A DNA stretch of 64,000 bases from Campylobacteraceae bacterium (GTDB taxonomy: Bacteria > Campylobacterota > Campylobacteria > Campylobacterales > Sulfurovaceae), in contig JALVUD010000019.1 in assembly GCA_027035765.1 (NCBI GenBank), positions 45,757-109,756 on the forward strand. Direction: 5' to 3'. Under the pieces are notes generated by a model. That model was given only the letters and a program-made list of their open reading frames with translations, ran no database searches and had not been told where the DNA came from. A program made the translations under genes and the position numbers. Every line of letters begins with the position of its first letter. Positions within the stretch are counted from its first letter, which is position 1. This document shows positions 1 through 64,000 of the stretch, in pieces.

Positions 1-351
1 GATCCCCCCTTTGACCGTCTCCAGGGCCGCCGGGTTGTGGACCCCTTCCCGGACGATCATAAAGAGCAGGATGATCTCCACGGCTACGGCGGAGAAGGTC
101 AGGACAAAGCTGGCATAGGGCTCCTCCAGCCGCTCGGCCAGAATCTCGGCGATTTCGGAGACGGTGATGGAGAAGGCCCCGATGGCCACGGCGGCACTGA
201 TGACCGAGAGGTAGGGGCTGTGGCTCAGATGAAAATAGAACGCCAGCAGGCCAAAGATCGAACCCAGGATCATATCGGAATACTCAGCGAGAAAATGCAG
301 CGTATTGTTGTGGGAAGAGTGGGAAGTACCCGATGGAGGTTGCGAATCCAA
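1..351 (-). CDS. CaCA-family Ca2+/H+ antiporter, N-terminal part (gene runs off the window start)
   Basis: My own minus-strand translation gives ...MILGSIFGLLAFYFHLSHSPYLSVISAAVAIGAFSITVSEIAEILAERLEEPYASFVLTFSAVAVEIILLFMIVREG.... It is hydrophobic with an AExLxEPxxS block like ChaA/CAX alpha-repeats. The + ORF 37..384 is its antisense shadow. Start is either TTG at 351 (AGGAG 8 nt upstream) or ATG at 273. Confidence 0.5.
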   Translation of the reverse strand, partial: MDSQPPSGTSHSSHNNTLHFLAEYSDMILGSIFGLLAFYFHLSHSPYLSVISAAVAIGAFSITVSEIAEILAERLEEPYASFVLTFSAVAVEIILLFMIVREGVHNPAALETVKGGI

Positions 352-455
352 GTATATGACTCCTGTCTTGTATGTAGTAGTTGATGTGGCGAATCATACC
401 ATAATTCTTCGTCACAAGTCTCATGAACGGTACAGGATATTCCCGGGGAGGGAGG

Positions 456-1784
456 TCAGAAAGTGATGATCTGCTGCAGGGTATTGATCAGTTTGCTCTT
501 TTCCCGGATGTCGGGAAGTTCCCTGCCCGGTTCGGTGGTGGTGATGATGGTGCGGCAGAGCGGGTATTTGCTCCAGTCTTTGAGCCGGATCCCCCAGTAG
601 GTGTGCATGATCACCGGCTCGTTGCGGTAACGGCCCAGATAGAGGGTGATATGGCCGGGGACGTAGAGGAGGGAGCGAAAGGGCTTGGCTTTGGCCAGGA
701 TGACGGCTTTTTTCCTCGCTTTGGGGAGTCCCCTGATTTTCAGGGCTCGGCCCGCTTTGGCCTGCTTGGCGGAGTTGCGCTTGAGGAAGATACCGAAGAC
801 CCCCAGAAAATCCCGGGTGGTGGCGGAGCAGTCCCGTGTCATCATCTTGCCGCCCCAGCCGTAGGGTTCGCCGTAGAGTTGCCGGGCGACCTTCGCCACG
901 TTGCGGGGGGTGAAACGCAGGGGTTTCAGATCCGCCAGCTTGCGGGAGGGCGGGGTGATCCGCTGCAGCAGAGCGCGACCGCCCGGGCCGCGGGAAGCAG
1001 CCAGGAGCCATCGGCCGCTGCGGTCCATGGGGAAGATCGTGCTGAGTTTTACGAGAGTGATCCGTTTTTTGCCGTTTTTGAGCCAGAGATTGTCCCGGGT
1101 TGTCACGAAATAACGGCCGGTTTTGAAAGCTCGGACGAAACGGTCGTTGACCAGCGCGATATCTTTCGCCGGTACCCAGCCGTTGGCATGGGCCGCCTGG
1201 ACAAAAGCCCATCTGCCGTCCCGGGAATAGTGGGAGAGGTAGAGGGGAACGTCGGGGTGGAGTTCACTGTTCTGGAAATAGTCGAAGGGAAAGCCTTCGG
1301 TGTTTTTCCAGGGATCCCGGTAGGCGGGAGTCCGGGTGGGCAGGGCCCGCAGATCGGTGTGGCGCACAGAGATTGCCCGGGCGCCGACGGTACCGAGCTT
1401 CTCCATCTGGGCGTTGCGGATCCAGCCTTCGATGACCCGGGGAGGGATGAGGCGCTTTCGGGCATTATAGATCTTTTTTTTCCTCGCGAAAGGGATGACC
1501 CAGAGCAGCTCCTCTTTGGGCTCCTTGATCCGATAGCCTGATTCCCAGGGGCTGAAATAGATGCGGTTGTACTCCCGGTCGTAGCTGAGCTGCCGGCTCC
1601 GGGGGATAGGCTTGAGTTGTCGGGCGTAGTAGGCGGGGTTTTGGGGGATGGTTTTCATATCGCGCACGCTTTTGAAGTGGAGCCGGTCGATAGCGCTGCG
1701 GGGCCGGTGTCCCGGCTCCAGGTGCCAGGCGGCCATGAGCCAGAGCGGAAGGAGCAGGAGCATCATCATACGGAACATCTTCAC
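456..1784 (-). CDS. secreted NlpC/P60-family peptidoglycan endopeptidase with N-terminal SH3-like region
   Basis: 442-aa ORF with signal-like N-terminus MKMFRMMMLLLLPLWLMAAW. Catalytic Cys block YGWGGKMMTRDCSATTRDF and a later GHITLYLG His block are typical of NlpC/P60. Confidence 0.85.
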   Translation of the reverse strand: MKMFRMMMLLLLPLWLMAAWHLEPGHRPRSAIDRLHFKSVRDMKTIPQNPAYYARQLKPIPRSRQLSYDREYNRIYFSPWESGYRIKEPKEELLWVIPFARKKKIYNARKRLIPPRVIEGWIRNAQMEKLGTVGARAISVRHTDLRALPTRTPAYRDPWKNTEGFPFDYFQNSELHPDVPLYLSHYSRDGRWAFVQAAHANGWVPAKDIALVNDRFVRAFKTGRYFVTTRDNLWLKNGKKRITLVKLSTIFPMDRSGRWLLAASRGPGGRALLQRITPPSRKLADLKPLRFTPRNVAKVARQLYGEPYGWGGKMMTRDCSATTRDFLGVFGIFLKRNSAKQAKAGRALKIRGLPKARKKAVILAKAKPFRSLLYVPGHITLYLGRYRNEPVIMHTYWGIRLKDWSKYPLCRTIITTTEPGRELPDIREKSKLINTLQQIITF

Positions 1785-1787
1785 TCC

Positions 1788-1991
1788 TTAGCGATTGAGC
1801 AGCCAGAGGATCAGGCTGAAGAGGATCGAGAGCAGCAGCATCGAGCCCAGCGGCGCGTAAAAGACAAAATGCTCTCCCTCGTACCGGAAGTCTCCGGGCA
1901 GGTGCCCGAACCACCCCAGCAGTCCCCATTTCATTGCGATTCCCGCCAGCAGCAGGAGCAGTCCGGCTCCGATGAGAAGGTTCCCCATCAT
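1788..1991 (-). CDS. DUF2905-family small membrane protein
   Basis: 67 aa with two hydrophobic helices flanking GHLPGDFRYEGEHFVFYAPLGS. It sits 3 nt upstream of the NlpC/P60 gene on the same strand. Confidence 0.7.
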   Translation of the reverse strand: MMGNLLIGAGLLLLLAGIAMKWGLLGWFGHLPGDFRYEGEHFVFYAPLGSMLLLSILFSLILWLLNR

Positions 1992-2166
1992 CTTCCCTTC
2001 GTCTGTCGTTTTTTTGTACTCTACTTTACACGATTTTCCCCCAATCTTTTATTGGGATCGGGATATAAAGAAAAATCTGAAAAAAAATAAAGTTTCTCTC
2101 GACGGGATATACGGTTTCGGCCGGAATGACAATGTGACCCTATTTTTTCTCTTCCCGTCATACTCC

Positions 2167-2175
2167 TGATATAAT
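2167..2175 (+). promoter_or_regulatory. candidate extended -10 promoter (TGATATAAT) for rmuC
   Basis: TGnTATAAT match 39 nt upstream of the ATG at 2214, in an AT-rich divergent spacer. Confidence 0.4.
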
Positions 2176-2213
2176 GGCCCTGACTATAAATATATTTCCA
2201 AATATGAGGCAGC

Positions 2214-3638
2214 ATGGTATTTGAGATAGATTCAGAAAAACTGAAGTGGATCCTTTGGGGAAGCGGGGGAGTGTCTGTCGGGATTTTGCTGGTCGGACTG
2301 ACCGGCTGGATAATCCTGAGTAAAAGAGAGCGCCGCCGGACCGAGGAGCGGGAGACACTGGAACGACGGCTGGAAGAGAGTGCCACTCTGGGGGAGTCGC
2401 TGCAGCGGGAGCTGGAAGAGGAGCGACTGGCCCGGACCCGAGCGGAGACGTCACTGGAGCGAATCCCCGAACTGAGCCGGATGCTTGAGAAGCGAGAGAA
2501 GGAGATTGCCGGATTGCAGGAGGATTTGAAGGCGTCGGCGGCAGAGCGGAGTGCTCTGGAGAGCCGGCTCGAAGAGCAGGAGCGCCATTACCGGCAATTG
2601 ACCGGGGAGCTCAAGGAGGCCAGGGAGGAGCTGCAGCGGCAGTTTCGGCGTATGGCGGGGGAGATCATGGAGGAAAACGCCCTGCGTTTCCAGAGCGTTT
2701 CCCGGGAGGGGGTGGCCCAGATCCTGCGACCGCTTCAGCAGCAGGTAGAGCGTTTTCGCAAACGGGTGGACGAAGTGCACAGCGAAGAGAGTCGCGAGAT
2801 GGCGGCACTGCAGACGGAACTCAAAACTCTTCGGGAGCTCAACCGGCAGATCTCCGAAGAAGCTCACAACCTCACCCGGGCCCTCAAAGGGGAGCACAAG
2901 AGCCAGGGAATCTGGGGCGAGATGGTGCTGGAACGCATCCTGGAGGCTTCGGGACTCCGGGAAGGGGAGGAGTTCGAACGGGAGTTGAGTCTGCGTGACA
3001 GTGAGGCACGGCGCTTCCGTCCCGATGTGGTGGTCCATCTGCCCGGCGGACGGGATGTGGTGATCGATGCCAAAACCTCTCTGAACGCCTATGAACGCTA
3101 TATCGCTGCCGAGAGTGAAGCGGAGCGCCGGGTCCAGGCTCGGGCGCATCTGCAGGCGGTCAAAGCCCACATCGAGGGTTTGGGTGCCAAAAACTACGCC
3201 AATCTCGAGGGGATCGAGACCCTCGATTTCATCTTTATGTTTCTGCCTATCGAGGGGGCGTTGAGCCTGGCGATGCAGGAGGATCCGAGGCTCTACGAGC
3301 GGGCGCTGGAACGCCAGATCATCCTGGTCAGTCCCACCACGCTGCTGGTGGCTCTGCGGGCGGTAGAGAGCAGCTGGAAACGGGAGCGTCAAAACCGCAA
3401 CGCCCGGGAGATCGCCAAACGGGCGGGGGCGCTGTATGACAAGTTTGCTCTTTTCGCCACGGAGCTGGAGAAGCTGGGGCGGCAGATCGAAACGGTGCAG
3501 GGGACCTATGGGACACTCTGGAACCGCCTGAGTCAGGGCAAAGGGAACATACTGCGCCAAATCGAAGGTCTCAGAGAGCTGGGGGCCGAGACGAGCAAAC
3601 AACTGCCTCCAAAACTTCTGGAAGAGAATGAGGTGTAG
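2214..3638 (+). CDS. rmuC: DNA recombination protein RmuC
   Basis: 474 aa with an N-terminal TM helix, a long E/R/L-rich coiled coil, and a C-terminal RmuC block RPDVVVHLPGGRDVVIDAKTSLNAYERY. Confidence 0.9.
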   Translation: MVFEIDSEKLKWILWGSGGVSVGILLVGLTGWIILSKRERRRTEERETLERRLEESATLGESLQRELEEERLARTRAETSLERIPELSRMLEKREKEIAGLQEDLKASAAERSALESRLEEQERHYRQLTGELKEAREELQRQFRRMAGEIMEENALRFQSVSREGVAQILRPLQQQVERFRKRVDEVHSEESREMAALQTELKTLRELNRQISEEAHNLTRALKGEHKSQGIWGEMVLERILEASGLREGEEFERELSLRDSEARRFRPDVVVHLPGGRDVVIDAKTSLNAYERYIAAESEAERRVQARAHLQAVKAHIEGLGAKNYANLEGIETLDFIFMFLPIEGALSLAMQEDPRLYERALERQIILVSPTTLLVALRAVESSWKRERQNRNAREIAKRAGALYDKFALFATELEKLGRQIETVQGTYGTLWNRLSQGKGNILRQIEGLRELGAETSKQLPPKLLEENEV

Positions 3639-3644
3639 CGGAGC

Positions 3645-4172
3645 TCAGGGGTGGAAGATCCCGGCCTCTTCCATCCATCGGATCGTCGTGTTGAGCTGGA
3701 GAGTCTGATTGGGGTTCTCACAACGGATTTGTGTGAGCATTTTATTCCCCGGTTCTTTGTAGAGACGGATCAGTGAGCGGCCACGAAGCGGATCGATGAG
3801 ATCATACCTGATCGGGCCGTTGCGAAAAGTGATCGAGGCGTTTCCCGCGGCATCGACGCTATAGCGGAATCTCCCTTTGGGTTCTACTCTCCCTTTTGGA
3901 TATCTGAGGAGGACCGTTCCATGCTTTCCGATGCGAAATTGGAGGTAGTCTTGTAGCTTGTCGGATTGTGGGGAGGCACAAAGCACATACACTTTTGTGC
4001 CGCTGACACAGCGCCAAAGGGTCTGCTCATCTTTGTGGCAGAGGGAATGTTTTGTATCGCTGCGGTTTGGTTTTGCCGTCGGGGTGGAGGAGTGCGCATA
4101 GAGGGATGGATGGTTCAGGAGTGTTATAGAAAGGAGAAAAAAGAGGTTTTTGATTCTGGTTTGGTGATGCAT
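3645..4172 (-). CDS. hypothetical secreted protein (Cys-containing)
   Basis: 175-aa ORF with an ATG start and signal-like IKNLFFLLSITLLNHPSLYA. GC is lower than its neighbours. I recognise no family. Confidence 0.5.
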   Translation of the reverse strand: MHHQTRIKNLFFLLSITLLNHPSLYAHSSTPTAKPNRSDTKHSLCHKDEQTLWRCVSGTKVYVLCASPQSDKLQDYLQFRIGKHGTVLLRYPKGRVEPKGRFRYSVDAAGNASITFRNGPIRYDLIDPLRGRSLIRLYKEPGNKMLTQIRCENPNQTLQLNTTIRWMEEAGIFHP

Positions 4173-4208
4173 ATGCAGGAAAGATCGTCTTTGGAATTCA
4201 GTGGTGAA

Positions 4209-4285
<77 letters not shown>

Positions 4286-4353
4286 ATATGATTTCGGAGC
4301 GTATTTTATCCTTTTTTCCTTACACTCGGGACAGAGGGCTTTCTCCGGGAGCT

Positions 4354-5055
4354 TCAGACCTCCTCTTCGCTCTCGTCGAGGAAGATTCTGTCGGGGCAGG
4401 GGAGGCGTTCCAGAGTTTTGTCTCCGGTCTGCGGATCGAGGATCACCCGATAGAGGGCGCCGCGGATGAAAGCGGGTTTGAAATCGAAGCTCTCCACCTC
4501 CAGCGGAATCTTTCCGTACCGGTTCCGGGTGGGAACCAGGGTATCGCAGAGGGCGTCGAAATAGCTTTCGGTGAGGATCGCATAGGTGTCCAGATCCATG
4601 CTGCAGTCGTAATAGCCCAGCTCCATCTCCTCGGCACGGAAGGTCTCTTCGTCACTCTCGGCCCCCAGATCCCAGACTCCCTGTCCCTCTTCGCTGCGCA
4701 GATAGAAGATCTCTCCGGGTTCCGCCCGCTGGATAATGGCCAGCGGGTCGGTAATGGGGATGTTCTTCAGCGTCAGCGCGTCCCGGTCGAGCGCCTGCTC
4801 TTCGGCACCGTCGACCGTGACGGTCAGGACATCCAGGGATTCGGGGTCGATCCCGGTGACCACCTCTGCCGCTTCCAGGAGATCCAGCTCTCCGCTTTCG
4901 ACCAGGGCATTCACATCCTCCATATACCGCAGCAGATCTTCCCGGTCCGTCAGGTCATAGGCATCGCTTTCGATCCCTTCGAGTTCCAGCTGATCCAGAT
5001 TGTAGAGCCCCACTTTTTTGGTCGTCCCTTCCAGATGAATCGATAGTTCCATCAT
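4354..5055 (-). CDS. hypothetical strongly acidic cytoplasmic protein
   Basis: 233-aa ORF that is D/E-rich throughout and ends ...DESEEEV. Codon usage matches its neighbours. No motif recognised. Confidence 0.6.
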
Positions 5056-5138
5056 TGACTCCTTCGCTTTTTTATATACTGTTACTATAGCAGAGCAAAG
5101 CCCATTCGAGGGCGACCCAGGTAGCCAAAGGAGAAAAG

Positions 5139-5591
5139 ATGACCGTCAGTGCGGGAATTCTGCCCTATCGTCGGAAAAAGAACGGGATCGAACTCTTCCT
5201 GATTCATATGGGAGGGCCCTACTGGAAGCACAAGGAGCGCTCCTGGAGTATCCCCAAAGGGATCGTCGAAGAGGGGGAGAGTCTCGAAGCGGCAGCCCGT
5301 CGGGAGTTCGCCGAAGAGACGGGTCAGAGGATTGACGGGCCCTTGATTGATCTGGGAGAGGGACGCAGCGGCTCGAAGCGTTTGCGGATCTTCGCCGTCG
5401 AGGCACCGCAGCTTTCCGAAACGATCCGTTCCAACACTTTCAGTATCGAATGGCCGCCCCACAGCGGCAGGGAACAGGAGTTTCCCGAAGCGGATCGCGC
5501 CGCCTGGGTCTCCCCGGAGGCAGCGCGGAAAATCCTGGTCAAAAGCCAGCTTCCCTTTCTCGACCGACTCGAAGAGAAGCTTGGCTCCTAG
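5139..5591 (+). CDS. NUDIX hydrolase
   Basis: Nudix box GIVEEGESLEAAARREFAEETG. AAGGAG RBS lies 6 nt upstream of the ATG. Confidence 0.85.
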   Translation: MTVSAGILPYRRKKNGIELFLIHMGGPYWKHKERSWSIPKGIVEEGESLEAAARREFAEETGQRIDGPLIDLGEGRSGSKRLRIFAVEAPQLSETIRSNTFSIEWPPHSGREQEFPEADRAAWVSPEAARKILVKSQLPFLDRLEEKLGS

Positions 5592-7243
5592 AGGTCTTCT
5601 CCCAGGACGTAGGCCAGCTCGTAGTAGTTGTTGACGATATATTCGAAGTCGCTTTTGCTCTCTTCGGTGGCGGCGATGAGAAGCCGCATTCCTGCCTCCA
5701 GAGGCAGGTCGTCTCCCGGCATGAGTTCGAGATGTCGTTCATCCCATTTGCAGAGCAGAATGAGCAGCGGCAGACTCTCCTCCCGATTGGCCCGGGAGCG
5801 CCGCAGGGCTCCCAGGGGAATCTGCCGTCCTTTCTTCAACTCCTTTGCCAGGGCGTAGGCATGCTCTTCGTCAAGGGTGATCTCGAAGTGCATCGGGTTC
5901 TCCCCCAGGGTCGCGTGCATCTGCTCTACCACTTTCGCCCCCCACGCTTCGTCCTTGGTATGCAGAAGCCGGACAAATCGGTAGGCCAGAGGCCGGGCGA
6001 TGAAGAGGTAGGTGAACTCTGCAAGGATGTGTTCGAGAATATAGACCCGGTTGATCCTGGCGGCGCGAAAGATACTCAGGTCATCCAGGGTGTTCTCCCG
6101 TCCGATGGTATAGATTTCGGGGTTGAGCTTTTTGGCGGTGGCCAGGATGGTGAGGTTGATCAGGTCGTCTTTGGTGGCGGCGATGATGGCTTCGGCCTCT
6201 TTGACCCCCGCTTCGATCAGGGTTTTGTAGTCCTCTCCGTCTCCGAAAACGGCGCTCTGTTTCTCTTCTTTGTAGTCGGTGGACTTGATATCGACATAAC
6301 TGTAGGGGATTCCGGCTTTCTTCAGGGCCCGTTCCAGAGCGTGTCCCATTCGTCCGTAGCCGCAGATGATGTATTTTCCCCGAGGGAGCTGCTCCCGATC
6401 CCTTACTCTGAGGATATGACCGAAGGTCCACATCTCCAGCAGCCAGAGGCTGGGGGCTGTCAGGGCCAGATACATCCGGTTGGAGACGAATTGGAAAGGA
6501 TCCTCGATGTAGCGGACTCCCAGGTTGTGGAGATGTTCGCTCTGGGTCTGGGTGGTCGATTTGATGACCAGTTTGATCCGTTTGTTGAGGAGTTTGCAGA
6601 GCAGGGCGATCTTGGTGTTTTTGATATCGTCTTCGAAGAGGGAGACCACCGCCTGACAGCTTTTCTGATGGATGCCGGCCATCTTGAGCGTCTCGGGGGT
6701 GGTGACATCGGCGGCGAGGGAGGGGACCTCGGGGATGAAGTTCTCCAGATCCAGGGCTTCGATCTTTTCGGGGTCCCGGTCCACGACGACGACCCGGATT
6801 CCCTCCCGGTTGAGCCAGTCGATGATCAGGTGGGTGATGTTGTTATAGCCCAGGATGATGGTAAAGGGCTCCCGGAGTTCCTGGATCTTTTTGCGGAAGC
6901 GGGCGATGTCGATCTCCCGGGCGAGGCGCTTGTCCTGGACCAGGGCCACGATGGCCCCGATGCCGTAGAACCAGCCGATGACCGTGAGGTAGATACAGGC
7001 GGAGACCCACATCCGCTGGGGATAGGTGAAGGTGTAGGGGGCTTCGCCGAAGCCGATGGTGGAGGCCATGTAGCTGACGAAGTAGAAAGCGTCGAAAAAG
7101 GACATCTTGTAGGGATGCCCCTGATCGTCCATCCCTGGGATCAGCGTCAGGCCCAGGATCGAGATGGAGAAGGTGACGATGATGACCAGGAAGGGGATCC
7201 GCATCCGGCGGATGATGATCCAGATGGTGTTGTTGGTTTCCAT
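5588..7243 (-). CDS. potassium channel protein with two RCK/TrkA-N domains
   Basis: Two TM helices plus a pore loop with selectivity filter STIGFGE, followed by two Rossmann-type RCK domains (IILGYNN..., ICGYGRMGH). Confidence 0.85.
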   Translation of the reverse strand: METNNTIWIIIRRMRIPFLVIIVTFSISILGLTLIPGMDDQGHPYKMSFFDAFYFVSYMASTIGFGEAPYTFTYPQRMWVSACIYLTVIGWFYGIGAIVALVQDKRLAREIDIARFRKKIQELREPFTIILGYNNITHLIIDWLNREGIRVVVVDRDPEKIEALDLENFIPEVPSLAADVTTPETLKMAGIHQKSCQAVVSLFEDDIKNTKIALLCKLLNKRIKLVIKSTTQTQSEHLHNLGVRYIEDPFQFVSNRMYLALTAPSLWLLEMWTFGHILRVRDREQLPRGKYIICGYGRMGHALERALKKAGIPYSYVDIKSTDYKEEKQSAVFGDGEDYKTLIEAGVKEAEAIIAATKDDLINLTILATAKKLNPEIYTIGRENTLDDLSIFRAARINRVYILEHILAEFTYLFIARPLAYRFVRLLHTKDEAWGAKVVEQMHATLGENPMHFEITLDEEHAYALAKELKKGRQIPLGALRRSRANREESLPLLILLCKWDERHLELMPGDDLPLEAGMRLLIAATEESKSDFEYIVNNYYELAYVLGEDL

Positions 7244-7264
7244 GGGGTCCCCGCGGGGAGTCTC

Positions 7265-7645
7265 CTATCGCTTGGACTTGAGGGTGTCGCCGATGAAGAG
7301 GGTCACCGAGACGATGTTGGCGATGAAGGCGCCGGCGGCCAGAGAGACGACGGCGACGGTACTCTCCAGGTTCATGCCGTTCATCACATAGACGGCGAAG
7401 GCCCAGACGGTCGCCGAAGCGATGAGCTGGATATCGGCGACGAGGCTGGTGGCCAGGAGGACCGAGCCGAGCTGGGTCTTGTCCCCGAGCTTGAGGATTG
7501 TGGCGATCAGGTTGATGACGATGGCGGCGAAGAGTTCGTAGCCGCTGTGATACTCCAGGTTGGCAGGGTCGCCGTAGACAAAGCCGAAGTTGATGGTCAT
7601 GGCGAGGATAAAGAAAAATCCGGAGATTACCTTCTCTGTATTCAT
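7265..7645 (-). CDS. small integral membrane protein (DUF6394-like), co-oriented with the K+ channel
   Basis: 126 aa with four hydrophobic helices. It lies 22 nt upstream of the channel gene on the same strand. Confidence 0.6.
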   Translation of the reverse strand: MNTEKVISGFFFILAMTINFGFVYGDPANLEYHSGYELFAAIVINLIATILKLGDKTQLGSVLLATSLVADIQLIASATVWAFAVYVMNGMNLESTVAVVSLAAGAFIANIVSVTLFIGDTLKSKR

Positions 7646-7717
7646 ACGCGCTCCTTATGGTGATGATAGTGTAGAACGGAGCGGCTTAGAAAGTGATGGA
7701 CGTAAAAGCCGGTATTT

Positions 7718-8260
7718 TCAGATCGTCGTTTTGCGGAAGAAGTCCCGGACATATTCGTAGCCGCTGTAGAGGGTCAGGGCGACGGCGATCCAGAGCAGCA
7801 GGGTGCCGCCGGGCCACTCCATGAGCAGGAAGCCGATGGCGAACATCTGGCTGACGGTCTTGACCTTGCCCATCCAGCTGGCGGAGATGTCGATCCCCTG
7901 GCTGACGGCGGAGACCCGCAGGCCGGTGATGAAGAGCTCCCGGGTCAGGATCAGGTAGATCGCCCAGGGATCGGCCCGCCCCAGGAGCATGAGCCCCAGG
8001 AAGCCCGCCAGGGTGAGCATCTTGTCCGCCAGGGGGTCCAGGATCGCTCCCAGGGTGGTGATCTGGTCGAAGGTCCGGGCGATGTAGCCGTCGAAGAAGT
8101 CGGTGGCGCTGGCCAGGACGAAGAGAAAAGCCGCCGCGTAGTCGAGCCAGCTGTAGTGGATCCCGGCGAAGATGCCCCAGTCTCTGTCGACCAGCAGCAT
8201 ATACATCAGCGGTGCCATCAGGAGGCGGATGAAGGCGAGAAGGTTGGGCACGTTATACAC
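7718..8260 (-). CDS. pgsA: CDP-diacylglycerol--glycerol-3-phosphate 3-phosphatidyltransferase
   Basis: CDP-alcohol phosphatidyltransferase motif DFFDGYIARTFDQITTLGAILDPLADK. Confidence 0.9.
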   Translation of the reverse strand: MYNVPNLLAFIRLLMAPLMYMLLVDRDWGIFAGIHYSWLDYAAAFLFVLASATDFFDGYIARTFDQITTLGAILDPLADKMLTLAGFLGLMLLGRADPWAIYLILTRELFITGLRVSAVSQGIDISASWMGKVKTVSQMFAIGFLLMEWPGGTLLLWIAVALTLYSGYEYVRDFFRKTTI

Positions 8261-8282
8261 GATCCCTCCTGCTGGAGTGATC

Positions 8283-8317
8283 GTGAGTGAAGAGTGAAGA
8301 GTGAAGAGTGAAGAGTG
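8283..8317. repeat. heptamer micro-array GTGAAGA x4 (plus partial units)
   Basis: gtgaGTGAAGAGTGAAGAGTGAAGAGTGAAGAgtg read directly. A partial inverted copy ttcttcactcttaattcttcactc follows at about 8353-8377. Confidence 0.9.
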
Positions 8318-8382
8318 TTATATTTATCGACGGCAGATTATTCATTTCCAATTCTTCGTTCTTCACTCTTAATTCTTCACTC

Positions 8383-8407
8383 GTTCCGCTGATACAATCA
8401 GCGGAAC
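8383..8407 (-). terminator. hairpin overlapping the stop codon of the SDR gene
   Basis: gttccgctga-tacaa-tcagcggaac forms a perfect 10-bp stem. The TGA stop at 8398-8400 lies inside the right arm. There is no clear U-tract. Confidence 0.3.
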
Positions 8408-9180
8408 GTCGTTCCTCCGTCGACGACCAGGGTCTGGCCGGTGATCCAGCCGGCGTCGTCACTGCAGAGGAAGAGGATGGCGCCGGCCAGGTCTTCGGGA
8501 GTGCCCATGCGGTTGAGCGCCGAGCGTTTGACGGTTTCGGCTTTGACCTCTTCGTAGTTGGTGAAGGCCCGCAGGGCGTCGGTTTCGATGGGGCCGCCGC
8601 TGACGGCGTTGACCCGGATGTTCCACTCCCCCAGCTCCACGGCGGCGTAGCGGGCCATGGCTTCGACGGCGGCTTTGTTGGTGCCGTGGCCGGCGTAGTT
8701 TTCGATATAGATCAGGTTGCCGGTGGAGCTCAGGGTCACGATGGCACCGCCTCCCACCTTTTGCATCCGTTTGGCCGCCTCCTGGCTGCCGGCGACGAAG
8801 GCCCCCACGGTGGCCATATAGATATTGGCCAGGCCCTTTTTGGGACGGAGCTTCATGAACTTGCCGTAGCCGCCGACGACGGGGCGGCCGTAGATCATGG
8901 CGTTGGAGACGAAGAAGTCGACCCGGTCGAAATCTTTGTCAATCGCTTCAAAAAGCGGTTTGAACTGATCGGTATCGAGGATATCGAGAGGGTAGCAGCG
9001 GGCTTTGACGCCGTAGCTCTCCTCCAGCTCCCGGGCGAAGGTCTCGGCGGCCTCCTTGTTGGAGTTGTAGGTGAAGGCGACGTTGATGCCGTTGCGGGCG
9101 AATTTTTCGGCGGTGGCTTTGCCGATGCCCTTGGTGGCCCCGGTAATGACCAGGGTTTTGCCTTTCATGTTTTCGTACAT
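8398..9180 (-). CDS. SDR-family oxidoreductase (FabL/FabG-like)
   Basis: Rossmann motif TGATKGIG and a Y-x3-K region (YAGHGTNKAAVE). It is adjacent to dapA. Confidence 0.85.
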   Translation of the reverse strand: MYENMKGKTLVITGATKGIGKATAEKFARNGINVAFTYNSNKEAAETFARELEESYGVKARCYPLDILDTDQFKPLFEAIDKDFDRVDFFVSNAMIYGRPVVGGYGKFMKLRPKKGLANIYMATVGAFVAGSQEAAKRMQKVGGGAIVTLSSTGNLIYIENYAGHGTNKAAVEAMARYAAVELGEWNIRVNAVSGGPIETDALRAFTNYEEVKAETVKRSALNRMGTPEDLAGAILFLCSDDAGWITGQTLVVDGGTTFR

Positions 9181-9181
9181 C

Positions 9182-10078
9182 TTATTTGACTCCGGGAATG
9201 GTGTAGTTTTTGAGGGCCGCTTCGATCTTTTTCATACTTTCGGTGCCGGGAGGAACGAGGGGCAGGCGGTACTCCAGGCTGGGGATGAGGCCGGCGATAT
9301 ACATGGCGGCCTTGACGGGAATGGGGTTGGACTCGACGAACATCGCCTTGTTGATGGGATAGAGCGAATCGTTGATCGCCTTGGAGGCGGCCAGGTCTCC
9401 CGAGAGGGCGGTATGGACCAGCTTTGATTTGAGATCGGGCAGGAGATTGGCGGTGACGGAGATGATCCCTTTGGCCCCGTTGGCCAGGAGAGGGTAGTCG
9501 ATGGCGTCGTCGCCGCTGACGAGGCAGAGTTCGGGGCGGGCCGCCAGCAGGTCCACCGCCCGCTCCATGGAGCCGGTAGCCTCTTTGATGGCATAGATGT
9601 TGCTCACTTCGTCGAAGAGGCGGAAAACCGTCTCGGGGCGGATATCCACCGAGGTACGGCCCGGGACGTTGTAGAGCATTATGGGAATCTCCACCGCTTC
9701 GGCGATCGCCTTGTAGTGGCGGTAGAGCCCCTCCTGGGAGGGTTTGTTGTAATAGGGGGCCACGGAGAGGAGGGCGTGGGCGCCGCAGGCTTCGGCGTGG
9801 CGGGCGATGTCGATGGCCTCGTGGGTGGCGTTGGATCCGGCGCCGGCAACGACTTTGACGTCAGTCCCCCGGCAGACCTCCACGGCGATCTCGATGCAGC
9901 GTTTGTGCTCATCGTGGCTGAGGGTGGCACTTTCGCCGGTGGTGCCGACGGGAACCACGGCATCCATGCCGTGGGCGATCTGGCGGCGGATCAGCTCGGC
10001 GTAGGTCGTCTCGTCGAGTTGACCGTTTCTAAAAGGGGTGATCAGGGCGGTCATCGCCCCGCAGATGGTGGAACTCAT
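9182..10078 (-). CDS. dapA: 4-hydroxy-tetrahydrodipicolinate synthase
   Basis: 298 aa with full-length DapA-like sequence ([31 protein letters not shown]). Confidence 0.95.
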
Positions 10079-11472
10079 TGATGGTTGCTCCTGAGAATGA
10101 TGGTGGTCGATCGGTTGTGATCGAAATATTTCCGGGCCACTTCCTTGACCCTTTCGGGGGTAATTTTATCCAAATCTTCCTCATACTCCAGCAGGGGCTT
10201 CAGGTCACCTCTTGCCAGATAGGAGCCAAAGAGCGTCGCGGTGGAGGAGGAGCTCTCCAGCTCATGGATGAAATCGACTTTGGTATTGAGGCGGACTTTG
10301 CGCAGCTCCTCTTCGCTGACGCCGTCACGTTTGATCCGCTCGATCTGGGCCAGGATCGCCTTTTCGAGATCTTCGGCTTTGACGCCGGGGTTGGCGACGG
10401 CGAGGAAGAGGAAGATTCCGGGGTCTTTGAGTTCCATGTTGTAGCCGTAGACCTGAGTGGCCAGGGGGTGCTTCTGCATCAGCTCCGCCTGGAGACGGCT
10501 GCTCTTGCCGCTGCTGAGGATCTCGGCGATCATGGAGAGGACCACCTGATCCTTGTGGCGGAAATCGGGGATGGGATAGGCGATGGCGATGGTCTCGGCG
10601 CTGTTGTTCTCTTTGTGGAGAATGACCCGCTTGGCTCCGTCGGTAGGTGGTTCGTAGGGTTCGTTGGTGGTGAGGAGGGAGCAGTCGCACTGCTTCGCGG
10701 GGGCCTTGATCTTGCCGAAGGTCTCCTCGGCGGTGTGGAAGACCGCTTCGGGCTTGATGTCACCGGCGACGATGAGGACGGCGTTGTCGGGGCGGTAGAA
10801 GCGGGCGTGGAACTCCCGGATATCCTCGATATTCCAGTGCTGGATATCGTGCATGAATCCGATAGGAGTCCAATGGTAGCTGTGCTCGACATAGTGGGTG
10901 TTGAAGAGGCGGAAATAGAGGTAGCCCATCGGGTTGTTGTCGGTGCGCCAGCGCCGCTCTTCGGCGACGACTTTGCGCTCTTTTTGGAACTCTTCGTCGG
11001 TGAGCTTGAGGTTGGCCATCAGCTCGGCATAGAGCTCCATGGCCATCTTCATGTTGGCGCTGGAGGATTTGATGAAGTAGTGGGTGTAGTCGAAGCCGGT
11101 CGAAGCGTTGTTGACCCCGCCGTGGGCTTTGACGATTCGGTCGAACTCCCCCTCCGCCAGGTGCTTGGTGGATTTGAAGTTCATATGCTCCAGCATGTGG
11201 GCGATGCCGGTCTTGCCCAGGATTTCGTCCCGGCTGCCGACCTTGTAGAAGATATCGGTGGTGATGACGCCGGTGCCGTTTTCCAGCGGGATGGCGTAGA
11301 CCTCCAGGCCGTTGTCGAGGGTTTTGTGGAAATATTTGGGCAGTGAGTTTGCCATGAGTGCTCCTGAGAGCGGCAGCGCCAGCACTGCCGCAGTGAGTAG
11401 TGAGTAGTGACTAGTGCGTAGTTTTTTGATGAAATTTTTGCAAAATTTCTTGAGTTGCTCGATCATTGTCAT
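10075..11472 (-). CDS. M16-family zinc peptidase (pitrilysin-like)
   Basis: HxxEH zinc motif ([11 protein letters not shown]) and a signal-like [17 protein letters not shown]. The ORF opens at TTG 11499, but ATG 11472 or 11466 follows a GAGGA RBS. Confidence 0.85.
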
Positions 11473-11546
11473 TGATCCTCTGTCGGGATACTTTTGCAAA
11501 GGAAGGATAGCGAATTTGTGATAACAGGTCGTTGGATAGGGGAAGG

Positions 11547-11623
11547 TGGTGGGTCCTCCGGGACTCGAACCCGGGACCGCCCGGTTATGAGCCGGGAGCT
11601 CTAACCAACTGAGCTAAAGACCC
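11547..11623 (-). tRNA. tRNA with CAT anticodon (elongator Met, or Ile2 if lysidine-modified)
   Basis: Reverse complement reads GGGTCTTTAGCTCAGTTGGTTAGAGCTCCCGGCTCATAACCGGGCGGTCCCGGGTTCGAGTCCCGGAGGACCCACCA. G1-C72 is paired, so it is not an initiator. Confidence 0.85.
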
Positions 11624-12834
11624 TTCTGCTCACCATGCTGCTTCTGTCGCTCCCGGATCCGGCGGGGGACATAGGGGACCTGGGTTTTGATCCGGCCCTT
11701 CTCCATCATGGTGATTTTTGCGTCGGCATTATACTGGAAATAGTGCCGGAAGGCAATGAGATTGATCAGGATCCCGAAGAGCACCGCGAAGATGATAAAG
11801 GAGGTCCCCCCGTGGCTGAACATGGGCAGCGGTACCCCCACCACCGGGGCCATGCCGATGATCATGTAGATGTTGACATCCATGTAGATGAAGATCAGAA
11901 AAACGATGCCCGCTGCCACGGTCTTGATGAGATAATTTTGCTCGTAGATCCGAGAGAGGACCAGCAGGTGGACGATGAGGAGGATATAGAGGGCGATGAC
12001 CGTCAGCATCCCCTTATAGCCGAAACGTTCCCCCAGGTAGGCGAAGATGAAGTCGCTGGAGGAGATGGGGAGGAACTTGAGCTGGGTCTGGGTCGCCTCC
12101 TCTTTGGCCTTGCCCTCCAGCCCGCCGGAGCCGATGGCGATGAGGGCCTGACGGACATGATAGCTGGGTTTGCCCAGGAAGTCGGAGATGCGCTTCTTCT
12201 GATAGTCGTGGAGGTGGTTGTAGAGTACCGGGGCGGAGAGGGCGGTGATGATGGCCAGGGTAATCCAGACCCGCCAGCGCACCCCGACGAGAAAGAGGAC
12301 GCCCAAACCGGTGAGCATCAGGACCAGCGCCGTTCCCAGATCCGGCTCCTTGGCGATGAGCAGAAAGGGGATGACGATGATGACGGAGAGTTTGAGAAAG
12401 GTTTTGAATCCGTAGCCCTCTTTGGGGGGCGGATCACGGTAGATCAGGTAGGCGAGCATCAGAATGACGCTGATTTTGATGAACTCCGAGGGCTGTACCG
12501 TGGCGTGGGTCCCGGGGATCTCGAGCCAGCGCCGTGCTCCCAGGATCCGTTTGCCCGCCACGTCTACCGCCAGGAGCAGCAGCAGGTTGACCACATAGCT
12601 CAGCGGGGCGAACCACCAGAGGATCTTTTCCCAGGGGATGAAGACGGCGACAAGGAAGGCGATGGCTCCGACGGTATAGTAGACCATCTGCTTGGTGAAG
12701 AGATCGGGATTGATCTCTTTGATGAGAATCGAGGAGATGACCAGCAAAGGGATAATCTGGATGATGAGAAGATAGTCGAAGTTCTTTGGAAGGGTTCTGA
12801 AGTAGTTGGATACCTCTTTCCAGTCCAGATCCAT
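11614..12834 (-). CDS. FtsW/RodA/SpoVE (SEDS) family peptidoglycan glycosyltransferase
   Basis: 406 aa and polytopic, with SEDS-like blocks (PSEFIKISVILMLA, LPISSSDFIFAYLGERFG, PMFSHGGTS). A basic C-terminal tail overlaps the tRNA by 10 nt. Confidence 0.85.
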   Translation of the reverse strand: MDLDWKEVSNYFRTLPKNFDYLLIIQIIPLLVISSILIKEINPDLFTKQMVYYTVGAIAFLVAVFIPWEKILWWFAPLSYVVNLLLLLAVDVAGKRILGARRWLEIPGTHATVQPSEFIKISVILMLAYLIYRDPPPKEGYGFKTFLKLSVIIVIPFLLIAKEPDLGTALVLMLTGLGVLFLVGVRWRVWITLAIITALSAPVLYNHLHDYQKKRISDFLGKPSYHVRQALIAIGSGGLEGKAKEEATQTQLKFLPISSSDFIFAYLGERFGYKGMLTVIALYILLIVHLLVLSRIYEQNYLIKTVAAGIVFLIFIYMDVNIYMIIGMAPVVGVPLPMFSHGGTSFIIFAVLFGILINLIAFRHYFQYNADAKITMMEKGRIKTQVPYVPRRIRERQKQHGEQKGL

Positions 12835-12947
12835 GGGCCTCTCTTCGTGAATCGGAGCAACGCAGTCGTGGAGTCTCTCTGCATCGTCCGGCTTAAAGTT
12901 TGCGCTATTATATCCAAACGTTATCGGGCTGCGATGAGGAGAGAAAA

Positions 12948-13706
12948 ATGAACTGTCACACCTCCCGGATCCTGGAAAAACTGCCCGGGATCAGGCACTG
13001 TATCAGCGAAAAGAGTTTTGCGGAGCCGTTGGGGTTCTCCCTGGCACTCCACACCGGAGAGAACCCGGAACTTGTCAGAAAAAATCGCCGAAAAGTGGCG
13101 TCCTATTTCGGCCCGGAGGCTTCGTTCGTTTCGGCACTGCAGGTTCACGGTGACAGGATCTATGCGGTGGAGCGGTCGGAATCGAGGGGGTGGGAGCTTC
13201 CGGATGATAGCCTCAAAGCCGATGCCCTGATCACCCGGCTTCCCAAGGTGGTCCTGACGATCCTGACGGCGGATTGCGTACCGATTCTCCTGGCGGATCC
13301 CCTCCTCGGCGCGATCGGTGCGGTCCATGCAGGGTGGAAAGGAAGTGCCCTGGAGATCGTGAAAAAGACAGTTGCGCAACTCTCCGAACACTATGGGAGC
13401 GATCCGGGGAATCTGCATGCCTTTATCGGTCCCGCTATCGGCGGATGCTGCTACGAAGTAGGAGAGGAGGTCGCCGGGCGGTTTCGGCATCTGGAAGGAG
13501 CAGTGAAAGCCGGCAGTCGGGGGCGGCCGATGCTGGATCTCAAACGGGTCAACCTGCTGCAACTGCTGGAGGCAGGGGTTCCGGAATCGTCGATCGAGAT
13601 CAGTCCCCACTGCACCGCCTGTGAACGGGGGCGCTTCTTCTCCTACCGGGCAGAGGAGGGGTGTAGCGGGCGTTTTATAAGCTCCATAATGCGGGTTGAG
13701 TGCTAA
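12948..13706 (+). CDS. pgeF: peptidoglycan editing factor PgeF (YfiH/DUF152)
   Basis: Motifs TADCVPILL, HAGWKG and CCYEVG. The ATG at 12948 is preceded by GAGGAG. Confidence 0.85.
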   Translation: MNCHTSRILEKLPGIRHCISEKSFAEPLGFSLALHTGENPELVRKNRRKVASYFGPEASFVSALQVHGDRIYAVERSESRGWELPDDSLKADALITRLPKVVLTILTADCVPILLADPLLGAIGAVHAGWKGSALEIVKKTVAQLSEHYGSDPGNLHAFIGPAIGGCCYEVGEEVAGRFRHLEGAVKAGSRGRPMLDLKRVNLLQLLEAGVPESSIEISPHCTACERGRFFSYRAEEGCSGRFISSIMRVEC

Positions 13707-13712
13707 AGGGGC

Positions 13713-14882
13713 TTAGCCCAACCTTCTTTTGAAATCTTCGTAGCCGAAGCGGCGATCGATTGTCAGGTTGTCATTTTTATGGAGCGTGGCGATGGCGGGG
13801 AGGGGGATGCCGTTGAAGGTGGTGGCCTTGACCATGGTGTAGTGCATCTGATCCTCAAAGAGGATTTTGTCTCCTATTTTCAGCGGCTCATCGAAACTGT
13901 AGTCCCCCATGATGTCGCCTGCCAGACAGGTATTGCCCGCCAGACGGTAGGTGTGAGGCTTTTCTCCCGGTTCGCCGGCTCCCCGCACCTTGGCTTTGTA
14001 GGGCATGATGATGGTGTCGGGCATATGAGCTTCGGCGGAGGTGTCCAGGATGGCGATCTCCATGCCGTTATTGACAATATCGAGCACCGTAGCGATCAGG
14101 GGGCCGGTCTCCCAACCCACCGCTTCGCCGGGCTCCAGGTAGACCTCGAGATGGGGATGGCGGGACTTAAAATTATTTAATATTAAAATAAGCCTCTCCC
14201 GATTGTAATCCTCCCGGGTGATATGATGGCCTCCGCCGAAGTTGACCCATTTGAGCCGAGGCAGCCAGCGACCGAATTTCTCCTCGAAAGCCTGCAGGAC
14301 ACCCTCCAGGGCTGAAGCGTCCTGTTCGCAGAGGGCATGGAAATGAAAGCCTTCGATCGCCTCGACTGTCGCTTCATCCACGGCCTCGGCCAGAGTGCCC
14401 AGGCGGGAGTGGAGACCGCAGGGGTTGTAGAGCTCCACGGGGGCTTCGGAGTATTGGGGGTTGACCCGCAGTCCCAGGGAGAGCGTGGGATTGACGGCAC
14501 GGGCCCGAGGGCCGAAACGCTGCAGCTGGTCCGGGGAGTTGAAGACCAGGTGATGGGAGATCCGGGCGATCTCTTCGATCTCCTCCGCTTTGAAGGCAGG
14601 GGAGTAGGTGTGGGTCTGGCGGCCGAACTCTTCGTGAGAGAGCTTCGCTTCGTAGAGGCCGCTGGCACAGCAGCCGTCCAGGTACTCCCGGACCAGTGGA
14701 AAGCTGTGCCAGAGGGCGTAGCCTTTGAGGGCCAGGAGGATCATCACCCCGCCCCGGTCCTTAATATCTTTTAATATCATAAGGTTCTGTTCCAGTAGAT
14801 GCTCTTCGAGCAGCCAGCAGGGAGAGGGGAGTTGTCGCAGGATCTCCGGTGTGATCCTGCTTCTTTTTTCCAGAGATTTCAT
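13713..14882 (-). CDS. nspC: carboxynorspermidine decarboxylase
   Basis: Blocks NFGGGHHITRED and AGNTCLAGDIMGDYSF, with a size typical of NspC. ATG at 14882 is preferred over the TTG at 14900. Confidence 0.85.
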   Translation of the reverse strand: MKSLEKRSRITPEILRQLPSPCWLLEEHLLEQNLMILKDIKDRGGVMILLALKGYALWHSFPLVREYLDGCCASGLYEAKLSHEEFGRQTHTYSPAFKAEEIEEIARISHHLVFNSPDQLQRFGPRARAVNPTLSLGLRVNPQYSEAPVELYNPCGLHSRLGTLAEAVDEATVEAIEGFHFHALCEQDASALEGVLQAFEEKFGRWLPRLKWVNFGGGHHITREDYNRERLILILNNFKSRHPHLEVYLEPGEAVGWETGPLIATVLDIVNNGMEIAILDTSAEAHMPDTIIMPYKAKVRGAGEPGEKPHTYRLAGNTCLAGDIMGDYSFDEPLKIGDKILFEDQMHYTMVKATTFNGIPLPAIATLHKNDNLTIDRRFGYEDFKRRLG

Positions 14883-14932
14883 AAAGGTATTATCTCTCAA
14901 AAATATTAGAGGTATCCTTCAGGCTTTTGGAG

Positions 14933-14972
14933 GCGGGGTTCCAACCCCGCATTTGCGGGACTGTAGTCCTGC
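14933..14972. repeat. two adjacent 18-nt palindromes with 2-nt centres
   Basis: gcggggtt-cc-aaccccgc (14933-14950) and gcgggact-gt-agtcctgc (14955-14972). They are preceded by ttttggag, the same lead-in as at 18972. Confidence 0.85.
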
Positions 14973-15061
14973 CTCGGAGAAGTGATCGAAGTTGTTTGTC
15001 GATGGGGCCTGCAGCGGCGTGCGGGTAATGGTGCCCCAAAAGAGCATTGAAAGGGGGGATC

Positions 15062-15313
15062 TTACTTCTCTTCGGGGCAGAGTCCCTGGCCTTTGGCGGC
15101 GGCCAGAATCTCGTCCAGATGGATCGCCCGCTCTTCATCGGGATCGTCCTCCCGGCTTCGGCACTTTCCGCAGGCGGTGCCGGCATCGGTGGCGTCCATC
15201 AGAGACTCCAGATCGCAGTTGCCCTCTTTGATCGCTTTGAGGATCTCGCCGTATTTGACGTCCATGCATTCACAGACCACATAGATATCTTCCACTTCTT
15301 CCAGTACGCTCAT
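15062..15313 (-). CDS. BFD-like [2Fe-2S]-binding domain protein
   Basis: 83 aa with Cys pattern CEC...C...CGKC, typical of bacterioferritin-associated ferredoxin-like domains. Confidence 0.7.
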   Translation of the reverse strand: MSVLEEVEDIYVVCECMDVKYGEILKAIKEGNCDLESLMDATDAGTACGKCRSREDDPDEERAIHLDEILAAAKGQGLCPEEK

Positions 15314-15405
15314 CTTCTATCCTTTTTCATCTTTTTGGATTTTGTTCTGTAATTCTAACGCTTCCAGCATAGCCAAAAAGCGACCGGAGTTGCAATCCCG
15401 GGTTC

Positions 15406-15912
15406 TCACTCTGCCAGTTTCATCCGTGCCAGCAGACCCGCGGTAGTGGTGTAGCCGGTTTCGACAAATTTGAGTTTGCCGGCTGCGTCATAGATTAAAG
15501 AGGTGGGGTAGGTCGTGATCCCGAAGCGTTTGGCCAGGGTGCCGTAGGGGTCGTTGAGTACAGGGTAGCTGATCCCGCGCTCCCGCATCCAGGCCCGGAT
15601 CTCTTCGGGACTGCCGCTGTTGACGGCGACAGTGAGGACAGGATAGCGGCGGGCCACCGTTTCGATATTGGAGGCCTCCTGGCGACAGACAGGGCACCAG
15701 GTCCCCCAGAAGTGCAGGAGGATAGGCTGCCCTGTTTTGTGCAGAGATTTGATGCTGCGGCCTTCGAGGGTATGCCCGGAGAGATTCGGAAAACGGCTCT
15801 CATCGATCTTCGGAGCCCGCCAGAGGTTCAGAAGGGTGGAGAGGACAAAGAGGAGCAGGACAAAGAGAAGAGCCTCTTTCCCCCAGCGCCACAAGGTGGT
15901 TTTGAGCTTCAT
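15406..15912 (-). CDS. TlpA/ResA-like thiol:disulfide oxidoreductase
   Basis: Membrane anchor followed by thioredoxin motif WGTWCPVCRQE. The internal ATG at 15912 (MKLKTTLWRW...) is preferred to the ORF start at 16065. Confidence 0.8.
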   Translation of the reverse strand: MKLKTTLWRWGKEALLFVLLLFVLSTLLNLWRAPKIDESRFPNLSGHTLEGRSIKSLHKTGQPILLHFWGTWCPVCRQEASNIETVARRYPVLTVAVNSGSPEEIRAWMRERGISYPVLNDPYGTLAKRFGITTYPTSLIYDAAGKLKFVETGYTTTAGLLARMKLAE

Positions 15913-16105
15913 GGATCTGCTTTTTGTGGGATCGTTTCGGGAATTATAACCACAATCCGGAACTCTCTGTATCATTTTGATACTTCTCGGTCCCCAAAGC
16001 CGTAGATCGACAGATCTGACGGACTTTCTAATGCATAATTCGTGATAATTGGACTGTCTGTGCAATCGGAAACGGACGGAGTATTCGGAGAAGAAGGAGA
16101 GAGTG

Positions 16106-17227
16106 ATGAATCATGAGGCGACAATGGTATCAACATCGATGCCCCTCTACCTGATGGTCGGTGGCGGGGTGTTGATCGTAATATTAATCTATCTGCTGCT
16201 CAGGATGCGCCGCGGCGAGACCCCGACGGATCAGCTGCAGCGACCTGCCGGTGAAGCGAAAAGAGAGACGGTGAAAGCACCGGAAGCGCAAGCGAAACCT
16301 GCAGGGATACCGGAGGCGAAACCGCAGAAGGGTCCGGTCGAGGCTCCTCGGAATAAAACGGCCAGATCTGCAGCCAAAGAGGGGCTCCCCGTCTACGAAA
16401 AGCCGATTCCTGAGACGGAGGGGATCGATCGGGAGAGTTTCAGCACGTTTGCCGGGAGCCGGATTCTGGCCGTGGACGACAATGCCCTCAACCTCAAGCT
16501 GATCGAGCGTTTGATGGAGGGATCGGGGATCGTGATGGAGACCGCTTCCAACGGCATAGAGGCCCTGAAGAAGCTCCGGACACCCGGTGCCCGATACGAT
16601 CTGGTACTGATGGATGTCAATATGCCAAAGATGGACGGCTTGGAGGCAACCCGTCAGATTCGTCAGGATGTCCGGCTCCGGGAGACTCCGGTCCTGGCCT
16701 TGACTGCCTCGACCGAGAAGGAAGAGGTGGAACGTATACTTGACAGCGGAATGAACGGCTATCTGGACAAGCCCATAGTTCTCGGTAAACTTTTTACCGC
16801 CTTCAAACTTTTTACCGGCCGATCCCGGCAACCGAAGCAGGCCAGGGTGATGGTCGCCAACAAAGGGCGTGACGATCTGGTGACCAATCCCGAGGTCCTG
16901 GATATCCGGAGTGGGATCGAACACAGCAACAGTGACGAAGCACTCTATCGGGCTCTGCTGGATGAGTTTCTCCGGGAGTATTCGGAGTGTGATCGCCGCT
17001 ACAAAGAACTGGTGGAGGCGGGGAAATATGAGGAGCTTCACCGTCTGACGGTCGATCTGGACGGTCTGACGGGAACCCTGGGAGCGATGGAGCTCTACCG
17101 CCTGGTGGATCGGATCAAGCAGATCCTGGAGAGAGGGACCTACACCCTGCTGGGGGATTATGGTCCGGAGTGCCATGAAGCTTTCCAACGTTTCCGCCGG
17201 GAGGCCCGCCGCTACCTGGCGGCCTGA
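16106..17227 (+). CDS. membrane-anchored response-regulator receiver protein with C-terminal Hpt-like domain
   Basis: TM helix (PLYLMVGGGVLIVILIYLLL), a P/A/K-rich linker, and a REC domain (ILAVDDN, LMDVNMPKMDG, LTAS, LDKP). A helical C-terminus resembles Hpt. AAGGAGAGAG RBS lies before the ATG at 16106. Confidence 0.8.
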   Translation: MNHEATMVSTSMPLYLMVGGGVLIVILIYLLLRMRRGETPTDQLQRPAGEAKRETVKAPEAQAKPAGIPEAKPQKGPVEAPRNKTARSAAKEGLPVYEKPIPETEGIDRESFSTFAGSRILAVDDNALNLKLIERLMEGSGIVMETASNGIEALKKLRTPGARYDLVLMDVNMPKMDGLEATRQIRQDVRLRETPVLALTASTEKEEVERILDSGMNGYLDKPIVLGKLFTAFKLFTGRSRQPKQARVMVANKGRDDLVTNPEVLDIRSGIEHSNSDEALYRALLDEFLREYSECDRRYKELVEAGKYEELHRLTVDLDGLTGTLGAMELYRLVDRIKQILERGTYTLLGDYGPECHEAFQRFRREARRYLAA

Positions 17228-17271
17228 AAAACCTTGTTATCACATCGGGGGAGGCTCTCCCCGTCAACTTC

Positions 17272-17279
17272 TGTATAAT
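17272..17279 (+). promoter_or_regulatory. candidate extended -10 (TGTATAAT) for the ABC-F gene
   Basis: TGnTATAAT match 38 nt upstream of the ATG at 17317. Confidence 0.4.
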
Positions 17280-17316
17280 ACGCGAAAACTTCATCCGTAA
17301 TCCAAGGAATATCTCT

Positions 17317-18912
17317 ATGCTTTCAACTGTCAATCTGACCCAGCGCTACGGCAAGCGCGTTCTGTTTGAAAAGATCAACCTCACCCTTGACCCCGGCAAG
17401 CGCTACGGCCTCATCGGTGCCAACGGAGCGGGCAAATCGACCTTCATGAAGATCCTGGCCGGCGAGATCGAACCCAGCGAAGGGGAGGTGCAGATCCAGC
17501 CCGGTGCCAAGCTGGGGATGCTGGGGCAGAACCACTACGCCTTCGAGGAGTTCACCCTCAAGGACGCGGTGCTCTACGGCAACAAGCGCCTCTACGAAGC
17601 CCAGAAGGAGAAGGAACGCCTCTACATGGAGGGGAACTTCGATGACGACAAGGTCAACGAACGCCTGGGTGAGCTGGAGATGATCTGTGTCGAGGAGGAT
17701 CCCACCTACGAGAGCAACGTGCGGATCGAAAAGCTCCTGACGGCCCTGGGATTCCCTGTGGAGCAGCACGACAACCCCATGAGCTCCCTCACCGGCGGAG
17801 ACAAGTTCAAGATCCTGCTGGCCCAGGTGCTCTTCCTCAAGCCCGACATCCTGCTGCTCGACGAGCCGACCAACAACCTGGACATGGAGACCATCGCCTG
17901 GCTGGAGGAGGAGCTGCGGCGCCACGACGGTGTCCTGGTCGTCATCTCCCACGACCGCCACTTTCTCAATGCGGTGACGACCCATATCCTGGATCTGGAC
18001 TTCCAGACTATCCGGGAGTTTACGGGGACCTACGACGACTGGTATATCGCCGCCAACCTCAAGGCCAAACAGGCGGAGATGGAGCGCAGCAAGAAGCTCA
18101 AGGAGAAGGAGGAGCTGGAGAAGTTCATCGCCCGCTTCAGCGCCAACGCCTCCAAGGCCAAGCAGGCCACCAGCCGCCAGAAACAGCTGGAGAAGCTGGA
18201 TATCCAGGAGATCAAACTCTCCAGCCGCCGGGATCCTTCGATCCTCTTCAAGCCCAACCGGGAGATCGGCAACGAAGTCCTGGAGGTGGAGCACCTGGCC
18301 AAGAGCTACGGGGATCACAAGGTCTTCGAAGATCTGAGCTTCAAGGTGGAAAAAGGGGACAAGATCGCCCTCATCGGCGGCAACGGGGTGGGCAAGACCA
18401 CCCTTCTGGAGATCCTCATGGGCAACCTGGAGCCCGATGCCGGGCGGGTCAAGTGGGGTCAGACGGTCCATCCCACCTATTTCCCCCAGAACACCACCGA
18501 GATCGTCAAGGGGGAGGAGAAGCTCTATCAGTGGATCCAGAACCACAACCAGAAGTGGCACATCGATGAGATCCGCAAGTGCCTGGGACGGATGCTCTTC
18601 AGCGGTGAGGAGCAGGAGAAGCAGGTGGAAGCCTGCTCCGGTGGAGAGAAGCACCGGATCATGATGTCCAAGATGATGATGGACGACGCCAACTTCCTGG
18701 TCCTGGACGAGCCCGACAACCACCTGGACCTGGAGGCGATCGTCGCCCTGGGCGAAGCCCTGCACAAATACGAAGGGGGCGTCATCTGCGTCACCCACGA
18801 CCGGGAACTCATCGACGCCTTCGCCAACCGGATCCTCAAACTGCATGAAGACGGAACCCTGACCGATTTCCGGGGGAATTACGAGGAGTTTGTTGAGAGT
18901 GAGGGTAACTAG
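17317..18912 (+). CDS. ABC-F family ATPase (translation-factor type)
   Basis: Two ABC cassettes (Walker A GANGAGKST and GGNGVGKTT; signatures LTGGDKFK and CSGGEKHR) joined by a charged linker. No TM domain. Confidence 0.9.
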   Translation: MLSTVNLTQRYGKRVLFEKINLTLDPGKRYGLIGANGAGKSTFMKILAGEIEPSEGEVQIQPGAKLGMLGQNHYAFEEFTLKDAVLYGNKRLYEAQKEKERLYMEGNFDDDKVNERLGELEMICVEEDPTYESNVRIEKLLTALGFPVEQHDNPMSSLTGGDKFKILLAQVLFLKPDILLLDEPTNNLDMETIAWLEEELRRHDGVLVVISHDRHFLNAVTTHILDLDFQTIREFTGTYDDWYIAANLKAKQAEMERSKKLKEKEELEKFIARFSANASKAKQATSRQKQLEKLDIQEIKLSSRRDPSILFKPNREIGNEVLEVEHLAKSYGDHKVFEDLSFKVEKGDKIALIGGNGVGKTTLLEILMGNLEPDAGRVKWGQTVHPTYFPQNTTEIVKGEEKLYQWIQNHNQKWHIDEIRKCLGRMLFSGEEQEKQVEACSGGEKHRIMMSKMMMDDANFLVLDEPDNHLDLEAIVALGEALHKYEGGVICVTHDRELIDAFANRILKLHEDGTLTDFRGNYEEFVESEGN

Positions 18913-18976
18913 GAACTAGAAACTAGTAACTAGGAATGAGGAATGAGGAATTAGGAATTAGGAATTAGGAATTTTG
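18907..18976. repeat. ten phase-locked heptamers: AACTAGN x4, AATGAGG x2, AATTAGG x3, AATTTTG
   Basis: Read directly. The first unit contains the TAG stop (18910-18912) of the ABC-F gene. Confidence 0.95.
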
Positions 18977-18979
18977 GAG

Positions 18980-18997
18980 GCGGGAATTCATTCCCGC
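18980..18997. repeat. 18-nt palindrome gcgggaat-tc-attcccgc
   Basis: Perfect 8-bp arms with a 2-nt centre. Same design and same ttttggag lead-in as 14933-14950. Confidence 0.9.
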
Positions 18998-19002
18998 ACT
19001 TT

Positions 19003-19037
19003 AATCCAAAATCCAAAATCCATCATCCAAAATCAAA
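19003..19037. repeat. heptamer micro-array AATCCAA x5 (degenerate; inverse of the GGATTTT family)
   Basis: AATCCAA AATCCAA AATCCAT CATCCAA AATCAAA, ending 2 nt before the ATG at 19040. Confidence 0.9.
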
Positions 19038-19039
19038 CC

Positions 19040-19684
19040 ATGATGTCCCCTGAAACCTTTCGCCGTTGCCTCGATCTCCTTCGTGCCGACTATCCCAATT
19101 GGGACGCGCCGGCGAAGCGTTTCGAAAACGCCTATCACCGCACCCCCTATACGATCCTTATCTCCACACTTTTGAGCTTTCAGACCCGGGACGAGGTGAC
19201 GCTGGAGGCGGGGCGGCGGCTTTTTGCCTTGGCGCAGACCCCCCAGGCGATGCTGGAGCTGAGCGAAGCGCGGATCGCCGAGGCGATCTATCCGGTGGGG
19301 TTCTGGCGCAAAAAGGCCGCGTCGGTTCTCGAGGTGAGCCGGGTCCTTCTGGAGCGCCACGGCGGGGAGGTGCCCCAAACCCTGGAGGAGCTCACGGCCA
19401 TCAAAGGGATCGGCCCCAAAACCGCCAAGATCGTCCTGGAAAACGCCTACGGGGCTTCGGTGGCGGCGGTGGATACCCACGTTCACCGGATCCTCAATCT
19501 CCTGGGCGTTGTCGAAACCGGCACCCCCGAGGAGACGGACCTGGCCCTGGGACCCCTCCTGGAGCCGGAGGAGCTCCGGGGGCTCAACAAGCTCCTGGTG
19601 AGCTTCGGTCAGACCATCTGCCGTCCCCGATATCCCGACTGCATCCGCTGTCCCATCCGCTCCTGCTGTCCTGTTGCCAAATAG
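19040..19684 (+). CDS. nth: endonuclease III-like HhH-GPD DNA glycosylase with [4Fe-4S] loop
   Basis: HhH (LTAIKGIGPKTAKIVL), AAVDTHVHRI, and a C-terminal C-x6-C-x2-C-x5-C (CRPRYPDCIRCPIRSCC). ATG at 19040 is preferred to TTG at 18974, which would translate repeats. Confidence 0.75.
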   Translation: MMSPETFRRCLDLLRADYPNWDAPAKRFENAYHRTPYTILISTLLSFQTRDEVTLEAGRRLFALAQTPQAMLELSEARIAEAIYPVGFWRKKAASVLEVSRVLLERHGGEVPQTLEELTAIKGIGPKTAKIVLENAYGASVAAVDTHVHRILNLLGVVETGTPEETDLALGPLLEPEELRGLNKLLVSFGQTICRPRYPDCIRCPIRSCCPVAK

Positions 19685-19775
19685 ATAGAACTAATAATTA
19701 TTATCAGTTTTTGTAAAACTCTTTCGACTATAATATCTCCAGAACGATTTCAACTTTCAATCAAAGGAGTTATCC

Positions 19776-20357
19776 ATGAAAAAGAGTCTTTTCCTGATCT
19801 CCCTGGCGGCGGCCACGGTACTGAGCGCTGCCGAGGCTGTCCCCGCCCAGGATTCCAAAGCGGTCGCCATGGAGGGTGTCAAGTACATCAAGATGCTGGG
19901 CAAAGAGCTCAAAGGCAATCTGGTCAAATACCTCAAGCAGGATCCCACCGGGCTCCAGGCAGCCTACTTCTGTGCCAAAAGCGCTGAGGATCTGACCAAA
20001 AAGGTCAACGAGAAATTCCCTCCCAACGTCCTCGTCCGCCGTACCGCACTGAAATATCGCAATCCCAAGAACAAACCCGATGCTACCGACAGGAAGGTGA
20101 TGGAGAAGATGATGGCCGAGATGAAGGCCGGGACCTTCAAGAAGAAGCCGATGGTGGTCAAAGTGGGAGAGGCCAAGCGGGTCTATGTGCCTCTGATCGC
20201 CGAAAAGACCTGCCTCAAGTGCCACGGTCCTGCTGACAAGATCGATCCCAAAGTGCGGGAGACCATCGCCAAGAAGTATCCCAATGATATGGCGACAGGA
20301 TTCCACGAGGGGGATCTGCGGGGCGTCATCGTCGCCGAGATCACACCTCAGAACTGA
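19776..20357 (+). CDS. periplasmic c-type haem protein (Tll0287/DUF3365-like)
   Basis: Signal peptide MKKSLFLISLAAATVLSA and a single CxxCH (CLKCH). AAAGGAG RBS. Confidence 0.6.
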   Translation: MKKSLFLISLAAATVLSAAEAVPAQDSKAVAMEGVKYIKMLGKELKGNLVKYLKQDPTGLQAAYFCAKSAEDLTKKVNEKFPPNVLVRRTALKYRNPKNKPDATDRKVMEKMMAEMKAGTFKKKPMVVKVGEAKRVYVPLIAEKTCLKCHGPADKIDPKVRETIAKKYPNDMATGFHEGDLRGVIVAEITPQN

Positions 20358-20371
20358 GTTTTTCTTCTTGA

Positions 20372-20397
20372 GGCTATCCCCGGAAAAGGGGATGGCC
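20372..20397 (+). terminator. candidate Rho-independent terminator
   Basis: ggctatcccc-ggaaaa-ggggatggcc (10-bp stem with one G.T pair), 15 nt after the stop and followed by a T-containing tail (actttcccttttc). Confidence 0.5.
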
Positions 20398-20509
20398 ACT
20401 TTCCCTTTTCACGACTTCTTCATTGGAAACGGATAGATTCGTATTTTCGGGTGCTCCTTCATTTCTTTTCTTTGTTTCGCGACAAAGAAAAAGGAAACAA
20501 AGCAAAGAA

Positions 20510-20540
20510 GGAAATATATTTCAAAATGAAATATATTTCC
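20510..20540. promoter_or_regulatory. twin 12-bp palindromic boxes (GAAATATATTTC-N5-GAAATATATTTC), operator-like
   Basis: ggaaatatatttc-aaaat-gaaatatatttcc is a perfect 13+13 inverted repeat. It lies 50 nt upstream of the ATG at 20590 in an AT-rich spacer. Confidence 0.6.
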
Positions 20541-20589
20541 AATAGTATATCGTCAATATGAAATAATGTCTCCATAATGGAGGCGAACA

Positions 20590-20895
20590 ATGGGAAAAGA
20601 GATCCTGCGACAGCTTGACCGCCTCGACGAGGAGGTACACAACCGACTGACCCACTACCGCTTCAACCGCCGGATCGAGGGAGATGAGCGCTACCGCAAG
20701 GGGCGGATCGCCGCTTTGAGCTGGCTGGCGGCGCTCTGTGAGCACTACCGCCGAAAGGCCGAGGCGATCCCGACGGAGATGGAGGAGAGCCTGGAGCGGG
20801 AGCTGGGCAAGATCCGATGGCTGGAGCCCTCACCCTATCGGCAGGGGATCGAGGATGCGGTGCGGGAGTTCCGCTGGCTGCTCCGGGAGGCGTGA
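20590..20895 (+). CDS. hypothetical 101-aa helical protein translationally coupled to dinB
   Basis: GGAGG RBS 6 nt upstream. The stop TGA overlaps the dinB ATG (gTGATGt). R/E-rich with no family recognised. Confidence 0.55.
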   Translation: MGKEILRQLDRLDEEVHNRLTHYRFNRRIEGDERYRKGRIAALSWLAALCEHYRRKAEAIPTEMEESLERELGKIRWLEPSPYRQGIEDAVREFRWLLREA

Positions 20896-22178
20896 TGTTC
20901 CTGCATATCGACATCGACAGCTTTTTCGTCTCGGCGGAGCGGAGCCGGGATGCAGCGCTGCGGGGTGTGCCTGTGGCGGTGGGGGGCCGGAGCAATCTGG
21001 AGATCTTCTCCACCCGCCGCACTCACATCCGTTTCATGGACGAGAACCACGGCGCCTTTGTGGCTCCGGTTTTCTATAGCGACCGTCGAAAAACATTTCG
21101 GGAGCATTTCATCGACCATATTGACGGGCGGGAGAAGATCCGGGGGATCGTCACCACCTCCAGCTACGAGGCCAGAGCGCGGGGAGTGCGTACCGGGATG
21201 CCCCTGGCCCAGGCCCTGCGCCTCTGCCCCGAGCTGATCGTGCTGCCCAACGATATGCTCTTCTACCATCAGCTCTCCCACGCCCTGGCCGGGTTTCTGG
21301 CCCGGGAGATCCCGGTAGTGGAGCAGTTCAGCATCGACGAGTTTTTCGGGGATCTGCAGGGCTGGATCCCGCCGGGGGAGGCGGAGGGTTTCGCCCGGGA
21401 TCTTCAGCAGCGGATCTTTCGGGAGTTTCATCTGCCGGTCTCCATCGGCATCGCCCGGAGCAAGTGGACCGCCAAGCTGGCCACGGAATATGCCAAACCC
21501 TACGGGGTGCTGAAGGTGGAGGATGTGGAGGCTTTCATCCGGGAGATTCCCATTGACAAGTTCCCGGGCATCGGCCGGGGCTACCGCCGCCGGCTGGAGG
21601 AGCGGGGGGTGCATACTCTGGGGGAGCTGATTCCGATGCGGCGGCTTTTCGAGAGCTGGGGCGTGCCTGGGCGGCAGCTCTATCGCCGGATCCTGGGGAT
21701 CGACGGCGAGGGGATCGCCCGCCGCCCCTCCCGCCAGTCGGTGGGGATCAGCCGCACCTTCGATCCCATTGAGGAACCGGAGGAGCTCCGCCGCCGGATC
21801 ATGGTGATGGCCAGGCACGTGGCCTACATCACCCAGAAGCTGGGCGCCAATCCCACCCGATACTCCCTGCGGATCCGCTATCTGCAGAACCTGCGGGCCA
21901 AGGGGGCGGTGCGGGTGGATCGGATCTTCAGCGAGACCCTCTTCAAGGCGGAGCTCTCCCGCCTCTTCGACCGGATCCACCGCCCGGGGGAAGGGGCGAT
22001 CAAACTGGCCCTCTCGGTCTCGGACTTCACCCACCTCCACCCCCGAACTCTCTCCCTCCTGGACCTGGAAGCCGACCGCCGCGCCCGGGCGATCAGCGAA
22101 GGGATGCAGCGGATCCGGGAACGCTTCGGCCTGGATGCGATCCGGACGGGGAATGAGTTGGCGGCGGTGAGTAACTAG
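20895..22178 (+). CDS. dinB: Y-family DNA polymerase IV
   Basis: MFLHIDIDSFFVSAE, SYEARARGVRTGMP and SIDEFFGDL catalytic blocks. The ATG at 20895 is in frame with ORF 20817. Confidence 0.9.
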   Translation: MFLHIDIDSFFVSAERSRDAALRGVPVAVGGRSNLEIFSTRRTHIRFMDENHGAFVAPVFYSDRRKTFREHFIDHIDGREKIRGIVTTSSYEARARGVRTGMPLAQALRLCPELIVLPNDMLFYHQLSHALAGFLAREIPVVEQFSIDEFFGDLQGWIPPGEAEGFARDLQQRIFREFHLPVSIGIARSKWTAKLATEYAKPYGVLKVEDVEAFIREIPIDKFPGIGRGYRRRLEERGVHTLGELIPMRRLFESWGVPGRQLYRRILGIDGEGIARRPSRQSVGISRTFDPIEEPEELRRRIMVMARHVAYITQKLGANPTRYSLRIRYLQNLRAKGAVRVDRIFSETLFKAELSRLFDRIHRPGEGAIKLALSVSDFTHLHPRTLSLLDLEADRRARAISEGMQRIRERFGLDAIRTGNELAAVSN

Positions 22179-22277
22179 AAACTAGAAACTAGAAACTAGT
22201 AACTAGTAATGGGGAGTGAGGAGTGAAGAGTGAGGAACCGAAGGTTGGAAACTAGTAACGAGTAACTAGTAACCGAT
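22173..22277. repeat. fifteen phase-locked heptamers (AACTAGA x3, AACTAGT x2, AATGGGG, AGTGAGG, AGTGAAG, AGTGAGG, AACCGAA, GGTTGGA, AACTAGT, AACGAGT, AACTAGT, AACCGAT)
   Basis: Read directly. The first unit contains the dinB TAG stop (22176-22178). Confidence 0.95.
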
Positions 22278-22284
22278 TTTGTAG

Positions 22285-22304
22285 CGTGGGATTGTTATCC
22301 CACG
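22285..22304. repeat. conserved hairpin cgtgggat-tgtt-atcccacg
   Basis: 8-bp stem. The same hairpin occurs at 56361-56380 and inverted at 54576-54591, each next to CCGATTT and an AACTAGT-type array. Confidence 0.9.
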
Positions 22305-22316
22305 AATTGGGGCGGT

Positions 22317-22724
22317 CTATAGCGCCTGAACGAACCAGGTAAACGTAGCCTGAGATGTCAAAACACCGTTTATATCTTTCACTTCGACGTTGATCTGAAT
22401 TGAGGCTCTGCCTCTTTTTTCAAATTGGGATCTGAATTTGGCAACATCCTCTGCATCTGTCGATGCGAAGGCGATGATTTTCTCTTGGGCCGGTTTTCTG
22501 TATTTGATCTGAGCGTCCCTCAAGACAGGCAGGACTTTTCCTTCAAGCTCCGGAAAGAGCTTTTGGAGGTGTATACCGCTTTGTGTCTCCGCCAAGGCGA
22601 ACTGGGCGCTTGCATGGATCGTTTCTATGTGGTTCAATACATCGTTTTTGAAATCCAGAGACAGTTTACTGTTTTCTTCTTCTATTCCTAGGTGTCTGAC
22701 AAACGGGATATCTGTTGCTTTCAA
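22317..22724 (-). CDS. hotdog-fold thioesterase-like protein (DUF4442/YiiD-C-like)
   Basis: About 135 aa (HASAQFALAETQSG..., ...IKYRKPA...). TTG at 22724 with AAGGA 7 nt upstream is preferred to GTG at 22748, which sits inside a hairpin. GC is lower than the flanks. Confidence 0.55.
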   Translation of the reverse strand: MKATDIPFVRHLGIEEENSKLSLDFKNDVLNHIETIHASAQFALAETQSGIHLQKLFPELEGKVLPVLRDAQIKYRKPAQEKIIAFASTDAEDVAKFRSQFEKRGRASIQINVEVKDINGVLTSQATFTWFVQAL

Positions 22725-22743
22725 TTTATGTTCCTTATCTATC

Positions 22744-22761
22744 CCCACCGATGACGGTGGG
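22744..22761. repeat. hairpin cccaccg-atga-cggtggg (TTCCCACCG family)
   Basis: 7-bp stem. It shares the trailing cggtgggaacgagt with the copy at 23720-23745. Confidence 0.85.
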
Positions 22762-22778
22762 AACGAGTTTAAAAAAAA

Positions 22779-23216
22779 TCAATTATCAAAATTTCTTGGT
22801 GGCAGAATATCATTAAAGAAAATCCTTTCCGACTTTTTCCCAAAGTAATTAAAGAAGAGCAGTGCCACTCCTGATTCTTCATGCCACTCGTGATCTTTGT
22901 AGTATTCCAAAATCCATTTTACAGGTTTATCGTTTTTCATGACAACTCTTATTCTCATATTTTTTGACAATAAATCCCGTACCAATCCGAAGGCGTAGGA
23001 GAGAGCTTCCTGTTTTGACGGAAAATCTTTAACATATATATGGTCATGATATCCGATATCTGCTCCGATGAATATGCTCTCGCCCTGGTCCTCCACAATA
23101 ATATCAAAACCATTTTCGTTTTCTTTTTTGAATGTGATGGTGGAATCATTGTCCTGGTAGTGATTGAGTTTTAATATTTCATGATTGGAATCAAGAAAAG
23201 TCTTTAATTGATACAC
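22779..23216 (-). CDS. hypothetical protein (AT-rich islet)
   Basis: 145-aa ORF with a GTG start and a weak RBS. Its AT-rich composition is unlike the surroundings. No family recognised. Confidence 0.45.
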   Translation of the reverse strand: MYQLKTFLDSNHEILKLNHYQDNDSTITFKKENENGFDIIVEDQGESIFIGADIGYHDHIYVKDFPSKQEALSYAFGLVRDLLSKNMRIRVVMKNDKPVKWILEYYKDHEWHEESGVALLFFNYFGKKSERIFFNDILPPRNFDN

Positions 23217-23275
23217 ACTAAGACCCTATTTTGTTTTCCTAAATAATCCGTAAGGTTATAATTTTTAAAGAACAA

Positions 23276-23614
23276 TCAATATGCATTTTGTGATAGCTCT
23301 TTCCTGGCAATAGTAAGTGCCCACTCTCTAAACTCCTCCACACTCATATTCTCATCGGCATCACCAAAGTTTCTATGCATTGTCTCATCGTGAGCACCCA
23401 ATGCACATGTTCCATATATTCTTCCAATTTCCAAACTCAATATTAAAATTGGTGTGTATTCACTATTTTTGAAGAAAAACATTCGATATGGGTAATAGAA
23501 AACTCCAATAGGCTCATCTATCTTCATCAATACCATTCGATAATCACCGAACACCCCTTCCTCAATAATTTTACCTTTTATATAGCTTTCTTCCCATCTG
23601 GGATCACTTATCAT
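23276..23614 (-). CDS. hypothetical protein (AT-rich islet)
   Basis: 113 aa from the ATG at 23614 (MISDPRWEESY...), with AAGGAG 6 nt upstream. The longer ORF to 23818 would translate the hairpin repeats. Confidence 0.5.
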   Translation of the reverse strand: MISDPRWEESYIKGKIIEEGVFGDYRMVLMKIDEPIGVFYYPYRMFFFKNSEYTPILILSLEIGRIYGTCALGAHDETMHRNFGDADENMSVEEFREWALTIARKELSQNAY

Positions 23615-23635
23615 TTTTAACTCCTTTTTTCTTTC

Positions 23636-23658
23636 GTTCCCACGGAGACCGTGGGAAC
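23636..23658. repeat. hairpin gttcccacgg-aga-ccgtgggaac
   Basis: Perfect 10-bp stem, about 10 nt upstream of the RBS of the gene at 23276..23614. Confidence 0.85.
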
Positions 23659-23719
23659 ATACACGGCACTGAATTAATCCACATTGAGACTGGTATTTTA
23701 TTCTATCAAAAAATATGCA

Positions 23720-23741
23720 TTCCCACCGGGGACGGTGGGAA
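23720..23741. repeat. hairpin ttcccaccg-ggga-cggtgggaa
   Basis: Perfect 9-bp stem. Third member of the TTCCCACCG hairpin family in the islet. Confidence 0.85.
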
Positions 23742-23816
23742 CGAGTGCAAAGACATCCCTCCAGGTAAACGCCCCTCTTCGATATAATATCCCTCAAAAA
23801 CCAAGGACACAATCCC

Positions 23817-24587
23817 ATGATCGTCGATACCCATGTCCATCTTGATGATCCCCGTTATGCCGAAGATCTGGAGGAGGTGCTGGCGCGCTCCCGGGCGGCG
23901 GGGGTGAATCGCTGGATCATCCCCGGGGCCGATCCCGATACGCTGCCGCGGGCTGTGGAGCTGGCGGAGAGTCACGACGACATCTTTTTTGCCGTGGGGG
24001 TGCATCCCTACGATGCGCGGCGCTACGACCGGGGGCTGCTGGAGCGCTATATCGGGCACGAAAAGTGTGTGGGAGTAGGGGAGTGTGGGCTGGACTACTA
24101 CCGTCTCCCCGAAGGCGAAGAGGCGATCGCCGAGGAGAAGCGGATCCAGAAAGAGGTCTTCGTCGATCAGATCGCCCTGGCCGGGGAGCACGACAAACCC
24201 CTCATCGTCCACATCCGCGAAGCGAGCCGGGACTCTCAAGCGCTGTTGGAAGAACACGCCTCGGAGCGGGGCGGGGTGCTGCACTGCTACAACGCGGATC
24301 ATCAGCTCCTCCAGCTCGCCGAGCGCAACTTCTACTACGGCATCGGCGGCGTCATCACCTTCAAAAACGCCCGCAGACTGGTGGAGGTCTATCCCCAAAT
24401 CCCCAAAGACAGGCTCCTCATCGAGACCGACGGCCCCTACCTGACCCCCCATCCCCACCGCGGCCAGCGCAACGAACCCGCCTACTGCACCCTCGTCGCC
24501 CAAAAGATGGCCGAACTCTCCGGAATCTCCTACGAAGAGCTCACCGCCATCTGCCGGGAAAACACCCGACGGCTTTTTGGAATATAA
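23817..24587 (+). CDS. TatD-family metal-dependent hydrolase
   Basis: DTHVHLDD, GECGLDY, HCYNAD and ETDGPYL blocks. Confidence 0.9.
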   Translation: MIVDTHVHLDDPRYAEDLEEVLARSRAAGVNRWIIPGADPDTLPRAVELAESHDDIFFAVGVHPYDARRYDRGLLERYIGHEKCVGVGECGLDYYRLPEGEEAIAEEKRIQKEVFVDQIALAGEHDKPLIVHIREASRDSQALLEEHASERGGVLHCYNADHQLLQLAERNFYYGIGGVITFKNARRLVEVYPQIPKDRLLIETDGPYLTPHPHRGQRNEPAYCTLVAQKMAELSGISYEELTAICRENTRRLFGI

Positions 24588-24594
24588 ATAACGG

Positions 24595-24629
24595 GGATTT
24601 TGGATTTTGGATTTTGGATTTTGGATTAA
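24595..24629. repeat. heptamer micro-array GGATTTT x4 plus GGATTAA
   Basis: Read directly. It begins 8 nt after the tatD-family stop. Confidence 0.95.
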
Positions 24630-25869
24630 AAATCGGTTTCTAGTTACTAGTTACTCGTTACTAGTTTCCAAACTTCGGTTCCTCATTCCTCATTCCTCAT
24701 TCCTCATTCAAAAAATTCTACCCACTACCCACTACCCACCACCCACTCCTCTCTCTCGTCGCCGATTCCTTCTGGGCCTCATCGCTCTTCCTCTCGCCCT
24801 GAATGCCCTCGCTCCTATAGAGACGAAGTTTCCCAGCTATAGCTATGTGATGCAGGAGTTCGACATCGCCCCTACCTATATCCGGGATCCCTGGTTTCAG
24901 GACTTCGTCGTCAAAAATGAAGCCAAATACCGCCGCTTCTACGAAAACTCCACCCGCCGGGGCAAGGCCTACATCCCCCTCTTCAAAGATCTGCTCAGCT
25001 CCGGAGGACTGAGCCATCTCTTCATCTATATGTCCATGACCGAATCGGGCTTCAAATCAACGGCCAGATCCTCCAAAAAAGCGGCGGGGCTCTGGCAGTT
25101 CATGGCGGCGACGGCACGGCGCTTCCATCTGAAAGTGGGCAAGAACCGGGACGAGCGCTACGACCCCATCGCCTCCACCAAAGCGGCGATGCAGTACATC
25201 CAGACCCTCTACCGGATGTTCGGCAAATGGTATCTGGTGATGATGGCCTACAACTGCGGGGAGGGGAGGCTGCAGCAGGCGATCAAAGCGGCGGGAACCG
25301 ACGACTTTGCCACCCTCATGGACGAGCGCAGAGCCTACCTCCCCAAAGAGACCCGCAACTACCTGCGCAAGATCCTGCTGCTTTCGATGATGGGAGAGAA
25401 GATCAAGAGCTCTCCCAAACGCGAAGATCGCAAGATCCGCAAAGAGATCCTCCCCGACACCGAAGTGCTGGTCAATATCTACGGCGGAACGACCCTGGAG
25501 AAGATCGCGGAGATGCTGCGGATGAACGTGGGGCGTCTGGCAAGGCTCAACCCCCATCTGGCCGGGGGGCATATCGGCGAGGAGATCGGGATGACCCAGA
25601 TCTTCATTCCCGCCGACCGGTTGCCCTACTACCGGGCCTACTACACCCCCCCGACCCTGGAGCAGATCTACCGCCGCAAACACTACGCCAAGCTCATCGC
25701 CCACATCGTCCGGCCCGACGACACGCTCAAAAAGGTCGCCCGGCAGTATCATGCTACGCCGCTGGATCTCATCGTCGCCAATCAGCTGCAGCACCTGGAG
25801 CTCAAGCCTGGTACTGTGCTGATGGTCCCAGTGACCAAGGCCTACTATGAGGGGCACCTTCGTTTTTAA
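24607..25869 (+). CDS. lytic transglycosylase (SLT domain) with C-terminal LysM-like repeats, MltD-like; 5' end uncertain
   Basis: SLT block MTESGFKSTARSSKKAAGLWQFM and late LysM-like segments (HIVRPDDTLKKVARQY). In-frame start options are only TTG 24607, GTG 24847 and ATG 24850. The Tat-like SRRRFLLGLIALPLALNA lies between them. Confidence 0.8.
   Translation: MDFGFWIKNRFLVTSYSLLVSKLRFLIPHSSFLIQKILPTTHYPPPTPLSRRRFLLGLIALPLALNALAPIETKFPSYSYVMQEFDIAPTYIRDPWFQDFVVKNEAKYRRFYENSTRRGKAYIPLFKDLLSSGGLSHLFIYMSMTESGFKSTARSSKKAAGLWQFMAATARRFHLKVGKNRDERYDPIASTKAAMQYIQTLYRMFGKWYLVMMAYNCGEGRLQQAIKAAGTDDFATLMDERRAYLPKETRNYLRKILLLSMMGEKIKSSPKREDRKIRKEILPDTEVLVNIYGGTTLEKIAEMLRMNVGRLARLNPHLAGGHIGEEIGMTQIFIPADRLPYYRAYYTPPTLEQIYRRKHYAKLIAHIVRPDDTLKKVARQYHATPLDLIVANQLQHLELKPGTVLMVPVTKAYYEGHLRF
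24638..24665. repeat. heptamer micro-array TACTAGT-type x4 (TTCTAGT TACTAGT TACTCGT TACTAGT)
   Basis: Inverse orientation of the AACTAGT/AACGAGT module seen at 22250-22270. Confidence 0.9.
24681..24708. repeat. heptamer micro-array CCTCATT x4
   Basis: Reverse complement of the AATGAGG units at 18935-18948. Confidence 0.95.
24721..24748. repeat. heptamer micro-array CCCACTA x2, CCCACCA, CCCACTC
   Basis: Read directly. It lies in frame upstream of a twin-arginine-like segment of the following ORF. Confidence 0.9.
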
Positions 25870-25933
25870 GAGACAGAAAAGTCAAAGCCAAAAGCCGTTA
25901 GAATTGATATTAAAAAATGAGAAAGCGGTATCG

Positions 25934-26710
25934 ATGAGAAAAGTCCTCAATTTCGGCCTGGTTGCCGGCATCGTCCTGGCAGGGATCGCAAGCTTCACCG
26001 GATGCTCCCATCGGAGCTATACCAAACCGGGCCACACCTCCGCCGCCCGTCACCGGGCAACCATGCGCACCTACACCGTACGGGGGCGCACTTACCACCC
26101 CACCTATGTCGGCGTCGGCGACACGATGAGCGGGATCGCCAGCTGGTACGGCCCCAACTTCCACGGCAAGGCGACCAGCAACGGAGAACGGTATAATATG
26201 AACGCGATGACCGCGGCCCACAAAACCTGGCCCATGGACACCATGGTAAGGGTGCAGAATCTGGACAACGGCCGCAGCTGCGTGGTGCGGATCAACGACC
26301 GTGGCCCTTTCGTCAAAGGACGGGTCATCGACTGCTCCTACGCCGCAGGCAAAAAGCTCGGACTCGATCGGACCGGGACCGCCAGGGTCAAGCTGACGGT
26401 CCTGGGCTTCGCCGGCAAAGTCTACCGGCCCAGCCGGGCTCAGAAAGCGCGCAAAGCCCCCGCACCCCGGGTGCTGCTGAGCAATTTCGGTGTGCAGGTC
26501 GGAGCCTTCCGACGTTACGAGGGGGCCAAGATCTATCAGCGCCGCTATGCGGCGACGGTGGACCGCCCCGAACGGGTGCAGATCCGCAAGTTCATCGTGG
26601 ACGGCGCACCGCTCTATCGGGTCTGGGTCATGGGATTCGGCTCGGAAGAGGAGGCGAGAGACTATATTCGCGATCAGGGAATCGCCGGCGGCTTCCTGAT
26701 CCGGAACTGA
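25934..26710 (+). CDS. rlpA: septal-ring lytic transglycosylase RlpA-family lipoprotein with SPOR domain
   Basis: Lipobox LAGIASFTGC, DPBB block ASWYGPNFHGKATSNGERYNM, and a SPOR-like C-terminus (FGVQVGAFRRYEGA). Confidence 0.85.
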   Translation: MRKVLNFGLVAGIVLAGIASFTGCSHRSYTKPGHTSAARHRATMRTYTVRGRTYHPTYVGVGDTMSGIASWYGPNFHGKATSNGERYNMNAMTAAHKTWPMDTMVRVQNLDNGRSCVVRINDRGPFVKGRVIDCSYAAGKKLGLDRTGTARVKLTVLGFAGKVYRPSRAQKARKAPAPRVLLSNFGVQVGAFRRYEGAKIYQRRYAATVDRPERVQIRKFIVDGAPLYRVWVMGFGSEEEARDYIRDQGIAGGFLIRN

Positions 26711-26732
26711 CCCAATACTATCCAAAGGACGC

Positions 26733-27308
26733 ATGATGATAGAGAAACAGCGAAGCACCAAAGAGACCGAGATCCGTGTCTCCCTCAATCTCTACGGCCA
26801 GGGGAATTCGGCCGTGGAGACCGGCGTGGGCTTCTTCGACCATATGCTGGAGTCTTTTGCCCGGCACGCCCTGATCGATCTGGAGGTGGAGTGCCGGGGG
26901 GATCTGCACATCGACGCCCACCATACGGTGGAGGATGTGGGGATCGTCCTGGGCCAGGCGCTGGGGGAGGCGATCTATCCGGTCCAGGGGATCGAACGTT
27001 TCGGCAACGCCGTGGTAGTCATGGACGAGGCGGCAGTGGAGTGCGACATCGATCTGAGCAATCGTCCCTTCCTGGTCTATGAGCTTCCCGTGGAAGGGAA
27101 AGTAGGGGAGTTCGATACGGAGCTGACGGAGGAGTTTTTCCGGGCACTGGTCTTCAATCTGCCCCTGACCTGCCACCTGACAGCCAAACGGGGGCGGAAC
27201 CGCCACCATCTGATCGAAGCGGCCTTCAAAGCCTTTGCCGTGGCGCTTCGCCGGGCGGTGACCCCCAACGAGCGCATTGGAGTCCCCAGCACCAAAGGGG
27301 TGCTCTGA
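26733..27308 (+). CDS. hisB: imidazoleglycerol-phosphate dehydratase
   Basis: 191 aa with RSTKETEIRVSLNL, FFDHML, DAHHTVEDVGI and NRHHLIEAAFKA. Confidence 0.95.
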   Translation: MMIEKQRSTKETEIRVSLNLYGQGNSAVETGVGFFDHMLESFARHALIDLEVECRGDLHIDAHHTVEDVGIVLGQALGEAIYPVQGIERFGNAVVVMDEAAVECDIDLSNRPFLVYELPVEGKVGEFDTELTEEFFRALVFNLPLTCHLTAKRGRNRHHLIEAAFKAFAVALRRAVTPNERIGVPSTKGVL

Positions 27309-27309
27309 G

Positions 27310-27813
27310 ATGGGGATTCGGCTGATCGTCCTGGATGTGGACGGCTGTCTGACCGACGGCAGAATCATCTATACCGCCGAGGGAGACGAGGTCAAAGCCT
27401 TTGACGTCAAGGACGGGTTGGCCATTGCCAGCTGGATCCGTCTGGGGCGTCAGGCAGCCATCATCACCGGTCGCCGTTCCAAAATTGTGGAACGACGGAC
27501 CAAAGAGCTGGGGATCCACCATCTCTATCAGGCGGTTCAGAACAAACAACAGCGGCTGGAGACGCTGATGGAGGAGCTGAGGCTGAAACCGGAGGAGACC
27601 GCCGTTATCGGGGACGATCTCAACGACTGGGGAATGTTGGGAATGGCAGGCCGCTCTTATGCCCCCGCCGATGCGGTCCCGATGATCCGGGAACGGGTCG
27701 ACCGGGTATTGATGGCCCCGGGGGGCCGGGGAGCCGTGCGGGAGATGATTGAGGATCTTCTGGAGCGTGAAGGTCTGTGGGAGGAGTATCTCCGCCTATG
27801 GTCAGCCGTTTAG
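27310..27813 (+). CDS. kdsC: 3-deoxy-D-manno-octulosonate 8-phosphate phosphatase (HAD-IIIA)
   Basis: VLDVDGCLTDG and GDDLNDW motifs. It is followed by lptC and lptA. Confidence 0.85.
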   Translation: MGIRLIVLDVDGCLTDGRIIYTAEGDEVKAFDVKDGLAIASWIRLGRQAAIITGRRSKIVERRTKELGIHHLYQAVQNKQQRLETLMEELRLKPEETAVIGDDLNDWGMLGMAGRSYAPADAVPMIRERVDRVLMAPGGRGAVREMIEDLLEREGLWEEYLRLWSAV

Positions 27814-28331
27814 AGATTTTCCTGGGGGCGATGCTCCTGCTGGCCCTGGGACTGGGACTTTTCAACCGGACCGAGATCACCCGGGCTAAGGCGCAGCAGA
27901 AGCAGGTACAGAAGTCGGCGGAGCTTTTCGACGCCCGAAGCCGTGAGGTCAACGCCACCGGGGTCAAAAACGAGTTCGCCGCCGCCCATGCGGTGCTGAT
28001 CCGCAAAACCTGGTGGATGGAGGATTTCCGGACCCACAATGCCGATATCCGTATGCTGCGGGCCCGGAAAGCGATGCGCAACGATCGGCTGACCCGTCTG
28101 GACGGCAACGTGACCCTGGTTCGGACTGACGGTGCCGTCTATCGAGCCGAGACGGTGATCTATGATCGTCAGAAAAAGACGCTCAACTCTATAGGCCCCT
28201 TTTACGGAAGAAAAGGGGAGAACTATGTACGGGGGATCGATTTCTTCTACGAGATCGTCCCCAAACGTACCCGGGCAGAGCAGGTCTTCGCCCACTATCT
28301 GCTGAAAGATGCCAAGCAATCGTTACGATAG
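27798..28331 (+). CDS. lptC: LPS export protein LptC-like
   Basis: N-terminal anchor and a beta-rich body in the kdsC-lptC-lptA position. It overlaps the kdsC end by 16 nt. Confidence 0.6.
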   Translation: MVSRLEIFLGAMLLLALGLGLFNRTEITRAKAQQKQVQKSAELFDARSREVNATGVKNEFAAAHAVLIRKTWWMEDFRTHNADIRMLRARKAMRNDRLTRLDGNVTLVRTDGAVYRAETVIYDRQKKTLNSIGPFYGRKGENYVRGIDFFYEIVPKRTRAEQVFAHYLLKDAKQSLR

Positions 28332-28359
28332 CTGGCTATAATAAAACAACGCAAAGGGC

Positions 28360-28869
28360 ATGAGGAGCAGCGAGATGTTACAAAGAACGGTTTGGTGGAT
28401 GACAGCGGCGGCCTCGCTCCTGTGGGGTGCGGAGAATCTGGAGGTGACGGCGGACCGCTTCACCCATCTTGAGAAAGAGCAGAAGGCGATCTTCGAAGGG
28501 CATGCCCACGCCACCCAGGGCAAGAGCCGGATCGATGCCCGCAAGTTCATCGTCAACTTCGACAAAGACGGCAATGCACGGGTTTATCAGGCGATCAGCG
28601 GGGTCCGCTTCGAGATCGTCAAAGCCCCCGACCGTCATATCAAGGGGAGCTGTGACCGCCTGGTCTACCGGGTGGCGGAAGATACCTATCGTCTGATTGG
28701 TCACGCCTACGTCAACGATCTGGTCAACAAGCGGGTTATGAAAGGCCAGGAGATCTATCTGGACAACAAAAAGGGCCTTGCCACGGCCAAAAGCGGCAAA
28801 AAAGGACCGGTAAAGTTCGTCTTCCCCATGAAAGACGCTACCGGCAAGAAGAAGAAAGGAAAACGCTGA
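28360..28869 (+). CDS. lptA: LPS transport periplasmic protein LptA (OstA-like)
   Basis: Signal-like N-terminus, OstA-N-like segment (ADRFTHLEKEQKAIFEGHAHATQG), and a Lys-rich tail. Confidence 0.65.
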   Translation: MRSSEMLQRTVWWMTAAASLLWGAENLEVTADRFTHLEKEQKAIFEGHAHATQGKSRIDARKFIVNFDKDGNARVYQAISGVRFEIVKAPDRHIKGSCDRLVYRVAEDTYRLIGHAYVNDLVNKRVMKGQEIYLDNKKGLATAKSGKKGPVKFVFPMKDATGKKKKGKR

Positions 28870-28870
28870 G

Positions 28871-29491
28871 GTGCAGTCGTCAAGAATCCCCAGGCCGGTA
28901 CGGGCCGAATTTCTCAAATCGGCCCAGTCTATCAACGACAGTGTGGAGGAGAGTCTGAGCGAAGTGGTCTTTCTGGGGCGCTCCAATGTGGGTAAAAGCT
29001 CCACGATCAATCTGCTCGCCGGCCGGAAAAACCTGGCCAAGAGCTCCTCGACCCCCGGCAAAACCCGGCTGATCAACTTCTTTGACGTCGGCTACAAGCT
29101 CGATGACCGGGACTACACCGTGCGCTTCGTGGATCTGCCCGGTTTCGGCTACGCCAAGGTCTCCAAGTCTATGAAGGAGATCTGGCAAAAGAACCTGGTG
29201 GAGTTCATCCGCCACCGGACAGCGATCCGGCTCTTCATCCACCTGCGCGACGCTCGGCACCCCCATGCCAAGATCGACGACGAGGTGGAGCGCTATATCG
29301 GAGAGTTCCTCCGTCCCGATCAGCGCTATCTGACGGTCTTTACCAAAGCCGACAAGCTCAATCAGAAGGAGCGGGGAGCGCTGCTGCGAGATTTCCCCGG
29401 AGCGATCCTCATCTCCAATCTCAAGAAGAGCGGTCAGGAGCGAATCCAGCAGGCGATTTTCGAATCGATCTTCGGAGAGAGTTTCCAATGA
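28871..29491 (+). CDS. engB: ribosome biogenesis GTP-binding protein YihA/EngB
   Basis: G1 GRSNVGKSS, G3 DLPGFGY and G4 TKADK. GTG start. Confidence 0.9.
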   Translation: MQSSRIPRPVRAEFLKSAQSINDSVEESLSEVVFLGRSNVGKSSTINLLAGRKNLAKSSSTPGKTRLINFFDVGYKLDDRDYTVRFVDLPGFGYAKVSKSMKEIWQKNLVEFIRHRTAIRLFIHLRDARHPHAKIDDEVERYIGEFLRPDQRYLTVFTKADKLNQKERGALLRDFPGAILISNLKKSGQERIQQAIFESIFGESFQ

Positions 29492-29958
29492 TCCGTTACC
29501 GCAAAGCGACGCTCTCGGACATCCCCGAGATGCAGTCTCTCGTGGTCAAGGAGGTCGAAGAGGGAGTGATCCTGCCCCGAAGCGACGATGAAGTGGCCAC
29601 CAACATCCGCAGTTATATTCTGGCGGAGGCGGAGGGGATGATCGTGGGATACGGAGCCCTGCATCTGCACTCGCCGCGTCTGGCGGAGATCCGGAGTCTG
29701 ATCGTCGCTCCCACATGGCAGGGACACGGCATCGGGCGCGGGATCGTGGAGGAGGCCCTCCGGGAGGCGGAGGCGCTGGGGGTCGCCGAGGTCCTGGTCC
29801 TGACCTACCTGCCGGAGTTCTTCCGAAAACTCGGCTTTCAAGAGATCGACAAAGAGAGCATCCCCGAACACAAAATATGGACCGACTGTATCAAATGCAT
29901 CCACTTCCCCAACTGCAACGAAATCTCCCTGATCCGACCGGTCACTCCCAAAGGATAG
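29488..29958 (+). CDS. GNAT-family N-acetyltransferase
   Basis: Acetyl-CoA motif VAPTWQGHGIGRGIVEEAL. ATGA overlap with engB. Confidence 0.8.
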   Translation: MIRYRKATLSDIPEMQSLVVKEVEEGVILPRSDDEVATNIRSYILAEAEGMIVGYGALHLHSPRLAEIRSLIVAPTWQGHGIGRGIVEEALREAEALGVAEVLVLTYLPEFFRKLGFQEIDKESIPEHKIWTDCIKCIHFPNCNEISLIRPVTPKG

Positions 29959-29960
29959 CC

Positions 29961-30404
29961 GTGGGGAAAATCTGGCGTTGGCTTTTGTGGCTCGGGATCT
30001 TTGCCTTTGTCCTGCTCTATCCGATGCTGGTTTCGGTCTATGTGACCCTGCCGCTTTTTATCGGCTTTGCCGGTTATCTGATTCTCCGGGGTCTGGAGGG
30101 GGAGGGGTGGCGCTATCTGCTGCTGCCCCTTTTCTATCTCCTCAATCTGGAGATCAACCTTTCGCTGCCCCTGATGCTGAGCCTGGCGGCGGTCCTGATC
30201 TACTATCTGACCCTCTACTCTTCGGTGCTCTTTCTCAAGCGCTGTCGGCTCTGTGTGGCTTTTTTGTCGGTCCTTTTCATCGATCTGATCTACCTGGGGC
30301 TGATTGAAATCTACGATTTCATCTTTACCACCTCCAGCATCACGATCAATATGCAGCTGGTCTATTCGCTGCTGATGGATCTCCTTGCGGCGGTGCTCCT
30401 GTGA
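29961..30404 (+). CDS. polytopic membrane protein, probable MreD
   Basis: 147 aa from GTG 29961 with 4-5 TM helices. It lies immediately upstream of, and overlaps, the PBP2 gene. Position-based call. Confidence 0.45.
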   Translation: MGKIWRWLLWLGIFAFVLLYPMLVSVYVTLPLFIGFAGYLILRGLEGEGWRYLLLPLFYLLNLEINLSLPLMLSLAAVLIYYLTLYSSVLFLKRCRLCVAFLSVLFIDLIYLGLIEIYDFIFTTSSITINMQLVYSLLMDLLAAVLL

Positions 30405-32314
30405 GATTCAAAATCGTTCTTCTGATCTTCGCGATTTTCTGGGTGGTGCTGATCGTGCGGCTCTACCATATCAGCATCAAGTCAAATTTTTACTACGAGA
30501 GACTGGCCAAGGAGAATATCGAACGCAAGAACTACCTCAAGCCGGTCCGGGGAGAGATCTTCGACAGTAAAGGAAAGTTTCTCGCCGTCAACAAGATCGG
30601 CTTCTCCCTCTCCCTGGCTCCCCATCTCAGCATCAAAAAGGGCGAGCTCCAGACCGCCATCGCGACGCTCAAACACTATTTCCCCGATCTCAACGCCACG
30701 GTGATGGAGCGGGTCTATCGGCGCCAGAACTCTCCCTATAACTACCGCTATATCAAGGTGATCGATTTCGTTCCCTATGACACGATGATGCGGGATTATG
30801 CCCGGCTGAGCGCTCTGCCTTTCGTCAAGATCGATACCGAGACCAAGCGTTATTATCCCTACGGGCGCTATGCGGCGCATATCGTAGGGTACGTAGGGCG
30901 GGCCAATCGGCGGGAGATCGTCGCCGATCCGGTAGCCGAGATCGTGGGCTATACCGGCAAGAGCGGCCTGGAGCGTTACTACAACCGCTGGCTGGAGGGA
31001 GAGCCGGGCTATATCCTCAGCAAAGTCAACGCCCGCAACAAGGCCTTGAAGGTTCTCGAACGCAAAGAGCCGGTCAACAACCGTTCTCTGAAAGTCAACC
31101 TGGATATGGATCTGCAGAAGTATATCTACGATCTCCTGGGGAAAACGCCGGCGGTCGTGGTGGTGATGCGGACCACCGGGGAGGTGCTGGCGGCGGTAAG
31201 CAACCCCAGCTTCGATCCCAACCTCTTCGTCGGAGGGATCAGCGTCAAGGATTGGAAGGCGCTCCAGAACAACCTGGGACACCCCTTTACCAACAAGTTC
31301 ATCCATGCCGTCTATCCTCCCGGTTCGGTGATCAAGATGGGGGTGGCCCTGGCCGCTTCCAAAGCAGGCCACGGGATCCTGGACGAGCATGAGTACTGCA
31401 AAGGCTACATCACCATCGGCAAAAGCAAACACAAGTTCCGCTGCTGGAAAAAGTGGGGACACGGCGACGTGGATCTGCGCAAATCGATCCGGGAGAGCTG
31501 TGACGTCTACTACTACGACAAGAGTCTCAAGATCGGCATCGACCGAATCGCCAAGACCCTCAAAGAGATCGGCCTCGGGGTCAAAACCGGGATCGACCTG
31601 CCCCGGGAGTATCGGGGGATCATCCCCGACAAAGCCTGGAAACGCAAACGCTACCATCAGCCCTGGTACAAAGGGGAGACCGTTATCGCCGCCATCGGCC
31701 AGGGGTATGACAACATCACCCCCATGCAGGTGGCCCGCTACACCGCCTTTCTGGCGACGGGAAAACTGCCCACTCCGACCCTGGCCAAAGAGCTCGACGG
31801 CAAAAAAGTCACCCCAAAGCGGATAAAACTGCGTTTCAACCCCTACCACATGAGCCTCATCCGTCAGGGGATGATCGACGTCTGCAACGATCGACGGGGA
31901 ACCGCCTACAAGACCATGCACGATCTGCCTATCAAAGTGGCCGGCAAGACCGGAACCGCCCAGGTGGTCTCCATCCCCCAGGAGATCAAGAAACGGGTCA
32001 AAGAGCAGGACCTGGCCTATTTCAAAAAGTCCCACGCCTGGATCACCACCTACGCTCCGGTGAGGAAGCCGGAGTATGTGGTGACGGTCCTGGTGGAACA
32101 CGGGGGACACGGAGGCAGCGCCGCCGGTCCCATCGCCGCCAAGATCTACAAGTGGCTCTACTACAACGGCTACTTCAAAAACCATCCTGTGGAGAAGATC
32201 CGGGCGGAACTGGAGAGACGGATGCGTGAAGCCAACGCCACCGTACCTGCCGCGCCGGTTCCTCCGAAACTCAGGATGGATCAGACGGGGAGAAAAGTCG
32301 GAAATCAGGAGTGA
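30401..32314 (+). CDS. mrdA: penicillin-binding protein 2 (elongasome transpeptidase)
   Basis: N-terminal anchor, SxxK (GSVIK), SxD (SCD) and KTG (GKTGTAQ). Confidence 0.9.
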   Translation: MRFKIVLLIFAIFWVVLIVRLYHISIKSNFYYERLAKENIERKNYLKPVRGEIFDSKGKFLAVNKIGFSLSLAPHLSIKKGELQTAIATLKHYFPDLNATVMERVYRRQNSPYNYRYIKVIDFVPYDTMMRDYARLSALPFVKIDTETKRYYPYGRYAAHIVGYVGRANRREIVADPVAEIVGYTGKSGLERYYNRWLEGEPGYILSKVNARNKALKVLERKEPVNNRSLKVNLDMDLQKYIYDLLGKTPAVVVVMRTTGEVLAAVSNPSFDPNLFVGGISVKDWKALQNNLGHPFTNKFIHAVYPPGSVIKMGVALAASKAGHGILDEHEYCKGYITIGKSKHKFRCWKKWGHGDVDLRKSIRESCDVYYYDKSLKIGIDRIAKTLKEIGLGVKTGIDLPREYRGIIPDKAWKRKRYHQPWYKGETVIAAIGQGYDNITPMQVARYTAFLATGKLPTPTLAKELDGKKVTPKRIKLRFNPYHMSLIRQGMIDVCNDRRGTAYKTMHDLPIKVAGKTGTAQVVSIPQEIKKRVKEQDLAYFKKSHAWITTYAPVRKPEYVVTVLVEHGGHGGSAAGPIAAKIYKWLYYNGYFKNHPVEKIRAELERRMREANATVPAAPVPPKLRMDQTGRKVGNQE

Positions 32315-32347
32315 AGAACCGAAATTTGGAAACGGGTAACGCGTAAC
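32308..32347. repeat. degenerate copy of the AGTGARGAACCGAAnnTTGGAAAC-NNGTAACGNGTAACC module
   Basis: ggagtgaagaaccgaaatttggaaacgggtaacgcgtaacc compares with 22229-22273 and 56298-56350. It contains the mrdA TGA stop. Confidence 0.7.
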
Positions 32348-32398
32348 CAGAAACTCAATTGACCTACGCAGCGGGGTATTGCCCTCCCACGGTTTACG

Positions 32399-32899
32399 CT
32401 ATCGCCGGACGAAAATCCCCCGTTGCCGATCTTTGACAATTTGATTGTGGGGGAGAATCAGTCCGTGCATGGCGATGTAGACGCCGGGAGTGTCGTTGCC
32501 CAGCATCCAGCCCAGGGCGGAGGCCAGGTTGGCGGTGGCCTCGACCGGATCGATAGACCAGGGGATCATAGCCCCGGTCAGAAGGATCTGCCGGTCGCTG
32601 AAGCGCTCGGCCAGATAGGCGGCGCTTTTGTCGATGGTGTCGGTGCCGTGGACAACGAGAATCTTTCGGTTTATCTCTTCCCTAATGGACCGGGCGATCT
32701 CTTCCCGGTCTTTCTCATCCATCTCCAGGCTGTCTTTGCCGATAATGGGCACAAGTTTCAGGCGGCAGTGCCAGGCTTCGGCGATCTGCATAACGGCCCG
32801 GGCTGTGGGATCGACCCTGAGCTCTCCGGCGATGGGATCGTAGATTTTGTTGAAGGTCCCGCCGGTGCTGAGGAGAGTGACGCTCTCGATAGTGTTCAT
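32399..32899 (-). CDS. asparaginase-domain protein (N-terminal domain only)
   Basis: TGGT nucleophile motif (LLSTGGTFNK) and HGTDT. 166 aa from the ATG at 32899. Confidence 0.6.
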   Translation of the reverse strand: MNTIESVTLLSTGGTFNKIYDPIAGELRVDPTARAVMQIAEAWHCRLKLVPIIGKDSLEMDEKDREEIARSIREEINRKILVVHGTDTIDKSAAYLAERFSDRQILLTGAMIPWSIDPVEATANLASALGWMLGNDTPGVYIAMHGLILPHNQIVKDRQRGIFVRR

Positions 32900-32994
32900 G
32901 GCTCGCTCCCGTTTTTCCGACGATTGTACCACAAGGCGGGGCTTTCGTCCCATTCGATAAAATACACAAAACAGATCCGATGCAAGGAGTCCCG

Positions 32995-33840
32995 ATGCCG
33001 ATCAAAAAATGCCTTTTTCCCGCTGCAGGATACGGAACCCGTTTTCTGCCGGCGACCAAGGCGATGCCCAAAGAGATGCTGCCGGTGATGGCCAAACCGT
33101 TGATCCAGTACGGTGTGGAGGAGGCGGTCGAAGCGGGGATGAAGATCATGGCGGTGGTGACCGGCAGGGGCAAGCGGGCTATCGAGGACCATTTTGATAT
33201 CAGTTACGAGCTGGAGCATCAGATCAAAGGGAGCTCCAAAGAGTATCTTCTGAGGGAGATCCGGGAGCTGATCGGGCGCTGTACCTTTACCTATACCCGT
33301 CAGATCGAGATGCGGGGGCTGGGGGATGCGATCCTCAAGGGAGAGCCGCTGATCGGACAGGAACCCTTTGGTGTCATGCTGGCTGATGATCTCTGTACCC
33401 GGGAGGATGGTGAAGGAGTGCTGGCCCAGATGGTTCGGATCTATGAACGTTTCGGCTGTTCGGTGGTGGCAGTCCAGGAGGTCTCCCGGGAGGAGACGGG
33501 CAAATACGGGATCGTCGCCGGAGAGCGGATCGACGAGGATCTGATGCGGGTGGAGACCATGGTGGAGAAGCCCGACCCGGAGGAAGCTCCTTCCAATCTG
33601 GCGATCATCGGACGCTATATTCTGACGCCGGATATCTTCCGGCGGATCGAGGAGACCAAGCCGGGCAAAGGGGGTGAGATCCAGATCACCGACGCCCTGA
33701 TGGCCCAGGCCGCAGAGGGGAAGGTGATCGCCTACCGTTTCAAAGGCCGACGCTTCGACTGCGGAAGCATCGACGGTTTCGTGGAAGCGACCAACTACTT
33801 CTACGAAAAAGAGCGGGGGAGAGAAGAGCCGAAAGCCTGA
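32995..33840 (+). CDS. galU: UTP--glucose-1-phosphate uridylyltransferase
   Basis: PAAGYGTRFLPATKAMPKEMLPV and full-length GalU-like sequence. Confidence 0.9.
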   Translation: MPIKKCLFPAAGYGTRFLPATKAMPKEMLPVMAKPLIQYGVEEAVEAGMKIMAVVTGRGKRAIEDHFDISYELEHQIKGSSKEYLLREIRELIGRCTFTYTRQIEMRGLGDAILKGEPLIGQEPFGVMLADDLCTREDGEGVLAQMVRIYERFGCSVVAVQEVSREETGKYGIVAGERIDEDLMRVETMVEKPDPEEAPSNLAIIGRYILTPDIFRRIEETKPGKGGEIQITDALMAQAAEGKVIAYRFKGRRFDCGSIDGFVEATNYFYEKERGREEPKA

Positions 33841-33848
33841 AAGTGAGT

Positions 33849-34520
33849 TCAGCCGGGATAGACTGTTTCGAGAGCCGCGTAGAGCGCTTCCGGTTCGATG
33901 CCGGGATTCTTTTCCAGGAGCTCCTGCATCACGACGTTATCCTCCCGTCCGTCCCAGATCTTGGTGTAGCTTCCCTCTTTGTAGCCGTGATCCTGGCGGA
34001 AGCGGTTGAGGATGTTTTTCCCCACGTAGAGGCTGTAGAGCGCGGGGAGATCCAGATCTCCAAGTCGCGCCACGTCGAAGAAACGGGCGGTGAGTTCCTC
34101 GACGCTGGCTCCGGCGAAGAGGGCGGCGACGAAGGATTCGACGGTCTCGATCTGATCGTAGAGATCTTCGGACTTTTCCCCCGTTCCCGCTGCAAAAGCT
34201 TTGTAGGTATCGGTAGTGGTGATACGCCAGGCCAGGTCGGCGATATCGCCGCCCTTTTCCAGGGCATTGAGACGCAGGGCTTCGCTCATGACGAAGTGCC
34301 AGATATCCACCGCCTCGATGCGGATGTTGTCATAGTCGGGCTGGGCGGCGATGTTCTTCCAGTGTTTCCAGGGGTAGCTCTCCACCAGCTCCGCCGCTTC
34401 GAGCCAGATGCAGCGCCGCCAGTCTATCCGTTTGCCTTGGTTGGTGACGCCCTGTTCCCAGCCTTGGCCGTTGGTCTCGTCGTTGAGCTGTTGTTGAAGG
34501 CGAAGCATGGTTTCGAGCAT
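33849..34520 (-). CDS. dut: dimeric (all-alpha) dUTP diphosphatase
   Basis: 223 aa, dUTPase_2-type (WRRCIWLEAAELVESYPWKHWK), as in Campylobacter-type dimeric dUTPases. Confidence 0.75.
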   Translation of the reverse strand: MLETMLRLQQQLNDETNGQGWEQGVTNQGKRIDWRRCIWLEAAELVESYPWKHWKNIAAQPDYDNIRIEAVDIWHFVMSEALRLNALEKGGDIADLAWRITTTDTYKAFAAGTGEKSEDLYDQIETVESFVAALFAGASVEELTARFFDVARLGDLDLPALYSLYVGKNILNRFRQDHGYKEGSYTKIWDGREDNVVMQELLEKNPGIEPEALYAALETVYPG

Positions 34521-34536
34521 GAAAACTCCTTTTGAG

Positions 34537-34571
34537 GGATGATGGATTTTGGATGTTGGATGTTGGATTTC
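34537..34571. repeat. heptamer micro-array GGATKTT x5 (GGATGAT GGATTTT GGATGTT GGATGTT GGATTTC)
   Basis: Read directly. Same family as 24595-24629. Confidence 0.9.
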
Positions 34572-34576
34572 GGTTG

Positions 34577-34649
34577 GCGTCGCTTTGCGACGCGTTTTAA
34601 TTTAATGGAAGCGTGACTTCAGTCGCGCACTGCACGGCTCAAGCCGTGC
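34577..34649. repeat. three consecutive GC hairpins
   Basis: gcgtcgc-ttt-gcgacgc followed by gtttt (34577-34598), gcgtgact-tc-agtcgcgc (34611-34628) and gcacggc-tcaa-gccgtgc (34632-34649). Confidence 0.85.
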
Positions 34650-34670
34650 CCCCAATGACCAGTGACCAAC

Positions 34671-35657
34671 TCAGAAAAGCGTCGCCTCTTCCCGCATCTC
34701 TTTGAGCAGCTCTTTGTCCAACGAATAGACGAAAGCGTAGTTGAAGTGGGCTTTTTTGAGGATTTCTTTCGCCTCTTCCGGGGTCTCGAACCAGTAGGGA
34801 CGATCGACATTCTCCACTTTGGTCCTGGGCGGGGTGAGGACGATGCTTTTGGCCCAGCTGCTCTGGAAGCGTACATACTCCCTTGCCTGGACGATATCCC
34901 CGATATTGTCGACGAAGATCACGACCCGGTCGGAGGCCCCTTTGGGGACGCTGCCCAGGTTGGCATCCACAAACAGAGGCTGGAAATGTCGGGTATAACG
35001 GAGCTTGTCCAGGGAGTAGGGGAGCTCTTTGCGGTCACAAAAGGCCACCACCTGCAGCAGATGATCCAGATGGAAAGGGGCCATCTCTTTCTGTTGATAG
35101 ATGTAGCCGTGGACCTTGAACGTGGAGCGAAAGAGGGTATCGCTGATCATCTGCCCCTCAGCCGGCTCTCCGAGGTGTTCCGGCTCGGGGGTGATCGTCT
35201 CCAGCAGCTCCCGGTCGCTGCCGACGAAGAGATGTTGATCGCTGTTGAGAATGGTCTCGAAGGCTTTGGTCCACTCTCTGGGGAGGAAAGTGACGTTGCC
35301 TTTGTGGGTGAGGATCATTCGCAGGAAGCTCTCTTCATGGGGGCGCAGGAGGACAAGGTCAGCCTCTTTGCGCAGCATGACGTAGCGCAGGAGCTTGAAT
35401 GCGGCCTCTTTGACCGAGTCGACGGCGATCCAGGCGATCTCTTCGTCCAGGTTTCGGGGGCGTTCTCCCTCATGGATGACGGTATAAGCTCCCCGCTCCA
35501 CGGCGGTGGGGATATCCTCGCTGCGTGCGGCGAAAAAGAGATCGCCCGTTTCCACTTTGGAGGGAAAGACTGTGGCGCTCTCGATCGCCTGGACCTGGGG
35601 CTCGTTCTCCAGCCGCCCGCCGGTGATGTTGATCAGATCGGATATCTTCATCGTCAC
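34671..35657 (-). CDS. conserved hypothetical protein with MurF-N-terminal-like domain, no P-loop
   Basis: The N-terminus ISDLINITGGRLENEP...GDLFFAAR...ERGAYTV resembles the Mur ligase N-domain, but no GxxGxGKT is present. ATGA overlap with the metG stop. Confidence 0.6.
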   Translation of the reverse strand: MTMKISDLINITGGRLENEPQVQAIESATVFPSKVETGDLFFAARSEDIPTAVERGAYTVIHEGERPRNLDEEIAWIAVDSVKEAAFKLLRYVMLRKEADLVLLRPHEESFLRMILTHKGNVTFLPREWTKAFETILNSDQHLFVGSDRELLETITPEPEHLGEPAEGQMISDTLFRSTFKVHGYIYQQKEMAPFHLDHLLQVVAFCDRKELPYSLDKLRYTRHFQPLFVDANLGSVPKGASDRVVIFVDNIGDIVQAREYVRFQSSWAKSIVLTPPRTKVENVDRPYWFETPEEAKEILKKAHFNYAFVYSLDKELLKEMREEATLF

Positions 35658-37609
35658 CCGATCGGGGTCCCGGCTTTTTTGGGTGCTTCGGGGCGGATCA
35701 GTGCCAGCCCCTCCTCATCCTTGGCTGCCAGGAGCATCCCCTCGGAGAGCATCCCCATGAGCTTGGCGGGCTTGAGGTTGGCCACCACGCAGACCTGAGT
35801 CCCTACCAGATCGGCCGGGGAGTACCACTCTTTGATTCCGGCGATGATCTGCCGCGGCTTCTCCTCGCCCAGATCGACCTGGAGACGCAGGAGTTTCTTG
35901 CTCTTGGGAACCTCTTCGGCCTCGACGACGGTCCCCACGGCCAGCTTGGTCTCAAAGAATTGGTCGATGGTGATGAGCCCCTCGACGGGTTCGCTTTTGG
36001 GTTTCTCTTTCTTTTTGCTCTTCTCGGCGGCTTGCTTCTCCTCGGCAGCGGGGACAGCCTCTTTGAGCCGCGGCTCTTCGATCCTTGGGAAGAGGGGCGG
36101 AACCTTTTCGATGGTGAAGTCGCTCAGCAGATCTTTGCGTTGGATCAGATCTTCGTAGGCGGTACCGTTGATGGTAAAGCCCAGGGCCCGCGCAATGGTC
36201 TGGGTGGTCTTGGGCATGATCGGATGGAGCATGACGGCCACTTTGGCCAGGATGTTGGCGATGAGCCCCAGCAGGGCGTAGGCCTCTTCGGTTCGACCCT
36301 CTTTCATCATCACCCAGGGCTGATGGCGGTCGATGGCCTTGTTGGCGACGGCCAGGGGCTTCCAGAGCTCCTCCAGGTAGCGGTGCAGCTGCATCTCAAA
36401 AAGCAGGGGCTCCAGCTTGTCCAGGGAGTCGTGGACTTCGGCCAGTTCGTCACCGTAGAGCTCGGCCACCTTGGCGCTGCTGACGGCGCCGTTGCCGTAC
36501 TTGCCGCTCATGCCGATGAGGCGGTTGAGCAGGTTGCCCAGGTCGTTGCCCAGGTCGGAGTTGATCCGGTCGATGAGGGCCTTCTGGCTGAAGTCGCCGT
36601 CGCCGCCGAAGGGGACTTCGCGCAGCATGAAATAGCGGAAGTTCTCCAGCCCGTAGGCGTCGGCTACCTCTTTGGGGTTGATGACGTTGCCCTTGGATTT
36701 GGACATCTTCTCCCCGTTGCGGGTCCACCAGCCGTGGGCCGCGATGTGCTTGGGCAGAGGCATGTCGAGGCTCATGAGGAACGCGGGCCAGTAGACGGCG
36801 TGGAAGCGGAGGATATCTTTGCCGATCAGGTGCACCCGTGCCGGCCAGAAGTCCATGAGCTTCTCGTCAGTGCCGTAGCCCAGGGCCGTGAGGTAGTTCA
36901 TCAGGGCGTCGAGCCAGACATACATCACATGCTTGGGATCGTTCATCTCCTCGGGAAGTTTGACCCCCCAGTCGAAGCTGGTGCGGGTGATGGAGAGGTC
37001 TTCGAGCCCCCCTTCTACGAAACGCATCACCTCGTTGCGGCGGGTTTTGGGGAGGATGCACTTTTCGTTCTCACGATACCACTCCAGGAGTCTGTCCTGG
37101 TACTTGCTGAGGCGGAAGAAATAGCTCTCCTCCTCGACAATCTGGGTCGGCTTGCCGCATTCGGGGCAGAATTCGCCGTCGACCAGCTGGGTCTCGGTAA
37201 AGAAGGCTTCGCAGCTGATGCAGTAGTGTCCCCGGTAGACGTCTTTGTAGATGTCCCCCTTGTCGAACATCGTTTTGAACGCCTTCTGGACGCCGATCTT
37301 GTGGTCTTCGTCGGTGGTACGGATGAATTTGTCGTAGCTGATGTCGAACTCGTCCCAGAGGGATTTGAAGCGTCCGCTGATCTCGTCGGCGTACTCTTTG
37401 GGGGATTTGCCCCGCTTTTTGGCCGCCTCTTCGATCTTTTGGCCGTGCTCGTCGGTTCCGGTGAGGAAAAAGGTCTCCAGCCCCGCCATCCGCGAATAGA
37501 TCGCCAGAGAGTCGGCGATGATGGTGGTGTAGGCGTGGCCGATATGGGGAATGTCGTTGACGTAGTAGATAGGGGTAGTGATGTAGGCTTTTTTGCAATG
37601 TTTGGACAT
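35654..37609 (-). CDS. metG: methionine--tRNA ligase with C-terminal tRNA-binding domain
   Basis: HIGH (PHIGHAYT), KMSKS, a Zn knuckle (CISCEAF...CPECG), and a Trbp111-like C-terminus. Confidence 0.95.
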   Translation of the reverse strand: MSKHCKKAYITTPIYYVNDIPHIGHAYTTIIADSLAIYSRMAGLETFFLTGTDEHGQKIEEAAKKRGKSPKEYADEISGRFKSLWDEFDISYDKFIRTTDEDHKIGVQKAFKTMFDKGDIYKDVYRGHYCISCEAFFTETQLVDGEFCPECGKPTQIVEEESYFFRLSKYQDRLLEWYRENEKCILPKTRRNEVMRFVEGGLEDLSITRTSFDWGVKLPEEMNDPKHVMYVWLDALMNYLTALGYGTDEKLMDFWPARVHLIGKDILRFHAVYWPAFLMSLDMPLPKHIAAHGWWTRNGEKMSKSKGNVINPKEVADAYGLENFRYFMLREVPFGGDGDFSQKALIDRINSDLGNDLGNLLNRLIGMSGKYGNGAVSSAKVAELYGDELAEVHDSLDKLEPLLFEMQLHRYLEELWKPLAVANKAIDRHQPWVMMKEGRTEEAYALLGLIANILAKVAVMLHPIMPKTTQTIARALGFTINGTAYEDLIQRKDLLSDFTIEKVPPLFPRIEEPRLKEAVPAAEEKQAAEKSKKKEKPKSEPVEGLITIDQFFETKLAVGTVVEAEEVPKSKKLLRLQVDLGEEKPRQIIAGIKEWYSPADLVGTQVCVVANLKPAKLMGMLSEGMLLAAKDEEGLALIRPEAPKKAGTPIG

Positions 37610-37849
37610 GAATCGCTTTCCTTGGAGGGTTCTCTTGATTGAATTGAAGGTATTTTAGCGAAAGCTTGCTTTATCGCATTTCGACAACTCTTTTTTCGAT
37701 ATGTGAACGTTAGGGAAGTGTTTATCGTTCCGCTGCCTGAGTGTTTCGATTACTCCTCAATAACATAAAAAATAATTAATTATATAGATTAACAATATAA
37801 TAATTTATTTATCACTATTATGTATTATGAACAAGAAAAGGAGTCACAG

Positions 37850-38146
37850 ATGAAAAAACTACTCTTGATGTTTGTGATGCTGTCGGCAGGAGTAATCGCG
37901 GCGGATGTGGAGAAGGGAGAAGCCCTCTATCTCAAAGCACAATGTCAGAAATGTCATCTACAGGGCAAAAGCTTCGATCCGAACTCGGTCAATAAAGAAG
38001 GGAAAGTCTCAAAAGTCAGCGATGTACGGGGGATCCATAAATGGGTTGAGGGGTGTGCCCACTATTTCAATATCGGCTGGTTTCCTGAAGAGCAGGATCT
38101 GGTGAGCCGCTATCTGAATGCGGTGTTCTATCACCTCGAAAAATAG
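37850..38146 (+). CDS. small periplasmic c-type cytochrome-like protein
   Basis: Signal peptide MKKLLLMFVMLSAGVIA and one CxxCH (CQKCH). AAGGAG RBS, lower GC, and a very AT-rich 200-nt leader. Confidence 0.6.
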   Translation: MKKLLLMFVMLSAGVIAADVEKGEALYLKAQCQKCHLQGKSFDPNSVNKEGKVSKVSDVRGIHKWVEGCAHYFNIGWFPEEQDLVSRYLNAVFYHLEK

Positions 38147-38148
38147 CT

Positions 38149-38844
38149 TTATTCCGAGAGTGCTGCCTCCACCGCCGCCAGCGCATGGATCCGGGTGGTG
38201 TCGAAGAGCGGTACGTCGGTGTGTTCGGGGCCGATGAGCATCCCGATCTCGGTGCATCCTTCGATGATCCCCTCAGCGCCCCGGCGGCGCAGATCGTCGA
38301 TGATACGCAGATACTCCCGGCGGGATTCCTCCCGAACGATTCCCAGGACCAGCTCTTCGTAGATGATTTGATGGACGATCTGCCGGTTGGCAGGTTTGGG
38401 GATGAACACCTCCAGATTCCAGCGCTTACGCAGACGATCGGCGTAAAAATCCTCCTCCATCGTAAAGCGGGTCCCCAGGAGCCCCACGGTCCGCAGCCCC
38501 TCCCGGCGGATCGCCACCCCGGTGGCGTCGGCGATGTGGAGAAAAGGGATATTGATCGACTCTTCGATCTGCGGGGCGAGTTTGTGCATGGTGTTGGTAC
38601 AGAGCAGTAGCAGCTCGGCCCCGGCTGCCTCGATCCGGCGGGCTTCCTCGGCCAGCAAGGTGCCGGCCCGCTCCCACTCTCCGGCCATCTGAAGCCGCTC
38701 GATCTCGGCGAAGTCCACGCTGAGCATCACGCAGCGGGCGGAGTGCAGACCCCCCAGATGCTCTTTGACCGCTTCGTTGAGGATCCGGTAATAGAGCGCG
38801 CTGCTCTCCCAGCTCATGCCGCCCAACAAACCGATGGTCTTCAT
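38149..38844 (-). CDS. aspartate/glutamate racemase family protein
   Basis: 231 aa with MKTIGLLGGMSWESS and the two-Cys racemase layout (LLCTNTMH, EGCTEIG). Confidence 0.8.
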   Translation of the reverse strand: MKTIGLLGGMSWESSALYYRILNEAVKEHLGGLHSARCVMLSVDFAEIERLQMAGEWERAGTLLAEEARRIEAAGAELLLLCTNTMHKLAPQIEESINIPFLHIADATGVAIRREGLRTVGLLGTRFTMEEDFYADRLRKRWNLEVFIPKPANRQIVHQIIYEELVLGIVREESRREYLRIIDDLRRRGAEGIIEGCTEIGMLIGPEHTDVPLFDTTRIHALAAVEAALSE

Positions 38845-38903
38845 CGTTTTCCCTTTGGATAAAATTACAAAAGTATGCCACAGACTTGCAAAGGCGAAGC
38901 GGG

Positions 38904-39380
38904 ATGGAGATTTTCGAATATATACCGGTCAGAGAAGAGACGCAACTGCGGCAGCTCTATGCTCTCAATCGGGAACTGGCGGAACAGGAAGGGCAGGGAG
39001 GGCTTTTTCGGGCGGAATACCCCCGATATCGTGAAGCTTTTCTTGGTCACTGTCCTGCGGCGCAGGGGTGGTTGATTGTGACTAAGACAGAGTCTGTCGG
39101 ATTCCTGATCGTCCTGCGAAAATTTGCCAGCTACCTCGCGTCGGTCACCGCCTACATCGAGGATCTCTATTTACAGCCGGACTGTGCGGATCCGAAAAAC
39201 TATCTTCAGGTGCTGAAAGCGATGACGGATGCGTTGCAGAAAGAGGGGGCAGATCGTGTGGAGATTCGGGTTTTGAAAAACGGTGTGTTGGAGCCGAAAA
39301 TCCTCACCGAGGCCGGTTTCTCCCCCGTGAAAAAGTGGAGAGTCTGGCGGGTAGAGCAGGAGCGGGGAGCTTCGGGATGA
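38904..39380 (+). CDS. GNAT-family acetyltransferase-like protein
   Basis: 158 aa from the ATG at 38904 with GNAT-like topology (IEDLYLQP..., RVEIRVLKNG). ATGA overlap with the next gene. Confidence 0.55.
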   Translation: MEIFEYIPVREETQLRQLYALNRELAEQEGQGGLFRAEYPRYREAFLGHCPAAQGWLIVTKTESVGFLIVLRKFASYLASVTAYIEDLYLQPDCADPKNYLQVLKAMTDALQKEGADRVEIRVLKNGVLEPKILTEAGFSPVKKWRVWRVEQERGASG

Positions 39381-40699
39381 CAAGGATTTTATCGAAAGGC
39401 GGAGGAGGGTGGCAGAAACTGCGTGAGCTGATACAATGGAAACCTGTCAGAAAGATCGCTGCTCACGGGACAGTGCTGCTGGTCTGCTTCTCCGTCGGCC
39501 TGGCAGCCGGGGCGCTGCAGGAGGCGATTGACACCGCGGCTCCCGGAGCGACGCTGAAGCTCTCGTCGGGTGCGTTCAGGGAACAGGTGCATATCGACAA
39601 GCCTTTGACGATTCGGGGAATCCCGGGGCGGACAGTGCTCGAGGGGCCGGGGACGGGAACGGTGGTGAGGATTCGGTCCTCCCATGTACGGCTGGAAAAT
39701 CTGGTCGTCACAGGCTCCGGGCATCGGCGGGATGCCCTGGATGCGGCGATCAGTATGGAGGGGGTCTCGGATATCCGAATCCGTGGATGCCGTATCGAGA
39801 AGAGCCTCTTCGGCATAGTCGTCGAGAGGAGCAGTCGCGTCAAACTCGAGGGAAACCGTCTCCGTTCCTATCCGGAAAAAGTGGTGGATAACCGGGGAGA
39901 TTTCATCCGAATCTGGGGCTCGAGGGAGGTAACGGTTGCCGACAATACCCTGAGTAGGGGGCGGGATCTTTCCGTCAGTCGTTCCCGGGATGTGCGGCTG
40001 GAGAACAATCGCATCGCGGAGGCCCGCTACGGGGTCCTGCTGTCTATGGATCGGAATGTGAGCGTCATCGGAAACCGGATCCGGCGCGCCTATGCCGGAA
40101 TCTTCGTCCAGGGCGGGCTGGATCTGAACCTTACGGGCAATCGGATTGTCGCGACCCGTCTGGCTACCGGCACGGGGATCCTGCTGCAGCACGGACAGGG
40201 GATCCATGTCACGGAGAATCTCCTCCTCGGCTGTGCCCAGGCCTTCTATATCGACTCTTCTCCCGTAGAGATTGGAATGCGCCGTTTTATCGAAAGAAAC
40301 CTCGTGATCGACAACGTCACGGCACTCCACTTTCACGCCGCCATCCGCAACAACCGAATCCGGGACAACGACTTCATCGGCAACCTCGACGATGTGGTCC
40401 TGGATATTCCCCGGGCCAAACGGGGAGACAACGAGATCGTCCGGAACTACTGGAGCCACTATGAAGGCTTCGACCGAAACGGCGACGGATTGGGAGATAC
40501 CCCCTACCGGGTGTTGATCTATGCCGACAAACTCTGGCAGTATGACCACCGTCTTCGCTTCTTCTACGCCACTCCGCTCCTCTCGCTCCTCGACTTCATC
40601 GAGCGGATCGCCCCTTTCAGCGCACCGGATCTGCTCCTGACAGATCCCGAGCCCCGTATGGAACGGGTCACCCCTCGGATCAGTGAGACACCGGAGTGA
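39377..40699 (+). CDS. NosD-family periplasmic parallel beta-helix protein
   Basis: N-terminal anchor, repeated beta-helix turns, and C-terminal NYWSHYEGFDRNGDGLGDTPY...LLSLLDFIERIAPF, closely like the NosD C-terminus. Confidence 0.75.
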   Translation: MTRILSKGGGGWQKLRELIQWKPVRKIAAHGTVLLVCFSVGLAAGALQEAIDTAAPGATLKLSSGAFREQVHIDKPLTIRGIPGRTVLEGPGTGTVVRIRSSHVRLENLVVTGSGHRRDALDAAISMEGVSDIRIRGCRIEKSLFGIVVERSSRVKLEGNRLRSYPEKVVDNRGDFIRIWGSREVTVADNTLSRGRDLSVSRSRDVRLENNRIAEARYGVLLSMDRNVSVIGNRIRRAYAGIFVQGGLDLNLTGNRIVATRLATGTGILLQHGQGIHVTENLLLGCAQAFYIDSSPVEIGMRRFIERNLVIDNVTALHFHAAIRNNRIRDNDFIGNLDDVVLDIPRAKRGDNEIVRNYWSHYEGFDRNGDGLGDTPYRVLIYADKLWQYDHRLRFFYATPLLSLLDFIERIAPFSAPDLLLTDPEPRMERVTPRISETPE

Positions 40700-40844
40700 A
40701 CGGGGCGAAGAAGTTATTACCGCACCAAGTAGATACCCAAAAGTTTGAGAGAACGAGACGGGATGAGATGTGCGTGAAAAAATCTGCAGGACTGGCCGTC
40801 GTCAATTCAAAGATTTTGGTAATAGGGATAATATCACCAAAAAA

Positions 40845-41708
40845 ATGAAACGGAGCCCGATGAACCCTTTTTACCTTACGGACCTGGACAAAACCTTTTT
40901 GAGGACAGATTTGAGTCTCTCAGACTATAGCCGCAAAGTTTGGAACGAATGCGTGGAGCAGGGGACGCGGCTCTCTGTCGCCACCGCCCGAAGCCTGACG
41001 GGAGTGCGCAAGCTTCTGGAGGGGCTGCATCTGCGGGAACCGCTCATTCTGCTCGACGGCGTGGTGATCGCCACGATCGAAGGGCGGCTCATCGATGTGG
41101 CGGCGCTGGACCGGGCGCTGGGAGATGCGGTGATCGATATCGCCCGGCGCGAGATGGGGATGGAGCCGCTGCTGGTAGGGATGGAGGAGGATGGGCAGGA
41201 GAGTTTCCTCTATCCCCATGCTCCCAACCGCTGGCAGCGCGAACTTCTCTCCACCTTTCACAACGACCGGCGGGTGCTGGATGTCAAGCAGATGCGGGCG
41301 ATGGATCGGAACCTCAAGCTGGTCTTTCTGGAGAGCGAGGAGCGGACTGCCGAGTTGGAACGGATCCTGCGGGAACAGCTGGGGGCGGCGATCGAGATCA
41401 AACGTTCCGCCGACCCCTACATCGACTGTTGGTTCATGACCGTCCTGCACCCCGAGGGAGACAAGGCCCACGCCCTGGCGAAACTGGAAAGGATCGAAGG
41501 GGTGGACAAAGTCCATACCACGGTCTTCGGCGACAGCCACAACGACATCGGTCTTTTTGAAATGGCCGGACGCCGCATCGCCGTGGCCAACGCCATCGAA
41601 GAGCTCAAAGAGCGGGCCGATCTTATCCTGCCCCGGAGTAACGATGAGGATGCGGTGGCACGCTATCTGGAAGAGACGATCCTCAGCAGGGCTGATAGAA
41701 GCCGCTGA
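40845..41708 (+). CDS. HAD-IIB (Cof-type) hydrolase
   Basis: DxD motif (LTDLDKTFL) and GDSHNDIGLFE. Confidence 0.75.
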   Translation: MKRSPMNPFYLTDLDKTFLRTDLSLSDYSRKVWNECVEQGTRLSVATARSLTGVRKLLEGLHLREPLILLDGVVIATIEGRLIDVAALDRALGDAVIDIARREMGMEPLLVGMEEDGQESFLYPHAPNRWQRELLSTFHNDRRVLDVKQMRAMDRNLKLVFLESEERTAELERILREQLGAAIEIKRSADPYIDCWFMTVLHPEGDKAHALAKLERIEGVDKVHTTVFGDSHNDIGLFEMAGRRIAVANAIEELKERADLILPRSNDEDAVARYLEETILSRADRSR

Positions 41709-42930
41709 AGAGCAGAATGTCCTCGTCCTCCCGGTTGTCCAGATCCCGGGTGATGAGCCGTTGGAGGATCCCGGCGACCGCCGGTGCGAAGGTGATGCCC
41801 AGCCAGCCCAGGCCGGTCGCATAGACGAGATTCCGATATTGCTCGTCCCGGCCGAGCAGGGGCATATCGTTGGGAGTCAGGGGTCGGTTGCCGGCCCAGT
41901 AGCGCGGATGGCGCAGAGGAAAAGGGCGGGCGTAGTGTCTGAAAGTCTCCAGGATACTTTCGATACGTCGGGGATCGGGAGTGTTGTCGGAAACGCCGAG
42001 TTCCAGTTTTCCGGTGAGGCGCAGATCGTTTTTCCGGGGGGTCAGAGCGATAAAGAGATCGGCAAAGAGAGCGGCGGTGGTCGGACGCAGCGCCGCATCG
42101 GTTTCGAAGGTGATGCTGTAGCCTTTGGCCGGGACCATCAGCAGGTTTCGCCCCAGGCTCCGGGCCAGGGAGGTATCAGCCCCGGTGGCCAGGAGAAAGG
42201 TGTCGGCCCGGTAGCGGCCGTGGCGACCGACGGCTGAGAGGATTCGCCGGTCGTCATGTTCGAATCGAAAGATTCTCTCTTTGGGAACCCAGGTGACTCC
42301 CCGGCTGCTCAGCCCCTCCTTCAGCGCGTTCATCAGCGTGGCTGGGTCGAGATGGGCGTTGCGGGGGAGGAGGAGCGCCCCGGCGATCTTTTCCGGTCGG
42401 AGGAGAGGGAGGGCCTCGGCGATCTCGGTACGGTCGAGGATTCGGTAATGTTCCGCTGCCTCCCCAACCCGGGCGAGTTTCCGGGCATAGCTTTTCGTTT
42501 CGGTGAAGACCAGCATCAGACCGTCGCGGTGATATTCGAAATCGATCCCCGCTTCCCGGAGCGCTTCGTATCCTTCAATCGCTTGTCGGCCGTACCGTTC
42601 GAAAAGAATCAGTGTCTTTTTCAGCCGCTGCGGTGTGGCATTGCGGAGAAAACTTCGCAGCCATCGGGCCAGCTGAGGGTCGAAACGGGGCGGAAGGATC
42701 AGCGGTGACCGGCCGCGCAGCATCAAGGAGAGAGTCGAGAGGAGGATGCCGGGATGGGAGAGCGGTTCTTTTTCGAAAGGAGAGATGAGACCAGCGTTGC
42801 CGAAAGAGGTGTTTTCACAGAACCCCCCCGCATCGATGACCGTCACCTCCCACCCCGATTCAAGGAGGGACCAGGCATTCATCAGCCCGATGATCCCTCC
42901 ACCGATGATGCAGACGTTTTTGGGGGCCAT
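41683..42930 (-). CDS. FAD-dependent oxidoreductase (D-amino-acid dehydrogenase-like)
   Basis: N-terminal VCIIGGGIIGL dinucleotide motif and a DAO-family length. Confidence 0.8.
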   Translation of the reverse strand: MAPKNVCIIGGGIIGLMNAWSLLESGWEVTVIDAGGFCENTSFGNAGLISPFEKEPLSHPGILLSTLSLMLRGRSPLILPPRFDPQLARWLRSFLRNATPQRLKKTLILFERYGRQAIEGYEALREAGIDFEYHRDGLMLVFTETKSYARKLARVGEAAEHYRILDRTEIAEALPLLRPEKIAGALLLPRNAHLDPATLMNALKEGLSSRGVTWVPKERIFRFEHDDRRILSAVGRHGRYRADTFLLATGADTSLARSLGRNLLMVPAKGYSITFETDAALRPTTAALFADLFIALTPRKNDLRLTGKLELGVSDNTPDPRRIESILETFRHYARPFPLRHPRYWAGNRPLTPNDMPLLGRDEQYRNLVYATGLGWLGITFAPAVAGILQRLITRDLDNREDEDILLFSGFYQPC

Positions 42931-43023
42931 GGCGGACTCCTTTTTCGGGAAAGACCTCAGTATTGATTATAGCCGAAACCGTGCCGATATACGGGAAAAC
43001 AGGAGAGCAGAGGGCCGGGACTA

Positions 43024-43032
43024 TGCTATAAT
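43024..43032 (+). promoter_or_regulatory. candidate extended -10 (TGCTATAAT)
   Basis: 32 nt upstream of the chorismate mutase ATG at 43064. Confidence 0.4.
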
Positions 43033-43063
43033 GGCCGGAAGATTCTCGAAACGGAGGCAGTGG

Positions 43064-43363
43064 ATGGAGATCAAACAGTGCAACTCTCTTGAAGAGGCCC
43101 GTCAGGAGATCGACAAGCTTGACGAGCAGATTGTGGAGCTGATCGCTGCCCGCAACGCCTATATCCGGCAGCTCGCCCATTTCAAAAATTCGGTCGATGA
43201 GATCAAGGCGGAGGATCGGATCGCTGATGTGATCAACCGGGCCCGGGCCAAAGCCATCGAACTGGATCTCTCCCCCAATCTCATCAACGATCTTTATCTT
43301 CGGATGATCGATGCCATGGTAGACAGTGAAGTGGCGGAGTTCAAAAACGCCAAAAATTTCTAA
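43064..43363 (+). CDS. AroQ-class chorismate mutase (or isochorismate-pyruvate lyase-like)
   Basis: 99 aa with ARQEIDKLDEQIVELIAARNAYIRQLAHFK. GGAGG RBS. Confidence 0.75.
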   Translation: MEIKQCNSLEEARQEIDKLDEQIVELIAARNAYIRQLAHFKNSVDEIKAEDRIADVINRARAKAIELDLSPNLINDLYLRMIDAMVDSEVAEFKNAKNF

Positions 43364-43469
43364 GTGCCTTTCTGAGTGGTAACTGCCCTGAGAAGGGGCA
43401 ATAAAGAGCGCTTCCTCTCCTAATTATGACAAAATATCTCCGAATTAAACTTTTTTCTGCTAAAATGGC

Positions 43470-43498
43470 TTGACACGAGGGTTTTACCCAGGTATATA
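43470..43498 (+). promoter_or_regulatory. candidate sigma70-type promoter TTGACA-N17-TATATA for the suf operon
   Basis: Read directly. It ends 30 nt upstream of the sufB ATG. Confidence 0.5.
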
Positions 43499-43527
43499 GA
43501 GTGAAACGCAAACAGTAAAGGATTGTC

Positions 43528-44967
43528 ATGGCACAAGAAGAGCTGGACAAAGCGGTCTCGGGCGAGTATGCGCTTGGCTTCGAGATCGATATCGAAGAGG
43601 ACAAGGTTCCGCCGGGCCTCAGTGACGAGGTGATCCGCTTCATCTCCAAAAAGAAGGAAGAGCCCGACTGGATGACCGAGCTGCGCCTCAAGGCCTATCA
43701 CAAATGGTTGGAGATGGAGGAGCCCCACTGGGGCCATCTGGAATATGAGCCCATCGACTACCAGTCTATCAGCTACTTCGCCGCTCCCAAGAAAGGGCCC
43801 GAGAGCCTGGATGAGGTGGACCCCAAGATCCTCGAAGCCTATGAGAAGCTGGGGATTCCCCTGGAGGAGCAGAAGCAGCTGGCCGGCGTAAAGGTCGCTG
43901 TCGATGCCGTCGTCGATTCGGTTTCGGTCAAGACCACCTATCAGGAGGAGCTGATGGAGAAGGGGATCATCTTCTGCTCCATCTCCGAGGCGATCCGGGA
44001 CTACCCCGAGCTGATCAAGAAGTATATGTTCAGTGTCGTCCCGATGAACGACAACTACTTCGCGGCCCTCAACTCGGCGGTCTTCACCGACGGGACCTTC
44101 GTCTACATCCCCAAGGGGGTGCGCTGTCCTATGGAGCTCTCCACCTATTTCCGGATCAACGCCCTCAACACCGGACAGTTCGAACGGACGTTGATCGTCG
44201 CCGACGAAGGAAGCTACGTCAGTTACAACGAGGGGTGTTCTGCCCCCATGCGGGACGAAAACCAGCTCCACGCCGCCGTGGTGGAGCTCATCGCCCACAA
44301 AGACGCCGAGATCAAATACTCGACGATTCAGAACTGGTACCCCGGAGACGAGGAAGGCAAAGGCGGAATCTACAACTTCGTCACCAAGCGGGGGCTCTGC
44401 GAGGGGGAAAACTCCAAGATCTCCTGGACCCAGGTGGAGACCGGATCGGCGATCACCTGGAAATACCCCAGCTGTATCCTCAAAGGGGACAACAGTGTGG
44501 GTGAGTTCTACTCCGTCGCGGTGACAACTCTGGCCCAGCAGGCCGACACCGGGACCAAGATGATCCACCTGGGCAAAAACACCAGCTCCACGATCATCTC
44601 CAAGGGAATCAGCGCCATGAAGGGACAAAACACCTACCGGGGCCTGGTCAAGATCGGCGCCAACGCCGAAGGAGCGCGAAACTACAGCGAGTGTGACAGC
44701 CTGCTTATCGGCGATCAGTGCGGGGCGCACACCTTCCCCTATCTGGAGAGCAAGGATGCCCACGGGCAGGTAGAGCACGAAGCGACGACGACCAAGATCA
44801 GCGACGAGCAGCTCTTCTACCTGCGACAGCGGGGGATCAACGAAGAGGACGCGGTGAGCATGATCGTCCACGGTTTCTGCAAAGAGGTCTTCAGCCAGCT
44901 GCCCATGGAGTATGCGGTGGAAGCGAAAGCACTATTGAATCTGACATTGGAAGGAAGTGTAGGATGA
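43528..44967 (+). CDS. sufB: Fe-S cluster assembly scaffold SufB
   Basis: 479 aa with full-length SufB-like sequence (...[16 protein letters not shown]...). Confidence 0.95.
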
Positions 44968-45719
44968 GCAACGTTGTTATGGAAATCGAGAATCTCCACG
45001 CCAGGATCGGCGCCAAGGAGATCCTGAAGGGATTGAACCTTCAACTGGAAGAGGGCAAGGTCCACGCCATCATGGGACCCAACGGAGCGGGCAAATCGAC
45101 CCTCTCCAAAGCGATTACCGGCCACTACGACGTGGAGGTGACCGAGGGGGCGATCCGTTACAAAGGGCAGGAGATCGTCGACTGGGAACCCGAAGATCGG
45201 GCCCTGGAGGGGATCTTCCTCAGTTTTCAGAATCCGGTGGAGATCCCCGGCGTCAACAACGCCTATTTCCTCCGCACCGCCGTCAATGCCAAGCGCAAGC
45301 ATCAAGGCCTCGAGGAGCTCAACGCCGCCGAGTTCCTGCGGGAGATGAAGGCGCTGGTCCAGGAGCTGGGGATGAAGCCCGAGATGATCAACCGCTCCCT
45401 CAACGAGGGTTTCTCCGGCGGTGAGAAGAAACGGAATGAGATCCTTCAAATGATGATGCTCCAGCCTGACCTGATCATCCTGGACGAGATCGACTCCGGC
45501 CTCGACATCGACGCCCTGCGGGCTGTCAGCGAAGGGATCAACAAGATGAAAGACGGCAAACGGAGCTTCCTGGTCATCACCCACTACAGCCGGATCCTCG
45601 ACTACATCGAGCCCGATTATATTCACGTCCTCAAGGACGGGAAGATCATCAAAACCGCCGGCCCCGAGCTGGTCGCCGAGCTCGAGGAGAAGGGTTACGG
45701 CGCCATCGAGGAGGCGTGA
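44964..45719 (+). CDS. sufC: Fe-S cluster assembly ATPase SufC
   Basis: Walker [10 protein letters not shown], signature FSGGEKKR, Walker [15 protein letters not shown] overlap with sufB. Confidence 0.95.
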
Positions 45720-46975
45720 TGAGACCGATGCTGCTGGGGGAGATGACCCCCGAGACCCTGATGGAGGAGCTGGGTACGTCCCCGTCGAAGGCGCTGGCCG
45801 CCAGACGCCTGGCGCAGCTGGGCATGCCCACCCGCAAAAGCGAGGCCTACCGCTATTTCGATATCGAGCCTCTGATGGCGCATGACTGGGAGATCTTGCG
45901 GAATGAAGCATCAGCGGAGATCGCCGAGAGCGAGGAACAGATCGTCATCACCGACGGACGGGTGACGGCTCTGCCCAAAGGGGTGGAGGTTCAGGTTGGC
46001 TGCAGTGACGCCATCGACCTGGACGGGAACCATTTCGATCCGCTCTACTACCTGGGGCATTTGCTCAGTCCCGAAGTGATCTCGATCCGTTTCAAAGAGG
46101 ATGCGAAAGTGACGCTGGTGCACCGATTCACCCAACCGGGAAAACTTCTGGCCTACCGGACGGCGATCTATCTGGATGCCAACACCCATGTTCAGATCGA
46201 CGAGCGTTTCGAGGGAGAACAGGCCTGCGGTGCGCTGATCCTCAGCGGCAGTGACGTTTTCATCTCCCGGGATGCCACCCTGACGCTGATCAAGGATGAG
46301 ACGCTGAAAGAGGGAGATTATGTTCCCATTCTCTCCCATCGGATCAAAGTGGACTCCCAGGCCCTCTGTCGGCTGCACAGCTTCGACTTCGGCGCCGGAA
46401 GCGGCCTGCAGCTGATCCGGGTCCAGCTCCACGAGCATGCCCGAATCGACGCCGACCATCTGCTCTATGCCACCGATCACGCCCGCCGGGGCACCGTGAG
46501 TCAGATCGTCCATATCGGCCAGAGTTCCGTCAGTAACCAGCGGGCCAAAAACATCCTCGCGGAAAAAGCCCGAGGCATCTTCGACGCGCTGATCAAAGTG
46601 GAGCATACCGGCAAATATACCAAGGCCCATCAGAACTCCAAGGCGATCCTCCTCAACGACGGCGCCTATATGGCCAGCAAGCCTCAGTTGGAGATCTATA
46701 TCGACGACCTGGAAGCGAGCCACGGCTCCACCACCGGCCAGCTGGATGAAGCCCAGCTCTTCTACCTCCGCAGCCGGGGGATCGCCAAAGAGGAGGCGCG
46801 CAAGATGCTGATCCTGGCCTTCGCCAACGAACTGATCGATGCCCTGGAAGATGAGAGGATGCGTGAGCGTCTCCATGCCAGTTTTGAAACCGCCTACTGG
46901 GGGGTGACTAATGTCACCTGCATGGAGACCTGCCACGGATGCGAGGATTTGGCTGCGGGAACCGCAGCCAAATAG
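45716..46975 (+). CDS. sufD: Fe-S cluster assembly protein SufD
   Basis: 419 aa with a SufBD-fold C-terminus (DLEASHGSTTGQLDEAQLFYLRSRGI). Overlaps sufC. Confidence 0.85.
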   Translation: MMRPMLLGEMTPETLMEELGTSPSKALAARRLAQLGMPTRKSEAYRYFDIEPLMAHDWEILRNEASAEIAESEEQIVITDGRVTALPKGVEVQVGCSDAIDLDGNHFDPLYYLGHLLSPEVISIRFKEDAKVTLVHRFTQPGKLLAYRTAIYLDANTHVQIDERFEGEQACGALILSGSDVFISRDATLTLIKDETLKEGDYVPILSHRIKVDSQALCRLHSFDFGAGSGLQLIRVQLHEHARIDADHLLYATDHARRGTVSQIVHIGQSSVSNQRAKNILAEKARGIFDALIKVEHTGKYTKAHQNSKAILLNDGAYMASKPQLEIYIDDLEASHGSTTGQLDEAQLFYLRSRGIAKEEARKMLILAFANELIDALEDERMRERLHASFETAYWGVTNVTCMETCHGCEDLAAGTAAK

Positions 46976-47001
46976 TGAAGAGTGAAGAGTGAAGAGTGAG
47001 G
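46974..47001. repeat. heptamer micro-array AGTGAAG x3, AGTGAGG (then AGTTTTG)
   Basis: It starts inside the sufD TAG stop. Same unit order as 63203-63237. Confidence 0.95.
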
Positions 47002-47012
47002 AGTTTTGGATT

Positions 47013-47029
47013 GCGTTGCATTGCAACGC
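47013..47029. repeat. hairpin gcgttgc-att-gcaacgc
   Basis: Perfect 7-bp stem. Same hairpin family as 56417-56433, 63316-63330 and 34577-34593. Confidence 0.9.
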
Positions 47030-47042
47030 CTACAATTGATTT

Positions 47043-47070
47043 CTAGTTACTAGTTTCTAGTTGCTAGTTA
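47043..47070. repeat. heptamer micro-array CTAGTTN x4
   Basis: CTAGTTA CTAGTTT CTAGTTG CTAGTTA, the inverse of the AACTAGN family. Confidence 0.95.
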
Positions 47071-47088
47071 CTCTAAAAAGGAACGATC

Positions 47089-47514
47089 ATGTCCACCATC
47101 CAAGAGGTTCTAAAACGTTACAAAGAGGATTTCGACCTCTTTGAGACCCCTGACGAGAAGTTCGAATATATTTTCGATCTGGGGAAGAAACATACGACCC
47201 TGCCGGAAGAGGAGAAAAACGACGCCACCTTCATCGAAGGGTGCGCCTCGCCTGCCTGGCTGGTAGGGGAGTGCCGGGACGGCAAACTGATCCTCCGGGG
47301 AGAGGGGAGCAGCGAAATGGCCAAAGGGATGCTGACTCTGCTGCTGGATATCTTCAGTGACAAAACGCCAGATGAGATCCTGAATTTCAATCCCGAAGAG
47401 CTGAGGCAGTTGGGAATCGTGGAGCACCTCTCTCCGGTTCGCCAGAAGAGCCTCCAGGCCTTTCTGGAAAAGGTCTATCAGTATGCCAAACGCTGCAAGG
47501 AGAAGAATGCATGA
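47089..47514 (+). CDS. sufE: SufE-like sulfur acceptor protein
   Basis: 141 aa with the persulfide Cys context FIEGCASPAWL. Confidence 0.8.
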   Translation: MSTIQEVLKRYKEDFDLFETPDEKFEYIFDLGKKHTTLPEEEKNDATFIEGCASPAWLVGECRDGKLILRGEGSSEMAKGMLTLLLDIFSDKTPDEILNFNPEELRQLGIVEHLSPVRQKSLQAFLEKVYQYAKRCKEKNA

Positions 47515-47864
47515 GCAAAGACCCCCGAGAAGTCACTCCCGAAGAGTCCGAAAAACGGATGATCGAGGAGCTGCAGAAGATCTACGATCCGGAGATCCCC
47601 GTCGATATCTACAACCTGGGCCTGATCTACGACGTCAAGTGTGAAAAGGATCCCGAAACACGGCTCAACCGCTGCAAGGTGGTCATGACCCTCACCTCGG
47701 CCACCTGCTCCATGTCGGAGATCCTGGTCGACCTGGTCCGTTCCACCCCCTCACGGGTAGAGGATCACTCCATCGAAGAGGTGGATGTGGAACTGGTCTT
47801 CGATCCCCCCTGGGACCAGTCCAAGATGAGCGACGAAGCGAAACTGCAGTTGGGGTTGCTTTAA
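47511..47864 (+). CDS. sufT: DUF59/SufT-like Fe-S assembly protein
   Basis: 117 aa with IYDPEIPVDIYNLGLIY and LTSATCSM. ATGA overlap with sufE. Confidence 0.75.
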   Translation: MSKDPREVTPEESEKRMIEELQKIYDPEIPVDIYNLGLIYDVKCEKDPETRLNRCKVVMTLTSATCSMSEILVDLVRSTPSRVEDHSIEEVDVELVFDPPWDQSKMSDEAKLQLGLL

Positions 47865-47946
47865 TCGTCGTCCGGGAAATCCCCCTTTTACCAATTCTAG
47901 AGTAAAATAGACCCTTCTGAATCACATTGACAAAGGGATCGACTTC

Positions 47947-48882
47947 ATGAGTAACTATATGCTCTTTTCCGGGACCGCCAACCCTCAGCTGAGCCAGGCG
48001 ATCGCCGACTATCTGGAGATGCCCCTCTCCGGTGCCACCATCAACCGTTTCTCCGACGGGGAGATCAACTGCCAGATTGCCGAGAGTGTCCGGGGCAAGG
48101 ATGTCTTTATCATCCAGCCTACCTGTGCCCCGGCCAATGCCAATCTGATGGAGCTGCTGATCATGACCGATGCGTTGAAGCGCTCGTCAGCCAAATCGAT
48201 CACGGCGGTGGTTCCCTACTACGGCTATGCCCGCCAGGATCGCAAAGCGGCCCCCCGGGTCCCCATCTCCGCCAAGCTGGTGGCGGATATGATGGAGACG
48301 GCGGGGATTACCCGGGTGGTCACCGTGGATCTGCACGCCTCCCAGATCCAGGGCTTTTTCAATATCCCTGTGGACAACCTCTACGGAGCGATTCTCTTCA
48401 TCGACTATATCAAATCCAAAAACTTCGAGAATCCGGTGATCGCTTCCCCTGACATCGGCGGGGTCGCCCGGGCCCGCTATTTCGCCAGCCGGCTCGGTCT
48501 CGATATGGTCATCGTGGACAAGCGGCGGGAGCGGGCCAATGTCGCGGAGGTGATGAACGTCATCGGTGATGTCGAAGGCAAAGATGTGATTCTTATCGAC
48601 GATATGATCGATACCGCCGGAACCATGGTCAAAGGGGCCGCCGCACTCAAAGAGCTGGGGGCCAACAGCGTCATGGCCTGCTGTACCCATCCGGTCCTCT
48701 CCGGTCCCGCCATCGAACGAATCCGCGAGGGGGCTCTGGATGAGCTGGTGGTCTCCGATACGATCCCCATCGCCCATGAGTGTGACAAGATCAAAGTCCT
48801 CTCCACGGCCAATATGCTGGGCGAAGTGATTCGTCGGGTCCAAAACAACGAAAGCGTCAATTCACTCTTTGTGACCGGTTGA
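47947..48882 (+). CDS. prs: ribose-phosphate diphosphokinase
   Basis: PYYGYARQDRK, VTVDLHA and DDMIDTAGT. Confidence 0.95.
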   Translation: MSNYMLFSGTANPQLSQAIADYLEMPLSGATINRFSDGEINCQIAESVRGKDVFIIQPTCAPANANLMELLIMTDALKRSSAKSITAVVPYYGYARQDRKAAPRVPISAKLVADMMETAGITRVVTVDLHASQIQGFFNIPVDNLYGAILFIDYIKSKNFENPVIASPDIGGVARARYFASRLGLDMVIVDKRRERANVAEVMNVIGDVEGKDVILIDDMIDTAGTMVKGAAALKELGANSVMACCTHPVLSGPAIERIREGALDELVVSDTIPIAHECDKIKVLSTANMLGEVIRRVQNNESVNSLFVTG

Positions 48883-49128
48883 TCCCCACGGAATTTGCCG
48901 GAAAGCCCCGCTGACCCTTTCCCCACGCCTCTCCCCAAAAAGAGTGCAGTAGCGGGTCTATAGGTAACAAAACTGTCAATTTACCTACTATTTTTGCCGC
49001 TTTTGATTGAAATTCCTTTTAAAAACCTCTTTGAGTCTGATATGATTAGAGATCTGGGTGTTTGTCAGCCGAGAAGATAAAAAAGGGTGGACAGCCGATC
49101 GCCTCGACAGAGGGATGAGGACATCACT

Positions 49129-50265
49129 ATGCGTATAAAACTCTATCATTTCAAACATGAGTGGAACGAACCTTTTGACCTGTCGCTGGACAGTGAGAAT
49201 ACACTGCTTCTGATTTTCGGCGAAATTGGCAGGGTTCCAGAGCTCGACTCGGCGATCGGAGAGCTGTGTGAAGCCTATCCCCATGCAATCACGGCAGGCT
49301 GTTCGAGTGCAGGCGAGATCTGTGACGGCGAGCTCTACGAACACTCCCTGGTCGCAGCTGTGATCCGTATGGAAAAGAGCCGGATCCGCAAAGTGGAGCT
49401 ACCCATCGCCTCGGCCGATGACTCGGAACGGGTGGGGAAGATGCTGGCAAGTGAACTGCTGGACGAGGAGCTGAAGGGGATCTTTGTCATCAGCGAGGGG
49501 TTGAAAATCAATGGGACGGAACTGACCCTGGGGATCAACAGCCGGCTGCCGGAGGGGGTGATCGTGACGGGCGGATTGGCAGCCGACGATGATCGTTTCG
49601 AAGTGACCTATGTTCTGGATGAAAATTGCCGTCCCCGGTCCGGCATCGTCAGCGCCATCGGTTTTTACGGTGCGTCGCTTCATCTGCGGGCCGGATATCG
49701 GGGAGGCTGGGACCGGTTCGGGGTGGAGCGCAAAATAACCTCCTCCCGAAAAAACGTCCTCTACACGCTCAACGACGAGCCGGCACTGGAGGTCTACAAA
49801 CGCTATCTGGGAAAGTATGCCGAAGAGCTGCCGGCCAGTGCGCTTCTTTTTCCCCTGGCGATCCGGGAGTCCAAAGAGAAAGAGGCCAAGGTCAGGACGG
49901 TGCTTGGGGTGAACGAGACGGAACAGTCGATCACCTTCGCCGGCGAAATACCTGAAGGGGGTTCCGCCTCTTTTATGAAAGCCAATTTCGATCGGATTAT
50001 CGATGGGGCCTATGAAGCGGCGCAGAGCCTGATGGAGGTCGGAGAGGTTCCCGGTGAGCCCCTCTGCATCACTGTCAGCTGTGTGGGGCGGAGATTGCTG
50101 CTCAAACAGCGTACGGAGGAGGAGCTGGAAGCAACCCTGGATGCCCTTCCCAAGGGGACGCGGCAGATCGGTTTCTACTCCTATGGAGAGATCTCCACCA
50201 TGCATTCGGGAGAGTGTGATCTTCACAATCAAACCATGACGCTGACACTGATCTGGGAAGAGTAA
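49129..50265 (+). CDS. FIST-domain signal transduction protein
   Basis: 378 aa from the ATG at 49129. FIST_N/FIST_C-like layout ending ...YSYGEISTMHSGECDLHNQTMT. Confidence 0.7.
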   Translation: MRIKLYHFKHEWNEPFDLSLDSENTLLLIFGEIGRVPELDSAIGELCEAYPHAITAGCSSAGEICDGELYEHSLVAAVIRMEKSRIRKVELPIASADDSERVGKMLASELLDEELKGIFVISEGLKINGTELTLGINSRLPEGVIVTGGLAADDDRFEVTYVLDENCRPRSGIVSAIGFYGASLHLRAGYRGGWDRFGVERKITSSRKNVLYTLNDEPALEVYKRYLGKYAEELPASALLFPLAIRESKEKEAKVRTVLGVNETEQSITFAGEIPEGGSASFMKANFDRIIDGAYEAAQSLMEVGEVPGEPLCITVSCVGRRLLLKQRTEEELEATLDALPKGTRQIGFYSYGEISTMHSGECDLHNQTMTLTLIWEE

Positions 50266-50266
50266 A

Positions 50267-52486
50267 ATGCACCGGCTTTTGGAAAGGGTATTGAAAAAGA
50301 ACGGCCTGAAGGCCGAAGAGGTTCCCAACCTTGAGAAGTGGCATGCCTTTCTCGAGAAGATGGATGAGATCTTTGTCAGTAACGACGAAGATCGTTATCT
50401 GCTGGAACGTTCGCTCGAAATCTCTTCCCGGGAGATGGAAGAGCTCCTGGAGACATCCCGGGAGAGCTTCCAGCAACGCATCACCGCTCTGACACAGGTG
50501 ATCCCCGATCTGATCTTCTACGTGGATGAGGAGGGAAGATATCTCGATATCATCTCCCAGGGGCAGGAGGATATGCTTTTTCTTCCCCGAGAGGAGATCA
50601 TCGGCCGGACCATGCAGGAGATTTTTCCCCCGGAATACGCCTCCAAATTCCTGGAAGCGACCCGCAAAGCGATCGAAACGAATCAGCTCACGGTTATCAC
50701 CTATGATATGACAGGAAAGTCAGGCAAGCGTTTTTTTGAAGCTCGGATCATGCCGACAAATATCAAAGAGAACGGCAAGCGGACCTCCATCGCCATTGTC
50801 CGGGATATGACGGCGGAGAGGAAGTCGATCGACTACCTCAACGTGATCAAAAAGATCTTCGAAGATGCGACCGAAGGGATCCTCATCGTCTCTGCAGAGA
50901 ACCACTATATGGAGGTCAATGATGCCTTCTGTCGAATGCTGGGGGTTTCCAAAGAGGAGCTGCCGGGATCCAAACTGAGCAACTACACGGAGTATTTCGA
51001 CAAGGAGACGATGGATCGGATCAGCCGGATGATGGAGGAGAAGAATTTCTTCAACGGGGAAGTGAAGATCCACAAGCCCGACGGATCGGAGCTGTTGGCA
51101 TGGCTCACCATCGATACGGTGCTCAACGAAAAGGGGGAACAGGCCTATCGGGTTGCCATGCTGACCGATATTTCGGAGCTTCAGAAATCCCGGGAGCAGC
51201 TGCATTTCACCGCGACCCATGATGTACTGACGAAACTTCCCAACCGAACGCTGCTGTTTCAGCATCTCGAAGAGGCGTTGGAACGCAGCCGGACACGGGA
51301 ACATGGCGGAGCCCTGCTTTTCATCGACCTGGACAACTTCAAAGAGATCAACGATACTGTCGGGCACAGTGCCGGGGATCGGGTACTGCTGGAGTGTGCC
51401 CGGCGGATCCGGCAGAGTCTGAGAGAGGGGGATATCTTCGGACGTCTCGGTGGCGACGAATTTCTGTTGATTATCGAAAATATCGAAAATATGGATGTAC
51501 CTATGTATGTGGCCAAAAAGGTCATCGAAGAGCTCCACCGCCCCTTTCATGTCGGGAACGATGTCTTCGAACTGGGAGCGAGTATCGGGATTGCGCTTTT
51601 CCCGGAGGACAGCCGTGATATGGGAGAGCTGATCCAGTATGCGGACATGGCGATGTACCGGGCCAAGGAGAAGGGAAAAAACCGTTTCATGTACTACTCC
51701 CGGGCACTCGACCAGGATGTCAAGCGCCATTATATGATCGAACGGGCCTTGAAAGATGCTCTCTCCACAGGAGGGTTCCATCTCCATTATCAGCCGCAGA
51801 TCAATCTCAAGACGGGAGAGGTGGTGGCTCTCGAGGCGCTGCTGCGTATCCGGGGGTCGGAACTGGGGTCGCTCTCTCCGGCCGAGTTCATTCCGGTGGC
51901 GGAGGAGAGCGATCTGATCGTCAGGATCGGCAAATGGGTATTCGACGAGGTGTGCCGGCAGATCGTGCAATGGAAGGAAGAGGGGATCACGCCCCCTCTG
52001 ATCGGGATCAATCTCTCCCGCCGACAGTTGATGGACGAGGAGTTCTGCGCACAGATCCGCGAAACCGTCTCGCACTACGGTCTTTCTCCCTCTTCGATCG
52101 AATTTGAGATCACCGAAACAACCTTTATGCACTCGAGAAAGACAGGCTATCAGGTGATAACGGAGTTGCAGGAGATGGGGTTCGGTCTCTCGATCGACGA
52201 TTTCGGTACGGGCTACTCCTCCCTGGCCAATCTCAAGCAGTTTACCGTGGACAAACTCAAGATCGACCGTTCATTTGTCCAGGATATGATCTCCAACGAA
52301 TCGGACCGGGCCATTATCAAAGCCTCCATCGCCCTGGCCAAAGCACTGGGGCTGGGGACGGTCGCCGAAGGGGTGGAGACGGAAGAACAGCTCCGGCTGC
52401 TCAAAGAGATGGAGTGCGACGAGATCCAGGGATTTTATTACTGCCCGCCCAAAAGCCCGGAAGAGGTCATCAAATATCTGCAATAA
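50267..52486 (+). CDS. PAS-PAS-GGDEF-EAL cyclic-di-GMP signalling protein
   Basis: GGDEF (RLGGDEFLL), EAL (ALEALLRI), DDFGTGYSS and QGFYY. It starts 2 nt after the FIST gene stop. Confidence 0.9.
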   Translation: MHRLLERVLKKNGLKAEEVPNLEKWHAFLEKMDEIFVSNDEDRYLLERSLEISSREMEELLETSRESFQQRITALTQVIPDLIFYVDEEGRYLDIISQGQEDMLFLPREEIIGRTMQEIFPPEYASKFLEATRKAIETNQLTVITYDMTGKSGKRFFEARIMPTNIKENGKRTSIAIVRDMTAERKSIDYLNVIKKIFEDATEGILIVSAENHYMEVNDAFCRMLGVSKEELPGSKLSNYTEYFDKETMDRISRMMEEKNFFNGEVKIHKPDGSELLAWLTIDTVLNEKGEQAYRVAMLTDISELQKSREQLHFTATHDVLTKLPNRTLLFQHLEEALERSRTREHGGALLFIDLDNFKEINDTVGHSAGDRVLLECARRIRQSLREGDIFGRLGGDEFLLIIENIENMDVPMYVAKKVIEELHRPFHVGNDVFELGASIGIALFPEDSRDMGELIQYADMAMYRAKEKGKNRFMYYSRALDQDVKRHYMIERALKDALSTGGFHLHYQPQINLKTGEVVALEALLRIRGSELGSLSPAEFIPVAEESDLIVRIGKWVFDEVCRQIVQWKEEGITPPLIGINLSRRQLMDEEFCAQIRETVSHYGLSPSSIEFEITETTFMHSRKTGYQVITELQEMGFGLSIDDFGTGYSSLANLKQFTVDKLKIDRSFVQDMISNESDRAIIKASIALAKALGLGTVAEGVETEEQLRLLKEMECDEIQGFYYCPPKSPEEVIKYLQ

Positions 52487-52579
52487 ATGAGTGAAAAGAG
52501 CGGGCTACAGGGGAAACCGTTCATGCGTTTTCGATAAAATACCTCTCCAAAGATTCCCTGCACCCCAAAAGGAGCACCC

Positions 52580-54394
52580 TTGGCCGCCAAAGTGCCTCAG
52601 ACTCATATCCGAAACTTCTCTATCATCGCCCATATCGATCACGGCAAATCGACCCTGGCCGACCGGATCATTCAGGAGTGTGGTGCCGTCAGCGACCGGG
52701 AGATGAGCGCGCAGCTCATGGACACCATGGATATCGAAAAAGAGCGTGGGATCACCATCAAGGCCCAGTCGGTCCGCCTCGACTATGTCAAAGACGGTGA
52801 GCACTATGTCCTCAACCTTATCGACACCCCGGGTCACGTCGATTTCTCCTACGAAGTGAGCCGCTCGCTTGCCTCCTGCGAAGGGGCCCTGCTGGTGGTG
52901 GATGCCGCCCAGGGGGTCGAGGCTCAGACCATCGCCAACGTCTATATCGCCATCGAGAACGACCTGGAGCTGATCCCCGTCGTCAACAAGATCGACCTCC
53001 CCGCCGCCGATCCCGACCGGGTCCTGGCGGAGCTGGAGGAGGCGATCGGCATCGATGCCACCGAACATGCTCTGGTCTCCGCCAAGACCGGGCAGGGGGT
53101 CAAAGAGCTGATCGACATGATTGTGGAGAAGATCCCCGCCCCCGCCGGCGATGAAGCGGCTCCCGCCAAAGCCCTGATCTACGACAGCTGGTTCGACAAT
53201 TACCTGGGGGCGCTGGCCCTGGTACGGGTCTTCGACGGGAAGATCGAAAAGGGGCAGAAGATCCAGATCATGGGGACCGGTGAGGAGCATCAGGTCCTGG
53301 ATCTGATGTATCCCCATCCCATCAAACCGATCAAAACTTCCGAACTGCGTACGGGAGAGGTCGGGATCGTCGTCACCGGGCTCAAAACCGTCGAGGCGCT
53401 TCAGGTGGGCGATACGGTCACCGACGCCAAACACCCCACCGCCGAGCCGGTTCCGGGCTTTGAACCGGCCAAACCCTTCGTCTTTGCCGGAATTTATCCC
53501 ATCGAAACCGACAAATTCGAAGATCTTCGCGATGCGCTCAACAAACTCAAGCTCAACGATTCTGCGCTGAGTTTCGAGCCGGAATCTTCGGCGGCGTTGG
53601 GATCGGGATTCCGGGTCGGTTTCCTGGGGATGCTGCATATGGAGGTGGTCAAGGAGCGGCTGGAGCGGGAGTTCGGCCTGGAGCTCATCGCCACGGCTCC
53701 CAGCGTTGTCTATCGGGTCCAGCTCACCAACGGGGAGGAGATCACCATCCAAAACCCCTCGGAGATGCCCGATACCTCCAAGATCGAGACCATCTACGAG
53801 CCCTACGTCAAGGCGACGATCCTGACTCCCAACGACTACGTGGGGAATCTGATCAAACTCCTCAACGACCGGCGGGGGATCCAGGTCAAGATGGACTATC
53901 TCAACGAAAACCGTGTTCTGATGGAGTATGACATCCCCATGAACGAGATCGTCATGGACTTCTACGACCGTCTCAAGACCGTCACCAAAGGCTACGCCAG
54001 CTTCGACTACGAGCCCATCGGCTTCCGCCCCGGGGATCTGGTCAAGCTCGATATCCGGGTCGCCGGCGAAATCGTCGATGCCCTCTCCATCATCGTCCCC
54101 AAAGAGAAGGCGAGAAGCCGCGGTCTGGCCTTTGTGGAGAAGCTCAAGGAGCTGATCCCGAGACAGCTCTTTGAGGTGGCGATCCAGGCCAGTATCGGCA
54201 ACACCGTCATCGCCCGGAGCAACGTCAAATCCATGGGCAAAAACGTCACCGCCAAATGCTACGGCGGCGATATCACCCGAAAGCGAAAGCTGCTGGAGAA
54301 GCAGAAGGCCGGTAAGAAGCGGATGAAGGCCATCGGCAAGGTCAATGTGCCCCAGGAGGCCTTTATGGCAGTTCTGAAAATTGATGAGAGTTGA
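52580..54394 (+). CDS. lepA: translation elongation factor 4
   Basis: [24 protein letters not shown] and NKIDL. TTG start with AGGAG 5 nt upstream. Confidence 0.95.
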
Positions 54395-54396
54395 GA

Positions 54397-54424
54397 GTGC
54401 TATGTGCTACGTGCTAAGTGTTAA
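54397..54424. repeat. heptamer micro-array GTGCTAT GTGCTAC GTGCTAA GTGTTAA
   Basis: It begins 3 nt after the lepA stop. Confidence 0.95.
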
Positions 54425-54437
54425 GAGGGGTGAAGCC

Positions 54438-54465
54438 GCAAGTCGCAAGTCGCAAGTCGCAAGAA
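54438..54465. repeat. heptamer micro-array GCAAGTC x3 plus GCAAGAA
   Basis: Read directly. An inverse two-unit copy (CTTGCGA x2) occurs at 56586-56599. Confidence 0.95.
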
Positions 54466-54467
54466 GT

Positions 54468-54482
54468 GTCGCCTTTGGCGAC
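54468..54482. repeat. hairpin gtcgcc-ttt-ggcgac
   Basis: Perfect 6-bp stem between two arrays. A related inverted copy (gtcgccttcggcg) is at 56569-56581. Confidence 0.85.
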
Positions 54483-54510
54483 GGCATTGGGCATTGGGCA
54501 TTGGGCATTG
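54483..54510. repeat. heptamer micro-array GGCATTG x4
   Basis: Read directly. Confidence 0.95.
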
Positions 54511-54540
54511 GGAATATTGAGAAACGACGTCAATCACAAT

Positions 54541-54568
54541 CTTCCATCTTCCATCTTCCATCTTCCAT
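54541..54568. repeat. heptamer micro-array CTTCCAT x4
   Basis: Read directly. Inverse family (GGAAGAT) at 62582-62602. Confidence 0.95.
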
Positions 54569-54575
54569 CTGTTCA

Positions 54576-54591
54576 TGGGATAGCAATCCCA
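54576..54591. repeat. hairpin tgggat-agca-atccca (inverted copy of the CGTGGGAT hairpin)
   Basis: Followed by ctacgaaatcgg, the inverse of ccgatttcgtag at 56349-56360. Confidence 0.85.
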
Positions 54592-54605
54592 CACTACGAA
54601 ATCGG

Positions 54606-54633
54606 TTACTAGTTACTAGTTACTTGTTACTAG
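54606..54633. repeat. heptamer micro-array TTACTAG x2, TTACTTG, TTACTAG
   Basis: Read directly. Inverse of the AACTAGT family. Confidence 0.95.
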
Positions 54634-54685
54634 TTTGCAAATTGTTCTTCATTCAAAAGCTCTGCTTTTGCCCGGAGCTTGGCCG

Positions 54686-55135
54686 ATGACTGAATGGGCG
54701 TTTCATCTGCATCTGCTGATGGCGATCTCCTGGATCGGGGGATCGGTTTTTATGTTTATTTTGGGAATTTCGCTTCGGGATAAAAAGGCGCAGCAGGAGG
54801 TCTATCCTCATGTCGGTCCGATTTTCGGATGGTTTGAAGTCGCTTCACTGATTATTCTATTGACGACCGGTTTCATCCTGGGGTTTCATTATCACCTTTT
54901 CGATCTGCTTCTACATCCCAACGGAAGCAAAATTTCCCATGCGCTGAGGATGAAAGCGATTTTGGTAGCGATTTTGACGGTGGCTACAGTGGTACATTTC
55001 ATCATTGCCTACAAGACAAACGGCAAAGAGCGGACAAAGTGGGAGCACTTCTTTTCCCGGGGATCTTCGATGCTGATTTTTCTGCTCAACCTCTTTGTGA
55101 TGCACTACGCCATTGTCTTGAGAGATATTCTTTGA
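54686..55135 (+). CDS. integral membrane protein (CopD-like four-helix protein)
   Basis: 149 aa from the ATG at 54686 with four TM helices and conserved His residues (HLHLLMAISWIGG). GC is lower than its neighbours. Confidence 0.5.
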   Translation: MTEWAFHLHLLMAISWIGGSVFMFILGISLRDKKAQQEVYPHVGPIFGWFEVASLIILLTTGFILGFHYHLFDLLLHPNGSKISHALRMKAILVAILTVATVVHFIIAYKTNGKERTKWEHFFSRGSSMLIFLLNLFVMHYAIVLRDIL

Positions 55136-55152
55136 TGGTAAACCCCAAATAA

Positions 55153-55235
55153 CCCCGTCATTCCGGACCCGATCCGGAATCCAGGACCGGAGATACCGTC
55201 GATGCCCTGGATCCTGAATCAAGTTCAGGATGACA
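55153..55235. repeat. ~83-nt three-stem REP-like element, copy 1
   Basis: attccgga-cccga-tccggaat, ccagg...cctgg and atcctgaa-tcaag-ttcaggat. Near-identical to 60522-60607. It sits between convergent genes. Confidence 0.9.
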
Positions 55236-55260
55236 CACTGTGGTGCGATTCAGAAAGGAC

Positions 55261-55482
55261 TCAGTCCAGATATTTCTCTTTCTTCAGCTCTTTGTCTTTT
55301 TGAAGCTCTCTAAAGATCATGGCGACGATCCCGATGACTACCACCAGGACCCCCGCCGTGACAGTGATTTTGAAAAAGAGCTTCCACTCCAGCCACTCAT
55401 CCCAGACCTGGCCGATGAGCAAAACGGCATAAACAGCCAGGATCAGGGCCACTGCCACTCCTGCGATCTGCATGGTCTTCAT
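55261..55482 (-). CDS. small two-helix membrane protein
   Basis: 73 aa with two TM helices and a Lys-rich tail. ATGA overlap with the upstream DUF4177-like gene. Confidence 0.55.
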   Translation of the reverse strand: MKTMQIAGVAVALILAVYAVLLIGQVWDEWLEWKLFFKITVTAGVLVVVIGIVAMIFRELQKDKELKKEKYLD

Positions 55483-55697
55483 TGTCTCTTCTCCCTTTTC
55501 ATGATGACGACATAGCCCTCCCGGCGCCAGAAGAGCAGCATCCGTCGGATATCCTTCTCCATCGTTACCACCTCCCAGCCCTCTTCGGCATTGGCGTTGA
55601 GAAACTGGGTGAAACGGATCGGATCGACCTTCGACTGACCCAAAAGGAGGGAGCCGAGCATCCCTTCCCGATAGAGGACGGCTTTGTATTCCAACAT
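55479..55697 (-). CDS. DUF4177-like small protein
   Basis: 72 aa: MLEYKAVLYREGMLGSLLLG...LNANAEEGWEVVTM. Confidence 0.6.
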   Translation of the reverse strand: MLEYKAVLYREGMLGSLLLGQSKVDPIRFTQFLNANAEEGWEVVTMEKDIRRMLLFWRREGYVVIMKREKRQ

Positions 55698-55755
55698 CTC
55701 GCTACCCCTTTTGTTTTTGCAGATTATATCCAGGTATTGTGAAGAGATCGTGAGA

Positions 55756-56280
55756 TCAGGGACGCAAATCTTCGCGCATCCGTTCGTAGAGTTTTTGGGG
55801 ATTGAAACTGGCGATACTCTCGCCGGTAAAGCGGTGGGGCAGATACTCGAAGAGGAAATAGAAGATCCAGATCATCGGGTAGAAGGCTTTGTACTCTCGG
55901 GAAAAGGCCCGAAAGGTGTAGCGCTCACGGAACCAGCGAACGGCACTTTCGACACCGTTGTGATAGAGCAGCATCTCGATAGCGAAAACCAGGCCCCAGA
56001 CCATATAGGTCATCCCGATCACCATCACCCCCGCTTCGACTCCGTAGAGTGAGACGGCCATGGCCAGAAAGAGGGCCATAAAGAGAGCGAAGGAGTGGAA
56101 GCCCAGCGCCGCGACGATGACGACGACGGAGAAGACGAAGAGGAGGGCGCCGAACATGACGATCGCTTCGATATAGCTCTGCTCCTCGGCGAAAGTGGGG
56201 CTGGTCCAGGCCCCGGCCAGCAGCAGAAAAAAGGCACCGACGACAGCGAGGATAAAGTAGAGTTGGTCTTTCTTTTTCAT
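55756..56280 (-). CDS. hypothetical polytopic membrane protein
   Basis: 174 aa from the ATG at 56280 (MKKKDQLYFILAVVG...) with 4-5 TM helices. Confidence 0.6.
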   Translation of the reverse strand: MKKKDQLYFILAVVGAFFLLLAGAWTSPTFAEEQSYIEAIVMFGALLFVFSVVVIVAALGFHSFALFMALFLAMAVSLYGVEAGVMVIGMTYMVWGLVFAIEMLLYHNGVESAVRWFRERYTFRAFSREYKAFYPMIWIFYFLFEYLPHRFTGESIASFNPQKLYERMREDLRP

Positions 56281-56297
56281 CGGAAACACCCTTGTCG

Positions 56298-56380
56298 AGT
56301 GAGGAACCGAAGATTGGGAACTAGTAACGAGTAACGAGGAACGAGTAACCGATTTCGTAGCGTGGGATTGCTATCCCACG
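56298..56380. repeat. composite module AGTGAGGAACCGAAG-TTGGG-(AACNAGN x4)-AACCGATTTCGTAG-hairpin cgtgggat-tgct-atcccacg
   Basis: Collinear with 22229-22304. Inverted partial copies at 24630-24690 and 54576-54640. Confidence 0.9.
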
Positions 56381-56384
56381 AAAG

Positions 56385-56575
56385 GGTGAATGGTGAAGGG
56401 TGAATGGTGAATGATTTTGGTAGGCGTTGCATAGCAACGCTTTTACTTTTATCAAAAAAGGTGAGAAGGTAAGAAGGTGGGAAGGTGGGTAGTATAGGGT
56501 TTGTAATACCTTCCCGCCTTCTCACCAGCGCGAAGCGCGATCCCACCTTCTGACCTCTGTTGAAACGACGAAAAA
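56385..56575. repeat. ~190-nt composite mosaic element, copy A
   Basis: GTGAATG x3 (56386-56406), hairpin gcgttgc-ata-gcaacgc plus tttt (56417-56437), AAGGTRRG octamer x4 (56451-56482), then ...taccttcccgccttctcaccagcgcgaagcgcgatcccaccttctgacctctgttgaaacgacg. Collinear with 63274-63470. Confidence 0.9.
56447..56519 (-). terminator. long imperfect hairpin plus T6 (minus strand) inside composite copy A
   Basis: On the minus strand, ggtgagaaggcgggaaggta...taccttcttaccttctcacc is followed by TTTTTT. The arms are formed by the octamer array. Confidence 0.5.
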
Positions 56576-56614
56576 CGCCGAAGGCGACACTACTTGCGAC
56601 TTGCGATTCCAACG

Positions 56615-58567
56615 TCAGCCCCTTATCCCATAGAGCCGCGTCAGGGATTCCAGCTTCGGTTTTCGTCCCAGCCACTGCTGGTAGAGGGCGCTCATCTCTT
56701 CGCTGCCGCCGCGGCTGAGGATATGCTCTTCGTAGCCCCTTGCCATCTCCCGGTCGAAGTTGCCCTCGCTATCGAGGCAGGCGAAGAAGGCGTCGGCGCT
56801 GAGGACCTCTGCCCATTTGTAGCTGTAGTACCCCGCGGCGTAGCCGCCGGCGAAGATGTGGGCGAAGCCGTGCTGAAAGCGGTTGTAGGCCGGGGGCTTG
56901 AGCAGGGCGGTGCGCTCGCGGATCTCCTCCAGGAGCTTCTGGACCTCCTCGCCCTGGTAGAGGCGCTGATGGAGGCGGAAGTCGAAGAGGGCGAACTCCA
57001 GCTGCCGGAGCATCCCCAGGGCCGCCTGGAAGTTCTTGGCCGCTTTGATCCGGGCCAGGAGATCCCCGGGGATCGGCTCGCCGCTTTCGTAGTGAAAGGC
57101 GAAACGCCGCAGGATCGGGGCTTCGTAGGCGAAGTTCTCCAGGAACTGGCTGGGGAACTCCACCACATCCCAGGCGACGCCGTTGATGCCACTGACAGAG
57201 CGCTCCGGCACCCGGCTCATGAGATGATGCAGCGCATGGCCCATTTCGTGAAAGAGGGTCACCACATCGTCGTGGCGCAGCAGGCTGGGCTGAGCATCGC
57301 TGGCCGGGGCGAAGTTGCCCACGACAAAGGCGCTGGGCAGGTGCTCGGCTCCCCGGCTGTCGACAAAACGGGTCTCCCAATCGTGCATCCAGGCCCCGCC
57401 GCGCTTGGACTCTCTGGCCTCCAGGTCGAAATAGATCCGCCCCGAGAGCTCACTCCCCCGGTAGATATCGAAGGGACGGACCGTGGGGTGCCAGACGGGA
57501 ACCTCCACCGCCTCGAAACGGAGGCCGAAGAGCTCGCTGACGATCTCCAGGAGCCCTGCCAGGACCCTTTCACGTTCGAAATAGGGTTTGGTTTCGCTCT
57601 CGTCGAAGTCGTAGAGGTGCTTTTTGAGCTTTTCGCTGTAGTAGGCCACATCGTAGCTGGCCAGATCTTCCAAGCCGTCCAGATCCCGGGCGAAATGCCG
57701 CAGCTCCTCCAGCTCCGAGCGCCCCTGGGGCAGGGAGAGATCCACCAGCTTCTCCAGAAAGTCGATCACCTCCCACTCGTTGCGGGCATCCCGGCTCTGA
57801 AGGGCGTATTCGGCGTAGTTGCCAAAGCCCAGCATTTCGGTTTTGCGCCGGCGTAGCTCCAGGATCCGGTCGATGACGGCGGCATTTTCGGGAGCTCGGG
57901 TGGTATAGGCCCGGTAGAGCTCTTCGCGGAGCTTCCGGTTGGGACCGTAGATCATATAGGCCATATAGCTGGGGATCTGGAGGGTGAAGCGCCACTTGGT
58001 CTTGCTCTCGTCTTCGAAACGGGCGGCGGCCAGATCGCTTTCGGGAATCCCCGCCACATCCGCAGGATCCTCGATGATCAGCTCATAGGCTTGGGTGGCG
58101 TCCAGCAGATTCTGACTGAAACGGTTGGAGAGTTCGCTCAGCTCCAGATCGATGGCTTCGAGCTCTTTTTTCTGCTCCAGAGGCAGCTCCGCCCCGCTGA
58201 GGCGGAAATCCCGGATCTCGTTCTCCAGGACCTTCTGCTGCTCAGGGGTTTGGGGACGGAGACGTTTGAGTTTGGCGTAGAGGGCCTCGTTTTGGGCGAT
58301 TTCGCTGTGGAAGCGGCTCAGCAGGGGTAGAGAGGCTTCGTAGGCCTTTTGGGTCGCCTCGGAGTTGAGGACGCTGTTGAGATGGGAAAGCGGTGTGAAG
58401 AAGAGGCTGCGCTCCTCGTCCAGATCCTCCATGGGCTTGAGGACCGCTTCGTAGTCGTCGCTCTCGCTCTGTGCCAACGCATCGATCCGCTCTTTCTGTT
58501 GTTTGAGCAGGGCGTCGAGTTCTGTGGCAAAGGTCTCCAGATTCTCTAAGTGAAATTGGGCGAACAT
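56615..58567 (-). CDS. prlC: M3-family oligopeptidase A
   Basis: Zinc motif FHEMGHALHH and a length of about 650 aa from the ATG at 58567. Confidence 0.9.
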   Translation of the reverse strand: MFAQFHLENLETFATELDALLKQQKERIDALAQSESDDYEAVLKPMEDLDEERSLFFTPLSHLNSVLNSEATQKAYEASLPLLSRFHSEIAQNEALYAKLKRLRPQTPEQQKVLENEIRDFRLSGAELPLEQKKELEAIDLELSELSNRFSQNLLDATQAYELIIEDPADVAGIPESDLAAARFEDESKTKWRFTLQIPSYMAYMIYGPNRKLREELYRAYTTRAPENAAVIDRILELRRRKTEMLGFGNYAEYALQSRDARNEWEVIDFLEKLVDLSLPQGRSELEELRHFARDLDGLEDLASYDVAYYSEKLKKHLYDFDESETKPYFERERVLAGLLEIVSELFGLRFEAVEVPVWHPTVRPFDIYRGSELSGRIYFDLEARESKRGGAWMHDWETRFVDSRGAEHLPSAFVVGNFAPASDAQPSLLRHDDVVTLFHEMGHALHHLMSRVPERSVSGINGVAWDVVEFPSQFLENFAYEAPILRRFAFHYESGEPIPGDLLARIKAAKNFQAALGMLRQLEFALFDFRLHQRLYQGEEVQKLLEEIRERTALLKPPAYNRFQHGFAHIFAGGYAAGYYSYKWAEVLSADAFFACLDSEGNFDREMARGYEEHILSRGGSEEMSALYQQWLGRKPKLESLTRLYGIRG

Positions 58568-58804
58568 CGGCTTCCTTTTTGATGCAATGATAGTGATAAA
58601 AATACTGCTATATGATTCTGAGAAATATTGTCGGCATTGTAGCATAGTCGCCTCAGAGCGTTCGAAATTTCACAGGACACTTTTCTACCCTTTTTACACT
58701 GTTTCACGACAAAGAAGAAAGGAAACGAAGAATTTCCACGTCAAAGACAAGGAGCTTTGGATAGAATTTGAGATCGATTCTCGTTGGAAAGTGGGTGTTT
58801 GCAG

Positions 58805-60496
58805 ATGTGGACGTGGTGGCGGATCATTGCACTGTTGTCAATCCTGGCTTCGACGCTCTGGAGTGTAGAGGGACCTCGTGGCCCTGAGACTCGGACCGGG
58901 AAGGAGACGCTGAGTCAGAGTGAACGGGCCTATCTCCGGAAAAAGCAGGCGATCCGTATGTGTGTCGATCCCCACTGGATGCCGATGGAGCATGTAGACA
59001 GCCAAGGCCGCTACGAAGGGATCCTGGCAGATTTTTCCCGCCTGATCTCCCGGAAACTCGGCCTCCCTTTCCGTCTGGTCCGGACACCGGATTATCAGAC
59101 CAGCCGCCGCTATCTCAAAGAGGGACGCTGCGATATCATCATGGGGGAGCAGGCCACCCCCGAGGTGCTCAAGCACTATCTGGCCACCCGTCCCTACTAT
59201 CGGGCGCCCCGAGCTTTCGTCACCCATGTGGATGCGACCCTGGTGCACAACTTTTCACAGATCGCCCATTCGGGGCCGGTGGGGGTTTTGAAAAACTCTC
59301 CGGCTGAAACACTGCTTCCCAAACTCTATCCCGGGATCCGTCTGGTCGCGATGAAAGACGGGGACGCCGGATTGAGAAAGGTGGCCTCCAAAGAGCTGGT
59401 GGCTTTTGTCAATATCATTCCCAGTCTTGTCTATTCGATTCAGAAACAGGGCCTGAGCAATCTCAAGATCGCCGGAACCCTCCCCGACGAGGTGAAGCTC
59501 TCGATGCTCGTCAACAAAAACGAAGCTCCCCTGGTCCCCATCCTGAACAAGGCGATCGGAAGCATCACGCAGCAGGAGCGTCAGAAGATTCTGAGCCGAT
59601 GGGTCCAGATACGCTACGCAGCCCATCCGGACCATACGGGGCTGATTCGACTGCTCCTCCTCCTGGGACTGCTTTCGGTGATCCTGCTTGCCTGGCTCTA
59701 TCACACCCGCCGGATGCACCGTGCCTTGCAGAAAGTCCACCGGGAGCTGGAGGCGAAGTTTCAGAAAGAGTTGGAGCGTAACCGCGAACATCAGCTGATG
59801 CTGCTGCAGCAGAACCGGCTGGCCCAGAAGGGGCAGATTCTCAATATGATTGCCCATCAATGGCGCCAACCCCTCAATATACTCTCCATTGTCACACAGG
59901 TCTGTCTTTCGCAGATGCGAAAAGAGGTCGGGCAGAGCGAAGTCCTGGATCATTTCGAGGAGAAAAGCAAAAGCCTGATCGGCGAGATGTCGGCAACCAT
60001 CGACTCTTTTCGGGACTTTTTCCGCCCGGAGAGGGCGCGGGTGGCTTTCAGCGTCAATCGTGTCGTCGAAGATCTCTTTCCGATGATCCGGCCCCTCTAT
60101 GAGCAGCAGGGAATCGATCTGAAGTGGAGGGCTGAGAAGGAGATTTCCTATCGGGGGTATCCCAAAGAGCTGGGCCAGGCTCTGCTGAATATCCTCTACA
60201 ATGCCTCCGAAGTGATCCGGGAACGAGAGATAAGGAACGGCCGTGTCGATGTCGGCCTCCGTGAAGAGGGGGATCAGATCCTTTTGGAAATCTGTGACAA
60301 CGCCGGAGGCGTCTCCAAGGAGATCATCGGGGAGATCTTCGATCCCTATTTCTCCACCAAAGATGCCAAAAACGGTACGGGATTGGGCCTCTATATGAGC
60401 AAATTGATCGTCGAGGAGCACATGGGAGGGCGTCTGGAGGTTTACAACAGTGCAGAGGGGGCCTGTTTCCGGATCCGCTTTCCGCTGGTGAGTTGA
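58805..60496 (+). CDS. sensor histidine kinase with periplasmic solute-binding (SBP_bac_3-like) domain
   Basis: Signal/anchor, a periplasmic domain of about 230 aa, a TM helix, the H-box MIAHQWRQPLN, and an ATPase domain (N-box LLNILYNASE, G-boxes DNAGG and GTGLGLYMS). Confidence 0.85.
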   Translation: MWTWWRIIALLSILASTLWSVEGPRGPETRTGKETLSQSERAYLRKKQAIRMCVDPHWMPMEHVDSQGRYEGILADFSRLISRKLGLPFRLVRTPDYQTSRRYLKEGRCDIIMGEQATPEVLKHYLATRPYYRAPRAFVTHVDATLVHNFSQIAHSGPVGVLKNSPAETLLPKLYPGIRLVAMKDGDAGLRKVASKELVAFVNIIPSLVYSIQKQGLSNLKIAGTLPDEVKLSMLVNKNEAPLVPILNKAIGSITQQERQKILSRWVQIRYAAHPDHTGLIRLLLLLGLLSVILLAWLYHTRRMHRALQKVHRELEAKFQKELERNREHQLMLLQQNRLAQKGQILNMIAHQWRQPLNILSIVTQVCLSQMRKEVGQSEVLDHFEEKSKSLIGEMSATIDSFRDFFRPERARVAFSVNRVVEDLFPMIRPLYEQQGIDLKWRAEKEISYRGYPKELGQALLNILYNASEVIREREIRNGRVDVGLREEGDQILLEICDNAGGVSKEIIGEIFDPYFSTKDAKNGTGLGLYMSKLIVEEHMGGRLEVYNSAEGACFRIRFPLVS

Positions 60497-60521
60497 TCCG
60501 GAAATTTAACCATAGAAAATT

Positions 60522-60607
60522 CCCCCGTCATTCCGGACTTGATCCGGAATCCAGGACCGGGAATACCCATAGATGCCCTGGATCCTGAATCGAGTTCAGG
60601 ATGACGA
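60522..60607. repeat. ~85-nt three-stem REP-like element, copy 2
   Basis: cccccgtcattccggacttgatccggaatccaggaccgggaatacccatagatgccctggatcctgaatcgagttcaggatgacga. It sits between convergent genes. Confidence 0.9.
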
Positions 60608-60610
60608 AGT

Positions 60611-61381
60611 TTAATCATCGGTTGCCTCCAAGAACTTCTCCAAAACCTTCGCAAAGTCGGGATGATCAAGGATATCGGTATGGTCGCTTCCGGGAAGGAT
60701 CCGTACCGTGACACTGCTTTGTCGCAGGCTGTCGATGAGATGTTGGGAGTTGCGGCGGGGAATGACCCGGTCATGCTCTGCCAAAAGGACCAGGGTTTCG
60801 GCCTTGACCTCCGGCGCATAACGGAGGCTATCGAAGGGATCCTTGATGATGAGGCGGACGGGAAAGATGGGGTAACGCCGTTGGCCCAGAGCGGCGATAC
60901 TGTCGTAGGGGGTGACGAGGATCAGCCGCTTCACGGGTCGACGGGCCGCCAGATAGACCGCGACCCCGCTGCCCAGACTCCGGCCGATCACGTCAACCTG
61001 ACGGTGGCGGGGGGCGACGGTATCGTAGAGTTTCAAGGCCATCTCAAAAAGAGCTGCCTGGGAGGGGGTGCCTTCGCTGCGTCCATAGCCGGGGTAGTGG
61101 GGGAAATAGAGGGTATGTTCCGGAAGCATCGCCGCCAGGGTGTCGGGATCTTCCCAGTAGTGTTCCGAATTGCCGGGGAAGTAGATGAGGCCCTTCGCTC
61201 GCCCTTCGTTTCGCACTTCGATCCGAATCCTCTTGCCGCCCAGTTCGAGGAAAAATCCGTGCCTGGCCGGCGTCTCACCGGTGGGATGAAAGAGAATGGA
61301 GCGCTGGGAGAGATAGAGCCAGGCCAGAGCTCCCAGATAGAGCAGGAGCAGGAGGAGCAATCCCCAGGCCAGCATCTTCAT
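60611..61381 (-). CDS. alpha/beta hydrolase
   Basis: N-terminal anchor and nucleophile elbow GRSLGSG. ATGA overlap with the truD stop. Confidence 0.75.
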   Translation of the reverse strand: MKMLAWGLLLLLLLYLGALAWLYLSQRSILFHPTGETPARHGFFLELGGKRIRIEVRNEGRAKGLIYFPGNSEHYWEDPDTLAAMLPEHTLYFPHYPGYGRSEGTPSQAALFEMALKLYDTVAPRHRQVDVIGRSLGSGVAVYLAARRPVKRLILVTPYDSIAALGQRRYPIFPVRLIIKDPFDSLRYAPEVKAETLVLLAEHDRVIPRRNSQHLIDSLRQSSVTVRILPGSDHTDILDHPDFAKVLEKFLEATDD

Positions 61382-62556
61382 CGTTCACGTCTCTTTTTGG
61401 ATCGGTTTTTTTTATCGGGTGCCGATTTTGCTCGGTGGCGCTGCGACTCGACTTTTGTAGAATCCGATTCGGGTTTCGGAGCCAGAGAGCGCTGGGCCAG
61501 CTCCTCCAGCAGCGTAGTGGCATAGGCCCCGGGAGGGAGGGTAAACTCCAGCTCCAGCGCCTCCTGATCGGGAAGGATCTTCCCGCTCAGATCTTCGGGC
61601 CAGATCCAGGCATCCCGCCGGTCGCCGGGCAGGGCGGTGAGCTCTTCGTCGTCCCAGGGGGCCTCCAGGTGTCTTGCGTCGGAGCGGGCCCGCCAGACTT
61701 TGGCCCCGGGGAGCAGCCCGGTGACCGTGAGGCGTTTCCGAGCGAAGGCCTGGGCATCCTGCAGGGGATCGCGGCAGCCAAAGAGTTTTTTCCCGTCGGG
61801 AACCTTGCGCAGCAGATCCCCCTGAAAAAGTTTGAAAAAGCCCGGCTGGGTACGCAGTGCCTGGATCAGCTCCCTGGGCCACTGCAGGTTTTTGGCCGCC
61901 TCGACTTCACTTTGGGCCCTGATGATCTGTGAGGCACGGACCCGTTCCGAAAGCCAGCGGTTGAAGAGATGACTCTGCCAGGCGGCGACCAGGAGCTTTT
62001 CGCGGCTCCCCTTGAGCCGCTTGCCGCTTTGGGCGATCTGTCGTCCCTGTTCCCAGCTGCGGCCATCCTCACCGAAACGCTGATAGCCGAAGTAGTTGGG
62101 GATCCCGGAGGATTCGAACACTTTCGCCTGCCCGATCAGCCGCTGCGCTTCTGAGGGGGTGATACGGTCCAGTAGGATGCGGAAACGGTTGCCCCTCAGA
62201 GCTCCCATTTTCAAAGGGGAGCGGTCTCTGCTCACCTCCAGCAGCTCGATGCGCTCGGTTTTGAGGTTCTTGAGCTCTTTTTCGTAGCGGAGGGGGAGGG
62301 TGAAATACTGGATCGCTGTCGCAGCTTTGTCTTTGAGCCCGGCATAGCCGATCTGGCGCTCCTGCGCTCCCGTGGCCTTTTGCAGGACACTCAGCAGCCG
62401 CCAGGTGCTCAGGTCGCGCTTGAGGATTTTCAGCCGGAGGTATTCTCCCCGGCCGGTGGGAGGGTGGAGAGGAATCTCCTCCACACGAAAACGTTCGACA
62501 CTCTGGTAGAAACGGAACGAAAAAGGCTTGAAGCCCTCGATAAGGGTAGGTTGCAT
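61378..62556 (-). CDS. truD: tRNA pseudouridine(13) synthase TruD
   Basis: FRVEEIP and GYAGLKDK blocks, with a basic C-terminal tail. Confidence 0.85.
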   Translation of the reverse strand: MQPTLIEGFKPFSFRFYQSVERFRVEEIPLHPPTGRGEYLRLKILKRDLSTWRLLSVLQKATGAQERQIGYAGLKDKAATAIQYFTLPLRYEKELKNLKTERIELLEVSRDRSPLKMGALRGNRFRILLDRITPSEAQRLIGQAKVFESSGIPNYFGYQRFGEDGRSWEQGRQIAQSGKRLKGSREKLLVAAWQSHLFNRWLSERVRASQIIRAQSEVEAAKNLQWPRELIQALRTQPGFFKLFQGDLLRKVPDGKKLFGCRDPLQDAQAFARKRLTVTGLLPGAKVWRARSDARHLEAPWDDEELTALPGDRRDAWIWPEDLSGKILPDQEALELEFTLPPGAYATTLLEELAQRSLAPKPESDSTKVESQRHRAKSAPDKKNRSKKRRER

Positions 62557-62567
62557 GGAGGGATTAT

Positions 62568-62619
62568 ACAGGATTTAGGATGGAAGATGGAAAATGGAAG
62601 ATGAAATTTTCCATCTTCC
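62568..62619 (-). terminator. heptamer units (ACAGGAT TTAGGAT GGAAGAT GGAAAAT GGAAGAT) whose last unit forms a hairpin ggaagatg-aaattttc-catcttcc
   Basis: 8-bp stem at 62596-62619, located 34 nt downstream of the ubiX stop on the minus strand and followed there by attttcc. Confidence 0.4.
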
Positions 62620-62652
62620 CACTGGGAACCATGGAAACAAGATAATTACTAG

Positions 62653-63183
62653 TTACTCGTTCCCCTCCCATCGCCGATAGAGCTGATGTTCGATCCCCAG
62701 CAGGTCGTACCATTTTCCAATCCAGAAGCGTTCCATGGCCTCCAGGGAGTCGTGGTCGCTGTAGTAGCCGGGGAGGGGTGGGGCGATGTGGACGCCAAGG
62801 CGGGAGAGTTTGAGCATGTTCTCCAGGGCGATGGGGGAGAAGGGCATCTCCCGGGGAGCCAGGAGGAGGGGTCTGCGCTCTTTGAGGGCTACGGCGGCGG
62901 CACGGGTGGTGAGGGTGTCGGATATACCGCAGGCGATCTTGGCCAGGGTGTTCATGGAGCAGGGGATCACGGCGGTGGCATCCACTCCGAAGGAGCCGCT
63001 GGCGATGGCGGCGGCGATGTTGTCGTCGCTGTGGAAGGTGATATTGCCCATCTCGTGCTGCTGGACGGTCCGGGCGTTGTCTGAGAAGATCACATGGGCT
63101 TCGATCCCGTCAGGGAGCCAGCGGACAAACTTCTCCCCCAGCTCCACGCCGCTGGCTCCGGAGATGGCGACAGCTATTTTCAT
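62653..63183 (-). CDS. ubiX: flavin prenyltransferase UbiX
   Basis: MKIAVAISGASG..., ...CSMNTLAKIA..., 176 aa. Confidence 0.9.
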   Translation of the reverse strand: MKIAVAISGASGVELGEKFVRWLPDGIEAHVIFSDNARTVQQHEMGNITFHSDDNIAAAIASGSFGVDATAVIPCSMNTLAKIACGISDTLTTRAAAVALKERRPLLLAPREMPFSPIALENMLKLSRLGVHIAPPLPGYYSDHDSLEAMERFWIGKWYDLLGIEHQLYRRWEGNE

Positions 63184-63202
63184 CGTGAAAGCTCCGCTTT
63201 CG

Positions 63203-63261
63203 AGTGAAGAGTGAAGAGTGAAGAGTGAATAGTTTTGGTTAGTGAGGAGTGAGGAGTGAGG
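63203..63261. repeat. heptamer arrays AGTGAAG x3, AGTGAAT, AGTTTTG, then AGTGAGG x3
   Basis: 63203-63237 and 63241-63261, followed by the junction aaccgg as at 22236 and 56305. Confidence 0.95.
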
Positions 63262-63273
63262 AACCGGTTTTTA

Positions 63274-63470
63274 ATGGTGAATGGTGAATGGTGAATGGTG
63301 AATGGTTGCGGTTGACGTTGCTTTGCAACGCTTTTGTCAAAAAGGGTTAGAAGGTTAGATGGTGGGAAAGTGGGTAGTATAGGATTTACAATACCTTCCC
63401 ACATTCTCACCAGCGTGAAGCGCGATCCCACCCTCTGACCTCTGTTCAAACGACAAAGAGGGGCGAAGCC
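63274..63470. repeat. ~190-nt composite mosaic element, copy B
   Basis: ATGGTGA x4-5 (63274-63308), hairpin cgttgc-ttt-gcaacg plus ctttt (63316-63335), octamers AGGGTTAG AAGGTTAG ATGGTGGG AAAGTGGG (63343-63374), then ...taccttcccacattctcaccagcgtgaagcgcgatcccaccctctgacctctgttcaaacgac. Collinear with 56385-56575. Confidence 0.9.
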
Positions 63471-63486
63471 CCGTTCAAACGACAAA
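63444..63486. repeat. direct repeat gttcaaacgacaaa x2 flanking hairpin ggggc-gaa-gcccc
   Basis: Read directly. On the minus strand the hairpin is followed by tctttgtcgttt and sits 27 nt after the yebC-family stop, so it may act as that gene's terminator. Confidence 0.8.
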
Positions 63487-63498
63487 TGACGTACCATT

Positions 63499-64000
63499 TT
63501 ACGCCAGATTCGTATAGACCGTCTGGACGTCGTCGTCCTCTTCGAGTTTGTCGATGAGGACGGTGACGTCGTCCATCTGCTCTTCGCTGAGATCCAGGGG
63601 GGTGTTGGGGATGTACTGGAGCTGGGCTTTTTTCACCTCGATGCCGCGCTCCTCGAGGGCTTTGTTGAGCTCACCGAAGGAGCTGTATTCACCGTAGATC
63701 CGGACGATCTCCTTGTCTTCACCATGTTCCTGGGGGACCTTGTCCTCTTCGATCTCCTCCAGGCCGTAGTCGATCAGCTCCAGCTCCAGCTCCTCCAGAT
63801 CCATTTCCGGTTCACGGTCGAACTCGAAGACCGATTTGCGGGTGAACATGAAGTCCAGCGAACCGCTGGTCAGCAGCTCGCCCTTGTTGCGGACCAGCGT
63901 CGCTTTGACATTGGCGACGGTGCGGGTGGGGTTGTCGGTGGCGCACTCGATGATCATCAGCGTCCCGTAGGGGCCCTTGGCCTCGTAGTGCATCTCTTTG
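63499..64000 (-). CDS. YebC/PmpR-family transcriptional regulator (C-terminal two thirds; N-terminus beyond window)
   Basis: ...ECATDNPTRTVANVK...YTNLA is typical of YebC. The reading frame is open to the window end. Confidence 0.85.
   Translation of the reverse strand, partial: KEMHYEAKGPYGTLMIIECATDNPTRTVANVKATLVRNKGELLTSGSLDFMFTRKSVFEFDREPEMDLEELELELIDYGLEEIEEDKVPQEHGEDKEIVRIYGEYSSFGELNKALEERGIEVKKAQLQYIPNTPLDLSEEQMDDVTVLIDKLEEDDDVQTVYTNLA

Follow-up and report, generated by a model that had tools for sequence, protein, structure and literature searches.

The intergenic spacers of the 64,000-nt window analysed here (the whole stretch of DNA) carry heptanucleotide micro-arrays of the STRR type, otherwise named long simple-sequence repeats (LSSR). 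These spacers do not consist of arrays alone; conserved connector units and GC-rich hairpins are interspersed to give a mosaic. Judged by SufD, which is 95% identical to that of Nitratifractor sp. and 81% identical to that of N. salsuginis, the host is a hydrothermal-vent bacterium related to Nitratifractor (Campylobacterota), in agreement with the first-pass annotation, which had described a Campylobacterota-like genome.

Reality and regularity of the arrays

Using Tandem Repeats Finder, we located 30 arrays in 11 spacers, 28 of period 7 and 2 of octamers; together with sequence inspection, this recovered every unit family and coordinate that the first-pass annotation had listed. A stricter scan of the whole window, for arrays of at least three copies with periods of 4-12, returned 15 arrays at period 7, one at period 6 and none at periods 4, 5 or 8-12. 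All 15 strict period-7 arrays are intergenic (5.1 kb in total), the 58.9 kb of coding sequence having none, and when the 38 spacers were shuffled with dinucleotides preserved, a period-7 array arose in 0 of 500 shuffles. The proposed exclusion from confident coding sequence holds with one caveat, an array that had been missed, AGTGAGT x4.4 at 11392-11422, whose placement is ambiguous. Two placements are possible: upstream of an M16 peptidase gene starting at 11354 (with an AGGAG Shine-Dalgarno motif), or within a signal-peptide-coding 5' extension of that gene, for which the gene caller's start is 11466; it may occupy the signal-peptide-coding 5' end.

The arrays are not an assembly artefact, as three assemblies agree. 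Across the arrays they cover, scaffolds of ENA ERZ23491869 and contigs of Logan SRR13622959 show 100% identity; ERZ23491061 is 99.9% identical, with every array from 46974 to 62603 unchanged.

Copy number is peaked, not decaying: 20 of the 28 period-7 arrays have 4.1-4.9 copies, and a typical array has about 4.4 units (~31 nt), which bears out the shared period and narrow copy number described earlier. Such a peak could in principle come from mutational equilibrium without selection; selection on layout would also explain a copy number near four. Arrays sit beside GC-rich hairpins, and degenerate units that keep the register link each array to its neighbour. Connector units included, this register is unbroken over 10 units in spacer C, 15 in D and 23 in E. 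The suggestion that neighbours share a register applies to these three spacers and fails in I and K, where 3-nt shifts interrupt it. Only three letters are used in 19 of 30 arrays, and self-structure is absent from 17 of 30.

Mosaic architecture of the spacers

A recurrent order was seen, in which the upstream stop codon is followed by at least one purine/G-rich array of ~4.4 heptamers, then by a short connector (A[AG]TTTTGG or AACCG...) with a GC-rich hairpin of 6-8 bp, and finally by pyrimidine-rich, G-poor arrays (~4.4 heptamers) leading to a Shine-Dalgarno (SD) motif and the next start. Spacer G, inside the suf operon between sufD and sufE (46974-47072, plus strand), begins with AGTGAAG x4.4 overlapping the stop codon (46974) and AGTTTTGG, continues with the hairpin GCGTTGC-ATT-GCAACGC (47013-47029) and CTAC, and ends in TTNCTAG x4.3 (inverted AACTAGN; 47043) before an SD motif and the start codon. 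Spacer C, from an ABC-F gene to an endonuclease III-like gene (18907-19034, plus strand), has AACTAGN x4 overlapping the stop codon (18907), then in register AATGAGG x2 and AATTAGG x4 (18935) and AATTTTGG, followed by the hairpin GCGGGAA-TTCA-TTCCCGC (18980-18997) and by AATCCAA x4.6 (19003), which reaches the start codon.

Between convergent genes, spacer D (22173-22306, plus strand) opens with AACTAGA x3 and AACTAGT x2 (AACTAGN family; 22173) and AATGGGG, proceeds through AGTGAGG/AGTGAAG x3 (AGTGAAG family; 22213), connectors AACCGAA and GGTTGGA, AACTAGT/AACGAGT x3 (AACTAGN family; 22250) and AACCGAT, and closes with GTAG and the hairpin CGTGGGAT-TGTT-ATCCCACG (22285-22304). Spacer E, from a TatD gene to an SLT-domain gene (24595-24747, plus strand), contains four arrays linked by connector units: GGATTTT x4.7 (24595), CTAGTTA x4.4 (inverted AACTAGN; 24636), TTCCTCA x4.4 (CCTCATT family; 24679) and CTACCCA x4.3 (CCCACTA family; 24718). 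Spacer H, from lepA to the next gene (54396-54635, plus strand), consists of GTGCTAN x4.3 (54396), CGCAAGT x4.4 (GCAAGTC family; 54433), the hairpin GTCGCC-TTT-GGCGAC (54468-54482), GGCATTG x4.3 (54483), ATCTTCC x4.6 (CTTCCAT family; 54539), the hairpin TGGGAT-AGCA-ATCCCA (54576-54591) with CTAC, and lastly GTTACTA x4.4 (inverted AACTAGN; 54605).

The remaining array spacers with minus-strand genes are A, F, I, J and K. In spacer A (8261-8397), between two such genes, GAGTGAA x4.7 (GAGTGAA/AGTGAAG family; 8285-8317) faces a degenerate inverted copy, TCTTCAC x3.3 (8360-8382), missed by the first-pass annotation. Spacer F (34537-34593) has GGATKTT x4.6 (34537-34568), GGTTG and the hairpin GCGTCGC-TTT-GCGACGC (34577-34593), with two more hairpins downstream, to ~34645. 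Spacer I (56298-56606) starts with an AGTGAGG-AACCGAA connector and AACGAGT x4.4 (56319), followed by GTAG and the hairpin CGTGGGAT-TGCT-ATCCCACG (56361-56380), GGTGAAT x4.1 (56385), GTAG and the hairpin GCGTTGC-ATA-GCAACGC (56424-56440), and octamers AAGGTRRG x3.8 (56458-56487) that pair with downstream CCTTCCCGCCTTCTCACC; the inverted GCAAGTC array noted earlier is present as ACTTGCG at 56592, at 2.1 copies only. In spacer J (62579-62619), GATGGAA x3.6 (GGAAGAT family; 62579) forms a hairpin with its short inverted copy TTTTCCATCTTCC. Spacer K (63202-63454), a paralogue of I, comprises GAGTGAA x4.6 (63202) with AGTTTTGG, a previously missed AGTGAGG x3.1 (63241) with AACCGG, AATGGTG x4.9 (GGTGAAT/AATGGTG family; 63273), the hairpin CGTTGC-TTT-GCAACG (63316-63330) and, from 63345, weaker, degenerate AAGGTRRG octamers pairing with downstream CCTTCCCACATTCTCACC. 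Also missed was a degenerate AACCGAA...AAC(N)GGT module with a hairpin in a convergent spacer (32315-32398; a weak match, 32 nt at 87.5%).

Probable unit turnover and module dispersal

The layout of the sufD-sufE spacer is kept in six genomes (SufD 81-100% identical), which align unit for unit with about 3.3-5.0 copies per array. Left-arm units in the six are AGTGAAG, AGTTAAT, AGTGAAT, AGTGAAG, AGTGAGG and AATGAGA, and they are 84% identical within a genome versus 66% at the same position between genomes (0/5000 permutations). This concerted evolution supports the earlier suggestion that units diversify in situ, as do the single registers running through differing units. A contig from a near-identical strain has G replaced by T at the same position of three consecutive units of the array at 63202. 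Little concerted change was seen in the right arm (89% within versus 85% between genomes), which reads TTNCTAG in most of the six and TTTCTAW in N. salsuginis; the hairpin has a conserved stem and a variable loop.

From these comparisons we infer, with strong support, that the arrays arose and persist through gain, loss and homogenisation of units in 7-nt steps, by slipped-strand mispairing or unequal exchange. Such steps would explain the single registers through blocks of related units, the whole-unit length differences between orthologues, and units that resemble their array neighbours more than the sister species' orthologous unit.

Diversification in place is only part of the picture, as composite modules recur at different loci and units have thus also been copied between them. 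Modules of 43-86 nt are common to spacers D, E, H and I, and 24630-24710 in spacer E is an inverted copy of the spacer D module AATGAGG-AACCGAAG-AACTAGT. Spacers I and K share a 185-nt element (56385-56569 versus 63276-63454) at 85% identity. Whole modules of array, connector and hairpin have very probably been duplicated into other spacers as well, in either orientation. The lepA spacer measures 290 nt here; its length is 12 nt in a relative whose LepA is 98% identical and 66 nt in one whose SufD is 95% identical, and ~225 nt of spacer H are missing from the orthologous spacer of a 95% relative. In a 95% relative the orthologue of spacer I has wholly different arrays, which fits turnover better than conserved function.

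Placement, folding and relation to known repeats

Eleven spacers bordered by a gene 3' end have arrays. None of the 7-8 divergent spacers does, an absence of marginal significance only (~p 0.06, our own estimate). Arrays touch or run over the stop codon in spacers C, D, G and H; relatives L001, L207 and L209 show the same. Two regularities had been overlooked by the first-pass annotation, layout conservation across species and a purine-to-pyrimidine polarity. Three genomes supplied 38 arrays from co-directional spacers; among these, position from stop to start correlates negatively with G-minus-C (Spearman rho -0.62, p 3e-5; window alone, rho -0.54, p 0.004). Arrays nearer the stop have G>C in 13 cases and G<C in 3; those nearer the start, 1 and 16. 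Most purine arms have stop codons in all three frames.

Against dinucleotide shuffles, a fold z of -2.5 or lower was found in 7 of 11 array spacers (A, -4.65; C, -4.03; D, -2.96; F, -4.18; I, -5.47; J, -2.73; K, -2.50) versus 1 of 10 array-free spacers. Pairing of left and right arrays around a hairpin is predicted in A, where it gives a long interrupted stem, and in C, G and J. Spacers B, E and H showed no structure beyond shuffles, and adjacent arrays in H lack complementarity. The N. salsuginis sufD-sufE spacer reaches z = -5.7, and spacer G has no extra stability over shuffles (z about 0 to -0.9). The alignment-wide sufD-sufE consensus fold supports no more than the tip hairpin, slightly extended, with 3 covarying pairs only and an unfavourable covariation term (+0.81 kcal/mol). 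Stability does not favour sense RNA over antisense. Of 10 co-directional spacers, 9 have the more stable fold on the plus strand, which simply tracks GC skew.

We lean towards reading these STRR-type elements, made and homogenised by 7-nt slippage, as probably selected intercistronic or 3'-end stem-loop modules. Their position suggests a transcript-level role like that put forward for cyanobacterial STRR, since they lie where a transcript either terminates or runs on into the next cistron, not in promoter-only spacers. The two arms, which can fold together into a stem with periodic interruptions and a GC hairpin as its cap, suggest the same. Such a stem-loop would stabilise the mRNA segment upstream or mark its limit. 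Before the next start, the G-free arm has no ATG, GTG, TTG or SD-like motif and may thereby keep that gene's ribosome-binding site accessible. Were selection to act on this layout, it would account for the fixed purine-then-pyrimidine order and the drift of unit sequences.

The heptamer repeats of cyanobacteria have long been known and are, to our knowledge, still unexplained. These short tandemly repeated repetitive sequences (STRR) are indeed the closest described analogue: 7-bp repeats, hairpin-capable between the operon genes hupS and hupL, with proposed roles in transcript stability or translational coupling (PMC2670836). Several heptamer repeats are mixed within single spacers in Microcystis, Gramella, Aequorivita and Elizabethkingia (PMC4679880), and Geobacter has heptanucleotide elements of four and five copies (PMC2700814). 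A full-text literature search found no such arrays described for Nitratifractor or Sulfurovum. The architecture is not peculiar to the Nitratifractor lineage. In a metagenome scan, (AGTGAAG)n occurred on >120 contigs, many with other four-copy heptamer families nearby, and contigs with similar four-copy arrays of several families came from other samples. The elements are of the same kind as cyanobacterial STRR; the finding extends this known kind of heptamer repeat taxonomically, to a new group of bacteria, and adds some new regularities.

Period-7 arrays and the mosaics that contain them

Tandem Repeats Finder, together with direct reading of the sequence, bore out the heptamer and octamer arrays that the first-pass annotation had located in 11 spacers. 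The program returned 63 rows for the window, among them 28 period-7 arrays and two octamer arrays, all in these spacers. Every annotated array stood, but the list had omitted an inverted array at 8360, AGTGAGT x4.4 at 11392, AGTGAGG x3.1 at 63241 and a degenerate module at 32315. An independent, stringent scan for at least three copies gave 15 arrays of period 7, one of period 6 and none of periods 4, 5 or 8-12. All 15 stringent period-7 arrays fell within the 5.1 kb of intergenic DNA and none within the 58.9 kb of coding DNA, as divided by an approximate gene map that was refined by the gene calls of other assemblies' contigs. The suspected intergenic enrichment exceeds chance, since 500 dinucleotide-preserving shuffles of the 38 spacers did not yield a single stringent period-7 array. 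The arrays are real, specific to a period of 7 and intergenic; of this genome, the analysis covered the 64-kb window and about 9 kb more.

Copy number is peaked, with 20 of the 28 period-7 arrays carrying 4.1-4.9 copies, and with the threshold lowered to two copies the distribution still increases up to 4-4.5, where it is highest. At least 12 unit families occur within 64 kb, giving several families per genome as in the STRR/LSSR class. Only three letters are used in 19 of 30 arrays, and self-structure is absent from 17 of 30. None of the arrays lies between promoter hexamers or inside a coding sequence called with confidence; the earlier statement that confident coding sequences are free of arrays holds for all 15 stringent arrays and is ambiguous for the one at 11392, which may lie in a 5' end coding for a signal peptide.

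This array (11392-11422) is stop-free in the sense of an M16 peptidase gene (minus strand, 11354-11472). The start chosen by the gene caller, at 11466, makes the array code for part of a plausible signal peptide, and an alternative start at 11354 is served by a strong AGGAG Shine-Dalgarno motif. An ORF at 24607-25869 likewise passes through spacer E (24595-24747). Stop-free arrays may thus mislead gene callers, a practical matter in that they let ORFs be extended through spacers.

The spacers are mosaics of arrays, connectors and hairpins, and more than arrays alone. Spacer C (18907-19034) holds a register of ten in-phase units (AACTAGN x4, AATGAGG x2, AATTAGG x3 and AATTTTG), and with connectors counted the registers of spacers D (22173-22306) and E reach 15 and 23 units. 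Connector units found inside registers are AACCGAA, GGTTGGA and AACCGAT, and phase shifts of 3 nt occur in spacers I (56298-56606) and K (63202-63454). The last unit of an array is usually a conserved, incomplete one (A[AG]TTTTG-G or AACCG...), beyond which stands a GC-rich hairpin whose stem has 6-8 bp. These hairpins are of the type GCGTTGC-nnn-GCAACGC at 34577, 47013, 56424 and 63316, and of the type CGTGGGAT-TGYT-ATCCCACG at 22285, 54576 (inverted) and 56361, with GTCGCC-TTT-GGCGAC at 54468 and GCGGGAA-TTCA-TTCCCGC at 18980.

Whole modules are duplicated between loci. An all-against-all comparison aligned 66 nt of spacers D and E in inverted orientation at 91% identity, and further modules are shared by D and I (86 nt), by H (54396-54635, after lepA) and I in inverted orientation (60 nt), and by I and K (185 nt, 85% identity). 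Diversification of units in place is thus accompanied by the copying of blocks from one locus to another.

Such dispersal could be that of mobile mosaics of the REP/BIME or MITE kind, in which the hairpins would be REPs spread by a tyrosine (RAYT-type) transposase or by recombination, and the heptamer arrays variable linker motifs carried along. The likeness extends to small GC-rich hairpins, some of them GTAG-tagged, arranged as mosaics in 3' and intercistronic spacers and not in promoters (PMC3733652). GTAG (CTAC on the other strand) flanks 5 of roughly 12-15 hairpins, at 22281, 47030, 54594, 56357 and 56420, the rest being untagged, and GTAG- and CGTC-tagged REPs are reported from Sulfurovum sp. 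NBC37-1 (PMC3733652). Composite modules are found in either orientation, the block of about 225 nt that sets spacer H apart from its orthologue has two ends that match the two ends of spacer I, inverted, and an unrelated REP-like element of 85 nt is present in two copies in convergent spacers. However, the tag is inconsistent in the window, and at the orthologous sufD-sufE hairpin its position reads CTAC, TATC, CATC, TTTG or TTAC depending on the genome. The motifs between BIME palindromes are not tandem heptamer arrays; moreover, we saw no target-site duplications or terminal inverted repeats, and the sufD-sufE element is stably orthologous and not a recent insertion. Mobility of this kind would explain the dispersal and is compatible with the main explanation; as the mechanism of dispersal we judge it decidedly unlikely.

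The 85-nt repeat, unrelated to the heptamers, lies at 55145-55235 and 60520-60610 in spacers of convergent genes, and each copy contains two small hairpins. Its sequence, ccccgtcattccggacYYgatccggaatccaggaccgg...gatgccctggatcctgaatcRagttcaggatgac, looks like an element of the REP or bidirectional-terminator type, and a similar motif, CCCGGACTCGATCCGGGG, is found in a contig of a more distant relative (L215).

The 185-nt element shared by spacers I and K (56385-56569 and 63276-63454) contains a degenerate octamer array, AAGGTRRG x4, that pairs with a downstream CCTTCC(C/A)... tract, and the whole of spacer I folds with a stability of z = -5.5 relative to dinucleotide shuffles. Both copies lie upstream of minus-strand genes, one for a 174-aa protein of unknown function and one for a flavoprotein, and the element has no match in Rfam. 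It may serve as a leader common to the two genes or be a small RNA.

Two further features of the window deserve mention. The segment 22317-23818, with three ORFs on the minus strand, has a low G+C content (about 44%, the window as a whole having 57%) and may be foreign DNA; its left border is spacer D, and spacer E lies beyond the adjacent TatD gene. The spacer at 20358-20589, which has no heptamer arrays, is predicted to fold with a minimum free energy of -78.8 kcal/mol (z = -7.4) on the basis of a long AT-rich inverted repeat (ttcatttcttttctttgtttcgcgacaaagaaaaaggaaac...).

Independent assemblies and orthologous spacers

The closest relatives of the LepA protein come from Sulfurovum-labelled metagenome-assembled genomes (98% and 91% identity), and SufD is 95% identical to that of a Nitratifractor sp. 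and 81% identical to that of N. salsuginis DSM 16511, Nitratifractor being placed in the Sulfurovaceae (Campylobacterota). Two scaffolds of ENA assembly ERZ23491869 and Logan contigs of SRR13622959 match the window at 100% identity. A contig of ERZ23491061, which derives from a second sample, matches over 18.4 kb at 99.9% identity and has all arrays from 46974 to 62603 unchanged. The arrays therefore persist in three agreeing assemblies and related species share their layout, which answers the doubt raised in the first-pass annotation and rules out an assembly artefact. Both Logan contigs terminate within arrays; in practice, heptamer mosaics break short-read assemblies, and Logan and ENA contigs end inside them.

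The exception to this identity is spacer K. From window position 63186 onward, the ERZ23491061 contig (L081, 18325-18510) has G replaced by T at the same unit position in three successive units, giving AGTGAAT for AGTGAAG. Forty bases after these variant units it continues into different modules, a hairpin CGAAAGC-TAT-GCTTTCG, AATGAGG x3 and TGAGAAT x3, and then ends. Either the strains differ here or the assembler jumped from one repeat copy to another.

Tandem repeats are classic hot spots of slippage and some of the arrays lie just upstream of starts, so they might act as contingency loci, where a change in copy number switches the expression of a neighbour (phase variation). Yet every array compared across the three samples or assemblies has the same copy number. 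Arrays are identical in ERZ23491869, SRR13622959 and, spacer K excepted, ERZ23491061, so that variation in repeat number is not seen, and the difference at 63202 is a substitution of units at unchanged copy number. The arrays flank housekeeping genes (suf, lepA, ABC-F, truD), they avoid confident coding sequences and the interval between promoter hexamers, and a step of 7 nt in an untranslated spacer shifts no frame. Phase variation is hardly credible here.

The spacer between sufD and sufE (spacer G, 46974-47072) could be followed through six genomes, in which it measures 102-116 nt: the window, L207, L214, L211, L212 and N. salsuginis (L209), the last five with SufD identities of 95%, 93%, 89%, 86% and 81%. 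All six share one layout, in which the stop codon is followed by four purine-rich heptamers, a TTTTGG-like unit, a GCGTTGC hairpin of variable loop, about four TTNCTAG units, a Shine-Dalgarno motif and the start. The sequences align unit for unit, and the left-arm (stop-side) units nevertheless differ, being AGTGAAG, AGTTAAT, AGTGAAT, AGTGAAG, AGTGAGG and AATGAGA across genomes. Left-arm units share 84% identity when compared within a genome and 66% when units at the same position are compared across genomes, a difference equalled in 0 of 5000 permutations. The left-array units thus evolve in concert with copy number kept at about 3.3-5.0, and layout and copy number are conserved at this one orthologous locus.

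We strongly infer that units are gained, lost and homogenised in steps of 7 nt by slippage or unequal exchange. More speculatively, template switching between the arms of the quasi-palindrome may keep them partly complementary. Two more distant genomes of about 57% G+C (L215 and L216, with SufD identities of 78% and 72%) have longer sufD-sufE spacers, in which the hairpin types recur and the period-7 tracts are degenerate, and a relative at 60% identity and 39% G+C has no such tracts or hairpins in this spacer.

The spacer downstream of lepA turns over much more freely, at 12 nt in the relative L027, 66 nt with only a degenerate GTGYNAN x4 in L207, and 290 nt in the window. The excess of about 225 nt over L207 consists of four arrays and two hairpins. 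In other Sulfurovum-like relatives a small gene of about 115 aa separates lepA from the next gene (L001-L003); it is absent from the window and from L027, and in the window its site is occupied by the 290 nt of arrays. On the other side of lepA, prs is adjacent in these relatives (L001-L004), and in the window a FIST-domain gene and a PAS-GGDEF-EAL gene (48883-52486) separate the two.

This turnover is what would be expected if the arrays were a neutral or selfish by-product of slippage that favours 7-nt units, functionless and tolerated in spacers, with the four-copy peak reflecting a mutational balance in which expansion is offset by a deletion bias that is stronger in longer arrays. According to later summaries of the work of Mrazek (2007) on long SSRs (5-11 nt units), heptanucleotides outnumber the other classes in many prokaryotes, and slippage related to a polymerase footprint of about 7 nt was proposed as their source (PMC4679880, PMC4692102). 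Our arrays share with them the over-representation of tandem heptamers, mostly outside coding DNA. As these summaries present it, that work differs in consisting of genome statistics, without hairpin mosaics, a four-copy mode or polarity. Also in line with neutrality, the orthologue of spacer I in the 95% relative L207 contains other arrays (AGTGGGT, ATTGAGA and CCAATGA), the density of stringent arrays varies strongly among related genomes, from 0 to 3.9 per 10 kb, and unit sequences are highly diverse.

Neutrality does not readily account, however, for six genomes, down to 81% SufD identity, that keep the sufD-sufE layout and about four copies despite changes of unit, nor for identical copy numbers in three samples and a fixed purine-then-pyrimidine order. 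A few heptamers also recur across genera: AATGAGG and CTAGTTA in N. salsuginis; AGTGAAG, and AATTAGG/AATGAGG together with AATTTTGG and the hairpin, in L001; and CTACCCA in L207. We consider a purely neutral origin unlikely, if still a serious candidate.

Polarity, placement and predicted folding

Read in the sense of co-directional genes, stop-side arrays are G-rich and C-poor and start-side arrays are G-poor to G-free and C-rich. The trend holds for the 26 arrays of the window (Spearman rho -0.54, p 0.004) and for the 38 arrays of the window, L207 and N. salsuginis combined (rho -0.62, p 3e-5), among which arrays with G>C and G<C number 13:3 near stops and 1:16 near starts. Essentially no element has the pyrimidine arm first. 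As reversal of a spacer would leave the order unchanged, the element has a genuine handedness with respect to the ends of genes, and the purine-then-pyrimidine order holds. Most purine arms beyond the stop codon block every one of the three reading frames, 7 and 3 being coprime. With regard to placement, arrays occur in 0 of 7-8 divergent, promoter-only spacers and in 11 spacers that contain a gene 3' end, a difference that we estimate to be of marginal significance.

Of the 11 array spacers, 7 reached a fold stability of z <= -2.5 relative to dinucleotide shuffles, and of 10 array-free spacers 1 did so; several array spacers show no excess stability. In spacers A (8261-8397), C, G and J (62579-62619), the left and right arrays pair in the minimum-free-energy folds as 5-bp helices separated by 2-nt internal loops and capped by the hairpin, with z of -4.7, -4.0, -0.9 and -2.7, respectively. 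The sufD-sufE spacer of N. salsuginis shows strong arm-arm pairing (z = -5.7). When covariation between the arms was sought at this locus, the RNAalifold consensus of the six orthologues backed only the tip hairpin and a short extension. Nor does sense stability give a signal of selection on the sense transcript: the plus strand is the more stable in 9 of 10 co-directional spacers whichever way the genes run, because of GC skew.

Few of the hairpins qualify as intrinsic terminators. For the GCGTTGC hairpins in spacers I and K the T-runs fall on the antisense strand, and the suf-operon hairpin has none. At gathering thresholds, Rfam 15 returned only two tRNAs from the window, and the spacers within 54300-63600 gave nothing at E <= 1, ruling out a known RNA family. 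Literature searches likewise found no such arrays described in Sulfurovum or Nitratifractor, so the possibility entertained in the first-pass annotation, that the family had already been characterised in this lineage, was not borne out. A match to radC RNA at 56943-57087 (minus strand), within an M3 peptidase gene, scored 29.5 bits against a gathering threshold of 40 (E 0.013) and is probably due to chance.

From the sequences, we infer that these elements may act at the level of the transcript. The stem-loop would delimit or stabilise the upstream mRNA segment, and the G-free arm, lacking ATG, GTG, TTG or Shine-Dalgarno-like motifs, would keep the next gene's ribosome-binding site unobstructed.

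Known heptamer repeats and wider distribution

The elements most closely resemble the STRR of filamentous, heterocystous cyanobacteria, in which 7-bp repeats form a hairpin between hupS and hupL that was proposed to act in transcript stability or translational coupling (PMC2670836); three tandemly repeated heptanucleotides have also been reported from Calothrix (PMC4692102). In both cases, tandem 7-bp units of several families occupy dispersed non-coding sites, including those between the genes of an operon. The window differs in phylum (Campylobacterota, Sulfurovaceae), in unit sequences and in its tightly sized arrays of about 4.4 copies, whereas the cyanobacterial TAACTGA repeat reaches 43 (PMC4679880).

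The window thus has the general attributes of heptanucleotide STRR/LSSR, namely 7-nt head-to-tail repetition beyond chance, a non-coding location and several families. It falls outside STRR in the strict sense, which are those of heterocystous cyanobacteria with canonical units, the host being a relative of Nitratifractor. CCCCAGT, TTGGTCA and CAACAGT, which we take to be the canonical units, are the unit of none of the stringent window arrays. The L207 array (CCAATGA)x4 at 13580-13608 is a rotation of TGACCAA, presumably the reverse complement of the cyanobacterial STRR2 unit TTGGTCA, and two copies of TGACCAR lie at 34652-34668 in the window. To our knowledge, neither a purine-then-pyrimidine order around a GC hairpin nor concerted evolution at an orthologous locus has been described for STRR.

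Other tandem heptamers share some of these properties. The TAACTGA sets described by MacGregor (2015) comprise 2-6 intergenic heptamers, unstructured as RNA and often directly upstream of starts, in marine Beggiatoaceae, some Cyanobacteria and Bacteroidetes, with shorter, repeat-free spacers in close relatives (PMC4679880). In some genomes these short sets are mixed with other heptamers, and "larger assemblages of heptamer repeats" occupy single spacers in Microcystis, Gramella, Aequorivita and Elizabethkingia (PMC4679880). In the Beggiatoaceae, though, a single unit dominates (169 sets), where the window has many families, and the hairpin-centred layout is not described there (PMC4679880). 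Two tandem copies of TAACTGA had no match in the window with two mismatches allowed. The Gmet_H4 series of Geobacter metallireducens, thought to be regulatory, includes GGACCGG x4 (49 copies) and MTYCTGA x5 (15 sites), similarly dispersed heptanucleotides of four or five copies; they differ in forming one or two GC-rich families that also occur within genes, without many-family mosaics (PMC2700814).

The omega/ParB sites of plasmid pSM19035 are likewise contiguous 7-bp heptads, direct or inverted, and at least four are needed for full activity (PMC9499535). By analogy, each heptad of our arrays might bind a subunit or dimer of an oligomerising protein (e.g., of the ribbon-helix-helix type) on double-stranded DNA, with about four contiguous heptads as the functional quantum. 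The peak at 4.0-4.5 copies in the window and in unrelated metagenome contigs, and the same heptads across genera, would fit such platforms. Contiguity and about four copies are indeed found, but the single consensus heptad is not: omega/ParB is one plasmid protein with one consensus, acting at promoter and centromere regions (PMC9499535), and the window has many units at chromosomal 3' and intercistronic sites. A dozen or more unrelated units in 64 kb would demand many proteins or near-zero specificity, units drift freely at the orthologous locus, and promoter-only spacers are without arrays. Binding platforms are thus very improbable.

A scan of metagenome contigs for (AGTGAAG)3.4 found at least 120 stretches in many samples, at 31-65% G+C. 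Among the matches listed, many contigs carry other heptamer families nearby, and the arrays of units other than AGTGAAG peak at 4-4.5 copies. Four-copy families such as AGTTGAG, AATTGAA, GGTTAGG and ACTCTAC lie close together in other samples (L082, L139, L144, L168 and other metagenome loci), and in some contigs (e.g., L168 and L139) inverted array pairs surround a hairpin or central stretch. Polarity was also scored, and among the matches listed AGTGAAG follows a stop in the purine sense in 49 of 82 cases, about 24 of them within 10 nt. This carries little weight, as the test is biased by the fact that a purine-sense array closes all frames and the opposite sense has no stops.

A bolder reading takes the purine arm of about four heptads, the hairpin and the pyrimidine arm as a module that is widespread and functionally read. 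On this view, conserved oligomeric factors that bind nucleic acid would recognise heptads of a limited vocabulary, such as the RRTGARR group (AGTGAAG, AATGAGG, AGTGAGG, GGTGAAT) and units with a CTAG core, or else the arrays would be made by a dedicated process that measures length. Such a module would account for heptads common to distant taxa, for the peak at 4.0-4.5 copies and for a layout that outlasts its units. We regard it as quite improbable. If this reading is true, the module would serve bacteria generally as a device for control between cistrons or at 3' ends, and would supply a long-missing function for STRR-like repeats.

What these results do establish is an extension of STRR-type heptamer elements to the Sulfurovaceae, with useful new regularities. 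Tandem heptamers, as STRR, as an excess of heptanucleotide SSRs or as TAACTGA repeats, have been known for decades, and their function and 7-nt period are still to be explained. The Nitratifractor lineage offers a compact comparative system for this, with a small genome (2.1 Mb in N. salsuginis, whose strain we take to be in culture), dense arrays and several related genomes. The operon-internal sufD-sufE element is particularly useful, as its layout and copy number are kept while its left units evolve in concert. The three regularities, a mode near four copies, a purine-then-pyrimidine order and three-letter units free of self-structure, lead to testable hypotheses in which the elements may serve as mRNA 3'-end or processing modules, as leaders that give ribosomes access, or as sites for heptad-reading proteins.
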